A DNA stretch of 49,439 nt from Ignavibacteriota bacterium (GTDB lineage: Bacteria > Bacteroidota > Ignavibacteria > UBA10030 > UBA6906): assembly GCA_003157485.1 (NCBI GenBank), contig PMJQ01000042.1:17610-67048 (forward strand). Direction: 5' to 3'. The notes beneath the pieces are model-generated. The model did not search any database, was not told the origin of the DNA, and was given only the letters and a program-made list of their open reading frames with translations. The translations under genes and the position numbers were made by a program. Positions 1 through 49,439 of this stretch are shown one piece after another. Each line of letters begins with the position of its first letter. The stretch's first letter is position 1.

Positions 1-1
1 C

Positions 2-157
2 TGGGAGCTTGTCCAGTACAGCGGAGCGGTTCACAGCTTCACGATCAAAGGAGCCGGAAGCGACAACAGCAAGGGTGCCGCCTACAATCCGGAAGCGGAC
101 AGGCGTTCGTGGCAGGCGATGAAGGATTTCTTCAAAGAGATCTTCCCATCTGAGTAG
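2..157 (+). CDS. Dienelactone hydrolase family protein, C-terminal fragment (cut by window edge)
   Basis: Manual translation WELVQYSGAVHSFT...AAYNPEADRRSWQAMKDFFKEIFPSE*. Matches the DLH C-terminus with the catalytic His (Y-x-G-A-x-H-x-F). Confidence 0.85.
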   Translation, partial: WELVQYSGAVHSFTIKGAGSDNSKGAAYNPEADRRSWQAMKDFFKEIFPSE

Positions 158-237
158 CCCGGTCGCGCTCACCGCAGGCCCGACGAGGCGGAAGACGACG
201 GCCGCCTCGAGCTTCTTGTGCGCGTCACCCGGCGTCC

Positions 238-3132
238 TCAGTGCGCCGAATCAGGGCGGGCTGCCGAGTCCGCCGCCACGAGTTTCGTGATTTCGTCAAG
301 ACGCCTCTTCAACTCCGGAGTGTTCGGATACGTCCTGTTCAGCGTCTCCAGGAGTTCATGCTCCTTCGCGTACTGCTTCCGCGTATCGTACAAGTCAAGG
401 AGGACCCGGTAGGGGTTGTAGTACGAGTTGACGTTCGCCTTCCCTTCCGCGATTGCTTTTTCACACTCCGCCTCGACGTCATCGGCAAGCGTGTTGAATT
501 CGTCAAGCCGGCCGACCCGGTGATAGAACAGCGCGAGGTCGGATTCCAGCTCCCATCCCATCGGGTACTTGGTGCGGGGGATGATCTGCTCCATCCTGTC
601 GAGGACGGCCGCGCTCGATTTGATGTCGTTCCTGGCGTTCGCGTACGACATGGCAAGCCGGACGAACGCGGAGCGGTAGTTCGTCATCAACCGGCTCGCA
701 TTCTCGTCGAAAAAGACCGTCGTGTCTCCGACCCCGCGAAATTTGTAGCCGTAGGCCGGGGTCCGCGAGAATCCCGAAGGCTCGTGCATCAGATTCCCCT
801 CCAGGACGTCATGGTCCACCCCGAGCTCTTCACGCGTGATTTTCCTCGGCTCCAGGTGCCAGGCCAGTCCGGTGAACCAGAGATACTCATCGAGCCCCAG
901 CTTGGCGTCGGGGGAGCACGTGACGGCGATGTAGATGGGCCGCCTGAACTGGTTCGTCAGGATGATGTCCCGCATCAGGATGTCCTGCACGCGGATCGCC
1001 TTCGTCGCTCCGAACTGCATCGTGTTCGGCATCCGCCAGGCAATCCTGTGCGTGGCAAGGATCGACGAATCCGTGACGCCGAATTTCGCTATCGCCTCCG
1101 GGCTCACCAGGAGGTCTGTCGTGCGCGGCTCCCACTGGACCGGTTCGATCGCACGGATCCTGTCCTCCGACATGCTTATCGGCACGGCGAGCGCATCGGT
1201 GTAGTACGGCTTCACCTTCATCTGGTGAATGTACCAGGGGGTGTTTGCAAGACTCAGGCAGATCACGCGCACGTCGCGGCGGACCCCCTCGACGTCCTGG
1301 AGGTACCAGAGGGGGAACGTGTCGTTGTCCCCGTTCGTGAAGAGGATCGCATCCTTCTCGCAGGTCTGCAGCATGTTGTAGGACAGATCCCAGGGGACCC
1401 AATTCTTCGAGCGGTCGTGCGTGTGATAGTTCGCCTGAAGCATCCTCACCGGAACGCAGTACAGCGCCACGAGAAGGACGAGAAGGGAGAGCGGGCGCAG
1501 GAGCGACGCGTCTTTGACCTTCCCGGCGAGGACGTCGAGTATCCCCCGGATCCCGAGCGCGATCCAGACGGCGAAAATCGAAAACGCGCCCGGATAGAAA
1601 TAGTCACGCTCGCGGGGCTGCGACTCCTGCTGGTTCTGGTAGAATGCGATAAGATACCCCATCACGACGAAGAGTATCAGGAACACCGACGCCATCTTCC
1701 AGTCGTTGCGGAACTGGAAGTAGAGCCCGGCGAGCCCCAGAAGGAACGGGATGCCGAACAGGACTTTGAACTGCCAGTCGGAATCCTGCGCTTCCCCCGC
1801 CCTGCCGACGTAGTTCCAGAGGAGGTACCTGTTGAACATATGGTTCATCTGGTAGCTCAGGAAGAAGTCGAGATCGCTCGAATACGTCGTGTAGATCGCC
1901 TGCTGGTGCGATTCCTGGGACCACCGTCTCTTGAAAATGGGAAACTCCCCGTACTGTTCCCTGTCGAGATACGTGATAAGTCCGGAGAAGGTCTTCGGCT
2001 CGTTCTCGTTCATCGGGGTGTCTTTTCCCGACCGTATGAGAATCATCGTATACGTCGTGAATCCGGCCGTCGCCAGCATAATTCCCAGCACGGCGGTGTG
2101 CATCAGCGTCATTTTCTCCTTCGCCAGCCACCGGGCGAGGATGCCCAATGCGACGAGCATCGCGACAAGCACGAGGAGCCCCCCGCCGATGTTGTCCCCC
2201 GCGATCGTCCTGAGGAGGCCCGGGAGCATCTTGATCACGCCGGGATAAATCACCGCGAGCGCGACCGCGCCTGCAAACACCGGGAAGTAGAACGAGTTCC
2301 TGTTGAACACTTTCTTCCTGAACAGTGCCACGACAATGATGCTCGGGAGGACCATCCATTCCTTGAATTTCAGGTCGAATGCGCGCGAGTCCTCGAGCGA
2401 CGGCGTCGTCCGCCCCGTCTGGTTGGCCCAGAGCACGGCGGCGATGATAAGGAGCAGGGCGACGTGTCCGAGGAACACGTACGCCGACTGGCGGCAGAAC
2501 TCCCGGTCGGTCACGTACTTCCGGAACACGATGATCATGACGACCGCGAGTATCGCGGGGACGCTCATCAGATGCACGCCCGCCGCAAGTCCGGTCAGGA
2601 ACACCATCAGGAGTATGTACCTGCCGTTCCGGGGGGTGTCGGCCTGCTCGTTCCACGCGAGCATGAGCCACACAACGAGGAGGTACAGGAGCGTGCTCGC
2701 GGCGAAGTAGTTCGCTTCCACCGCGCTGAACCAGAACGAGTCGCTGAAGGAGTACGCCAGCGCGCCGATCGCCGCCGCCCCGAACGTGCCGAGCGCATCA
2801 AGGGGAGTCTGAGGATCCCCTCCCTTATAGTGACGTATGAGCTTGACCGCCACAAGGTAGAGGAGGAGCACGGAAAGGGCGCTGGAGACAACCGAAATCA
2901 GATTCATCCTCAGGCCGATGTCACCCGGGATCGGAAGCATGAAAAATACCCGTCCGACGAGGGAAAAAAGAGGCCCACCGGGGGGGTGAGGAACCTCAAG
3001 CATATATGCCGCGGCGGAAAGCTCCCCCGGATCCCAGAACGGAACAGACGGCTGGACCGTCAGGAGGAACTGGATCAGCGAGATGGAAAATACGACGGTC
3101 GCAGTGATTCTGTGGATGAGTCTGTTCTGCAT
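238..3132 (-). CDS. DUF2723 / TMEM260-like GT-C membrane glycosyltransferase (putative protein O-mannosyltransferase)
   Basis: FWDPGE, VPHPPGGPLF, many TM helices, QPRERDYF and FTNGDNDTFPLWYLQ motifs; helical C-terminus. Confidence 0.88.
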   Translation of the reverse strand: MQNRLIHRITATVVFSISLIQFLLTVQPSVPFWDPGELSAAAYMLEVPHPPGGPLFSLVGRVFFMLPIPGDIGLRMNLISVVSSALSVLLLYLVAVKLIRHYKGGDPQTPLDALGTFGAAAIGALAYSFSDSFWFSAVEANYFAASTLLYLLVVWLMLAWNEQADTPRNGRYILLMVFLTGLAAGVHLMSVPAILAVVMIIVFRKYVTDREFCRQSAYVFLGHVALLLIIAAVLWANQTGRTTPSLEDSRAFDLKFKEWMVLPSIIVVALFRKKVFNRNSFYFPVFAGAVALAVIYPGVIKMLPGLLRTIAGDNIGGGLLVLVAMLVALGILARWLAKEKMTLMHTAVLGIMLATAGFTTYTMILIRSGKDTPMNENEPKTFSGLITYLDREQYGEFPIFKRRWSQESHQQAIYTTYSSDLDFFLSYQMNHMFNRYLLWNYVGRAGEAQDSDWQFKVLFGIPFLLGLAGLYFQFRNDWKMASVFLILFVVMGYLIAFYQNQQESQPRERDYFYPGAFSIFAVWIALGIRGILDVLAGKVKDASLLRPLSLLVLLVALYCVPVRMLQANYHTHDRSKNWVPWDLSYNMLQTCEKDAILFTNGDNDTFPLWYLQDVEGVRRDVRVICLSLANTPWYIHQMKVKPYYTDALAVPISMSEDRIRAIEPVQWEPRTTDLLVSPEAIAKFGVTDSSILATHRIAWRMPNTMQFGATKAIRVQDILMRDIILTNQFRRPIYIAVTCSPDAKLGLDEYLWFTGLAWHLEPRKITREELGVDHDVLEGNLMHEPSGFSRTPAYGYKFRGVGDTTVFFDENASRLMTNYRSAFVRLAMSYANARNDIKSSAAVLDRMEQIIPRTKYPMGWELESDLALFYHRVGRLDEFNTLADDVEAECEKAIAEGKANVNSYYNPYRVLLDLYDTRKQYAKEHELLETLNRTYPNTPELKRRLDEITKLVAADSAARPDSAH

Positions 3133-3316
3133 GGGTCAGGGCCTTTTCTGAGCCTGTGGTTCGTTGCTCCGGATTACCCGGGAGGGTTTCACACGCGAAA
3201 TGCCGTGGATACAGAGAAGGATGCGGTCATGAAACGCCGAATCAGGAAATGAATATACGAAGGGAAGATCAAAGAGGAAAGTCCCTATCGACGCAGGGGG
3301 CTCCTGATGGTCCAGG

Positions 3317-4513
3317 TCAGACTCCTCTGAATATCGTCTCTTCGCGCCCGAACCACCGGGCGCATCCGAACAGACTCGCACCCGCCAGCACGAAGAGCGA
3401 CGCATACACTTCAACCAGAAGCCCCGGCTTGATCGTCCCCGCAATGATCTCCTTCGTCGCAAGGGAGACGTTCAGGACCGGTATGAGCGCCGTGACAGAA
3501 TCAAGCGCGACGCCCGGGAACAGCCCGATGAGCACCGGGAGTATGATCACGATCATGAGCGGGCTTATCATGCTCTGCGCCTCCTTGTACGATTTCGCAA
3601 AGATCGACACGGAAAGGAGGAAGGCCGCAAAGAAGACGGTGAGCGGGACAAGGAGAGACAGGACCAGGAGGACGCTCTGCACGTCGAGGATCGCCATGAC
3701 GGCGTTGAACACCGCAGGAGGAATCGTCGAGGCCTGACGCACTGCAAGGAAAATGCCGACGATGGAGACCACCGCGCTCAGGAGCCCCGTCACCACAACA
3801 ACAGCGAATTTCCCCAGGAGAATCTGGAATCTGGTCACGGGCGCCGTGAGTAGTGTTTCCATCGTCCCCCGCTCCTTCTCACCCGCCGCAAGGTCGATCG
3901 CAGGATACATCGAGCCCATGAAGCAGAAGATGACGAACAGGTACGGGAGCATCCCCCCCACCGTCTTGCCAATCCGCTCCTTCATCGACGCCACATCGTG
4001 CTCCTCGATCGAGAGGGGGGTGACGATCCCGGCGTCGATCCTGAGCCGGGCAAACCGGCCGGTAACGATCGTCTTTTCGTACACCGCGATGATGTCCGAC
4101 AGGCGGCGCTTGACCATGTCAAAGTCGTCCGACGACTTGTAGAAGAGACGTATCGTCCCGCTCTTCATGTCCGCCACATGAGCGTCGAAATCCGCAGCGA
4201 CGACGACCCCCGCGTCGATGCTGTCACGGGCGATCATCGCCTCCATGCTGTCCGCAGGGATCCCTTCGACGACGCGAATGTCGGGGCGACCCGTCAGTCC
4301 GGCAACGAGTCCCGCGGCGTTGCCGCGCGCCACGAGCGCGACTCTGAGCGTCTTCTCCTCGGCCTTCTTCATCGACGACATCTGCATGTTCGTCACGATG
4401 ATCATGAGCGCCGGCACAAGAAGCAGGGGGAACACGATCATCACAAAGAGCGTCCGCCTGTCGCGGATCGTATCGGTGAATTCCTTCCTGAATATCGTCG
4501 CGAACCGGTTCAT
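3317..4513 (-). CDS. natB: NatB-like ABC-2 sodium-efflux transporter permease
   Basis: KEFTDTIRDRRTL N-terminus, AIDLAAGEKERGTMETLL, AKSYKEAQ. Start moved to MNRFAT (4513), just after the natA stop. Confidence 0.85.
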   Translation of the reverse strand: MNRFATIFRKEFTDTIRDRRTLFVMIVFPLLLVPALMIIVTNMQMSSMKKAEEKTLRVALVARGNAAGLVAGLTGRPDIRVVEGIPADSMEAMIARDSIDAGVVVAADFDAHVADMKSGTIRLFYKSSDDFDMVKRRLSDIIAVYEKTIVTGRFARLRIDAGIVTPLSIEEHDVASMKERIGKTVGGMLPYLFVIFCFMGSMYPAIDLAAGEKERGTMETLLTAPVTRFQILLGKFAVVVVTGLLSAVVSIVGIFLAVRQASTIPPAVFNAVMAILDVQSVLLVLSLLVPLTVFFAAFLLSVSIFAKSYKEAQSMISPLMIVIILPVLIGLFPGVALDSVTALIPVLNVSLATKEIIAGTIKPGLLVEVYASLFVLAGASLFGCARWFGREETIFRGV

Positions 4514-4514
4514 G

Positions 4515-5282
4515 TCAGGCCGCCTCCACCAGACGCACAAACTCGTCCTCCACAGAACGGGTCTGCATCTGCGTTTCAAATTCCTTGTACGATCCGTTGA
4601 ATATCAGGCTTCCCCTGTGAATGATCGCCAGGTCGTCGCTCAGGAGGCTGACCTCACCCATTCTGTGCGTGGAGAAGATCACGGTCTTCCCCTCCTCCCG
4701 GCACCGCCTGATGAGCTGGATGATCGCGCGCGAGGTCACCACGTCGAGCGCCGATGTCGGCTCGTCGAACACCACGACGTCCGGATTGTGGATGATCGTC
4801 CGTGCAAGGGACACTTTCTGCTTCATGCCGCTGGAAAGCTTGCCGATCCTCCGTCCCGCGAATTCCTGTATTCCGAGGAGCCCGAAAATCTCCTCGCGCC
4901 TCCGGGCATACGTGACGGGGTCCATCCCATACAGGTCCGCGTAGTACTTTATCATCTCATCCGGCGTCAGCCTGTCGTAGAGCCCGGTATTCCCGGTGAG
5001 AAAGCCGATCCTTTTCCGCACTTCCACAGGGTGGGTGACGACATCGAACCCGGCGACCGTTATCGAGCCGCCCGTCGGCCTGAGCATCGTCGCGATCATC
5101 CGGAGCATTGTTGTTTTCCCCGCCCCATTCGGACCGAGGAGCGTGAATATCCGTCCCGGCCTGCATGTGAAGCTGACACTCCTGACGGCGTCGATGCGGG
5201 TTCCCCTGAATTCGGGCCCCATCTCGCGCCGCTGCTGTCGGGAGACTGAGAACGTTTTCGTGACGTTGTCGACAACGATCAT
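4515..5282 (-). CDS. natA: NatA-like ABC transporter ATP-binding protein
   Basis: Walker A GPNGAGKTT, signature LSSGMKQK, Walker B VVVFDEPT, H-loop FSTH. Confidence 0.88.
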   Translation of the reverse strand: MIVVDNVTKTFSVSRQQRREMGPEFRGTRIDAVRSVSFTCRPGRIFTLLGPNGAGKTTMLRMIATMLRPTGGSITVAGFDVVTHPVEVRKRIGFLTGNTGLYDRLTPDEMIKYYADLYGMDPVTYARRREEIFGLLGIQEFAGRRIGKLSSGMKQKVSLARTIIHNPDVVVFDEPTSALDVVTSRAIIQLIRRCREEGKTVIFSTHRMGEVSLLSDDLAIIHRGSLIFNGSYKEFETQMQTRSVEDEFVRLVEAA

Positions 5283-5439
5283 GCCACGTCCTTTCCGCAA
5301 TGGGTTTTTGTCCGCCCTTCCTGACGCTCACTGCGAGGCGCGTGAGGAGAAAGGGGCGGCCTGATGAAAGGCGATAATGAGGAGCAATATAGAATTCACA
5401 TGAGGGAGTAGCAAGACGAACCCGGAGGAAACAAGAAAG

Positions 5440-5455
5440 GTTACCAAATGGTAAC
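5440..5455. promoter_or_regulatory. Palindromic operator-like site GTTACCA-AA-TGGTAAC
   Basis: Perfect 7-2-7 inverted repeat in the AT-rich divergent intergenic region. TATAAT at 5474-5479 and TTGACA at 5493-5498 lie nearby. Confidence 0.5.
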
Positions 5456-5786
5456 ATACGGTACGAAATGTACTATAATCTGTGAACTATACCTTGACAA
5501 ATATAAGCTTTTTCTTTATTGTTATGAAGCTGTTTCTGTCGCCCCGTTTCATCCAATCTCAAAGGAGCCACGAGTTATCCCGGATTGCTACTAGTTTCAG
5601 GCGTTGACAGGTGTCCGGGATGTACGGCGTGTGCCTCCAGTCGCAATCACAACCTCTGAGCGATCGGGTTCTCCCTCTGGAGTGCGGAGAGTTTTCCGGC
5701 ATCACGCGCGTATTCCTTCATACATGAAAGGACGACCCGGCCGGCGCCATACCACACACAGGTGACATCGCGAAAGGGGGAAGGGG

Positions 5787-6209
5787 ATGGACAGAAAGGA
5801 ATTCCTGTCGATACTTGGGTACGGGGCCGCAGCCTGCGCCTGCGGTGCGGCATTCGGGGCATGCACGAACCCGAACGCCGGCGGGAACATCATGGCCCCG
5901 GCCAACGTCGACTTCACGCTCGACCTCACGGCGGCGGCAAACGCGTCACTCAGGAATGTCGGGGGATACGTCTATAATAATGTGGGCGTGATCGTGGCCC
6001 ATGCCCAGAGCGGCTACGTTGCGGCCAGCTACGCATGCACGCATCAGGGATCCACCGTCGTATTCGATGCCAGTACGAACTCATTCTTCTGTCCCGCGCA
6101 CGGCTCACGGTTTTCGCCCGCCGGAGCTGTGATCACCGGGCCGGCGGGGAGTCCGCTGGGTTCGTACAAGACAACGCTGACAGGCAACTCGCTCCATGTG
6201 TATTCATAA
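5787..6209 (+). CDS. Rieske [2Fe-2S] protein with Tat-like, probably lipoprotein, signal
   Basis: MDRKEFL Tat-like start; Rieske boxes CTHQG and CPAHGSRF. Confidence 0.92.
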   Translation: MDRKEFLSILGYGAAACACGAAFGACTNPNAGGNIMAPANVDFTLDLTAAANASLRNVGGYVYNNVGVIVAHAQSGYVAASYACTHQGSTVVFDASTNSFFCPAHGSRFSPAGAVITGPAGSPLGSYKTTLTGNSLHVYS

Positions 6210-6263
6210 ACGCTCCGCGGATCGGAGCGTGCACACCCACACACAACGACAGGATACCGTACG

Positions 6264-7079
6264 ATGAAGGCCCTCTGCACCGCTCTCTTGTTTTTCATTT
6301 TATGGACCCCCATCGCGCTGGCGGACGGCGACAGCGCGCGCGCGACCGCGGCGGAAAGCCCGGCACTGATCCCTGCAACCGACGCACTTCAGGCCCCGGC
6401 GTTCCAGGCCGGCTGGGGGACATCGGATTTTCTCATCCCCTCGGCAGCGTTCCCTGACACGACCCCCGTCGCCCAGGCGGCGCCGCGCTCCACCGCCCGC
6501 CTCCTTCCGTCGAACATGAGTTTCATGGAAAGCGGGCTCTGGGGGGAGCACGGCTTCTTCCGCTCCATCGGGATCGCGGGGGAGCTTTCGCCCGAATCGC
6601 GCAAGAGCGAGCTTTCCGCGAGAAGAACAATGCTGACAATGCACCAGATCGGCGGATTCGTCACGCTCGGGCTCATGGCCGCGACGCTCTACTACGGGCA
6701 GAAGACGCTGAACGATTCGAATATTCCGACACAGGGTCCGAACGGGCAGAATATCGCGAGCCAGGAGCGCACGGACCAGAACAATCACAACAAATTCCTT
6801 ACCTATACGATCATCTCGTACGGGCTGACGGGCCTGCTCGCGGTGATTTCCCCCCCGCCCCTCATCCGGCGGGACGAGACGAGCACGACAACGATTCACA
6901 AAACGCTCGCATGGGTCCATTTCGCGGGCATGGTGCTCACGCCGATCGTTGGCAATATGATCAAGAAGCGTTCGGGGCGCTTCAGCTATATCGACCTCCC
7001 GACCGCCCGGTTCCACCAGATATCGGCGTATGCCACCACGGGAGTGTTCGCCGCGTCGCTTATCGTCATCACATTCTAG
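6264..7079 (+). CDS. Hypothetical membrane protein: signal peptide plus about 4 TM helices with His residues
   Basis: Signal peptide, then hydrophobic segments preceded by His (MHQIGG, NHNKF, IHKTLAWVH, FHQIS). Confidence 0.75.
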   Translation: MKALCTALLFFILWTPIALADGDSARATAAESPALIPATDALQAPAFQAGWGTSDFLIPSAAFPDTTPVAQAAPRSTARLLPSNMSFMESGLWGEHGFFRSIGIAGELSPESRKSELSARRTMLTMHQIGGFVTLGLMAATLYYGQKTLNDSNIPTQGPNGQNIASQERTDQNNHNKFLTYTIISYGLTGLLAVISPPPLIRRDETSTTTIHKTLAWVHFAGMVLTPIVGNMIKKRSGRFSYIDLPTARFHQISAYATTGVFAASLIVITF

Positions 7080-7089
7080 GGGGAATTTC

Positions 7090-7665
7090 ATGAAGACGCT
7101 CATTGCCACGTCGGCGCTTCTCGTGCTCCTTCTCTTCTTTCTTCTCGCGGTTCTTGCCGTCGTCCCCGCCCCCGCGCAGGTGCGGCACCTGAAGCAGGTG
7201 AAGGGAGAATCGTCGATGACGTACAGGATGGTGCACCCGCTCCACAAAATAGAGGCCACCAGCAAGGACGTCACATACGACGTCGAGGCGGACCCCGGAG
7301 CGAAGGAATTCAAAAAGGTCGCGGGAACCGTGGATGTGACGACGTTCGACAGCGGTAACTCGAACCGCGACTCGCACGCAATGGAGGTCATCGATGCGAT
7401 CGATTACCCCGACGCGAGTTTCGACGGGACGGGATTCACGCAGAAGGGAGACAGCCTGTACATCACGGGGAAGGTGACGTTCCACGGCGTCACGCGGGAC
7501 GTCACGGCCGGTGCCGTCGCGCACTGGTCGCAGGAGAAGGTTGTGGTGCAGGGGAGTTTCGTGCTCAGCCTGGAAGCATTCAAGATCGAACGGCCTTCGC
7601 TCCTTCTTGTTCCCGTCGAAGACGGACTGAGCTTCGACTTTGTCGCCGCATTCGGACTGGAGTAA
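7090..7665 (+). CDS. YceI family lipid/polyisoprenoid-binding protein
   Basis: HPLHKIEA, FDSGNSNRDSH, ITGKVTFHGVTR, FKIERPS motifs; GGGGA RBS before ATG 7090. Confidence 0.88.
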   Translation: MKTLIATSALLVLLLFFLLAVLAVVPAPAQVRHLKQVKGESSMTYRMVHPLHKIEATSKDVTYDVEADPGAKEFKKVAGTVDVTTFDSGNSNRDSHAMEVIDAIDYPDASFDGTGFTQKGDSLYITGKVTFHGVTRDVTAGAVAHWSQEKVVVQGSFVLSLEAFKIERPSLLLVPVEDGLSFDFVAAFGLE

Positions 7666-7669
7666 CCTC

Positions 7670-8467
7670 ATGAGAACTTCGCGCTCAGCCGGCACACTCC
7701 TCGTCACGGCGGCGCTCGCCCTTCTGGCGGGATGCGGCACATCGGAAATCGCGAGCCGCTGGCGGAGCCCCGACGCCGTCCTCACCGTGCCGGGAGCCCG
7801 CTGGCCCGCACCCGCATATTCCGACAGGAGGATGTCCCTCACCGTCTGCAACGACAGCGAATATGCGTACATCGGACTCCGGACGACCGACAGGGGAATG
7901 CAGGAACTCATACTCGGGCAGGGGATCACATGGTGGTTTGACAGCGAGGGGGGAACGAAAAGGTCTTTCGGCGTCCGCTATCCACCGTCAGCTCCCCCGC
8001 GGGGCACGGGGGCCGGACCCGAGGAACGCGACGAACTCTCTCCTCCGGGCGGACGGCGAGGGAACCGCGCGGCGCCGACGGAGCTCGAACTCTATTCGGG
8101 GGAGACTCTGCATGAACGGATGAGCATACTTGCGACGGGCGGGATCGAGGCCGGGTTCCACCGGGAGCTTGACACGCTCGTGTATGTGCTCCGGGTCCCC
8201 CTTGCGCCCGGCGCGATACACCCGTTCGGGATAGGCGCAAAGCGGGGAGGTCTCATCGGACTTGGCGCGGTGACCTCAACGGGGAGCGTCTCACCCGACA
8301 TCCCCTCCGCCGGCAGAGCTCCGGAAGGAGAACCTGAAGGCGGATCGGAGGGATTCGGCGCGCGGCGAACCCGTCCCGGCGGCATGGGGGAGGGGAGATC
8401 CGACGAACGGTTCCGCGGAGATCAGATCAATCTCTGGTTCAAGGTCAGGCTTCCGGAACGGGAGTAG
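7670..8467 (+). CDS. Hypothetical lipoprotein
   Basis: Lipobox LLAGC, VCNDSEYAYIGL segment, Gly/Arg-rich tail ending LWFKVRL; 4 nt after the yceI stop. Confidence 0.7.
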   Translation: MRTSRSAGTLLVTAALALLAGCGTSEIASRWRSPDAVLTVPGARWPAPAYSDRRMSLTVCNDSEYAYIGLRTTDRGMQELILGQGITWWFDSEGGTKRSFGVRYPPSAPPRGTGAGPEERDELSPPGGRRGNRAAPTELELYSGETLHERMSILATGGIEAGFHRELDTLVYVLRVPLAPGAIHPFGIGAKRGGLIGLGAVTSTGSVSPDIPSAGRAPEGEPEGGSEGFGARRTRPGGMGEGRSDERFRGDQINLWFKVRLPERE

Positions 8468-8571
8468 TCCCTCCGCTCCGGTCGTTCGCGCATGCAGACG
8501 TTTCTCCCCTGTGCGTGGCTCAGAATTCCACCCGGGGGGCGGAATTGTCAAGGGAGGAAAGCAGAAGACGG

Positions 8572-9360
8572 ATGAATGAGAAGAAACACCGGATCCTCCT
8601 CGCGCTGGCCAGCGTCCCCCTGGTGTTGTTCCTCCTTGTCCCCACCGCAGGACTCCTCCTTCGCGTCCCGCCGCGCGACATGTTCGGCGCATTTCTTGAC
8701 CCGCAGTCGGCCCAGGCGGTGAGCCTGAGCATACTCACGACGCTCGCCACGGTCATCCTCACCGTTCTTTTCGGGACGCCTCTGGCCTACCTCATCGCAC
8801 GGAAGGAATTTCCCGGAAAAAAAGCGCTCGATGCGCTCATCGATCTCCCGATCGTTCTCCCCCCCTCCGTCGCGGGGATCGCACTCCTCGTCACGTTCGG
8901 GAGGCGGGGTCTGGCGGGGCCGTTCTTCAGCGCGCTGGGGATGGAAATCCCCTTTACGCCGGCCGCGGTCGTGCTGGCACAGCTTTTCGTTTCGTCCCCG
9001 TTCTACGTAAAGACGCTCGCGGTCGCGCTGGCGTCCGTCGACCGTGACCTGGAACAGGCGGCCGCCATTGACGGCGCGACAGGCTGGCAAGTCTTCCGAA
9101 GGGTCACGTTTCCCCTTTCTCTCCGCGGGGCGCTGGGGGGAGCGATAATGACATGGGCCCGCGCACTGGGGGAATTCGGGGCGACGATACTCTTCGCCGG
9201 GAACTTCCCCGGGAGAACACAGACGATGCCGCTTGCGATTTACATCGGGTTCGAGCTGGACATGCGGAGAGCGCTGAGCATGGCCGCGATACTTCTGATT
9301 ACGTCATTCGCGGTGCTCGCACTCGTCAAAAGCCTGGCGGGAAAATGGAGCGGGACATAA
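8572..9360 (+). CDS. modB: Molybdate ABC transporter permease (ModB/NifC-like)
   Basis: DLPIVLPPSVAGIALL, EAA loop LEQAAAIDGA, WARALGEFGAT, GNFPGRTQTMPLAIY. Confidence 0.88.
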   Translation: MNEKKHRILLALASVPLVLFLLVPTAGLLLRVPPRDMFGAFLDPQSAQAVSLSILTTLATVILTVLFGTPLAYLIARKEFPGKKALDALIDLPIVLPPSVAGIALLVTFGRRGLAGPFFSALGMEIPFTPAAVVLAQLFVSSPFYVKTLAVALASVDRDLEQAAAIDGATGWQVFRRVTFPLSLRGALGGAIMTWARALGEFGATILFAGNFPGRTQTMPLAIYIGFELDMRRALSMAAILLITSFAVLALVKSLAGKWSGT

Positions 9361-9375
9361 CGGTGGGGCTGCCGG

Positions 9376-9452
9376 TGGCGCCTGAAAACGGCGCCATCCT
9401 CGATGCCGCCTGAAAACGGCGCCATCCCCGATGGCGCCGAAGGGCGGCGACA
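9376..9452. repeat. Tandem 28-bp palindromic (REP-like) repeat, about 2.7 copies
   Basis: tggcgcc-tgaaaac-ggcgcca-tcctcga / tgccgcc-tgaaaac-ggcgcca-tccccga / tggcgcc-gaagggc-ggcgaca, between convergent genes. Confidence 0.8.
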
Positions 9453-9517
9453 CCTCCGGCCGTGCCAGAAAGCGGCGTGGCCTGTGGACACGCCGGAGAG
9501 GGGCGTGCTCTTCGGCG

Positions 9518-9730
9518 TTATGCGTGGGGAATCTGCGCCATAGGGGGAACCTCCTGCTGCACGACCTTCGCCCCTCTCCTTTCAAGCTCCTTCCACGGAA
9601 TCCCGCGCGATTCCTCAAACGCTCTCTTTGCTTCCTCGGGCGTCGTCCGCCTCACAGGATCAAGCGAAACAATCCGCTTACCGTTCTCGACGTACTCCAC
9701 CGCCCAATACACTTCTCTTGTACCCGGCAT
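9518..9730 (-). CDS. Small hypothetical protein (70 aa)
   Basis: GGAGG RBS upstream of ATG, protein-like composition, fills an otherwise empty gap. Confidence 0.65.
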   Translation of the reverse strand: MPGTREVYWAVEYVENGKRIVSLDPVRRTTPEEAKRAFEESRGIPWKELERRGAKVVQQEVPPMAQIPHA

Positions 9731-9871
9731 ATGTTTTCCTCCGCCGTGATTATCGGGCTCCAGTGAACTCCCCGGGGCATCCCGGGTCGCTCGCCCCGTC
9801 TATTATACAGAACGCCCCGGGGGGGGATTTTGTTCGGAGTGCCGGATTCAGCTCAATTCCGAGGAAATTGT

Positions 9872-10462
9872 TCACACCACCTTCTCCTTCCCGTTCATCC
9901 TGCGGATGATGTACCCGGCGAACTCCGCCCCGATGCCGAAGGCAATCCCTACCAGCGTCCCGAATTGAAGATTCCTGAAGACCATCGACGCGAAAAAACC
10001 GGCCGACGCAAACACCGTGTGCCAGGAGAAGAGGCCGACGTACACCATGATGACGGCATTCGCGATCGCCGTGAGCACGCCGGCGGACGCAACGCGCTGC
10101 ACCCCACCGCGGACAATCTCCCTGCGGACGAAGCTGTTGTAGACGTAGACCGCCGCGCCGACACCGACAACGTATGCACCATACACATTTGCCTGCCACA
10201 GCGTAAACCGGCCGACAAGAAACGTCAGGACGGCGTACCAGACGAGAAGAGCGATATACCCGTCTCTTCGCCGGGGCGACGCCAGCGCCGCAAAAAACAC
10301 GGACGCCGTGACCCCGCTCGTCACAAACTGGGAAGGAAGCACCCGCAGGTCAAATACGCTCAGACGGAAGAAGAGGAACCCGAACGCCACGATCGTAAAT
10401 GCGACCACGATCAGGCGCACGACGGTGATCCTCACGACGTTCTGGGTCCAAGTCGTTTCCAT
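9872..10462 (-). CDS. Hypothetical integral membrane protein (about 6 TM)
   Basis: Alternating hydrophobic helices from METTWTQ onward. Confidence 0.75.
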   Translation of the reverse strand: METTWTQNVVRITVVRLIVVAFTIVAFGFLFFRLSVFDLRVLPSQFVTSGVTASVFFAALASPRRRDGYIALLVWYAVLTFLVGRFTLWQANVYGAYVVGVGAAVYVYNSFVRREIVRGGVQRVASAGVLTAIANAVIMVYVGLFSWHTVFASAGFFASMVFRNLQFGTLVGIAFGIGAEFAGYIIRRMNGKEKVV

Positions 10463-10626
10463 GTGTACCCCGGTCCCGTAGTTGTTGATTGAGGCCAAAT
10501 GTATCGCGTTGCGGGATGAGAATCAATGGGAGCATGCGGGTTGGCATGAGGGGAAGGGGAACGGAAAGAAGCAGGCGCAGGCAAGCTGAGAGGGGGATTG
10601 ATGAAGAAGGAGTCCGGAGCGCGTTC

Positions 10627-12078
10627 TCAGGGAACGGGGAGGCGCTTCGGCGCCGGTTCAGCCGAAGGGTTCCGGCCGGCGAGAACCTCCACCGGCCGGG
10701 GCTGCCAGGTGTGCCCGTCCCAGTAACGGATTTCCCCGGCGACGGTTTTCATGTACCCGTCGAAGAAATCGCCGCTGACGCGGCCCCGCGCCGCGAGCCG
10801 GTCATAGAGGTTCTTCGTCGAATTGGCGGATTTGACCTCGACGATGCCGAAGTCCGCGCGGAATATGTACTCGAAGTAGGCCGGGATGGAATCCGGTTGT
10901 GCCGTCGTCTCGATCCGGAACCCGGTTTCGTGCTGCAGGAGGACGGCCTTCGCTCCCCCGATGACCATCTCTCCCCCATACTCCTTCACCACGTCTGTCC
11001 GCGGGATCCAGGCGTAATGGCGCTCCGCGCCCGAGACGGGAAGCCCGAACCCGCCGGAGTAGGATGATTCGCCGTCACCGATAAGGCGCGAGGGATCGAG
11101 ACCTATGACGACCTGCATGTTGATCCCTTCCTTGCTGTCACTCATGCCGTAAAGGACGAATTCCTTCCCTTTGCCGGCGTCGATCGGGGTTGTCCCCATC
11201 ATCCGGATCTGACCGAAGTGTTTGTACGTCCCGATTTGACTTCCACCGGCGTCATACAGGGACACCACAGTCGGCGAGTGGAGGTGGCCCATCACGATGA
11301 TGATCTCGTTGCGGCCCGACCCCGAAAAGTCGCCGACGCTGAATCCGGTGATCCGGAATTCGCCGGGATAGATCCGGCCGCGGCACGTGAGCGCTTCTCC
11401 CGGCCTGATTGCCAGGATTTCTTTATTCTCATTGTTGATGATGTGCAGCACTTCGCTGTACGGAGCTCCATCCGGAGAAGAAGGGAGCGCGGTGAGCATC
11501 TCTTTTCTGCCGTCACCGTACAGGTCCGCGACCTGGACAAACGGCTGTCCCGTCCGTTGCCCGGCCGCCATTAAATCGTTAAGGCGCTCAACGGGATACG
11601 ACCAGAGCTTCTCTCCCTCCTTATTGTACGCATCCAGCGTGCTCGAGGCCGGGTTCTCAATGACGGTGCTGAGCGCGAGATCCCTCGCGGGCATCAGGTC
11701 GAACGTGAGCATCAGGAAGGCCAGCCCGCCGAGGAGGGCGAGCCCTCCGCCTCCGGCGACGAACGGGTGCGCCCGGACAAATCTCCGCACCGTTCCCGGA
11801 GGGTGAATCTGCGAGAGGGGGATATCCCTGAACGGCGGATCGAAAATCGCCGGGAACCGGGCGGACCGCACCGGGAGATGCCGGGAATGGTCCGGAAATT
11901 CGGCCGGGCGGGTCAGAATGTCAATCTGCAGATCGGCGTAGTATGACGACGCGGATTCCGCCAATCTGCGGCATCCTTCGCATTCCCCCAGGTGGAATTC
12001 GATCTCCAGACGCTCTCTCTCACCGAGAGGCGCGCGCAGGACATACAGCTCGATTCTATGTTCGCCGGGATGTTCCAT
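10627..12078 (-). CDS. Putative zinc-binding anti-sigma factor with TM helix and extracytoplasmic FG-GAP/beta-propeller-like domain
   Basis: N-terminal HP...HLGECEGC (HxxxCxxC), TM GGGGLALLGGLAFLML, then DLYGDGRKE, DFSGSGRNE and DAGKGKE repeats. Confidence 0.7.
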   Translation of the reverse strand: MEHPGEHRIELYVLRAPLGERERLEIEFHLGECEGCRRLAESASSYYADLQIDILTRPAEFPDHSRHLPVRSARFPAIFDPPFRDIPLSQIHPPGTVRRFVRAHPFVAGGGGLALLGGLAFLMLTFDLMPARDLALSTVIENPASSTLDAYNKEGEKLWSYPVERLNDLMAAGQRTGQPFVQVADLYGDGRKEMLTALPSSPDGAPYSEVLHIINNENKEILAIRPGEALTCRGRIYPGEFRITGFSVGDFSGSGRNEIIIVMGHLHSPTVVSLYDAGGSQIGTYKHFGQIRMMGTTPIDAGKGKEFVLYGMSDSKEGINMQVVIGLDPSRLIGDGESSYSGGFGLPVSGAERHYAWIPRTDVVKEYGGEMVIGGAKAVLLQHETGFRIETTAQPDSIPAYFEYIFRADFGIVEVKSANSTKNLYDRLAARGRVSGDFFDGYMKTVAGEIRYWDGHTWQPRPVEVLAGRNPSAEPAPKRLPVP

Positions 12079-12182
12079 CGTCACTTGAGATATCCTTGCA
12101 TCTCCTTCTTCATGCTGAACCGTGGGAAGGAATCCCGGGACGTGCCTCTGAATTCCGGCATTTCCCCCAGGATTACACACAT

Positions 12183-13214
12183 TCAGATGTTCAACCGGAG
12201 CACCTCGACGGACCTTTTGTACGCCAGCCGGGCGAGATATTCCAGCCGGGCCCTGTGGGTGGACCGGTATTCCGCCTCCGAAAGCGACGGGACCAGAGAC
12301 TGGAGCCCTGCATAGAGCGAGTGGCCGTCGGAATCTTCACCCGTGAACCGCTGTGCAACGTTCTTTTCTATCACCTCAACGTAGTTCCTGAACATGTCGC
12401 GCTCCACCTTGCCGCTGTCGACGTATTCCGAGGCCATCCTTCCGAGAACCTCCCTGCACGTGGTCTGCACGAGCGAGAGGATCTCCGGCACCGTGAAGGG
12501 ATCTTCCGCGGCCGCATGCCCGGGCTCCGCCGAGCCGGGAGCACAATAGATCGACTTGATCGCAAGCGCCACCGAGGTCAGGGAGACAAGCCTCGAGCAC
12601 GCATGCTGGCCCCGGAGGATGCGGGAGAGATGCGCGAGCATTGCGGGCACGTGGTCGTCGGGCGTGGCGTTTTTTCTCAGCGCACGCTCCAGTTCCTCCC
12701 GGGAGAACGGAGGAAGCTCCTCCAGGGGGTCGGAGAGCGCCGGAAGGAGGTAAGTCTCGCCGAATCGTTCCACCACGGCATAGTTGTGAAGGGCCTGCAC
12801 CGAGAGCTTGATGTTGCGGAGGATCTTCCCGAGATCGGGATCCGATTCGCCGTAGAACCGCACGACCCCGTGGTTGACCTTTGTGAAGACGATCCTCCGG
12901 AGATGCGTGAGGAGCTCCTGGTCGGACGCCGCAGCGCGGTCAACCCCCTGGAAGTACGCCCTGATCTGGAGCAGCGAGCCGTCCTCCCCCCGCTGGAATA
13001 GCTCCGCAATGCAGTCGTACGCCAGATCGCGGTAGTTCGTCCCGTGAACTCCGGAGTCGAGCATCATGGGGGCAATCTTCCTCCGCAGAGCCACCGCCGC
13101 CATGGAGTGGCACAGTTCAACGAACCCGTTGAGCTGGTGAACAGTCAATGTGTTCTCGACGGCGGCCTCAATCCAGATCCGGAGGTCGGGGGCGAGAGGG
13201 TAACCTGTTGTCAA
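12183..13214 (-). CDS. Hypothetical all-helical protein, possibly an atypical sigma-70/ECF-like factor
   Basis: RDLAYDCIAELF resembles sigma region 2 (DLxQDxFxxL). Lies directly upstream of a ZAS anti-sigma. TTG start overlaps the RND stop (TTGA). Confidence 0.6.
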   Translation of the reverse strand: MTTGYPLAPDLRIWIEAAVENTLTVHQLNGFVELCHSMAAVALRRKIAPMMLDSGVHGTNYRDLAYDCIAELFQRGEDGSLLQIRAYFQGVDRAAASDQELLTHLRRIVFTKVNHGVVRFYGESDPDLGKILRNIKLSVQALHNYAVVERFGETYLLPALSDPLEELPPFSREELERALRKNATPDDHVPAMLAHLSRILRGQHACSRLVSLTSVALAIKSIYCAPGSAEPGHAAAEDPFTVPEILSLVQTTCREVLGRMASEYVDSGKVERDMFRNYVEVIEKNVAQRFTGEDSDGHSLYAGLQSLVPSLSEAEYRSTHRARLEYLARLAYKRSVEVLRLNI

Positions 13215-16200
13215 TTGTGGGCCGGGGTGACAGGTCGGTGCGGCGGAACTTTCGCGTGTGACCCAATATAGAACCTTCTCCTGAGTATTGCCAATCCGTC
13301 CGGGGAGAGCAGGTCCGTGAGTGCGACGCGCCAGCGGTCCACCGTCGTGTAGACGACCGGGACCAGGACGAGCGTCAGGAGGAGGGAACTCAACAGGCCT
13401 CCGATGAGGGCCCAGGCCAGTCCGCTCTTGAATTCGGAGCCCGAGCTGAGGCTGAAGGCGATGGGGGACATCCCCACGACCATCGACGCAGTCGTCATGA
13501 GGATCGGGCGGAGCCTGGTCTGCGCGGCCTCGACGAGCGCGTCGTGGACGGAGAGGCCCTTCTCCTTCCGCATCTGATTCGTCCTGTCCACAAGGAGAAT
13601 CGCGTTCTTCCCCACGAGCCCCACGAGCATGATGATTCCCAGCATCGAGAAGATGTTCAACGCCTTCATCGTGAGCGCCAGCGCCAGGAACGCGCCGATG
13701 ACGGCCACCGGAATCGAGAAGAGGACAACGAACGGATAGACGAATGAATCGTAGAGTGCGACCATGATCATGTAGACGAAGAGGATCGCCGCCGCCAGCG
13801 CCAGCAACAGGCTGTCAAACGACTCTGAGCGGTTCTTTTCGTCGCCGAGGTAGGAAATTCCGACTCCCTGCGGGAGGGGGTTCTTCCCGACAGCGGATTT
13901 GATGTCCGCGACGATGCTCCCCGCGGGGCGCGCCACCGCCTGGGAGTTGACCGTGACGGAATAATTCCGGTTCTGGCGCTGGAGCTTCGTCGGGCCTGTC
14001 GCCAGCGTGATTGTGGCGAACTGTTTGAGCTGAATGAGCCTGCCGGAACGGGAGGCGAACGTGAGCGAACCGATATCATCGGTCTTTGACCTGTCGAGCC
14101 TGTCGAGCACAACCCGGATCGGGTACTGGTCCGTGCCTTCACGGTACTTCGATTCGTCGTCGCCGTTGAACGCGATGCGGAGCGCTTCCCCGACCTCATT
14201 CAGCGTAAGCCCGAAACTGGCCATCTTCTCCCTGTCGATCTCGACCTGCATCTCGGGCTTTCCGATCTCCGAGGAAAGCCTTACGTCCGCGGTCCCGGGA
14301 ACCGTCCGCACCACGGCGGCAAGCCCCTCGGCCGCCTTCAGAGCCTGTTCGTACTCCGGCGCGCTCACCAGGAGCGCGATCGGCGACTGGTTGGCCGTCC
14401 CGAATATGCCGATCGGGCTCGTCCGGACCTGCACCCCCGGGATCTGCTGGATCTTCTTCTTGATGGCCTCGCTGACCTCGTCGGTGGATCTCTTCCGGTT
14501 TTCCCTGGGAACGAGCGTGACGTTCAGCTCGGTCAGATAATTCGACGATTGTCCCACGAATCCCTCGGTCGATACGCCGACGTTCGTGAACACCCTGTCC
14601 ACCTCCGGCATCGCCAACACGATCCTCTCGGCGTCGAGAGTCACAAAATTCGTATTCGCCAGGGAGGAGCCCGAAGGAAGCTCCATCGTCACCGTGAACT
14701 CGCCGCGGTCCGACTGCGGCATGAACTCCGATCCGATAAAGCCGAACGCCGGAAGGAGCATGGAGCCGACGAACAGGCCCAGGGCCACCAGAAACGTCCT
14801 CCCGCGGTGCGCAAGGCTCCACTCCAGCGCCTTGAGGTAATCGGCGGTGAGCCGGTGAAACTGATTCTCAAACCAGAGCGCGAACCTCCCCAGCGGAGAC
14901 CCCGCGGTCATCTGTTCGATCTTCGAGAACCGGGACGCAAGGAGAGGGGTGATCGTGAACGACACGAAGAGGCTCATCAGCGTGGAGGAGACGACGACGA
15001 GCGCGAATTCCCTCATGATGTTGCCGATAAGCCCGGAGACCAGGGCCAGAGGAACAAACACGACGACATCCACCATTGTGATGGAGATGGCGGCAAACCC
15101 GATTTCGTTCCTCCCCCTCAGCGCCGCGACGCGCATCTCTTCGCCCATCTCCAGATGCCGGTGGATGTTTTCGAGAACAACGATCGAGTCGTCGACGAGG
15201 ATCCCGATTACGAGCGAGAGCCCCAGGAGCGTCATCAGGTTGAGCGAGAAGCCGAACGCATAGATCATGATGAACGTGGAGACAAGCGAAGAGGGTATTG
15301 CGATCATCACGATAACCGAGTTCCGGATGCTGTGGAGAAAGGCAAGCATCACGATGGCGACGAATATGACCGCGAGCACCAGATCGTGCTTCACCGCGTT
15401 CGCGGCGTCCACGGTGAACGTGGAACCGTCCTGCGCCACCTCGAAGGCGAGGCCGACGTCCGCATATTCCTTCTCAAGCTGCTCCATCTCCCCGCGCACA
15501 ACCCTGCTCACCTCGACGGCGTTCGCGTCCCCCTGTTTCTGCACGATGATGCCAACGGAGCTCTTCCCGTTGATCCGGCTGAGCTGGGTGTAGTCTTTCC
15601 GGCCGTCCTCGACCTCGGCGACATCCCCGACCCTGATCGTCCCCCCTCCCCGCGTGCCGCCGATGACAAGGCCGCGGAGCTCCTCCATCGATCGGTACTT
15701 GCCGGCCAGGCGGACGATGTACTGCGCCGCCCCCTGCTCGATCTTCCCCGTGGGAAAATCGAGGTTGGACGCCCGTATCACCTGGTCGACCTGCAGGAGC
15801 GAAAGGCCGCACGACCGGAGCTTCGCCGCGTCGATGTTGACATGGATCTCCCGCTCGTCCCCGCCGACGAGCGTGATCTGGCCGACCCCTTCGAGCTTCG
15901 CCAGCCGGGGCCTGATCAGGTCGTCGAGCATCTTGAAGAACCGGCGCGACGGAATGTTCGCGGTCGCACCGATGCGCAGGACGGGGAGCTCGTCGAGGGC
16001 AAATTTCGAGAACGTGGGGTTCCTGGCGCCGGAGGGGAGCTTCGAACTCACTTCGCTCACTTTCCTCTGCGCGTCCTGAAGCGACACGTTGACGTCGGCG
16101 CTCATCGTGAATTCCATCGAGACGAGGGACACTCCCTCCGACGACGTCGCATAGACATTGGCGACTTTGTCGATGCCGGAGACGGCATCTTCGATCACCT

Positions 16201-16393
16201 TGGTGACGCTCGTCTCGACTTCAGCGGGGGAGGCGCCGGGATAGATCGTCGTGATCGTGACGTACGGCGGCGTGATCTTGGGAAGGAGCTCGTACTTGAG
16301 CTGCGTGTAGCTGAATATCCCGAGAACGCCGAGGACTGAGAAAACAACAACGACGAGCGTGGGGCGTTTTATCGAAAGTTCTGTAATCGTCAT
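13211..16393 (-). CDS. RND efflux transporter permease, AcrB/AcrD/AcrF (HAE1) family
   Basis: MTITELSIKRP, GILVDDSIVVLENI, GLVGKNAILLVD, RLRPILMTT. Confidence 0.95.
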   Translation of the reverse strand: MTITELSIKRPTLVVVVFSVLGVLGIFSYTQLKYELLPKITPPYVTITTIYPGASPAEVETSVTKVIEDAVSGIDKVANVYATSSEGVSLVSMEFTMSADVNVSLQDAQRKVSEVSSKLPSGARNPTFSKFALDELPVLRIGATANIPSRRFFKMLDDLIRPRLAKLEGVGQITLVGGDEREIHVNIDAAKLRSCGLSLLQVDQVIRASNLDFPTGKIEQGAAQYIVRLAGKYRSMEELRGLVIGGTRGGGTIRVGDVAEVEDGRKDYTQLSRINGKSSVGIIVQKQGDANAVEVSRVVRGEMEQLEKEYADVGLAFEVAQDGSTFTVDAANAVKHDLVLAVIFVAIVMLAFLHSIRNSVIVMIAIPSSLVSTFIMIYAFGFSLNLMTLLGLSLVIGILVDDSIVVLENIHRHLEMGEEMRVAALRGRNEIGFAAISITMVDVVVFVPLALVSGLIGNIMREFALVVVSSTLMSLFVSFTITPLLASRFSKIEQMTAGSPLGRFALWFENQFHRLTADYLKALEWSLAHRGRTFLVALGLFVGSMLLPAFGFIGSEFMPQSDRGEFTVTMELPSGSSLANTNFVTLDAERIVLAMPEVDRVFTNVGVSTEGFVGQSSNYLTELNVTLVPRENRKRSTDEVSEAIKKKIQQIPGVQVRTSPIGIFGTANQSPIALLVSAPEYEQALKAAEGLAAVVRTVPGTADVRLSSEIGKPEMQVEIDREKMASFGLTLNEVGEALRIAFNGDDESKYREGTDQYPIRVVLDRLDRSKTDDIGSLTFASRSGRLIQLKQFATITLATGPTKLQRQNRNYSVTVNSQAVARPAGSIVADIKSAVGKNPLPQGVGISYLGDEKNRSESFDSLLLALAAAILFVYMIMVALYDSFVYPFVVLFSIPVAVIGAFLALALTMKALNIFSMLGIIMLVGLVGKNAILLVDRTNQMRKEKGLSVHDALVEAAQTRLRPILMTTASMVVGMSPIAFSLSSGSEFKSGLAWALIGGLLSSLLLTLVLVPVVYTTVDRWRVALTDLLSPDGLAILRRRFYIGSHAKVPPHRPVTPAHN

Positions 16394-16428
16394 GACCGGA
16401 GTTCTCCGGAGCAATGTGCGGCAGGGAC

Positions 16429-16460
16429 AAAAAAAAGGCCCCCCGCGATGCGGGGGGCCT
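16429..16460 (-). terminator. Intrinsic terminator after the alcohol dehydrogenase gene
   Basis: Minus strand aggccccccgc-atc-gcggggggcct followed by a T-tract. Confidence 0.85.
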
Positions 16461-16500
16461 ATGCGTGTGAACGGGTACGGCAGTGGAATATAGGCGTTCC

Positions 16501-17529
16501 TCAGGAAATTCTCAAGACTGTGGCCCCCCTGACACCCCCCTTTTTAAGCCCGAGAAGGGCCTCATTGGCCCGGGCCAGTGGAATTTCCCTCGTCTCGGGC
16601 CTGAGGGGGATCGACGCCGCAACGGCGAGGAACTCCCGTATGTCCCGCCGTGTCACATTCGCGACGCTTTTGATCTCCTTTTCCATCCAGAGATGCACGG
16701 GGTAATCGAGCCGGAGAAGGAGTTCCTTGTCCCCCTCCTCTTTCCGGATGGCGTTGATAACAAGCCTCCCCCCCGGTTCGAGGTTTCCGAGCGCTCCCAG
16801 GACAGGCCCCCATGCCGGGGTCGTGTCGATGATTGCCCGAAGCTTCTCCGGCGGTTTGTCATTCGTATCCCCCGACCACGCAGCTCCGAGTTCCCGGGCA
16901 AACGCCCGTTCCGATTCACCGCGGGCAAACACGCAGACACGCGACAGCGGATACATGTGTTTTACCAGCTTCAGTACCAGGTGCGCCGACGCGCCGAACC
17001 CGGTCAGGCCCAGCGTCTCGCCGTCCCTGATACCCGCAAGCCTGAGCGACCTGTACCCGATCGCACCGGCACAGAGGAGCGGGGCTGCCTCGACGTCCGA
17101 GAACACCCCGGGGATCGGGTGGACGAAATCCTCATGCGCCACGACATACTGGGCATATCCCCCGTCAACATCCCTCCCCGTAGCCCGGAATTCGGGGCAC
17201 AGGTTTTCGTACCCGTCGCGACAAAACCTGCACACGCCGCACGCCGAATAGATCCAGCCGACGCCGACCCGTTGTCCGACGCTGACCGCGCTCACGGAAC
17301 GCCCCGTCTCCACGATCCGCCCGACAACCTGATGCCCCGGAACGACGGGAAGCCGGGGGGGCGCCGTCCTCCCTTCGATTTCATCAAGATCGGTGTGGCA
17401 AATGCCGCACACGGAAACGCCGATGAGCACCTCCATGTCGCCCGGACGCGGGGAGGGGATGTCAGAGGCGACGAGCGGAGAAGTGTCTCCCGGGAGTTTC
17501 GTGATCTTCCGGATCTGCATGACGTTCAT
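16501..17529 (-). CDS. Zinc-dependent alcohol dehydrogenase (MDR family, AdhP-like)
   Basis: CGICHTD, PGHQVVG, structural Zn CGVCRFC...NLC, APLLCAGAIGYR, GFGASAH. Confidence 0.92.
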   Translation of the reverse strand: MNVMQIRKITKLPGDTSPLVASDIPSPRPGDMEVLIGVSVCGICHTDLDEIEGRTAPPRLPVVPGHQVVGRIVETGRSVSAVSVGQRVGVGWIYSACGVCRFCRDGYENLCPEFRATGRDVDGGYAQYVVAHEDFVHPIPGVFSDVEAAPLLCAGAIGYRSLRLAGIRDGETLGLTGFGASAHLVLKLVKHMYPLSRVCVFARGESERAFARELGAAWSGDTNDKPPEKLRAIIDTTPAWGPVLGALGNLEPGGRLVINAIRKEEGDKELLLRLDYPVHLWMEKEIKSVANVTRRDIREFLAVAASIPLRPETREIPLARANEALLGLKKGGVRGATVLRIS

Positions 17530-17537
17530 GCGCGGCC

Positions 17538-18485
17538 TCAGAGGCTTGCGTTGTCAAGCATTTCGATTGACGCCCGGTCCAGCATCACGTCCGGGGCACG
17601 CATGATATCCTCCCACTGGCGGATGCTTGTGGCGCTCACAATCGGTGCGGTGATGCCGGGCCTGGCCAGCAGCCATGCGAGCGCGACAACCGCCTGCGAG
17701 ACGTTGAGCCTCTCCCCCACGGTGTCGAGGGCCGCGAGTATGCGAAAGCCGCGCTCGTTGAGGTACTTCCGGAGTCCCGCACCGCGCGCACTTTTCGAAA
17801 GGTCATTCACCGAGCGGTACTTTCCGGTAAGGAACCCGGCCGCGAGAGGGAAGTAGGGGATCACGGCGAGGTTTTTCGACCGGCAGAGCCCTTCGAGCTC
17901 CTTTTCGTATCCCGCCCGCTCGTACAGGTTGTAGTGGGGCTGCATGCACTGATAGCGGGGATACCCCGTCCTCTCCGCCGCGACGAGCGATTCGGAGAGC
18001 CGGGCCGGGGTAAGGTTCGACGCCCCGATCGCTCTGACTTTTCCCACCTTCACAAGGAGCGCATACGCATCGAGCGTCTCTTCGACGGGAGTTCCGGGAT
18101 CGTCGCGATGCGTCTGATAGAGATCAATGTATCCGGTCTGGAGCCGGCGGAGAGAGTCCTCGACGGCGTTGAGTATGTAGGACTTCGACAGCCCTTTCTT
18201 CCCCGGGCCCATCTCGCTCCCCACCTTTGTGGCGATCACCATCTTATCCCTGTTCCCCCGCAGACGCATCCATTTTCCGATGATCGTCTCGGACTCGCCT
18301 CCGGTGTGACCCGGGACCCATGTCGAATACGAATCGGCGGTATCGATGCAGTTGAACCCTGAAGCAACGAAGGCGTCCAGGAGCGTGAACGCCCCCGGCT
18401 CATCGACAGTCCATCCGAACACATTTCCGCCGAAAATAAGCGGCGTGATCGAGATACCTGAACTTCCCAGCGTGCATCTTTTCAT
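17538..18485 (-). CDS. Aldo/keto reductase
   Basis: FGGNVFGW, IDTADSY, IATKVG, SLRRLQTGYIDLYQTH, GKVRAIGASN, QPHYNL. Confidence 0.95.
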   Translation of the reverse strand: MKRCTLGSSGISITPLIFGGNVFGWTVDEPGAFTLLDAFVASGFNCIDTADSYSTWVPGHTGGESETIIGKWMRLRGNRDKMVIATKVGSEMGPGKKGLSKSYILNAVEDSLRRLQTGYIDLYQTHRDDPGTPVEETLDAYALLVKVGKVRAIGASNLTPARLSESLVAAERTGYPRYQCMQPHYNLYERAGYEKELEGLCRSKNLAVIPYFPLAAGFLTGKYRSVNDLSKSARGAGLRKYLNERGFRILAALDTVGERLNVSQAVVALAWLLARPGITAPIVSATSIRQWEDIMRAPDVMLDRASIEMLDNASL

Positions 18486-18562
18486 CGTTGTCAGTCCTTT
18501 CCGGTGGAATCAGCAGACGGCTCCCCACTTTCCTGCGCGGAGCAGAGGATGCCGCTCTTCAG

Positions 18563-18591
18563 ATAGTAGAAAAAAAACGGCCGATACTCAA
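18563..18591 (-). promoter_or_regulatory. Putative sigma70 promoter for the AKR-ADH operon
   Basis: Minus strand TTGAGT-N17-TACTAT, overlapping the terminator hairpin. Confidence 0.5.
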
Positions 18592-18599
18592 CACGGCCG
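18570..18599 (-). terminator. Intrinsic terminator closing the 7-gene operon
   Basis: Minus strand cggccg-N10-cggccg followed by T8, starting 4 nt after the ATPase stop. Confidence 0.7.
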
Positions 18600-18603
18600 C
18601 CCC

Positions 18604-19593
18604 TCATTTCCGCCGCTGGGGGCGAAAGACGAAGAAACTCCGAAAGACGCGGAACGTGAGATAGAGGATGAACCCGATCGCGGAATAGTAAATGTAGTGT
18701 TCACGCTTCTCCGTCCCGGCGGAAAAAAACTTCACCGCGGTCAGCACGCCGGCACCGATCATGTAGAGAGGGCCCATATTGAAGTACGGCCCTTCCTCCA
18801 CTTCACGGAAGGCGCGGATCTCCTGCTTTCCGAGCGACTTCTGCGTGGCGGCCCTGTAGACCAGATTCTTGATATGAAAAGGATTCCCGTCCGCGGAGTT
18901 GAGGATCTCATTCCTGCACATGGCCGTGTCCTCGGCGTGGAGGGAAGAGAGGCTCATGAGGTGAGAAACAAGCTGCCGTGCGACCCCGTCCGGGAGCCGT
19001 TCCAGCTGCACCCGGTCGAACGAGGCCCAGAACCCCTTAAACGGTTCCAGGTCCTTTGTTTCGATCGCGGATCCGCATACGATAGTGATCCGGACAAGGG
19101 ACTGGAAAAACCTCATGCTCGAGAGTGATATTCTGTCGAGGTTCGCGATGAACAAGACGTATTTCTTCCCGCCCCCGGCAAGTCCCTTCAGGACCTCGGA
19201 CTCCATTGTGCGCACTCCGAGCCTCGTGAATTCCTTCTTTACAGCGCCCCAGTCCGCACGTTCACCTCCTGCCTCAAGGTGGAGGTCCCCGTTCCTGTAC
19301 AGCCCTCCCGCCAATTCTCTGAGGCACTCCCCGAGGGGAGCGGGAGAGGTCACGGTGAGAACACTGTCCCTCCCGAGTGCGGGGGCACGGGAGTGAAACT
19401 CCACCCTGTGTTTCTCGCCGGTCAGGAGGAGCCTCGCCTCGTTCATGAGAGTGGATTTTCCGATCCCGAACCTGCCCGTGATGAGTGTGTGCCTTCCTTC
19501 GCGCAGGTTATTCAGGACACGGCGCAGCTCCTCCTCTCTTCCGAAGAACGCCTGATCCTGCCGGACGTCAGTCAGGCCGGGACGCGCATCCAT
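18604..19593 (-). CDS. P-loop (AAA-like) ATPase with two C-terminal TM helices
   Basis: FFGREEEL, Walker A GRFGIGKST, degenerate Walker B YVLFIANLD, SADGNPFHI sensor-like motif, two hydrophobic C-terminal helices. Confidence 0.8.
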   Translation of the reverse strand: MDARPGLTDVRQDQAFFGREEELRRVLNNLREGRHTLITGRFGIGKSTLMNEARLLLTGEKHRVEFHSRAPALGRDSVLTVTSPAPLGECLRELAGGLYRNGDLHLEAGGERADWGAVKKEFTRLGVRTMESEVLKGLAGGGKKYVLFIANLDRISLSSMRFFQSLVRITIVCGSAIETKDLEPFKGFWASFDRVQLERLPDGVARQLVSHLMSLSSLHAEDTAMCRNEILNSADGNPFHIKNLVYRAATQKSLGKQEIRAFREVEEGPYFNMGPLYMIGAGVLTAVKFFSAGTEKREHYIYYSAIGFILYLTFRVFRSFFVFRPQRRK

Positions 19594-19596
19594 TGT

Positions 19597-20379
19597 TCAC
19601 CCCTCCTTTGGCACGGCAAACCCGTCCCCCGTCATCATGAGTGAGAGAAGACTCCCCGCCGGGCCGAACCGGTTCTTGATCACAGAGAGCGTCCTGATGT
19701 CCGGATGCTCGCCGGTCATCCCGATCGAAAGAACGCAGTCCACGGCGTGTTCCAGCGTCTTTGGACCCGCTGCCTGAAGCCCTTTCGTCACCTGCCCAAC
19801 CACAAGGAGAACCATCCCCTTCTCCTGCGCGAGCCTCCGGAGCAGGTACGTGCATTTGCGGATCTGCACGGTAGTCCCGGGAATGGAATCCGACAACTCC
19901 GTGTACACCGTCTGTATCGAATCGATGACGAGCATCCCCGGTGGGACCCGCCGCACGTGCGAGACAACGGTGTCCACGTTCGTCTCAAACAGGACGCTTA
20001 TGGCCCTGGAATGTATGTGAAGCCGGTCCGCCCTGAGCTTCAACTGCTGGATGGACTCCTCTCCGCTGACATACAGGGCCGACTGCGCGCTCGAATCCAG
20101 GAGCTGGAGAAGAAGCGTGGATTTTCCGGCACCCGGCGGACCGGTCAGGAGGACTGAACTTCCCGTGACGAATCCCCCGCCCACGAGCGCATCGACGGAC
20201 CCGATGCGTGTCTTCATCCTTGGGACAGTCGACGGCGGCACGTCGGGGAGAGGAAGAGGGAGTGAATCGACATCGCGTGATTCCCGGGCCGGTACGAGCG
20301 TCATCCACGCGCCGCACCATGGACACACAAGGGAAAATTCTCCCGCTTCATTTCTGCAGGCCCCGCAGCGGTAGACCAT
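19597..20379 (-). CDS. Short RadA/Sms-like ATPase (Zn ribbon + RecA domain, no Lon-like C-domain)
   Basis: CGAC...CPWC, GPPGAGKSTLLLQ, YVSGEES, VIDSIQT, AGPKTLEHAVD, KNRFG; ends at 260 aa. Confidence 0.88.
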   Translation of the reverse strand: MVYRCGACRNEAGEFSLVCPWCGAWMTLVPARESRDVDSLPLPLPDVPPSTVPRMKTRIGSVDALVGGGFVTGSSVLLTGPPGAGKSTLLLQLLDSSAQSALYVSGEESIQQLKLRADRLHIHSRAISVLFETNVDTVVSHVRRVPPGMLVIDSIQTVYTELSDSIPGTTVQIRKCTYLLRRLAQEKGMVLLVVGQVTKGLQAAGPKTLEHAVDCVLSIGMTGEHPDIRTLSVIKNRFGPAGSLLSLMMTGDGFAVPKEG

Positions 20380-20385
20380 AGGCGT

Positions 20386-22035
20386 TTACGGAGAGAAGCG
20401 CATGATGATGAATATGATCTTCTCCTTCCCCCCTGACGGCTCGCGGCGGGCGTCAAGGAGGATGCCGGCGTACGGGGAGCGAAATTCAGACCTGATCGCG
20501 TGAAACCGTTCCTTCACCATCAACGCCGAATCCGCAAGCCTCAGGCGGCCGTGCTCCAGGGCAATCTTCCCCGCCAGCAGCGTTCTGGCGGCGAGGAGCT
20601 TCTCAAGCGACCGTTTCGTCCGGGCCCATTTTAACTCAGACCGAGCCCGGGAGGAGGGGGGAGCATATCCCCGTTTCACGAGCTCAACAGCGTTTGAGAA
20701 TTCCAGAGAATCCGATGCAGAAGCGAGAAGAGCATCCGCGATCTCGCGATCAAGGCCGAGCACCGATACCCGATCCTGGACATCGGCATTCGCACGCCTC
20801 ATCCCGTTTACCGCATTCTGTTCATCGAGGTTTTCAGGGACGGCGCGGACGGCGAGTATCTCCCCCGCGCGGACCGTATCCCCCTTCTGTTTTCTGAACT
20901 CGACGTATTCACCGACGCTCACCGTAAAGTCGACGAGAACACCGCCCGGGGGGGCGGCCCGCGCGTGATCCGGCGCCGGGGGCCCTTCTCTCCTGACGGT
21001 TTTGACGATCACCGTCCCTCCGGCTGCAAGCACGCCGTTCAGGTTCAGGTCGCCCAGGTCACGCTCCCGTGCGTAGTTCAACCGGATTGCCTTTCCCGAA
21101 CCGGTCACCGCGTTGAAGAATTTCGGGCGGCTCAGTATGACGGGCGTTCCGGCGGTCACGACATCGCCGAAGAAGTACGACTCACACAACGTGTCCCCTG
21201 ATTCTCCGAGAAAGCCGAGAAGCCGGCCGCTCATCTCCACTGCCCGGACGGCCGAGCGCGCCGGCTCCCCTTTCTCGCAGACGATGTTGTCCGCCACGTA
21301 TTCCGATTCAAAATCCCTCCCGACGGTGTGAAGCTTCCGGTCCGGACCCTCGAAGACGAGCGCCCGGGGATTGAGCGCGCCGACGACATGGAATCTCCCT
21401 TTCAACGGCTCGCCGCTCAACTGATCGTGCGCTTCCATCAATGCATACACGATCGCCGAGCGCGCGAATGCCTCGTAGTCCTTTACGGCGGATTCCACGG
21501 TGTGCTCCGCAACACGGATGAACCTCTCGTATCCCTGGGATGCGACATAAAGCGCGGGTATGCACGCGGCAAAAAAGAGTATGGCGAGCGCACTGTCCAG
21601 CTTTGAACCGGTCGCCACTCTGAACCTGTGCGGGGAATTCCCGTCGAAGGGGAACACGCAACGGACACCCGAAAAGGGATAGAAAAGACGAACCCCGTTC
21701 GGCGTGCACGTGTCAAGCAGCGGATGGGACGCGTACCCGACGATCACGCAGGCAAACACGTCGATCCCCGCAAGGAGGGGAACAAGCGAGAGGAGAGCAA
21801 TGCAGAACACCATGAGGAGCGAATGGGTCAGCGTCCTGTGGCCGTATCTTCTTTCTATACCACGCGTGACGGGAGGAAACACCCTTCCCACCAGGCTCGC
21901 ACCGCTGTCGATGTCGGGAATGACTGCGGCCACCGCGACCGCCAGCACATTCAGCGTAGTGAGGCCGACGCCGGCGGTTGTCAGGAGAACGAGGTAGAGG
22001 AGCCCCGCAAAGCCGATATGGGTCGATGCCTTCAT
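20386..22035 (-). CDS. YdjM/YbcI-type membrane metal-dependent hydrolase fused to an extracytoplasmic region with membrane-fusion-protein-like tail
   Basis: STH, IPDID, GHRTLTHS, SHPLLDTCTPNGVRLFYPF. C-terminal KQKGDTVRAGEILA + long helix + EFRSPYAGIL (split lipoyl motif). Confidence 0.82.
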   Translation of the reverse strand: MKASTHIGFAGLLYLVLLTTAGVGLTTLNVLAVAVAAVIPDIDSGASLVGRVFPPVTRGIERRYGHRTLTHSLLMVFCIALLSLVPLLAGIDVFACVIVGYASHPLLDTCTPNGVRLFYPFSGVRCVFPFDGNSPHRFRVATGSKLDSALAILFFAACIPALYVASQGYERFIRVAEHTVESAVKDYEAFARSAIVYALMEAHDQLSGEPLKGRFHVVGALNPRALVFEGPDRKLHTVGRDFESEYVADNIVCEKGEPARSAVRAVEMSGRLLGFLGESGDTLCESYFFGDVVTAGTPVILSRPKFFNAVTGSGKAIRLNYARERDLGDLNLNGVLAAGGTVIVKTVRREGPPAPDHARAAPPGGVLVDFTVSVGEYVEFRKQKGDTVRAGEILAVRAVPENLDEQNAVNGMRRANADVQDRVSVLGLDREIADALLASASDSLEFSNAVELVKRGYAPPSSRARSELKWARTKRSLEKLLAARTLLAGKIALEHGRLRLADSALMVKERFHAIRSEFRSPYAGILLDARREPSGGKEKIIFIIMRFSP

Positions 22036-22061
22036 TCAGATCCGTTTTCCCCCCGGGGGGA

Positions 22062-23135
22062 TCATGATTCAAGCGTCCGGTAGCAATCCTGCACTCTCGC
22101 ATCCACGCCGTGGCTGCGCAGAAGCTCATTGTGCGTCTCGTAGAGGTTCTTGATGATTTCGAGCGCGCGCTTCTTCAGAAGTTTCCGCTTGCGAGTCCAG
22201 GCGAGCTCCACGCCCAGTTCGATTACCGTGAGCACTTTTGCGAGGTTCGTCTCGACAATGAGGTCGGGCTCAAATGCGGCAGGACAGTGGAACACCCGGC
22301 AGAGAAGATCGTTCATCTTCCTGTCAAGCCGGGTTGGGTACTGAAGCTTTACGGCCTCAATGAACTCTTTCAGGACATTTCTGAAAAGGAAGACGATCTC
22401 TTCCTCTTCCCGAGGCGGGGAAGCGGGCGTGCCGACCTGAGGGGAGGGAGCGGATCCCGTGGAGGGATCTGCGGCGGAATCTTTTTCGCTCCCCTTCGCC
22501 GACAGAGGGGCATCCCCCGGAAGATCCGCGCTGTCAAGGTCCGTGTCACTCCCGGCGACCCCCCCTTGAAGGATTTCCGCCCTCTGGCGGATCGCGGAGT
22601 TCAACTCCAGGTCATACAGGATTATCCGCCCCCGTCTGAAACGGGAAGCTTCGTGAAGCAGCTCCTCCGGTGAATGAAAGCGCGCAAGGTCTATCTGCGG
22701 AAACGGCAGGCCCGAGCGGTCGACCTCGAGTATCCCGTTCCTGCAGCCGGAATCCATGAGCAGACCCGAAATTTGATTTCTCGAGAGGCGGTCGATTACC
22801 ACGTTGAGTGTTGGCTCGCAGTAGAAAGTTCTCAGAAACCGTTCATAACTCTGACGAGACACGGAGAACAAGTAGACCCTGCACCGCATGCCGCACGCCA
22901 GGAGGAGCATCTCGACGGATTTGACTCCCAGAATCGCCCGAAGGTCGTGATGGATGCAGACATACTCGGCTACGTGATTTCCGCGGACAAAGAGGATGTC
23001 GAAAACTTCCGGGAAGTCATCGTACGTGATGACGATATAGGCGAACTTCTCCTCTCCCTGCGTCGCCGGGAGGAGGAGCGGGTTGACGACACCCGCATCA
23101 ACCCCGCAGATGATCTCGAGCGCCCCGGCAATCAT
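22062..23135 (-). CDS. Hypothetical cytoplasmic protein (two domains joined by a Pro/Ser/Ala linker)
   Basis: ATGA overlap with the upstream gene; no signal peptide or TM; operon position. Confidence 0.72.
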   Translation of the reverse strand: MIAGALEIICGVDAGVVNPLLLPATQGEEKFAYIVITYDDFPEVFDILFVRGNHVAEYVCIHHDLRAILGVKSVEMLLLACGMRCRVYLFSVSRQSYERFLRTFYCEPTLNVVIDRLSRNQISGLLMDSGCRNGILEVDRSGLPFPQIDLARFHSPEELLHEASRFRRGRIILYDLELNSAIRQRAEILQGGVAGSDTDLDSADLPGDAPLSAKGSEKDSAADPSTGSAPSPQVGTPASPPREEEEIVFLFRNVLKEFIEAVKLQYPTRLDRKMNDLLCRVFHCPAAFEPDLIVETNLAKVLTVIELGVELAWTRKRKLLKKRALEIIKNLYETHNELLRSHGVDARVQDCYRTLES

Positions 23136-23815
23136 TGCCCCGCCGTTGCTGCAAGCGCCCGATCAATATCTCTGATCCGGGACGAGAGCCCGGCCATGGA
23201 GCGCTTCAGGCGGATCAGATCGATCTTCGCTCCCGACAGCACGTGGAAATCAACGCGCCCCTGCGTAAAGAGAAGCTCCTGGAATGCGGCCAGGGAAGTG
23301 CGCACGGCGAGCTCTTCCCTGAGGGCGGCAAGCTCTCCGGCGACATCATCCTTCTTTCGCAGGAGCGCGAGCCGGGCCAGAGACTGCTTCCGGGAAAGAA
23401 TGAGGAAACGGGTCTCCGCCTCCGCGCGCTGGATCTGCGCCCGTGCGCAGGCCGATCCGTCGAAAAGGTCGGAGAGCGAAAGCGCGACAGTGAGCCGGTA
23501 CGAGTCCTTCGGGAGAACAAGAGATCCGGTTCCGTCCGTGAACACGAGATCCCTCATGCCTATCCCCCCGTTCACGGAGACGCGGGGAACGAGCCTGTGC
23601 CAGAAGTTCGAGGCTTGAATGGCCTCGTCCGCCTTTGCGATCTCAATCAATGCCAGGGATCTGTAGAGCGAGTCGAGTCCCAGCGGCGGGATCTCCGGGG
23701 CGAGGTTTTCCGCACTCTCGATCAGGGGCTGTTCCGGCGGCCCGGCAGGTTCCGGCTGGCCCCCCGCGCGAGGGGCGAGGAGAACGAGCATTGCGATGAG
23801 GATAATCATGTGCAT
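23132..23815 (-). CDS. Half-length TolC/outer-membrane efflux protein (single OEP repeat)
   Basis: Signal peptide; RLVPRVSVNG, TVALSLSDLFDG, LFTQGRVDFHVLSGAKIDL; GGAGGGGGAG RBS. Confidence 0.68.
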   Translation of the reverse strand: MHMIILIAMLVLLAPRAGGQPEPAGPPEQPLIESAENLAPEIPPLGLDSLYRSLALIEIAKADEAIQASNFWHRLVPRVSVNGGIGMRDLVFTDGTGSLVLPKDSYRLTVALSLSDLFDGSACARAQIQRAEAETRFLILSRKQSLARLALLRKKDDVAGELAALREELAVRTSLAAFQELLFTQGRVDFHVLSGAKIDLIRLKRSMAGLSSRIRDIDRALAATAGQ

Positions 23816-23861
23816 TCTGTCTCCCCCCTCCCCCCCACCGAGGGGGGAGACTCCCCCGGGT

Positions 23862-24674
23862 TCAATGTCCTGAAACCGTTTCACGCGACACCGATCCGTC
23901 TGCGTTGCCAAGCGACGTCACGATTTTCCAGCTTCCGTCGGGGAGATCCGTCCGCGTACAGAGAGCGCCCGAGGGGAGAGCGGAATTCGTCGTCCTTCGT
24001 ATGAGCGATTGGTTTTCGTCCGTCACCTCCGTCACCACGCCGCCGGCACCTGCATACCGGGATGTTATCCTTACAGTCCCGGCCACCTGATTTTCGACGC
24101 GCGTAACGACGGGGAGGCGGAACGTGTACGACTCCGTAATCCCGTTCCTTATCACATGCGTCACGATCGTATCGCGCGACGCGGGGCATATCTCCGTCAC
24201 TGTCGTCTGAGCCGGCTTACCGGCGCGGAACCCCTCGTAGGTGTCGAACTTCGCCACCTCGCTGACGATCCGCCCCGGAGTCCCGTAGGATCGTCTGACG
24301 GTGATCAGGAGAAGCCCTTTGGGATGGGTATGGCGCTCCGTTACGACCACTCCCAGTCCCCCGGATGTGACAGTGCCGTACACGAACACCGAATCTGCTG
24401 CGGTGTTCCCCGTTCCGGCGGGGACGGTTTCCGGCGCCGGCTGCGATCCGGGATATCCGGTCCACTCGGCGATAGACGTCATCGCGTCGATCGCATCGCA
24501 CAGAAGCTGTTCGCCCGTTTCAGGTGTTTCCGTCCCCTGTGCCGCCGGAGGTTCCGTCAGATGCAGGGAATCCCGACGGCACCCCGAGAGAAGGATAAGG
24601 AGCGCGGTCCCCGCCGCGAATATCCGTTTCAGCAGGCGAGCCAGGATCATCGAATTGATATTCGTTGTGTGCAT
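23862..24674 (-). CDS. Hypothetical Thr/Val-rich beta-strand lipoprotein
   Basis: AGGAGG RBS before MHTTN; lipobox LLSGC; repeated short beta-strand segments. Confidence 0.75.
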   Translation of the reverse strand: MHTTNINSMILARLLKRIFAAGTALLILLSGCRRDSLHLTEPPAAQGTETPETGEQLLCDAIDAMTSIAEWTGYPGSQPAPETVPAGTGNTAADSVFVYGTVTSGGLGVVVTERHTHPKGLLLITVRRSYGTPGRIVSEVAKFDTYEGFRAGKPAQTTVTEICPASRDTIVTHVIRNGITESYTFRLPVVTRVENQVAGTVRITSRYAGAGGVVTEVTDENQSLIRRTTNSALPSGALCTRTDLPDGSWKIVTSLGNADGSVSRETVSGH

Positions 24675-24703
24675 TGTCCCTCCTGTTTGGAAAGATGTCA
24701 TTG

Positions 24704-25105
24704 TTAAAAGTGAAAGACTCGCACGGCCGCCTCGAACGAGCGGCCGCCGACGCGGATGATCCCGATGTAGTCGCCGGGCGGGGCAAACAGCCCGGCCGAG
24801 GTATCGCCGAGCCACGTGTGCGAATGAAGTCCTTTCGATTCAAACAGCTCCGTGAAAAGGGTGACGACAGGCTGGTCCGCTCCCTGCACGGGGCGGCGAA
24901 CGATCGAGAGCGTGACGCGGGCGGATTGGTTCAGCGTGTAGAGTATTTCGGTGTTACGCCTGAAGGAATCGAATGCCGCCGGGGAGAATCTCAGACTGGC
25001 AACGATGTCTTCGCTCTCCACGGACGTCGGCAGCCTGCAGCCGGAGAGAAGAAGGGCGGAAAGGAGAACGAAGGCCGGGTGGCCCGGCACCGGAAGGATT
25101 GTCAT
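24704..25105 (-). CDS. FlgD/Ig-like domain lipoprotein
   Basis: Lipobox LLSGC; FSPAAF...TEILYTL...VTLSI...GLHSHTWLGDTSAGLFAPPGDY (FlgD_ig pattern WxG.....G....G.Y). Confidence 0.75.
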   Translation of the reverse strand: MTILPVPGHPAFVLLSALLLSGCRLPTSVESEDIVASLRFSPAAFDSFRRNTEILYTLNQSARVTLSIVRRPVQGADQPVVTLFTELFESKGLHSHTWLGDTSAGLFAPPGDYIGIIRVGGRSFEAAVRVFHF

Positions 25106-25146
25106 GGCCATCACCCCCAAGTGGCATACGTGTGCGTTTCATAATA

Positions 25147-25176
25147 TTAGACGCACGGAGGGGCGGGTTTCTTACA
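25147..25176 (-). promoter_or_regulatory. ECF-type promoter TGTAAGAAA-N15-GTCTAA driving the 7-gene operon
   Basis: Same half-sites and spacing as the two copies at 43463-43492 and 43496-43525. Confidence 0.78.
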
Positions 25177-25200
25177 GGGGGACGCGGGGGGCAGAGAGGC

Positions 25201-25230
25201 AGCAATAAACAGTACTAAACAGTAATAAAC
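25201..25230 (+). repeat. Three tandem 10-bp direct repeats (AGCAATAAAC/AGTACTAAAC/AGTAATAAAC), likely a TF-binding array
   Basis: Exact 10-bp period; abuts TTGACA at 25231. Confidence 0.8.
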
Positions 25231-25259
25231 TTGACAAAAGACGGACGAAATGCTACATT
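25231..25259 (+). promoter_or_regulatory. Sigma70 promoter TTGACA-N17-TACATT with TGn extension
   Basis: Consensus -35, 17-nt spacer, TGc-TACATT; upstream of 25300 and 25535. Confidence 0.72.
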
Positions 25260-25299
25260 GACCCGGGCACCAGCATACTCAACCACCCACGGGCATACA

Positions 25300-25533
25300 A
25301 TGAAACAGCACGGCTTCGCATTCGTTGGGATCCAGCTTGCGTGGAACCTGCGCCCGTTTCTCGCACGTCGCGATGAACCGTACGCGCTTTTCAGGAACTA
25401 CGAGGGGAACTTCTACACCGCGGTCGTGTATTCCGTCCAGCAGCTCCTGGGCACAACGGAACGAAACGGCGAGGCGGTCCCTCCCGCCGCACGGCACCGG
25501 GCAGACATTGACACTACGGGGTGGCTCAAGTAA
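25300..25533 (+). pseudogene. C-terminal remnant of a Yip1-like ('actin-binding WH2 domain'-annotated) membrane protein
   Basis: FAFVGIQLAWNLRPFL...LFRNYEGNFYTAVVYSV is recalled as the conserved C-terminus of that family; the upstream TM region is missing. Confidence 0.6.
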
Positions 25534-25534
25534 G

Positions 25535-25762
25535 ATGACCGACGACGAGATTATGACGCTGGAAGAGGTTGCGGCATACCTGAAACTGAAGCCGCAGACG
25601 ATTTACACGTGGGCCCAGGAAAGAAAGATCCCGGCAGCAAAGCTGGGGAAGGAATGGCGGTTTAAGAGATCAATCATCGACCGCTGGATCAATCAGCATT
25701 TTGACCCGAAATTCAGCACGCTTGTCCACGGCCCGGACGAGAGGAAGAAGAAGCGGGGCTGA
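25535..25762 (+). CDS. Excisionase/BldC-like helix-turn-helix DNA-binding protein (HTH_17)
   Basis: IMTLEEVAAYLKLKPQTIYTWAQERKIPAAKLGKEWRFKRSIIDRWI. Confidence 0.92.
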   Translation: MTDDEIMTLEEVAAYLKLKPQTIYTWAQERKIPAAKLGKEWRFKRSIIDRWINQHFDPKFSTLVHGPDERKKKRG

Positions 25763-25783
25763 CGGCTGCGCCTGATGTTCCGT

Positions 25784-26233
25784 CTAACGAATGAGGGTCA
25801 GCTTCCGAGTTTGGACGAATTTCCCGGCTTCGAGACGGTAGAGGTACACACCGCTCGCCAGGTTCGGGGCGTCAAACCGGATCTCATGGAACCCTGCATC
25901 CTGGTCCACGTTTACAATCGTCGCAACGACCTGCCCGAGAAGATTGTGCACCGTCAGGAGAACGTGCGATTTGACCGGGATCGCGTACCGGATGACCGTT
26001 GAGGGGTTGAACGGGTTAGGGAAATTCTGCGCGAGATCATACTCGCGGGGGAGCGCTCCTGGCTGCGCGGACGGTGACCTGCCGGAGAGTGCTCCCTTCC
26101 CCTGGTCCGACCGTGGATCCGACGCCGGCTGATCATCCCGGATATCCCGGCCGAGAAGAGGGGACGCAGTGAGAAAGAGGAGGAGGAATACGGACAGGAA
26201 ATGAAAACCCCGGATAACCGACACGGTTGTCAT
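25784..26233 (-). CDS. Small T9SS type A sorting-domain protein (signal peptide + linker + CTD only)
   Basis: Signal peptide; LAQNFPNPFNPSTVIRY...LASGVYLYRL...TRKLTLIR; GGAGGTG RBS. Confidence 0.88.
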   Translation of the reverse strand: MTTVSVIRGFHFLSVFLLLFLTASPLLGRDIRDDQPASDPRSDQGKGALSGRSPSAQPGALPREYDLAQNFPNPFNPSTVIRYAIPVKSHVLLTVHNLLGQVVATIVNVDQDAGFHEIRFDAPNLASGVYLYRLEAGKFVQTRKLTLIR

Positions 26234-26349
26234 GACTCACCTCCCGGTGAAGTGGAACGACAATGGTACGCGAATCAGTAACACCGTATCAAGTATTCGG
26301 GATTCAGGATCTCCTTAAAAATGCGGGATGACAGAGCCCCTTCAAAAAA

Positions 26350-26378
26350 AATGTACTCATTTGCATCGGTCCTGTCAA
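26350..26378 (-). promoter_or_regulatory. Sigma70 promoter for the CTD-only gene
   Basis: Minus strand TTGACA-N17-TACATT. Confidence 0.65.
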
Positions 26379-26608
26379 GTGGGCGACCCGGTAAATTTTG
26401 CGAGGAGAGCACAGTGAGGCGTTTTCGCGCAAATGCGGCCAAACGCGCACCGCCTGGAGAAGCGTCACCAGAGGTTTCATCGCACACCTCGCTTGTCGGG
26501 GGAGAAAGAAGACGCCCCGGGGAGAGCCGGGGTGTGAGATTCCGGTCCCGCGACGTCATCCCTTCAGATGCAATGATGCCGGGGGGGGGGAAAATTGCCG
26601 GGAACGTT

Positions 26609-27679
26609 TCACGACGGGTTTTCACCAGACGGGGGAGCCGTTTTTCGGAACGGGTTGAATCCGATAAACCAGAAAACGGCGTATCCCGCGACAATCCACA
26701 CGGCTTCCTTGAGCCTCTTCACAGCGATATACGCCGCGGAGAGCGTGATGGGGTCGGGAAATCCGAATGCGACAAGAAGGGCCACGAACCCCACCTCGGA
26801 GGCCCCGATACCCCCCGGGAGAAAGAAAAACACAATCCGGAACAGCGAGGCGGTCGACTCCAGCGCAACCGCCTGCGTGAACGTCGCGTTCACGCCGAGA
26901 AACCGCAGGATCAGGAGCGTCTCGAAGCCGACGGCGATCCATGCCGAGAATGACAGGACGAGAGAGAGGAGGAAATTTCCGGTGTGGTCCCGGGCAAACC
27001 GGCCGACATGTTCATCAAGCCTCTGAATGTGCGGCTCCCCCCGCGCGAGAAGAGACCGAAGCGGACGGAACGGGAGGCGCGCGAGCCACCAGCTGAGCTG
27101 TTCCATCCGCCGACCGCTGAACGGGAGCGTGAGGAAGGCGATGGCAATGAGAAGCGAGAAGGCGACGAGGGCGAGACCCCTCGGCCCTTTTCCGGGACCG
27201 ACCTGCTCTGCGACGTCCGGGTAGAGGAGGACGACAAGCGAGAACCCTATAAGCATGAACACCGCCTGGGCAACCGCGATGTTGATCTTCATTATGATCG
27301 ACGAGCCGATCCCCTCCGTGATGTCGACGCCGCATTCCCGCTTGAGAAGTACAGGCCTCATCGGTTCCGCAACGGCGACGCCCCCCGGAATCGAGTAGAG
27401 AAGGGCGTCCGTCGCGGTCCGGATGAGAAAAAGGGGGCCGATCCCCGGACGGGGGTCTTTTCGTATCGTCAGCCGCCATGCGAATGATTCCGCCAGGAAG
27501 ATATAGCCGAAGGGGAGGAGAAGGAGAAACGCCATAGGCCCGATTCCCCTCACCCTTTCAGCGACGAGGGAGATCTGCATGTTCGAAAAGTAGTGCCAGA
27601 GGATTGCTGCCAGCATTGCGACAAGCGCGGCCCGCAGAATCCACCGCCCAATCCGTCCTCCCGTTTTCTTCCGATTCAT
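26609..27679 (-). CDS. Lysylphosphatidylglycerol synthase TM / UPF0104 flippase-like membrane protein
   Basis: Multiple TM helices; SIPGGVAVAEP, FFLPGGIGASEVG, VKRLKE motifs. Confidence 0.82.
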   Translation of the reverse strand: MNRKKTGGRIGRWILRAALVAMLAAILWHYFSNMQISLVAERVRGIGPMAFLLLLPFGYIFLAESFAWRLTIRKDPRPGIGPLFLIRTATDALLYSIPGGVAVAEPMRPVLLKRECGVDITEGIGSSIIMKINIAVAQAVFMLIGFSLVVLLYPDVAEQVGPGKGPRGLALVAFSLLIAIAFLTLPFSGRRMEQLSWWLARLPFRPLRSLLARGEPHIQRLDEHVGRFARDHTGNFLLSLVLSFSAWIAVGFETLLILRFLGVNATFTQAVALESTASLFRIVFFFLPGGIGASEVGFVALLVAFGFPDPITLSAAYIAVKRLKEAVWIVAGYAVFWFIGFNPFRKTAPPSGENPS

Positions 27680-27842
27680 CAGGTTTTTATGCAAATTGAG
27701 TCGCGAAAAACAGTGAGCGACGATCAAGAGAGCCGTCGTGCCTCAACAATTGCGAACGTACCATGATATTCCTTGACTTTGTTTCACTAAAGGTATAGTT
27801 TCGTTATGATGTTTGCACCTCTGACCACGAAGGAGAACGCGG

Positions 27843-28499
27843 ATGAAACGACCATATGTCATTCTTACTGCCTCGGTCATTGCCCTGTTATTGGCCTGCG
27901 GTTCGGCAAATGCGCAGAACCTTCTCGGACGCTGGGCTCTCGGGATCGACGTGGGTCCGAACTACTGGATCACCGACTACAATGACTACAGAGTGAGCTT
28001 CGGAGGCCAGGTGGTGGCCCGCTACGAAATCGCACGGTATTTCGGCCTCGGCCTAGCGGCGGGATACGAAGTCCTGAAGACCAACCAGACCACGCCGCTG
28101 AACCCCGGCGCATATGCATCGTACATCAAGGCCAATGTGATACCCGTATCGGTCGTCGCCTTTCTGCATTTCTTTCCCAGGAGGAGCGTCAATCCCTACG
28201 TGTATCTCGGCGGGGGGATGATGATGTACCAGCGGTTCGGCATCGGGACGGCGGATCCCGTTGACGGGGCCTGGCACTCATCATACGTGATCCCCGTGGG
28301 TTTCGGGGTTGAGTCCTTCCTGAACAACGACATCTCCATCGACGGCGCCGTCGGGTTTACGAACACCGCCAACAACGTCGACGCCCGCACCACAAGCTCG
28401 TTCAAGGGGTACGCCAGCGCGAGAGTCGGCATAAATTTCTATCTCAACGACGGCCCGGCCCGCAGACCGGCATCAAGACCCGCTCCTGTGAGATTCTGA
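27843..28499 (+). CDS. Outer-membrane beta-barrel protein (OmpA/porin-like, 8-strand)
   Basis: Signal peptide, amphipathic strands, NPYVYLGGG, ARVGINFYL; AAGGAG RBS; TTGACT promoter-like site at 27773. Confidence 0.8.
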   Translation: MKRPYVILTASVIALLLACGSANAQNLLGRWALGIDVGPNYWITDYNDYRVSFGGQVVARYEIARYFGLGLAAGYEVLKTNQTTPLNPGAYASYIKANVIPVSVVAFLHFFPRRSVNPYVYLGGGMMMYQRFGIGTADPVDGAWHSSYVIPVGFGVESFLNNDISIDGAVGFTNTANNVDARTTSSFKGYASARVGINFYLNDGPARRPASRPAPVRF

Positions 28500-28537
28500 T
28501 CCGGGATCTCTCCGGAGCAGCACCGCCCCACGTACGA

Positions 28538-28577
28538 TCTGCCGGAGGTGCATCACTGTCTGTGCGCTTCCGGCAGA
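28538..28577 (+). other. 15-bp GC-rich hairpin after the beta-barrel gene (terminator or stabiliser)
   Basis: tctgccggaggtgca ... tgcgcttccggcaga with G-U pairs; no U-tract. Confidence 0.4.
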
Positions 28578-28719
28578 CCTGCGCCTGACCCATCCATGCG
28601 GCGCGCTGACGGAGCGCGGTCGGAGTTCAGACCCTCCAATTTCCTTTATCGGCGGACCATAGTCAACTGAACCCTGCCTGGACCTCACAATTCGGTGACG
28701 CGCGCCGCAGGCTCGCGTT

Positions 28720-30315
28720 ATGACGAAGGACGATATGAAACAGCCCTGTACCTGTTTGACGATACTTATCGCGGCGATTCTCTGCGGATGTTCGCACACG
28801 GCGGTGCCGTGGCCCGCATCCGCATTTGAGAAGATCACCCCGGAGGACGTCCACAGAAACATTTTTTACCTTGCGTCGGACTCGATGATGGGGCGGAACA
28901 CCCCCAGCCCCCAGCTCGATACCGCGGCATCGTATATCGCGGCGACCTTCGCCCGGGACGGTCTGCGGCCGGTGAACGGCTCGTTCTTCCAGAGAGTCTC
29001 GCTGAACATCGTGGGACTCGGAGAGCAGAACGCGCTCCGGATCCGCTCGGGATCCGCGGAGCGGACGTACGAGATCAAGACGGAATTTACGCCGTTCGAA
29101 ATGACGGCAAACGGGTCCGCGGGCGGGCCCGTCGTCTTTGCGGGGTACGGCATCACCGCCCCGGAGTACAAGTATGACGATTATGCCGGGATCGACGTGA
29201 AGGGGAAGATCGTGTTCGTCCTTCGGCATGAACCCGGGGAAGAGGACTCCGCGTCGGTGTTCCTCGGGACGGCGCCGACGAAGTATTCCAGCGTGGAAAC
29301 GAAAGTCCGTATCGCCGTCGAGCACGGGGCCGCCGGCGTGATCGTGGCGACGGATCCGCTGAACCACGCTTCCCTGACGCCGCGGGGGTTCCCCTGGCCG
29401 TCTCTTTCCACGTTCATGCCGAAAGACGCGCTCCCGCTGACGCTTGCAGCCGAGGAGAACAGGAAAGTCCCTGTCGTGCACGCCGGGCCCGAGGTCGTCG
29501 CGCAGCTGTTCGGCAGCGTGGATTCGCTCAGGAGGCTCCAGCGGGAAATTGACGCGAGACTCGTTCCCCGCTCGGGCCCGATCGCGGGGACCGAGGCGTT
29601 CATCCAGACAAGCACCTCGATACGCGATATGTCGGCAAACAACGTCGTGGGGGTGCTCCCCGGGAGCGACCCCGTCCTGAAGTCCGAGACGGTCATCGTG
29701 GGGGCGCACTACGACCACTTAGGATACAAAAAGGAGCATGCGCCGGGGGCGCGGTACATATTCAACGGCGCCGACGACAACGCCTCCGGGACGTGCGCGC
29801 TTCTGGAGGTCGCGGCGGCTCTGGGTGGGCTCCCGTCTTCTCCCCGCAGGACCGTACTCTGCATCGCGTTCTCGGGAGAAGAAAAAGGGCTCTTCGGGTC
29901 CGAGTACTACGCACGCCATCCCCTTTTCCCCCTCGCCACAACGGTGGCAATGCTCAACATGGATATGGTCGGCATGAACGGCGAGGACTCGCTTTTCCTG
30001 ATCGGTGCCGAGGGGTCGCCCGAACTCGCGCGGATCGCACATGAGGAAAACGCCCGCGTGGGGTTCGTCCTTGTGGAACAGAAACTCACGATGGGAGGGA
30101 GCGATCACATGAGCTTCATGAAAAGGAATATACCCGACCTCTTCTTCCATTCAGGGCTCGAGAGCGTGTACCACTCGGTCAACGACCGGCCGGAACTCAT
30201 CAATACGCGCAAGGTTGCGCGCACCGCGGGCCTCGTGTTCCTCACGGCGGTCCGGATCGCGGCAGATTCAGCGCACTACAGATATTTACCAGTCATCAGT
30301 CCATCGTACCTCTAA
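28720..30315 (+). CDS. M28 family aminopeptidase with PA domain, probable lipoprotein
   Basis: ILCGC lipobox, LASDSMMGR, FAGYGI..DDYAGIDVKGK, GAHYDHLG, NGADDNASG, SGEEKGLFGS, NMDMVG, GSDH, YHS. Confidence 0.93.
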   Translation: MTKDDMKQPCTCLTILIAAILCGCSHTAVPWPASAFEKITPEDVHRNIFYLASDSMMGRNTPSPQLDTAASYIAATFARDGLRPVNGSFFQRVSLNIVGLGEQNALRIRSGSAERTYEIKTEFTPFEMTANGSAGGPVVFAGYGITAPEYKYDDYAGIDVKGKIVFVLRHEPGEEDSASVFLGTAPTKYSSVETKVRIAVEHGAAGVIVATDPLNHASLTPRGFPWPSLSTFMPKDALPLTLAAEENRKVPVVHAGPEVVAQLFGSVDSLRRLQREIDARLVPRSGPIAGTEAFIQTSTSIRDMSANNVVGVLPGSDPVLKSETVIVGAHYDHLGYKKEHAPGARYIFNGADDNASGTCALLEVAAALGGLPSSPRRTVLCIAFSGEEKGLFGSEYYARHPLFPLATTVAMLNMDMVGMNGEDSLFLIGAEGSPELARIAHEENARVGFVLVEQKLTMGGSDHMSFMKRNIPDLFFHSGLESVYHSVNDRPELINTRKVARTAGLVFLTAVRIAADSAHYRYLPVISPSYL

Positions 30316-30332
30316 CAAGTAAGGAGTCCCCC

Positions 30333-31178
30333 ATGCGCTTCACACACCGCAGCATCCTCATCGTCCTGATCGCCGGAGCGGCAGCCTGCGCTCCCGCGCA
30401 CGCGCAGGACCAGTTCACGCTCAAGTACACGCTGGAGAAGGGAAAAGCCTACCGGTTCGCCGATACGTCACTCATCAAATCCTCTCAGGAAGTCAACGGG
30501 CAGGAGATGAAATCGACGATCACCTCCTATTCCACGATCAGGCTCGTCCCGGAAGAGATCCGGGGGGACGGCTCGACGGTGTTCACGGTCTCCCCCGATC
30601 AGATGACGGTCGCCGTGAAAAACGCAAGAATGGATACGACAATCGATATCAAAGAGATGGTCGGCAAGCGGACCCGCATGACGGTCTCCGCACTGGGAGA
30701 AACGCTGAAGAAGGAGATTATCGACACGGTGCAGTACTCACAGCTCACCGCGTCGATGGGGCGGCAGGATCTCATCAGGCTCCACACCATGCCGACGAAG
30801 CCGGTGAAAATCGGCGAGAAATGGACCGCCACAAAGCCCGACACGAACGATGCGATGGGCGGGAGGATGGTCACGCTCTCCACGGGGGACTTTACTCTTC
30901 TCTCCCGGGAAAATAGACTCGGGGTCGATTGCCTGAAGATCTCCTACACCGGGAAAATGACGGTCAAGGGGAAAGGAACGATGAACGGGATGGACTTCTT
31001 CGTCGAGGGATCGGGAACCACATCGGGAACGTATTTCCAGGCTGTCAAGACCGGCCTGACGGTATGGGAGGATTCCAAGTACGACGTGGAATCGACCGTT
31101 GCGCTCACCGGTGCCCAGAACTTGACGATCCCGAGCTCGACGTCGGTCTCGTCGCACAGGATACTCCTGAAGGACTGA
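30333..31178 (+). CDS. Hypothetical secreted beta-rich protein (DUF6263-like)
   Basis: AAGGAG RBS, signal AHA|QD, LKYTLEKGKAY and PVKIGEKW motifs. Confidence 0.72.
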   Translation: MRFTHRSILIVLIAGAAACAPAHAQDQFTLKYTLEKGKAYRFADTSLIKSSQEVNGQEMKSTITSYSTIRLVPEEIRGDGSTVFTVSPDQMTVAVKNARMDTTIDIKEMVGKRTRMTVSALGETLKKEIIDTVQYSQLTASMGRQDLIRLHTMPTKPVKIGEKWTATKPDTNDAMGGRMVTLSTGDFTLLSRENRLGVDCLKISYTGKMTVKGKGTMNGMDFFVEGSGTTSGTYFQAVKTGLTVWEDSKYDVESTVALTGAQNLTIPSSTSVSSHRILLKD

Positions 31179-31200
31179 GCCGAGGCGACTCACCCCGCGC

Positions 31201-31431
31201 GTGATTCTGACTGTTCTTCTCACGCTCCTGACGTTCGACGCGCGGTGCGGCATCTCCCCCGCAGAGTACGCATCGCGCAGGTCCCGGCTCGCCGCGTTTG
31301 CGGATACGGATACGGCGTTCGCCGTGCAATGCCGCGGCATCGGAGTCCGGATCAAGGACGACGAGCCTGTCACCGAACGGGGATCGGAGGTTCTCACATC
31401 GGGAATTCCGCAGGAGCCGGCCGCGGTGAGA
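31201..31431 (+). pseudogene. Internally deleted Xaa-Pro aminopeptidase (PepP-like) remnant
   Basis: N-terminal ISPAEYASRRSRL joined almost directly to C-terminal GIGVRIKDD.PVTERGSEVLTSGIP. The metal-ligand Glu of RIEDD is Lys. Confidence 0.7.
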
Positions 31432-31464
31432 AGCTCGTCCGGAGCGGGACCGCGCAGCGGGCAC

Positions 31465-32376
31465 TCAAAAATTCTTCGCAAACGCCTCAGTAACCGTGTA
31501 GAGGAGCGGGGGGATTTCGTAGAGGGGTACCCTGAGAACGAGGAGATCGTTCCCGTTCACCCGGGCGTAGTGGACTTCGTACGAGTCGAATGACGCATCG
31601 GTGCAGACGGCCTGAAGCGCCGACGACGAGAACGGGAGGCCGAGCGAATCAGTTTCAAATGCGCTCCCCCTCGAGGTCCACAGAACGGGCCCGATGCCGT
31701 CCGCGAACCAGAGGGAATCGAGAAACGACATGACGGGCCCCTGGAAGAGGAGAACTCCCGCCGTGTCGACGGTTTCCGCACCGTACACCGTCCGCGTGTA
31801 GACGAAACAGTTGATGATAGGCGCTCCGAGGGCATGGATCCGGTCTTCCCCCGCATATCGCGTCACCACGCTGCGCATGACCCTGTCCCGGAGCAGGTGC
31901 CCCGAAGCCAGCGCGACGGTAAACGTCGAATCGTATGACAGAACCGTATCCGGCGCCGGGTTCATGCTCAGATCAATGAGCGTGCTCCAGAGAGGAAGCA
32001 GCGGAACGCGCCCGGATCTCTGCGACTCGAGATCAAAGATCTCCATCCCTCCCTTTCCCGCCGCAATCAGCACCGTGTCGAGCCGCACAGCCGAGCCTTC
32101 CGATGTCGTCACGCATACCGTGGCAACGGGGCCGGGCGTACCGACGGGGAGAGGACCGTTCCCGGAATATGCAAGGACGGTCACCTCATGCTGAAACATG
32201 GAGACCGGGTTGTGGTTGGCGTCGAAATTCCGGCGCGTGTACGAGATGGTTTGACCCGGGACAAACGCAAATGAGGGGGGGATCAGCGTGCCAGGACCAA
32301 GGGGGGTGTCGTTCCGTGTGCATCCTGATTGAGCGATGAGAAGCGAAACGCCGATGAATGCCGGGAAGCGAACCAT
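31465..32376 (-). CDS. Hypothetical lipoprotein
   Basis: LLIAQSGC lipobox-like signal; LWFADGIGPV motif; follows the redoxin gene by 6 nt. Confidence 0.72.
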   Translation of the reverse strand: MVRFPAFIGVSLLIAQSGCTRNDTPLGPGTLIPPSFAFVPGQTISYTRRNFDANHNPVSMFQHEVTVLAYSGNGPLPVGTPGPVATVCVTTSEGSAVRLDTVLIAAGKGGMEIFDLESQRSGRVPLLPLWSTLIDLSMNPAPDTVLSYDSTFTVALASGHLLRDRVMRSVVTRYAGEDRIHALGAPIINCFVYTRTVYGAETVDTAGVLLFQGPVMSFLDSLWFADGIGPVLWTSRGSAFETDSLGLPFSSSALQAVCTDASFDSYEVHYARVNGNDLLVLRVPLYEIPPLLYTVTEAFAKNF

Positions 32377-32382
32377 CGCGCG

Positions 32383-34023
32383 CTACCGGAGAGTGAGAAC
32401 GTTCGCCGCCTTTCCCGGAGGAGCATCTTCCGTCTCAGGGTTTGAGGGATCGAGAACAGGCGACCCGTCAACGATGAACCGGTAGTGATAGCGACCGGGG
32501 GAGAGCGTGACGCCGCGGACGAATTCCGAACCGCTCCAGTAAAGAGGAAGCCGCCGCCAGCCCGAGAAATCCCCTTCGACCTCTACGCTTCCCCTCATCT
32601 CTCCGGCAAACCGGAATTTCTGGTTCCCCCCGGCAATGAACGACATCATGGATGCGGTGTCGCCGAGCGCCGCGGCGACTGTACGGTAGGCATCCGCGCC
32701 GGAGAGCCTCAGGTTTGAAACGATCATTCCGCCCGGGTCGATCAGAAACGTCGCGGGGTACCCTCCCACGGCGTAGTCCCGCACCACGCCCGACGTGTCC
32801 GCCAGAAGAACCTGCGGCCATCTGATCCCGTTTTCCGCGGCAAACGACTGAAGAGGGGGACCGACAGGAAGGGCCATCCCCAGAACCTGGATCTTCGCTT
32901 TTCCGTACGCGGCGTGAATGTCGTTCAGGTACGGAATTCCCTCCCGGCAGAGATGAGATCCCGGATACCAGAAATTGAGGAGGACGTACTTCCCCCTGAA
33001 TTGACGCAGACTCACGTTCTCTCCCGTGAGCGTCCGGCCCTCGAATCCCCTTGCCGTGGAACCGACGGCGATCCCACCTCCTGCGGGGGCGGCCTTCTCC
33101 CGGCGGAGCGTCAGAGAACTCCCGTCGACCGTAACGTGCGAGATGCGAAACGCTTCATCCGCTATATCCACCATGTCGCCCTGATGGTACCTGAGGCACG
33201 ATGCCGGCGTGACGTCGCTGCTATCCTCTGCGGGAAAAAAGGCCTCTTCGTCCCCCCTTCCTCCGTATACGCCCGATTGAAATCCGTTGGACAACGCGCA
33301 CACGTACTTCCGATCACCGACAGTGAACACCCCCCTGCGGTACTCACACGTGCCGATGCCGAACACGATCTTCCCCCGCATCTCCTCCGCGCGTTCCGGC
33401 GGGACGTTGACATAGGGAAGGAGACGCACCGCGACCTCCCCTTCACGCACCTTTTTCCCGTCAAAGAAATCATACTCCGCGAGCGGCCTCTCGATCAGGG
33501 CGTTCAGGCTGTCCATCTGCGCAGGGGTGAAATCCCCGGGGCGGAACGGGGGGATGACGATCCGGTCTTTCCCCCAGAAACTGTGATCATTCTGCGTGTC
33601 AATAATGTACACGAAGTTCCCCTGCCCGTCGATTCCCGCGACGATCGGGATATCCTGCCCAATTTCCTTCGGGATGAGCCTGGTCGTGTCGTAGCCATTG
33701 CGTCTGATCAGATCGAGTGCAACAGCCGGATCGACGAGGCCGTTCCTGTATGACTGGAAGACGTACTGACCCATCTGGAGATTCATGTACCGGATGCTGA
33801 AACCGTGTATGTCCACGGGGATTCCACGGACTTCTGCGACGGCGCGCTCCCACGGGCCGGCGTTTTCCCCGGGGTAACTGAGCCGGATCACAGGACTGAA
33901 CGGGCCGTAGCCGGGGGCCCTGGTGAGGAGGACCTGGAGGCTGTCGGGGAGGGCGAGAGCAAGTGAGAGTGAAAGGGCCTGGACAGCCACCAGGAGACGG
34001 ACGTTCAATTTGATTGATCGCAT
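32383..34023 (-). CDS. Secreted TlpA/redoxin-domain protein with C-terminal CBM48/AMPK-like glycogen-binding domain
   Basis: FRGKYVLLNFWYPGSHLC, YAVGGYPATFLIDPGG; VEVEGDFSGW...GRYHYRFIVDG...DPSNP. Confidence 0.78.
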   Translation of the reverse strand: MRSIKLNVRLLVAVQALSLSLALALPDSLQVLLTRAPGYGPFSPVIRLSYPGENAGPWERAVAEVRGIPVDIHGFSIRYMNLQMGQYVFQSYRNGLVDPAVALDLIRRNGYDTTRLIPKEIGQDIPIVAGIDGQGNFVYIIDTQNDHSFWGKDRIVIPPFRPGDFTPAQMDSLNALIERPLAEYDFFDGKKVREGEVAVRLLPYVNVPPERAEEMRGKIVFGIGTCEYRRGVFTVGDRKYVCALSNGFQSGVYGGRGDEEAFFPAEDSSDVTPASCLRYHQGDMVDIADEAFRISHVTVDGSSLTLRREKAAPAGGGIAVGSTARGFEGRTLTGENVSLRQFRGKYVLLNFWYPGSHLCREGIPYLNDIHAAYGKAKIQVLGMALPVGPPLQSFAAENGIRWPQVLLADTSGVVRDYAVGGYPATFLIDPGGMIVSNLRLSGADAYRTVAAALGDTASMMSFIAGGNQKFRFAGEMRGSVEVEGDFSGWRRLPLYWSGSEFVRGVTLSPGRYHYRFIVDGSPVLDPSNPETEDAPPGKAANVLTLR

Positions 34024-34205
34024 GGGGCGAAATGTGACGTCGAAGGAAATGGCGCGAACCCGCGGACGGAGTACAGTGGAAATGTAGGCGGGAATGAGTT
34101 GAGAATCAATACAGATAATGGAGTGTGCCAAACGATGAATCCCCCGCCGAAAATCCGTATATTCGGACTGTTTCGGGATGGACGAATTCACACAGGGTTC
34201 ACCTC

Positions 34206-35915
34206 ATGACTCACAGAAATCTCATCTTTGCGGCAGCGCTGCTGCTGGCCGTTCCTCCGCTCATGTTCGGACAGGCCGAAAACGTCCCAGCGACCGACCC
34301 GGTGTACGTGTTTCTGAAACGGATGGAGGTGCGGGGTATACTCGACTCCTACAGCGACGTGGTCCTCCCGCTCTCCCGGCGCGAAATCGGCGAGTACCTC
34401 GTCACCGTCGGGAAGAGTACTGACAGGCTCACGGCGTCGGAAAACGATTGGCTCCGGCGGTACCTCGACGAATTCCGGTACGAGGCGAGCGGAATCACGG
34501 AGGGGACGAACTCGCTCATCGCTACGTCCTCCGAAGGGATGACGAGCGGATCCGCCAGGTTCTTTGCGGACGGGCAGAAATACCTGTATGCCTACCGGGA
34601 CACCAACCTTACGTTCTTCGTGAACGGGCTCCTGACGTTCGACGCCAGGAGGATCTCGGGCGACGCGCTCGGGAACGCTCACGCGGAGTTCATCCAGGGG
34701 GGTGCGAGCGCGCGGGGGACGATCTACAATCGCCTGGGGTACTCGTTCCAGGCGGTCAACGCCGCGTTCCGGGGGAGCCGGGAACTTCTGGCACGCGATC
34801 CGGCAATCTCCCAGATTCAGACACTCGGGCAGACCAACATACAGAATTTCGACCAGGCGGAAGGGGTAGTGCGGTACGACGGCGGCCTCGTGTCGGCACA
34901 GGTGGGGACACAGCGGGTCCTGTGGGGGACCGGATACGATCAGAAGATGATCATATCGGATAATATCGCTCCATTCCCGTTCATACGCGCGGATTTTCAC
35001 TACAAATTTCTCCGGTTCACGTTCATACACGGCTGGCTTCTCGGATTGCCGCGCCCGTGGACCGATTTTGTGTCCGCGGACTCCGCCGCAAAGCTGAAGG
35101 GCCCGTCCATCGCGGACAAGTACATCGCAGCCCACAGGTTGGAATTCTCGTTCCCGCATCTCCTCGACGTCGGATTCCAGGACATGGTCATATACAGCAA
35201 CAGGTCCCCCGATCTGGCCTACCTCGCCCCCATGATGCTCCTGGAGTCGGCCGCACGGGCCCGCGGTGACAGGGATAACGGTCTCTGGTCGATGGACCTG
35301 AGGACGCATTTCACGCCGGGGCTCGAGCTCGCCGGCACAGTACTCTTCGATGACCTTCACTTCGGCGACTTCTTCAAGAACAGGTACTATAACAAGAACG
35401 CATACCAGATCGGCGTATATCTGACCGATCCTCTCATGATCCGGAACTCAAGCCTCATTGTCGAGTGGACGCGCGTCCAGCCGTTCGTTTTCTCGCACGA
35501 TTATTCCATCGAGGACACGTACACGAGCAACGGCGCGGTCATCGGGCCGCGCATCGGGCCGAACTCGGATTCGTGGTTTATACGGGGGGATCTGTTTCCT
35601 GCTGAGCGGCTGACGCTTTCGCTCAGGTTTTTCTACGAGAGACACGGCGACAATGTCTATGACGCGGGGGGGAATCTCCTGATGAACGCCGGCGGGAACG
35701 TCGAACAGGGACACCGGACGGAAGACCCTCTTGCCGCCACATTCCTCGGGGGCAACCTTGTGAAGACCCGGAGCCTCCAGCTCCTGGCGACGTTCGAGCC
35801 GGTCTACCAGATCTGGATCGACGGATGGTATGAAGCCGACCGGCTCGAGACGGCCGCGACGGGAGCCGTTTCCTCCAACGGGACGTTCGGCCTCAGGATG
35901 AGGACGGCGTTCTGA
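34206..35915 (+). CDS. Capsule assembly Wzi family outer-membrane protein
   Basis: ENVPATDPVYVFLKRM, LPLSRREI, WGTG...IISDN, KYIAAHRLE, IGPNSD; C-terminal Phe. Confidence 0.8.
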   Translation: MTHRNLIFAAALLLAVPPLMFGQAENVPATDPVYVFLKRMEVRGILDSYSDVVLPLSRREIGEYLVTVGKSTDRLTASENDWLRRYLDEFRYEASGITEGTNSLIATSSEGMTSGSARFFADGQKYLYAYRDTNLTFFVNGLLTFDARRISGDALGNAHAEFIQGGASARGTIYNRLGYSFQAVNAAFRGSRELLARDPAISQIQTLGQTNIQNFDQAEGVVRYDGGLVSAQVGTQRVLWGTGYDQKMIISDNIAPFPFIRADFHYKFLRFTFIHGWLLGLPRPWTDFVSADSAAKLKGPSIADKYIAAHRLEFSFPHLLDVGFQDMVIYSNRSPDLAYLAPMMLLESAARARGDRDNGLWSMDLRTHFTPGLELAGTVLFDDLHFGDFFKNRYYNKNAYQIGVYLTDPLMIRNSSLIVEWTRVQPFVFSHDYSIEDTYTSNGAVIGPRIGPNSDSWFIRGDLFPAERLTLSLRFFYERHGDNVYDAGGNLLMNAGGNVEQGHRTEDPLAATFLGGNLVKTRSLQLLATFEPVYQIWIDGWYEADRLETAATGAVSSNGTFGLRMRTAF

Positions 35916-35937
35916 CCGGGGGTCAAACCGGTCGCTT

Positions 35938-37947
35938 TCACCGGATGAGCGTGGGGAACACCGAGACGCGGAGACGCTCGCATCCCATCGGTATCAGCGT
36001 CACCGTTTCGACCGGGGCATCCATGCGAAGCGGGCTCCCGGGAATCTGGCCGATCAATCCGTTTGATTCCTGTTTCCACGCCGGGATCCGGGCGGCGCTG
36101 ACGCGCAGCTCAAGGGGGGCGCTTCCCGGCGCGAAAGGCTGGGAATCCAGCGGTCCCTCCTTCCTGACGATCTCCAGCGACCGACCGGGATTTGCCGGGT
36201 CCATACGAAGCCCGTAGTTCCACGCCGTGGCAGGGAAGACTTCGAACGCGGGCCATGCGTCCGTCCCCCCGCTCCTCTCCCAGCGCTCCCCGATTTTCAG
36301 CGCGTAGGTGAGAGGACCCCTGATTACAGAGACCGTATTCCCGTTCCCCTTCCATACCTTGACGCCGATCTCCTGCGGGAGATCCAGATGCACAACATCG
36401 CCCCTTTTCCACGGCCGGTCGAGTATGACCCACGTCCCGGGGCCGGGCGCGACGCCGGCGTCGGCGCCGTTGACAAGAACGCGCGCATGAGCGCACCAGC
36501 CTGGGATGCGGAGCGAGAGCGGGAACGCCGTTTCCCTTTCCGGCGCGATCGTGATGTCGATCGTGCCGGCGAACGGATATCCGGTCTCCTCCGTGATCGT
36601 GACATTCGCGCCGTTCCCGGCCCGCGCGGTGACCTTCGAGGGAGCGTACAGAACGGCGGCAAGCCCGTTCCCCGCCGCCGCCATCCAGAGGTGCTCAGTA
36701 AAATACGGCCAGCCGAACGCCACGTTGTGCTGGCAGCAGCGGTGGTACCACGGATCGAAGTAGAGCATCCTCCCGTCGTTCTCAATCATCGGCGATTTGT
36801 CGGCGCGGTCGCACTGTATCATGTTGGGCGCGGTGAGATAATGGAGCCCCTCCAGGTCCGGCGTCATCGACGCAGGGAGAGAATTGAATGCGACATCCTC
36901 GCAGCGGTCGGCCCAGACCGGATCGCCTGTGATGGCGACAAGCATCTCGTCCGAGTGCATGAACTCCACCATGGAACATGTCTCCGCCGCCTGCCGGGGT
37001 CCGGCGTAGCCGGGACGCGCGTTCTCGTCAGCTCCGAACATCCCGCCGGGGACCCGGCCGTACGCGGACATGATCGAATCGTAGTTCCTCACAGTCGCGC
37101 GAAGATAGCGGGTATCTCCCGTCTGCTGGTAGTATTCCGCCGGCTCCCGAAAACCCTGGCAGAGATTGACGCCGTGCCACGTGGGAATGCCCCCGGTCCA
37201 GTCCGCCGTCCGCTCGTGGTTCACACGGGCCAGGTCCAGAAGCATCGGGTCACCGGTATGGTTGTAGAGCCAGTAGATGTGGTCGAGGTTGTCCCCTCCC
37301 CGCCATTTCTGCCAGCTACCGGGGAGGAAGCGATCCAGCGGCACTGTCATGAGCCAGCGGGCATATGCAAGCATGAACGGGAGAATCCGTTTGTCTCCCG
37401 TCACCTCATACCGCGAGCGGAGGACGGAGAGCATGAGCATGTTGGGCCAGATATCCGGCGCCGTCCTGTTCGCCGCCGGCCCGAAATATCCCGTTGAGTC
37501 CTGGGTTGAGAGCACGCCATCCGTCCACCGGCGGGATTCGCCGATGATCCTCTCGTCGTCCAGAAGGTATCCGAGATCGATGAATCCACGGAGCCAGTAC
37601 GGGACCTCCTCCCAGCCGTTTTCCCTCCCCTTCCCCACCCACGCATTCCCGTCCATTTTGCACCAACTGCTTATCTCGGTAAGATGCCCGGAGAATCCGT
37701 CGCGCATCCGCTCGAGCTGCCCGAGGAGCCACCCCCCGGCACGGACGTCGCCGAGTGGGAGCTTCACAAGAGGGACGGAACGGAGGGGAGGACGGTTCCC
37801 GGGATAAAGCCCCTCCGCTCCGAGGGGAGGGAGTTGATCGACAACGCGCGCGCCGCCCCTCGCGGCGCCCGCAGGGGGCGCGGGAAGGAGGAGGAGGCAG
37901 AGGAGCGAGGCAGGAACTGACAGGCAGCGATTCAGTACCACCGGCAT
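35938..37947 (-). CDS. GH127-family beta-L-arabinofuranosidase-like glycoside hydrolase, secreted
   Basis: GWEEVPYWLRG, HGVNLCQG, AETCSMVEFM, RCCQHN, ETGYPF, LRIPGW, RGPLTYAL; GGAGG RBS. Confidence 0.88.
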   Translation of the reverse strand: MPVVLNRCLSVPASLLCLLLLPAPPAGAARGGARVVDQLPPLGAEGLYPGNRPPLRSVPLVKLPLGDVRAGGWLLGQLERMRDGFSGHLTEISSWCKMDGNAWVGKGRENGWEEVPYWLRGFIDLGYLLDDERIIGESRRWTDGVLSTQDSTGYFGPAANRTAPDIWPNMLMLSVLRSRYEVTGDKRILPFMLAYARWLMTVPLDRFLPGSWQKWRGGDNLDHIYWLYNHTGDPMLLDLARVNHERTADWTGGIPTWHGVNLCQGFREPAEYYQQTGDTRYLRATVRNYDSIMSAYGRVPGGMFGADENARPGYAGPRQAAETCSMVEFMHSDEMLVAITGDPVWADRCEDVAFNSLPASMTPDLEGLHYLTAPNMIQCDRADKSPMIENDGRMLYFDPWYHRCCQHNVAFGWPYFTEHLWMAAAGNGLAAVLYAPSKVTARAGNGANVTITEETGYPFAGTIDITIAPERETAFPLSLRIPGWCAHARVLVNGADAGVAPGPGTWVILDRPWKRGDVVHLDLPQEIGVKVWKGNGNTVSVIRGPLTYALKIGERWERSGGTDAWPAFEVFPATAWNYGLRMDPANPGRSLEIVRKEGPLDSQPFAPGSAPLELRVSAARIPAWKQESNGLIGQIPGSPLRMDAPVETVTLIPMGCERLRVSVFPTLIR

Positions 37948-37978
37948 CAGGTATTTCCTCCCGGGTGTATTGTCGGCA

Positions 37979-39049
37979 TCATTCCGACGCGGGGCAGCGC
38001 CGGTAATGGACTTCGGAAATGTCCCGGAGACGCGCCGCGGCGGACTCGGCTGTGATATCGCGCTGCGGGTTGGCAAGCATCTCGTACCCCACCATGAATT
38101 TCCTGACTGTCGCCGAACGGAGGAGCGGCGGGAAAAAATGCATGTGGAAATGCGACTCAGGATGTTTTTTCCCGTCCGTCGGGGACTGGTGTATGCCGGA
38201 GGAGTACGGAAACGAGATCCGGAAGAGGTTGTCATACCGGACGGCGATGCGGCGGATGATATCCGCGAACTCATCGCGCTCCTCCTCGCGCATTCCTGTG
38301 AGGCTCCCGTAATGGCGCCGGCTCACAACGATCGTCTCGAAGGGCCAGACCGCCCAGAACGGGACGATCACCGCAAAACCCTCGTTCACGCACACGATCC
38401 TCTCGGCGAGCTTCAGCTCGAGCGAGACGTAATCGCACAGGAGGCAACGGCCCCGGGCGCGGCGGTAGGCGAGCATCCGGCGCGCCTCCTTCGCAGGTTC
38501 GACAGGGACAGTCCGCTCCGCCCAGATCTGGCAGTGAGGATGAGGATTGCTGCACCCCATCATCGCTCCCTTGTTCTCGAATATCTGGACATGCCGTATG
38601 TATGGGAGGCTCCCGAGCGATCGGTATTCCTCGGCGAGCACATCAACAACGTTCCTTGTCTCCTCCCGGTCCATCTCTGCGAGCGTGCGGTCGTGACGGG
38701 GGGAAAAGCATACTACGCGGCTGACGCCGGCCTCCCCTTCGGCGAGGATCAGGCTCCCCCGCGTGTATCTTCCCCGCGGGGTCGACGGGAGGAGCGATCC
38801 GAAATCGTTGTCGAAAACGAACGTCGAGGTGTACGGCGGGTTTCGCGCATCACCCGCGCGCGCATTGCCCGGGCAAAGATAGCAGGCGGGGTCGTACTCC
38901 GGCTTCGTTTCAGCGGGGACGTCCTCCACCTTCCCCTGCCAGGGCCTCTGCGTCCGGTGGGGAGACACGAGGATCCACTCTCCGGTGAGAGGGTTGAACC
39001 GCCTGTGAGGATGGAGTGAAAGATCGAGCTCAGATTTTTTCCGCTGCAT
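37979..39049 (-). CDS. galT: UDP-glucose--hexose-1-phosphate uridylyltransferase
   Basis: [63 protein letters not shown]. Confidence 0.97.
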
Positions 39050-39050
39050 A

Positions 39051-41012
39051 TTATTCCGGTTTTATCGGGTTGAATTTGAGCGACCGCGCCGGGTCGGGAA
39101 TGCGCGCATAGAAATTGTACCCCCCGAAATTGTTCTCGATCTTGAGAAGGAGCCGGTTCCACCCCTTTACAAGAGGGAGGGGGATGCTCTCCTGGTCAGG
39201 CGAAGAGCCCCGTATCGTGAGGATCCTGTGGATCTCCTTCCCGTTGAGGAACACCTTGTTGCCGTCATCGCTCCCCAGGAGAAGAGGGAGAGTCTGGTTC
39301 AGCGGGGAATAGACAAACGTCAACGCATAGACCACCACAAGCTCGTTCGGTTCGAACGTCAGGAGATCGACGCTCCCGGATCCGGGGGTCGCCTCCACAT
39401 GCCATCGGACCTCCTGCCCTTCCGCACCGGTGTACGTATTTGCCATGCCGGGCTCCCGCTCCGGGGGATAGACGATGTCGAGCCCGAGCCTGTTCATCGC
39501 CGAGTCCCTCGGGTTCGGGAAGGGCCCGATAAGCGACCAGGCCGGGATATACTCCCTCCGGGGGCGCACCGCAAACGCGTCCAGGCCGACTTCATACCCG
39601 GACGAACGGGGATTTTTCCCTGTGATGACGAATTGCAGGGGGATCTCCCCCCCGGCCGCGGCGATGTCCGTCAGAGAGACCTTCCCTCCGGGAACGACAG
39701 ACCTGTCGTAGGCACTGAATGAACAGACCGCGCGCCCCTCGTGGAACACCGCGACGTCCCCATACGCCGGGCCTTTCGTGAAATAGACGTCCACGTCGTA
39801 CCGTTCCCCTCCCGCGGGAACCGCCAGCGTGAAACTCTCCTTCTCCTTCCTCCCGTCAACGCGGAGCTGTTTGAGCCCGCTCCAGTCAGCGCCGAATGCG
39901 GACATGTCTTCGACAGCGAACGGGAGGGCGGTCTCCCGCGGCGCAAGCGACTCGGCTTCGACGGCGCCGCCGGGGACCTGGACACGGAGCGGGATACGGA
40001 GGGGCGCCGGCATCATCTTTTCGAACGGGCGGTGCGGCTCCTTCTGGTACCAGTAGGCGGTTGCGCTGTAGTCTGCGACTTCCGTATTCTGATCTCCGTG
40101 TTCAATCGTTGCGAGTATGGACTTCCTGAACGGAATGGCGTCAAGGATGTGGAAGCGGTACGCCGCGATCCGGCCCAGCGAGTCGTCTTTCAGTATCAGC
40201 CCGTGGTACGGGGCGGCGAACTCCCCCGCATTGAAGTACCAGCCGCTGTTGAAATAGTCCTCCGTTCCGGTCCCCCTGATGGAGGCGGTTTTCTCCCCGT
40301 CCACAAATATCATCTCATCCCCTTCCAGGAACGAGAGGCCGCCGTCGTAACTCTGCATGCTCAGGTTGACGCCGACCAGGTGCCCCTCGCCTTCGGCCGC
40401 CAGTATCGTAAAAGGGCGGCCGCGGACGGTCCGGATCTCGCGGCGCCAGGAGGCGTGGAACTGCGCGACGGTGCTTTCGAGCGGCTCGTTCAGCTTCTGG
40501 TAATCGATGTGATAATAGAACGCGCTGATCTGACGCCCCGTCTCGTTGACGATCTCGATCCGCGCCGTTCGGTTAAACGGCATCGGGAAATAGGAATAAT
40601 ATCCGCCGCTCGACATCCCGACATACGGCGTTGCATAGGGTTTGTACATGAACCCGGTCCCGAAGAAGTCCCCGACGGGGACCTCCACGGACGGCGACTC
40701 CTCTCCGTCCCAGTACATTCGAAGAAGTATGCGCCTGAGGAAATACGGGTCGGAGGAGGCGATCGTCATCCAGATCATCGTGACGACGCCGGGTCCCTGA
40801 AGCTCCGCCAGGCGCGCGGTCGCCCCCGCGCGGACGGAGATGAAATCACTGTTCCCGCCGGTCGTGTCATTGCTCGAGACCTGTATGAGCCGGCTTGTCT
40901 TCAGGTACGGGAGCCGCGAAGGAGAAAGGATGTTGTCGAGCCCTGTCTGCGACCTGAGGACGGAAGCGGAGAGAATCAGAATGAGAAGGGCGCCGTACCG
41001 GAGTGGGGTCAT
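39051..41012 (-). CDS. DUF2961 / GH172 family glycoside hydrolase with C-terminal PA14-like domain, secreted
   Basis: Signal [10 protein letters not shown]; [56 protein letters not shown]; LGSDDG tail. Confidence 0.88.
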
Positions 41013-41047
41013 TGTAATCTCGTTTTCGGTTTCGTGTGCATCCCTGA

Positions 41048-41177
41048 CGTACCGGGAGGCGTTCATGAACCTTTTGAATCCGCCGTTCGCGACCGGGTAC
41101 GTATCGATATGGAACCGGTGGATCATCACCTCCCGGGGCTTTGAGAGCTCCGGGTACGGGATGACCGGCATTATCAT
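41048..41177 (-). pseudogene. Fragment of a formylglycine-generating enzyme (FGE/SUMF1) domain gene
   Basis: HRFHIDTYPVANGGFKRFMNASRY resembles F-x-I-D-x-Y-P-V-T-N...F..F..A.GY; in frame upstream of the GH172 signal peptide. Confidence 0.55.
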
Positions 41178-41284
41178 TCCGGAATCGGATGGTGCAACAT
41201 ATTGCGATTTTCTTTCATCTGCAATTTTTCCTCTGAAAAGGTTTTACTATATTCATCTTAAGAGTTTTCCACTCACGAGGCATC

Positions 41285-42442
41285 ATGACGCCGAAACAAC
41301 GATTTGTCACGACACTGACGCGGGAAATCCCCGACAGGCTCCCTGTCACGACGCATCACGTGATGCCCTCGTTTCTCAGAAATTTCATGGGAGGGGCGGG
41401 AAACGACGAGTTCTTCGACCGGTTCGGGCTCGACCCGATCCGCTGGGTCCCTTCATCGAAGGCGGATGAATCCCGCGGCGAGTACTTCGACCCCCTTCAC
41501 GTCCCGGGATATCTGGAACCGCGCCGGGTGGTCTCCGACAGGTGGCGGATACTCTCCGAAACAGTTCCGGGCCAGAAATACGAGACGCTCCGCTACAGGT
41601 TCGTCACGCCGAAGAAGACGCTCACGACAACGCTCCAGAGCAACGAACACACGTCGTGGGTCGTCGAACGCCTCGTGAAGGAAAAAAGCGACATAGACGT
41701 GATTGCCGAATTCATGACGGTCCCCCTTTGCGACGTGGCCGGGGTGAACGCCGTGGCGGAGGCGTACGGAGAGCGGGGAATGATCAGGGGATTCTTTCCG
41801 TCGTTCGAGGTGTACGGCCAGCCGGGGTGCTGGCAGGACGCGTCCGTGCTCTACGGGATCGAGGAGCTGATCATGGCGACATACGACGATCCGGAGTGGG
41901 TCCACGCGTTCCTTGCGATACTCCGGGGGAGGAAGGCGGCGTTCATCAGGTCGATGAAGGGGGCGAATTTCGATATCATCGAGAACGGGGGTGGAGACGC
42001 TTCCTCGACGGTGATTTCACCCAAGATATTTGACGCGTTTGTCGCGCCGTATGACGCCCCTCTTATCGCGCTCGCCCACGATGCGGGGCAGCGCGTTGTC
42101 TATCATACATGCGGCGGCATGATGCCGTTCCTCGAACGTCTCGCGGAAATGAAGCCCGACGCGATGGAGACATTCACCCCGTCCTCAATGGGAGGCGATA
42201 CAAGACTGGCCGAGGCGAAGAAAAGGATCGGCGGGAAAGTGACGATGATCGGAGGGTTCGACCAGTTCCACTTCTTCAGAGGCTGCACGCCGGAAGAAAC
42301 GCGCGGCGCGGTGCGCCGCTGCTTTGAGGAAGCGGGGCGGGACGGCGGGTACATACTTTCCCCTTCGGACCATTTCTTTGAGGCGGATCTGCACCTCCTG
42401 GAGGCGTTTGCGGACGAAGCGCACCGTTGCACATACACGTGA
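41285..42442 (+). CDS. Uroporphyrinogen decarboxylase (URO-D)/MtaA-like family protein
   Basis: MTPKQRF...PDRLPV, ISPKIFDAFVAPY, YHTCGG, IGGFDQ, GGYILSPSD. Confidence 0.88.
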   Translation: MTPKQRFVTTLTREIPDRLPVTTHHVMPSFLRNFMGGAGNDEFFDRFGLDPIRWVPSSKADESRGEYFDPLHVPGYLEPRRVVSDRWRILSETVPGQKYETLRYRFVTPKKTLTTTLQSNEHTSWVVERLVKEKSDIDVIAEFMTVPLCDVAGVNAVAEAYGERGMIRGFFPSFEVYGQPGCWQDASVLYGIEELIMATYDDPEWVHAFLAILRGRKAAFIRSMKGANFDIIENGGGDASSTVISPKIFDAFVAPYDAPLIALAHDAGQRVVYHTCGGMMPFLERLAEMKPDAMETFTPSSMGGDTRLAEAKKRIGGKVTMIGGFDQFHFFRGCTPEETRGAVRRCFEEAGRDGGYILSPSDHFFEADLHLLEAFADEAHRCTYT

Positions 42443-42489
42443 TATTGCCACTGCGGGGGCGGATCCCCGGAACGTGGCCCGGACACCAT

Positions 42490-42897
42490 TCAGGCTGAGA
42501 GCCTCGGGCGGAGCGCGGTCAGAGCGAAGAGCGCAACCGCCGCTGAAACAAGGAGAAACTGCATCGCGGTATCGGAGGGAGAATGAAGGAGCCCGCCGAG
42601 AGACCATGCGATCGCGGGGGGGAACCCGGCCGCAACTCCCCTGCCCACCCGGTTCAGCAATTCCCTTCCGGGTCCGACACACCGCCCCCCCTCACTCAAG
42701 GCCGATGCGAGTACTTCCTCCGGAACCTGAACTTCAGGCAGACTCCGCAGGCCGGCGTCAATCTGAAACATCGCACGCGCATAGGCATTGCACCGGGGGC
42801 AGTCCCGCACATGGAGTTCCGCTTCAGCCGCGAGAGGAGACCTGTTCCTTTCGTCCAGCCGGCGGTTGCATATTCTCCGGTACTCTTCGCATTTCAT
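42490..42897 (-). CDS. Zinc-finger (zf-HC2) anti-sigma factor with two TM helices
   Basis: MKCEE...LHVRDCPRC; ATGA overlap with the sigma gene stop. Confidence 0.85.
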   Translation of the reverse strand: MKCEEYRRICNRRLDERNRSPLAAEAELHVRDCPRCNAYARAMFQIDAGLRSLPEVQVPEEVLASALSEGGRCVGPGRELLNRVGRGVAAGFPPAIAWSLGGLLHSPSDTAMQFLLVSAAVALFALTALRPRLSA

Positions 42898-43439
42898 ATC
42901 TCGCCCCTTTCTCTCGTTCCCGCAAGGAGGACGCGGAGATGCTCCCTCCCCCTGTGCAGAAGGAGTCCCACGCAATCGACCGAAGTCTCGAGAATTGATG
43001 CGATCTCCTTGTATCCGTACCCGTCCATGTAGAAGAGTGTGATCGCAGCCGATTCCCGGGGTGAAAGCTTCGCAATGCACCGGGCAAGCCGTTCGCATTC
43101 AAGCTTCCGGTCGAATGCCTCTTCAAGATCCCCCTCCTCGTCGATGATGTACTGTATGTCGCCCGTCCCGACAAAGGAGATGGAATGGTTATGCCGCCGG
43201 CGCCTGTAACTCGTAATCGTGTTCACGGCAATCCTGTATATCCAGGTTCCCAGAGCACACTCACCGCGGAAATCCGGCAGCGACCGGTGGACACGCACCA
43301 GGGTCTCCTGAACCGCCTCGGCCGCCAAATGGGAGTCACCGAGCGAACGGTAGGCGTGGCGATACAGGCGTGGGGCAAATTCCTTCGCCATTGATCGAAA
43401 ACTCACTTCCGATGGGCGTTCCCCCCGGGCGGGAGTCAT
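42894..43439 (-). CDS. ECF RNA polymerase sigma factor
   Basis: Region 2 AAEAVQETLVRVHRSL...TWIYRIAVN; region 4 LSPRESAAITLFYMDGYGYKEIASIL...LHRGREHL. Confidence 0.93.
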   Translation of the reverse strand: MTPARGERPSEVSFRSMAKEFAPRLYRHAYRSLGDSHLAAEAVQETLVRVHRSLPDFRGECALGTWIYRIAVNTITSYRRRRHNHSISFVGTGDIQYIIDEEGDLEEAFDRKLECERLARCIAKLSPRESAAITLFYMDGYGYKEIASILETSVDCVGLLLHRGREHLRVLLAGTRERGEI

Positions 43440-43462
43440 AGGGAAACCTGGCTTTCACATTG

Positions 43463-43492
43463 TTAGACCGGAAAGAGCGTGAATTTCTTACA
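43463..43492 (-). promoter_or_regulatory. ECF autoregulatory promoter TGTAAGAAA-N15-GTCTAA for the sigma/anti-sigma operon
   Basis: Directly upstream of the sigma ATG; identical motif at 43496 and 25147. Confidence 0.8.
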
Positions 43493-43495
43493 TGA

Positions 43496-43525
43496 TGTAA
43501 GAAACCGGGCCCGTGACGAGTCTAA
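43496..43525 (+). promoter_or_regulatory. Divergent ECF promoter TGTAAGAAA-N15-GTCTAA
   Basis: Mirror copy 3 nt from the first; upstream of ATG 43550. Confidence 0.8.
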
Positions 43526-43549
43526 CAGTGCAGAGGGGGGAAACTGCCA

Positions 43550-43666
43550 ATGGACTACAGCTCAATCGCCATCAGCCTGCTCATCGTTTCATACGGCATC
43601 ATTGAATACAGGCGACGCGAGGCGTCACACAAAGCGGCGATGAAACACATTGCCAGCGGGGAATGA
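43550..43666 (+). CDS. Small single-TM protein (38 aa), missed by the ORF track
   Basis: GAGGGGGG RBS; MDYSSIAISLLIVSYGIIEYRRREASHKAAMKHIASGE*; first ORF after the ECF promoter. Confidence 0.6.
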   Translation: MDYSSIAISLLIVSYGIIEYRRREASHKAAMKHIASGE

Positions 43667-43684
43667 CAGAGAAAGGAGAGGACG

Positions 43685-44146
43685 ATGACATCCCTGGTGT
43701 TCCTGATATACTTCTCGTCGGTGGGAGTTTCGATCGCACTCGGGAGGCAGTCCAGGAGGCACAGGTCAGAGATGGCGCTGGAATGCGCCATACGGGGCAT
43801 CGTGCTCCCCCGGTCAAAGCCGAAGATTCAGAGATTCGGAGCGTTTGTATGCATTTCAACGGGGGCTGTAACCGCGGCTTCCGCTGCCCAGGCATTCGTC
43901 GTGATTCTCCGGGATGCGCACTTCAGGGAGATCATGGCGCCGGAGACAGTAGATTTCTACAGTTTTCTTCTCGCCGCAGGTCTTACGCTGGTCTCAGCCG
44001 GTGTCGTGGCGCTCCGGGCGAACAGAGCCTGGTGTGGCGTCGCTGCGAAGCATTGGCGGGGAAAGGCATATATCAGTAGTTCAAATCCCTGCTCTGGAGA
44101 ATCAACTTCTGAATGTCGTCCTCATTCGTCCCCGCCAGCCGGTTGA
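43685..44146 (+). CDS. Hypothetical membrane protein (3 TM, DUF6249-like layout)
   Basis: AAGGAG RBS; TM + RRHRSEMALE + two TMs; the 3' end overlaps the convergent gene by 74 nt. Confidence 0.6.
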   Translation: MTSLVFLIYFSSVGVSIALGRQSRRHRSEMALECAIRGIVLPRSKPKIQRFGAFVCISTGAVTAASAAQAFVVILRDAHFREIMAPETVDFYSFLLAAGLTLVSAGVVALRANRAWCGVAAKHWRGKAYISSSNPCSGESTSECRPHSSPPAG

Positions 44147-44498
44147 CGGCAATCCATACCGCCCTGCCGATGATTATCGTACCGTTCTCGCTGTCGGTGT
44201 AGATGTCATCGAGGGCGGCAACGATGTCACCGGCCCCCACATTCCGAAAATACATGATCCGCACGGAGCTGTATGACTGCGCGATCGTCGTACGGCATCC
44301 CGGGTCGGTGCTGCTGCCCGCACCCATGAGGGAGAGATTATGACCGAGGGCCATCCCGTCGAGGAAACCGGTGATCACACCCAGCTTCGAGCCGTGGGAC
44401 AATCCCGTCCACCAGTTGCCGTCGTGAGATCCCTGTGCGAGTACGCCGGGAGACGAGAGCGCCATGAGCGCCAGAGAGAGGAAGAACCTGAGTTTCAT
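44073..44498 (-). CDS. Hypothetical secreted helical protein
   Basis: Signal peptide; GNWWTGLS...KLGVITGFLDG...LDDIY; loose resemblance to Rap1a-like proteins. Confidence 0.72.
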   Translation of the reverse strand: MKLRFFLSLALMALSSPGVLAQGSHDGNWWTGLSHGSKLGVITGFLDGMALGHNLSLMGAGSSTDPGCRTTIAQSYSSVRIMYFRNVGAGDIVAALDDIYTDSENGTIIIGRAVWIAVNRLAGTNEDDIQKLILQSRDLNY

Positions 44499-44548
44499 GC
44501 CGGGTATCCAGAGTTGACCATAAGACGCGTGTGTGCATCCGCCGACGG

Positions 44549-46666
44549 CTAACGGAGAACCATCAGTTTTTTCGTCTGCATCAGACTCCCCGCCTTCAGC
44601 CTGTAGAAGTAGACGCCGCTGGCAAGACCCGTCCCATCGAAGCGAATGCTGTGCGGACCGAACCCCTGCTCACCGCTTACAAGCGTGCGCACGGACCGCC
44701 CCAGGAGATCGAACACCTCGAGCGTCACGTACGCACTCTGAGGAATCACATATTGAATGACGGTCGACGGGTTGAAAGGGTTCGGATAGTTCTGATCGAG
44801 CTCAAATGCAAGGGGGACGCCGGGCCTGAGATCGACGCCGCTCGATATGGAAATCGCTGCGTAGACATTGAGTTTCCCGGCTCCCCATGTCGTGTTCGGC
44901 ACTCCTCCTGTGAAGCCGTCGGTGATGGCGCCCGCACTCATTGCGCTGTAGACCTGTTGCGGGGTGAGCGACGGGGTTCTGCCCAGGATTAATGCCGCCG
45001 CCCCCGCACCCACGGGAGTTGCCATGCTTGTCCCCTGCATCAGGTAGTACGCGCTGTCGGGAGAAGCACCGATGCTGGATACCCAGAGGTTACCGGGGAT
45101 CGTGTAAATATGGCGGTCGCGGATGGAAATCAGTATGCTTCCGGGCGCGGCAATGTCCGGTTTCAAGTGCCCGTCGACGCGTGGTCCCCTGCTCGAGAAT
45201 GTCGTGATCGCGCCGGGCTGACCCTCATAGGAATCATATGTCACCCCGTCGTAGGCTGTCCAGAGATTCCTGGATATATAGGCGCCCATGGCGAATGCAT
45301 GATCGGCGCTCGCAGGCTGGGTTATTGTATAATTGGGATCCCCGGCGTTGAATGTAACCGTCCCGTCACCCCAATCTTCGTATATATGAAAAAAAAGAGG
45401 GCGCGCGGATTTGTTCACGACCCTGAGGTAATAGCTGCTGCTCCCGGAGGGGACATAGTCCACGGACTCGGAATACTCTGAATTCGTGCCGCGGGAGCTC
45501 GATGTCTGCTGGAATATCGTGACTGGAACGATCTGCAGCGAATTCGTGAGGTAGTGCAGATCCATCGCCGTGGCGGGGCTGTCGGCGGTGGAACGCCAGA
45601 CAAGGTTGAACCTGAGTTTCGTGCTGTTCGCCGACGCGCTGGAGACAGAGATTGCGATCGGCGCGGTGGAGTCGTGCGCTCCGACTGTCCCCGAAAAATG
45701 GTCGTTCCCGTCGGCGTCATTCCCGGCCGCAATAAAGAACGGGACGCCCCTGCTGTAGACCCAGTCCACCACCTGGTCTTCCCCGTCGGACCCGTCATGG
45801 TAGACGTCCCATCCGCCGTAGCTCATGGAAAGGACGTTCGCCTGGAACGTATCAACGGCGGCATGCATGGCCGCGACATCGGCGGCATGACTGCTGCTTG
45901 CATCCGTATCGTTGCCGATTTTGAGGAACACGAGGCTTGCCGAGGGGGCCATTCCTTTGAATGATCCCCCGCCGTTCAATGAATTGGCCGATGAAAGTGC
46001 TCCCCTTCCCAGCGCAATCCCCGTGACATGCGTGCCGTGCCCCGTGACCTTATTGAGAACTGTATTCCCGATTGAGTTAGGGAAGTTGGAGTAATCCCTG
46101 ACCTGAATCGACGCCGGGAGGTCAGGGTTCGCGGGGTCCGTGTCAAGACCGGAATCGAGTATTGCCACCTTGACTCCCGACCCGGTCCATCCTTTCAACC
46201 ATGCCGAGTCAGCTCGTATGCTTTTTGCGGCCGCATTGTTGCGGGGGAGATGACGCATCTCCGCCGTTCCCATTCTTACGACAAAATCGAGACCGAGTGC
46301 GCTAAGAAAGTTGCCGGCGGGCATCGTCGCCACAACAAAACCGAGGGGATGCCCCTCGAGCGGCGGCGTCCATGTCTCCCAGTAACAACGGACTCCGAGG
46401 CCCTCGAGAGCGGCAAGCTTATCACCCGAAGGGCGCTCACTGAAGTAGAGAAGGACCGACGTCCCGGCGTCTGCGGCCTTCATAAGCCCGCTCCTCACGC
46501 CGGCCATTTTCCGGCTCACGACTTCAATGAGCCGGCCGCTCTCGATCTTCCCCGAAAGCTCAGGCGGAACAGCAACAAGCTCAGATGACGCAGGTGCCGC
46601 TCCGCTCTGAGCAAAGAGGGAGACGGCAGCAAGAGCGAACGCACCCAGCAGGAAGACAGCCTTCAT
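44549..46666 (-). CDS. S8 subtilisin-like serine protease with T9SS type A C-terminal domain
   Basis: Triad ILDSG / GHGTHV / GTSMATP, AAGND, FSSRGP...KPDI; LDQNYPNPFNPST CTD. Confidence 0.93.
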   Translation of the reverse strand: MKAVFLLGAFALAAVSLFAQSGAAPASSELVAVPPELSGKIESGRLIEVVSRKMAGVRSGLMKAADAGTSVLLYFSERPSGDKLAALEGLGVRCYWETWTPPLEGHPLGFVVATMPAGNFLSALGLDFVVRMGTAEMRHLPRNNAAAKSIRADSAWLKGWTGSGVKVAILDSGLDTDPANPDLPASIQVRDYSNFPNSIGNTVLNKVTGHGTHVTGIALGRGALSSANSLNGGGSFKGMAPSASLVFLKIGNDTDASSSHAADVAAMHAAVDTFQANVLSMSYGGWDVYHDGSDGEDQVVDWVYSRGVPFFIAAGNDADGNDHFSGTVGAHDSTAPIAISVSSASANSTKLRFNLVWRSTADSPATAMDLHYLTNSLQIVPVTIFQQTSSSRGTNSEYSESVDYVPSGSSSYYLRVVNKSARPLFFHIYEDWGDGTVTFNAGDPNYTITQPASADHAFAMGAYISRNLWTAYDGVTYDSYEGQPGAITTFSSRGPRVDGHLKPDIAAPGSILISIRDRHIYTIPGNLWVSSIGASPDSAYYLMQGTSMATPVGAGAAALILGRTPSLTPQQVYSAMSAGAITDGFTGGVPNTTWGAGKLNVYAAISISSGVDLRPGVPLAFELDQNYPNPFNPSTVIQYVIPQSAYVTLEVFDLLGRSVRTLVSGEQGFGPHSIRFDGTGLASGVYFYRLKAGSLMQTKKLMVLR

Positions 46667-46712
46667 GTTCCCCCTCAGAGTTTTGGCTACGTCATGAACG
46701 CCGGACACCACA

Positions 46713-46741
46713 ACCTTACCGAATTAAACACATTCAGTCAA
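46713..46741 (-). promoter_or_regulatory. Putative sigma70 promoter for the S8 protease
   Basis: Minus strand TTGACT-N17-TAAGGT. Confidence 0.5.
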
Positions 46742-46871
46742 GAAATCGCTCCATGTGACAACCCCCCTGAACGTGTGAAGGAATTGTAAATTCTCTCCAG
46801 ACGCGGGAAAAGCATTGAATCTGAGCAGACTCCATCCCATATTCAGTATCCTTCAATTAAACAGGTAACGC

Positions 46872-48182
46872 GTGACAAAATCGGCCCTTGTGCTCCTGGC
46901 GATCCTCCCTTTCCCACTGAGGGCGGACGCACAGGATTCCGTCGAGACGTGGAGCCATCACTTTCAGCTCACCGCGATACAACAATCGCACCCCTCGTTC
47001 AGCGCGAAGTACACGGGCCGCAACAGTCTCCTCCCGACCGCGGAGAATCTCATGTCGGTCACGTCGACACTCTTTCTCGGGAGCAGACTGTGGGAGGGAA
47101 GCGAGTTGTACGCCGATCCGGAGATGGTCGGCGGGAACGGATTCAGTTCCACGACGGGAATCGCGGGATTCCCGAACGGCGAGATGTACCGGGTGGACAA
47201 TCCCGCGCCGAGGGTGTTCATCGCGCGGCTTTTCATCCGCCAGCGCTTTGCGCTCGGCGACGAGACGGAGAACGTCGATCCGGATCAGAATCAGATCGCG
47301 GGACGCATCCCGAAGAGCAGGGTGACTCTCACTGTCGGCAAGTTCAGCCTGACGGACGTGTTTGACGACAACAAGTACTCGCACGACGCGCGGACGCAGT
47401 TCATGAACTGGGCCCTCTGGTCGGGCGCGGCATGGGACTACGCCGCCGACACGCGGGGATACGACTGGGGAATACTCACGGAGCTGCACATTCCGTCGTG
47501 GACTTTCAACTTCGGCGCGGTGATGGTCCCGACGTATGCGAACGGACCGTACTTCGATCACGACATCGGCAGGGCGTTCAGCCTCAACCTGGAGGTGGTG
47601 AAACCGTACGCGATCGGGGCTCTCGGGGGAAAGCTGCACGCAACAGTATTCCTCAATCACGCCGACATGGGGAATTACAGGGGAGCGATCAATGAAGGCC
47701 TTCTCGCGGGGGAACGGCCGGATATCGACCGGACGAACAGCTATTCATCCAAATACGGATTTGTCGTATCCGTCGAACAGGACCTCGGAAGCGTGTCGGG
47801 GCTCTTCGCAAGGCTGAGCTGGAACGACGGTCACACGGAAACCTGGGCATTTACGGAAATCGACAGGTCATTCCACGCGGGGGTCACGACGCGGGGCGAC
47901 GCGTGGGGGAGAAAAGACGACAATGCGGGGATCGCCTGGGTCATCAACGGGCTCTCGACCGACCACCGGGAGTATCTGGCCGCGGGGGGCTACGGTTTTC
48001 TCATCGGAGACGGGGCCCTCAATTACGCGCCGGAACAGATCACCGAGGCATACTACAGCGCCGCGCTCTTCCCTTCATTCACGCTCACGGTCGACGACCA
48101 GGTCGTCATCAATCCCGGATACAACAAAGACAGGGGTCCCGTCGTGAACGTCTTCTCGCTCCGCGGGCACGTGGAGTTCTGA
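46872..48182 (+). CDS. Carbohydrate-selective (OprB) / high-affinity Mn2+ porin family protein
   Basis: GIAGFPNGE, FDDNKYSHDARTQFMNW, AWDYAADTRGY, WNDGHTETWAFTEID, GYGFLIGDG; C-terminal Phe. Confidence 0.88.
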   Translation: MTKSALVLLAILPFPLRADAQDSVETWSHHFQLTAIQQSHPSFSAKYTGRNSLLPTAENLMSVTSTLFLGSRLWEGSELYADPEMVGGNGFSSTTGIAGFPNGEMYRVDNPAPRVFIARLFIRQRFALGDETENVDPDQNQIAGRIPKSRVTLTVGKFSLTDVFDDNKYSHDARTQFMNWALWSGAAWDYAADTRGYDWGILTELHIPSWTFNFGAVMVPTYANGPYFDHDIGRAFSLNLEVVKPYAIGALGGKLHATVFLNHADMGNYRGAINEGLLAGERPDIDRTNSYSSKYGFVVSVEQDLGSVSGLFARLSWNDGHTETWAFTEIDRSFHAGVTTRGDAWGRKDDNAGIAWVINGLSTDHREYLAAGGYGFLIGDGALNYAPEQITEAYYSAALFPSFTLTVDDQVVINPGYNKDRGPVVNVFSLRGHVEF

Positions 48183-48423
48183 TTCCTTTTTGTAGAATCT
48201 GCACTTCCACACTTGGGTGACGGCTCCCGATCCTCCCCATGTGGGCACAGTTCGCACGCAATCAGCCCCGGGGGAGGCCCTGATTCTGGCACTCCGTTTG
48301 TCCATTTTGCGGAAAGAGAATCATGCGAAAAATCTTACGGCGGGGAGTCGCTGCATCCGGCAGCGGGAATCGCTGCATCTGCCGGCCGCGGATCGACACA
48401 GAGGAACCAGAGGGAGAAGGACA

Positions 48424-48885
48424 ATGACCATACTGCTCGTTGATGACGAACTCGACTACCGTCTTCTCATACGGACCGTGCTCATGAGCAGGGGATGCGA
48501 CGTCGTCGTGGCTGAGAACGGACAGGAAGCGCTGGAGAAGGTCCGGGGAACGCACGTGGACCTCGTCGTTACGGATGTCTACATGCCGATCATGGACGGG
48601 ATCAAGATGAGCAGAGCGCTGAGGGCGATGCCGGAATTCGCAACGGTGCCGATCCTGTATCTCTCCGGATATGACGACCAGCATACGCTTGACGCCGTGA
48701 AGGACGCGCGGTACGAGGGCTTTCTCAGAAAGGGTGCGCCGCTGGAAGAGCTTGTCCTGTGGATCGATTACCTCTCGACGCCGGCGGAGAAGAGGCCCAG
48801 ATCGCTCCCGAGAGGGGCCCAGACAAGAACCTCCCCCAGGGCGAGAGAGGGAAGCAGAACCACCACGAGCTTTCCGATACTCTGA
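48424..48885 (+). CDS. Single-domain response regulator (CheY-like receiver)
   Basis: ILLVDDE, VTDVYMPIMDG, LYLSG, FLRK; GAAGGA RBS. Confidence 0.9.
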   Translation: MTILLVDDELDYRLLIRTVLMSRGCDVVVAENGQEALEKVRGTHVDLVVTDVYMPIMDGIKMSRALRAMPEFATVPILYLSGYDDQHTLDAVKDARYEGFLRKGAPLEELVLWIDYLSTPAEKRPRSLPRGAQTRTSPRAREGSRTTTSFPIL

Positions 48886-48911
48886 GGAATGCCGTTCAGG
48901 GAGCGGGAGAA

Positions 48912-49439
48912 TCAGGTCGTGATGTAGATTCCGTGGAGAATGGGATCGCTGTAGTTGTGGGCCAGAATCCTCTCCACCTGAGTTGCCGAGAGTTTCGTCC
49001 CCGCAGCGACGAGCTTCACGCCGTTTGACGTACAGAGATCGTTTGCGATCACCATCCCTTCCTGCATTTCGTGAACCAGAACCTGCCGCTTCCCTTCGAG
49101 CCAGTGCGGATCGTTGATCACGGTCAGATATTCCGCTGCAAGCTGTCCGATACGGGGAGAGAGGATGGTCCCCTGCGCCTTACGCACTCCTTCGGCGACC
49201 GCTTCCGGGGAAACTGCAGGGTCGGCGCTCAGTTCCTCGATCAGGTTGATCGCACGGAGGATCCTCGACGGCATCGGTATCCTGTCGCGCATCAGGCGGT
49301 CCGGGCCGCCTGAGCCGTCGTAGTTCTCCATCTGGTGGCGGATGTAGGTCCCCGCTTCCTTGAGCTGCGGCACCGCGCCCACAATGGACTCGCCGAACAA
49401 CGGGAATTTCTCAAGCGTCTCCCTCTCCTCCACGGTGAG
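48912..49439 (-). CDS. HD-GYP-like domain protein, C-terminal part (cut by window edge)
   Basis: IRHQMENYDGSGGPDRL...IPMPSRIL; tail MQEGMVIANDL...GVKLVAAGTKL. Confidence 0.8.
   Translation of the reverse strand, partial: LTVEERETLEKFPLFGESIVGAVPQLKEAGTYIRHQMENYDGSGGPDRLMRDRIPMPSRILRAINLIEELSADPAVSPEAVAEGVRKAQGTILSPRIGQLAAEYLTVINDPHWLEGKRQVLVHEMQEGMVIANDLCTSNGVKLVAAGTKLSATQVERILAHNYSDPILHGIYITT

Follow-up and report, generated by a model that had tools for sequence, protein, structure and literature searches.

A predicted ECF promoter motif connects a sigma/anti-sigma locus with a distant envelope operon in an Ignavibacteriota genome

A stress-type sigma factor of this Ignavibacteriota bacterium seemingly activates only itself, two adjacent small membrane proteins and one distant envelope operon. 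We put at roughly 85% the probability that the ECF sigma factor encoded at 42894-43439 of the window, the whole 49,439-nucleotide stretch of DNA that we analysed, recognises TGTAAGAAA-N14-CGTCTAA as its promoter. A promoter of this type has already been described for Neisseria sigma-E; here it comes with a minimal regulon. We infer the binding factor from the logic of autoregulation, from comparative genomics and by analogy with Neisseria sigma-E, and we likewise infer the start sites and the releasing signal.

Three predicted promoters

The original prediction described three copies of TGTAAGAAA-N15-GTCTAA in the window. All three are exact, they have mutually different spacers, and no further match exists in the window or anywhere else across the draft genome (4,115,744 bases in 239 contigs). 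Relaxing the spacer to 14–16 nucleotides still returned only these sites. The predicted promoters are:

25147..25176, minus strand: P_op, predicted ECF promoter before the operon (35.5 bits, the genome's top PWM score); transcription predicted to start at conserved purines 25140/25139
43463..43492, minus strand: P_sig, predicted ECF promoter before the sigma and anti-sigma genes (autoregulation; 27.9 bits); predicted start at 43456/43455
43496..43525, plus strand: P_div, predicted ECF promoter of two small membrane-protein genes (31.6 bits); predicted start at 43532/43533

Every copy is intergenic and oriented toward a start codon, at distances that agree with the 23–41 nt given earlier: 41 nt to the ATG of g1 at 25105, 23 nt to the sigma ATG at 43439 and 24 nt to the ATG at 43550 of a 38-codon ORF. 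P_div and P_sig stand back to back, their -35 elements separated by 3 nt. TGTAAGAAA alone occurs eight times in the draft genome. The three sites score 27.9–35.5 bits by PWM, and the next-best genomic site reaches at most 18.2 bits when sites of the TGAAAGAAA class are set aside. Judged from 22 sites found across the genus, the refined consensus is TGTAAGAAA-N14-CGTCTAA, with a predicted -10 element that extends to CGTCTAA. A purine occupies positions +7 and +8 past GTCTAA in 22/22 sites.

The metatranscriptome data consist of read-length contigs only, with small shares (at most 0.10). In two studies, fragments that match the sigma gene at 100% identity end at 43488/43489, inside the -35 element and upstream of the predicted ECF start at 43455/6. 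Such ends point to DNA carry-over or to a further promoter upstream.

The sigma factor, its anti-sigma and the neighbouring membrane proteins

Four genes adjoin the back-to-back promoters:

42894..43439, minus strand: ECF sigma factor, 181 aa (Pfam Sigma70_r2 9.3e-16, r4_2 3.1e-14)
42490..42897, minus strand: anti-sigma factor, 135 aa, with an N-terminal zinc-type anti-sigma domain and a C-terminal membrane helix
43550..43666, plus strand: m38, the 38-codon ORF, a single-helix membrane peptide conserved in relatives
43685..44146, plus strand: m153, a 153-aa membrane protein with three hydrophobic segments that adjoins m38 in relatives and in a paralogous module

The Pfam matches bear out the assignment of 42894-43439 as an ECF sigma gene. 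The protein has regions 2 and 4 only, as in group IV (Sigma70_r2 at residues 19–82, r4_2 at residues 116–168), and it scores over the cut-off of TIGR02937 (2.4e-27). Among solved structures its best matches include M. tuberculosis SigE (1e-18) and B. subtilis SigW (1.4e-14); none of the NCBIfam equivalog models reached its cut-off.

For the zinc anti-sigma of the original prediction, the analysis shows a zinc-binding signature and a clamped complex model; a role of zinc in release would go further than this signature. The start codon of the anti-sigma gene shares bases with the sigma stop codon (ATGA). Residues C3, H29, C33 and C36 (HxxxCxxC, here HVRDCPRC) are invariant in 9/9 aligned sequences, and they align with Cys3, His30, Cys34 and Cys37 of the RsiW anti-sigma domain 5wuq_C, to which the anti-sigma profile has a weak match (E 0.009). 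Family models see the domain poorly: Pfam zf-HC2 (PF13490) gave no match to the anti-sigma at E<=5 and reached only E 0.46 with its paralogue, and NCBIfam antisigmaE stayed below cut-off (E 0.0063). The modelled sigma/anti-sigma complex has an ipSAE of 0.77 against 0.00 for the best control, a pass that may owe something to resemblance to complexes already solved, the pairing being a textbook one; in the benchmark, the ipSAE mark was reached by 58/80 solved complexes and 2/110 mismatched pairs. Agreement between runs is 73% of contacts or better, and the partner has a pLDDT of 77 or higher. In the model the anti-sigma contacts sigma residues 15–47 and 114–172, gripped by region 2 of the sigma factor on one side and region 4 on the other.

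For the two small proteins on the other side of the promoter pair, m38 and m153, a Pfam search returned neither DoxX nor any other family. The m38 peptide is 51–63% identical in relatives and 46% identical in the paralogous module.

Conservation of the motif and competing readings

The motif is conserved across the genus. GTAAGAA-N16-GTCTAA occurs at 22 sites in 8/9 genomes, and its reversed control has 0 matches in all nine. Information content over the 22 sites is 1.3–1.9 bits per position in both elements versus 0.0–0.8 in the spacer. The motif precedes the sigma factor's own gene at every orthologous locus examined, and the back-to-back pair stands before the gene in all seven relatives that have a sigma orthologue, with only one arm seen at the search stringency in one of them. 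A single copy precedes the operon orthologues in 6/6 genomes of the genus with the region assembled (the relatives with the motif before the g1–g7 orthologues are G006, G001, G003, G002 and G004). Across the genus g1 is 57–86% identical and g5 52–82% identical; spacers and flanks at the conserved sites are unrelated between species whose proteins are only 52–86% identical. On this comparative sequence evidence the motif is a real regulatory signal. These patterns speak for both central claims of the original prediction, that the motif is the target of this sigma factor and that the operon lies in its regulon.

Further away the picture changes. Among 12 more distant operon loci, an ECF factor of the same family and m38/m153 homologues adjoin the operon in three (in three other genera), one of which has a divergent ECF promoter directed into the operon. 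The other nine showed neither an ECF in the vicinity nor such a motif upstream of g1, so the link between sigma factor and operon is lineage-specific.

The original prediction had raised the possibility that another ECF factor in the genome is the cognate one, and ECF-type region-4 matches over the Pfam cut-off number 27. The closest candidate is a paralogous sigma factor on another contig (G000:C85; 36% identical), which has its own anti-sigma and m38/m153 homologues. It could be the real activator of P_op, or share that role, if insulation between the two promoter types is lacking. The paralogue promoters (TGAAAGAA(A/T)-N15-GTCTAA) differ from ours by a single base in the -35 element. Moreover, an RNase II (RNB) operon carries TGTAAGAAA in G003, a genome in which no paralogue was found at E<=1e-20, and TGAAAGAAA in G000 and G006; targets can therefore move between promoter classes. 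Upstream of the operon studied here, 6/6 promoters examined belong to the TGTAAGAAA class; three of them come from genomes that encode both sigma factors (G000, G002 and G006). Before its own gene, each sigma clade retains its own promoter variant. GAAAGAA-N16-GTCTAA has nine sites, all in the four genomes that have the paralogue and none in the other five, although lone matches may be chance since the reversed control gave 4 matches in 9 genomes. The paralogous module uses TGAAAGAAA and targets a different operon, and having its own promoter and its own target the paralogue is not the likelier regulator of this one. We therefore regard control of P_op by the paralogue as improbable, and some cross-talk may occur between promoters one base apart in a genome with this many ECF-type matches.

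A second alternative takes the 9-bp inverted repeat TTTCTTACA-N3-TGTAAGAAA as the operator of a dimeric regulator, with GTCTAA incidental. In the window, and at the orthologous loci with both arms, the two -35 elements are perfectly palindromic and always 3 nt apart. The operon site, however, is a single half-site without a palindrome, and its distance to GTCTAA is unchanged in 6/6 genomes. In G028 the arms lie far apart and each has its own GTCTAA at N15. The bipartite pattern is, moreover, that of a published ECF promoter, and we consider an operator very improbable. A third reading, considered only for the shortness of the match (15 specified bases), has the copies arise by chance or as leftovers of a small repeat, without any function in regulation. 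We found nothing in its favour. Against it stand 0/100 dinucleotide-preserving shuffles with any motif match (mean 0.00) and uniqueness in the genome, and orthologous conservation refutes it as far as computation can tell. We found no extended similarity between the flanks of the three copies, which are thus not repeated DNA.

The target operon and known systems

The preferred reading, recognition of all three promoters by the sigma factor at 42894-43439, makes the operon behind P_op its one remote target. Its features, all on the minus strand, are:

24704..25105, minus strand: g1, predicted 133-aa lipoprotein (LLLSGC lipobox)
23862..24701, minus strand: g2, predicted lipoprotein (LILLSGC lipobox)
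23132..23815, minus strand: g3, secreted protein of 227 aa with long helical hairpins and a small sheet (model pLDDT 76)
22062..23135, minus strand: g4, 357-aa cytoplasmic protein (no Pfam match)
20386..22035, minus strand: g5, YdjM-type membrane domain (Pfam YdjM 1.3e-26) fused to a periplasmic-adaptor-like (EmrA/MacA/HlyD) region
19597..20379, minus strand: g6, RadA/Sms-like zinc ribbon and RecA/KaiC-type ATPase (TIGR00416 4.7e-58; Pfam KaiC 1.4e-16)
18604..19593, minus strand: g7, AAA_16/STAND-like ATPase, membrane helix at the C terminus
16436..18485, minus strand: possible 3' extension of the transcription unit (Pfam, synteny in four relatives, terminator)
17538-18485, minus strand: aldo/keto reductase (Pfam)
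16501-17529, minus strand: zinc alcohol dehydrogenase (Pfam)
16460-16436, minus strand: strong intrinsic terminator (11-pair stem and T-run)

The seven-gene operon proposed originally is supported as a predicted regulon member, and its extent is refined: within the genus, the predicted transcription unit may continue past g7 through the two oxidoreductase genes to the terminator. In other genera the reductase and dehydrogenase genes are not adjacent to the operon.

Taken together, the operon presumably builds an envelope-spanning machine. No family was found for g1 in Pfam and further profile searches, or for g2 (likely start 24701, two bases past the g1 stop) in Pfam. As a lead only, the model of g3 resembles one half, or one of the two helix-strand-strand-helix repeats, of a TolC-type outer-membrane channel protomer; its top Foldseek PDB matches (TOprJ, TolC, CusC and OprM) are not significant (E 0.2–0.5, TMq 0.42–0.54), and it has no OEP Pfam match. 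The Atlas match of g4 to PatA_N/DUF2226 clusters at 0.91 is also a lead only. The g5 model (pLDDT 75, pTM 0.40) matches EmrA (1.8e-5), MacA (2.0e-5) and HlyD (2.6e-4) in Foldseek, values for these folds spanning 1.8e-5 to 4e-4, with low TM scores (0.12–0.24 by query), and g5 has no HlyD Pfam match. g6 is without a Lon-like domain, covering TIGR00416 profile positions 8–277 of 454. A second RadA-like gene, 38% identical to g6, lies on another contig.

As modelled, the operon recalls tripartite efflux and type I secretion systems: the C-terminal two thirds of g5 would have the EmrA, MacA and HlyD fold, and g3 finds its nearest structural neighbours among TolC-family channels, in matches that are not significant. 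The differences are considerable. The adaptor-like region of g5 is fused to a YdjM-type membrane domain in place of a pairing with an ABC, RND or MFS pump, g3 is only half as large as a TolC protomer, and the operon ATPases are RadA/KaiC-like and AAA_16-like rather than ABC.

We propose that the co-translated anti-sigma (42490-42897) keeps the sigma factor inactive at the membrane, its N-terminal zinc-type domain clamping sigma regions 2 and 4. On release, sigma would guide RNA polymerase to three promoters only. The first, its own, would give positive feedback; the second, back to back with it, would serve the two small membrane proteins; and the third, 18 kb off, would drive the conserved genes g1–g7, encoding two lipoproteins, a half-TolC-like secreted protein, a cytoplasmic protein, the YdjM-adaptor fusion and two ATPases, with transcription possibly reaching the two oxidoreductase genes.

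B. subtilis SigW/RsiW provides the closest solved anti-sigma domain (5wuq_C), and RsiW is membrane-anchored, as the window anti-sigma would be. The extracellular domain of RsiW is sizeable and regulated proteolysis eliminates the protein, whereas the window anti-sigma ends a few residues past its membrane helix. SigW promoters read TGAAAC-N16-CGTA, unlike the GTAAG/CGTCTAA type found here.

The closer parallel is Neisseria. The relevant passages of PMC2893595 give the N. meningitidis sigma-E promoter as -35 GTMAGBWTT (GTAAGGTT) and -10 CGTCTAAH with a spacer of 12–13, a gonococcal start site mapped a few nucleotides downstream, a very small regulon (the sigma-E locus and one other transcription unit) and Cys4/His30/Cys34/Cys37 in the anti-sigma MseR. 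Both systems have a GTAAG... -35, a CGTCTAA -10, equivalent spacing and, as predicted for the window, autoregulation and a very small regulon, and in both the anti-sigma gene lies directly downstream and encodes Cys-x25-His-x3-Cys-x2-Cys. Our sigma gene is divergent from the small membrane proteins, whereas the Neisseria gene follows a DoxX/DUF cluster within a single operon; the predicted distant target is an envelope operon in our case and msrAB in Neisseria; and our anti-sigma carries a membrane helix at its C terminus. Neisseria sigma-E (Ecf, NMB2144) with MseR (NMB2145) is placed in original group ECF13, now ECF293 (PMC7907618, PMC7826278, PMC8999054). Neither the DoxX-type cluster nor msrAB of that group was found in the predicted regulon, where sites precede only sigma, m38 and g1. 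We regard the sigma factor as ECF13/ECF293-like, as judged by promoter and anti-sigma signature.

H. influenzae RpoE2/HrsE is described in PMC7907618 as the closest relative of Neisseria SigE. Its anti-sigma carries a zinc motif, and its small regulon serves periplasmic and membrane functions. Hypochlorite and other oxidants induce the system, which controls msrAB, mtsZ and a doxX cluster. The window system shares the zinc-motif anti-sigma and the small regulon, and the targets differ.

A shared ECF promoter motif at the sigma locus and before the operon

The motif TGTAAGAAA-N15-GTCTAA has three matches in the window, each with a different spacer, and it is absent from dinucleotide-preserving shuffles of the window (0/100). 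All three copies are intergenic and have a start codon 23 to 41 nt downstream, which confirms the original prediction of identical half-sites so placed. The features concerned are:

25147-25176, minus strand: motif, start codon 41 nt downstream, followed by seven tightly spaced genes (g1 to g7)
43463-43492, minus strand: motif before the ECF sigma gene, start codon 23 nt downstream
43496-43525, plus strand: motif before m38, start codon 24 nt downstream
42894-43439, minus strand: ECF sigma factor, 181 aa (Sigma70_r2 9.3e-16, r4_2 3.1e-14, TIGR02937 2.4e-27)
42490-42897, minus strand: anti-sigma factor, 135 aa; HVRDCPRC close to the N-terminus, hydrophobic helix at the C-terminus
43550-43666, plus strand: m38, a 38-codon ORF downstream of the plus-strand motif
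43685-44146, plus strand: m153, a 153-aa membrane protein, after m38

A genome-wide scan, which the original prediction had proposed as a check, returned the same three sites and no others from the draft genome (4.12 Mb, 239 contigs, 60% G+C), in which the window is G000:C82:17610-67048. Allowing spacers of 14-16 nt added no site, and TGTAAGAAA by itself is found eight times. A weight matrix built from 22 sites of the genus scores the window sites at 27.9-35.5 bits and the rest of the genome at no more than 18.2 bits, apart from the TGAAAGAAA-class sites of a paralogous system. Readings of the three sites as repeated DNA, or of the motif as an operator palindrome, were considered and rejected.

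The arrangement is conserved. Sigma orthologues are present in seven of the eight other genomes of the genus (56-86% identity; one is cut by a contig end). The pattern GTAAGAA-N16-GTCTAA occurs at 22 sites in eight of the nine genomes, its reversal at none in all nine; the ninth genome (91% complete, 790 contigs) has neither a motif site nor a sigma match. The 22 sites are a back-to-back pair at the sigma locus and, in six genomes, one further site, the exceptions being a genome in which the pattern, at this stringency, picks up one arm only, and G003, with two further sites. In G006, G001, G003, G002 and G004 the further site stands before the g1 to g7 orthologues, whose order is unchanged (g1 57-86% and g5 52-82% identical), the G001 contig ending inside g3. 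The remaining three genomes (G005, G007, G008) fall outside the operon-promoter count, the 5' part of the operon being absent from their g5-bearing contigs. Sigma locus and operon site lie 15-51 kb apart in the genus, a physical separation that the sigma-operon link has outlasted.

Alignment of the 22 sites gives the consensus TGTAAGAAA-N14-CGTCTAA, with high information content in the two promoter elements only. The C directly before GTCTAA is found in 18 of the 22, and purines stand at +7 and +8 after GTCTAA in every one. These conserved purines mark the likely transcription starts in the window, at 25140/39, 43456/5 and 43532/3.

RNA matches came from metatranscriptome contigs only, of wetland, peat and bioreactor origin, and their shares did not exceed 0.10. 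Four runs placed on 24400-44300 yielded read-length pieces unable to show starts or strands, and the claims made here on binding and expression do not draw on them. Exact matches to the window lie over the sigma gene in pieces from two studies and over g2 in pieces from one. In both studies the sigma-gene fragments (43338-43489) have a common end at 43488/43489, a point within the sigma promoter's -35 element that lies upstream of the predicted ECF start by 33 nt. Carried-over DNA could account for this end, as could a second promoter farther upstream that gives basal expression; the DNA upstream showed no convincing housekeeping promoter. The shared end counts slightly against a single-promoter picture.

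A paralogous module and the third base of the -35 element

The same genome encodes a second module of this kind and, on another contig, a further site of its promoter class:

G000:C85:72900-74800 (loci L019 and L154), outside the window: anti-sigma, sigma and divergent small membrane proteins of 117 aa and about 136 aa
G000:C108:1-2800 (locus L153), outside the window: a third TGAAAGAAA-class site, preceding a glyoxalase-domain gene and then an RNase II (RNB) gene

The two modules are 36% identical in sigma, 29% in anti-sigma, 46% in the m38 and 41% in the m153 homologue. The paralogous module carries its own back-to-back promoter pair, TGAAAGAA(A/T)-N15-GTCTAA. The corresponding pattern GAAAGAA-N16-GTCTAA has nine sites, all in the four genus genomes with the paralogue and none in the other five; its reversed control matches four times in the nine genomes, so single matches can be due to chance. 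In G006 (L163) a third TGAAAGAAA-class site likewise stands before the glyoxalase-RNB pair. In G003, which is 99% complete and has no paralogous sigma at E<=1e-20, the RNB operon promoter has the TGTAAGAAA form (L045). The promoters of the g1-g7 operon are of the TGTAAGAAA type in six of six cases.

The base at position 3 of the -35 element thus varies with the sigma factor present, which argues that the window's sigma, and not its paralogue, is the cognate factor. Together with the pair kept before the sigma orthologues, this supports the original prediction that the motif is the target of the ECF factor at 42894-43439, and the motif before g1-g7 orthologues supports the operon's place in its regulon. 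The initial observation is confirmed and its interpretation supported. The comparison also suggests that a single -35 base insulates the two ECF systems.

We give a probability of about 0.3, jointly, to a broader proposal. Two ECF293-like modules, each with a sigma factor, its zinc anti-sigma and a pair of small membrane proteins, would be kept apart by one -35 base (TGTAAGAAA versus TGAAAGAAA) and would each control one remote operon. The TGTAAGAAA module would command an undescribed, ATP-driven machine that spans the envelope: its outer protein would be half-TolC-like, its periplasmic adaptor would be fused to a YdjM membrane domain, and it would have two ATPases, one RadA-like and the other of the AAA type with a membrane anchor. 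The small membrane proteins would act as sensory partners of an anti-sigma without a sensing domain of its own.

The sigma/anti-sigma pair and its relatives

The anti-sigma start overlaps the sigma stop codon. An alignment of nine anti-sigma proteins (six orthologues and three of paralogous or related clades, 24-63% identity) shows no variation at C3, H29, C33 and C36. The best solved match to the alignment profile is the RsiW anti-sigma domain (E 0.009), with all four zinc ligands aligned; Pfam zf-HC2 gave no match at E<=5. A model of the sigma factor in complex with anti-sigma residues 1-80 had an ipSAE of 0.77, whereas the best of three controls scored 0.00; among 80 solved complexes 58 attain that mark, as do 2 among 110 mismatched pairs. 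Contact agreement between runs was at least 73%, partner pLDDT was at least 77, and on the sigma factor the modelled interface involves residues 15-47 and 114-172. Sigma/anti-sigma is a textbook pairing, so the model may have passed through likeness to solved complexes.

The anti-sigma ends a few residues past its membrane helix and so lacks an outside sensing domain. It could be inactivated by oxidation of zinc-site thiols as in RsrA, by proteolysis or through interplay with the co-induced small membrane proteins. By analogy with relatives, our preference is for a redox or electrophile signal that acts in the cytoplasm or at the membrane, at no better than even odds. Neither m38 nor m153 has a usable family in Pfam, NCBIfam or PADLOC.

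The promoter type itself is already published for Neisseria. In the account of Hopman et al. (PMC2893595), the N. meningitidis sigma-E promoter is deduced to have a -35 element GTMAGBWTT (GTAAGGTT), a -10 element CGTCTAAH and a 12-13 nt spacer; a conserved A six nt downstream coincides with the start mapped for gonococcal msrAB. The same account describes a regulon of only sigma-E's own operon and msrAB, and an anti-sigma, MseR, in which Cys4, Cys34 and Cys37 are functionally required, with His30 next to them. Both promoter elements and their distance are alike in the window motif. By contrast, the DoxX cluster and msrAB target typical of the Neisseria and Haemophilus systems were not found in the window system. 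Neisseria sigma-E is assigned to ECF group 13 (PMC7907618), which was merged into ECF293 (PMC7826278, PMC8999054); promoter and anti-sigma signature would place the window system as ECF293-like. Its regulatory logic, an autoregulated sigma with a zinc-type anti-sigma and a minimal regulon, is textbook ECF.

The best solved relatives of the sigma factor are M. tuberculosis SigE and B. subtilis SigW and SigH. A locus scan with the sigma alignment and a generic peptide pattern gave best named matches 28-44% identical; among the matches listed, a related motif was found in 2 of 80 loci. One, from an Ignavibacteriota MAG, has a TGAAAGAAA pair. The other, from a Solibacteraceae MAG (L074, 2882-2910), has TGTAAGAAA-N14-GTCTAA about 90 nt upstream of its sigma gene, the spacer being shorter by one base; this acidobacterial locus extends the promoter type beyond the window's lineage. 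A tree of 27 sigma sequences puts the genus's eight sequences in the window clade (support 99/99), together with one Solibacteraceae row whose placement, on a long branch, is unsure; the paralogue clade groups with the Ignavibacteriota MAG.

The operon and its distribution

The interest of the system lies mainly in the uncharacterized operon under its control and in its apparent one-base insulation from the paralogue, two near-identical ECF promoters of one genome being seemingly separated by a single base. The genes of the operon strand are:

g1, g2, minus strand: lipoproteins
g3, minus strand: secreted helical protein
g4, minus strand: cytoplasmic protein
g5, minus strand: 549-aa membrane protein with a YdjM domain
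g6, minus strand: RadA/Sms-like zinc-ribbon ATPase without the Lon-like domain
g7, minus strand: AAA_16-type ATPase with a membrane anchor
after a 118-nt gap, minus strand: aldo/keto reductase, then zinc alcohol dehydrogenase

The seven-gene operon of the original prediction stands as a tightly spaced block, and as the first strong intrinsic terminator on its strand lies at 16460-16436, the transcription unit may hold nine genes rather than seven. Four operon proteins match no known family (g1 to g4: none usable in Pfam, NCBIfam or PADLOC); an Atlas search with g4 returned PatA_N/DUF2226 at 0.91, a lead only. PADLOC 'mads' matches of g6 and g7 were rejected, as they cover the P-loop alone.

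The g5 model (pLDDT 75, pTM 0.40) combines a membrane domain of helices with a middle part rich in beta structure and a long helical hairpin; structure comparison puts it near EmrA, MacA and HlyD, all periplasmic adaptors (1.8e-5 to 4e-4). The g3 model (pLDDT 76) resembles one protomer repeat of the TolC family, with non-significant matches (E 0.2-0.5). Taken with the two lipoproteins and the pair of ATPases, of which one has a membrane anchor, these predicted folds suggest, as an inference, an envelope-spanning assembly. The promoter link offers a clean genetic handle on this envelope operon, conserved across an order: expression of the sigma factor or removal of the anti-sigma should specifically turn the operon on, making its function testable.

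Of 201 genomes sampled across the order, 40 carry g5, and the operon is recognizable in 12 loci fetched from other genera. An ECF of the window sigma's family, with small-membrane-protein homologues, adjoins it in three:

G009 locus: sigma, anti-sigma, g3-like gene, g5 and g7, all in one direction
G024 locus: sigma and anti-sigma a few kb upstream of the operon
G028 locus: sigma divergent from small ORFs running into g1-g7

The promoters in these ECF loci, CCGAAGAAA-N15-GTCTAA and TGCAATAAA-N15-GTCTAA, keep the geometry with a variant sequence, and the 27-sequence tree cannot split these operon-adjacent sigmas between orthology to the window sigma and to the paralogue. The remaining nine loci have no ECF nearby and no such motif upstream of g1; control by this ECF family is thus recurrent, not universal. 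In five loci from other families of the order (L144-L147, L152), the DNA just upstream of g1 resembles the end of another conserved coding region, and this stretch looks unlike an intergenic promoter.

Directly past the terminator at 16436, the minus strand (10627-16414) has a gene for an AcrB-type RND pump (13211-16414, Pfam 2.1e-263), and two co-directional ORFs behind it are probably the rest of an efflux system. Divergent from the operon, at 25231-25762 (plus strand), is an HTH_17 (excisionase-like) gene; its promoter at 25231-25259, TTGACA-17-TACATT plus an upstream TG, is a good one of sigma-70-like type. Por_Secre_tail, the type IX secretion C-terminal sorting domain, is found in the window proteins at 25784-26233 and 44549-46711; it has tblastn matches on dozens of contigs of the genome, which fits an organism of the Bacteroidota/Ignavibacteriota-related groups.
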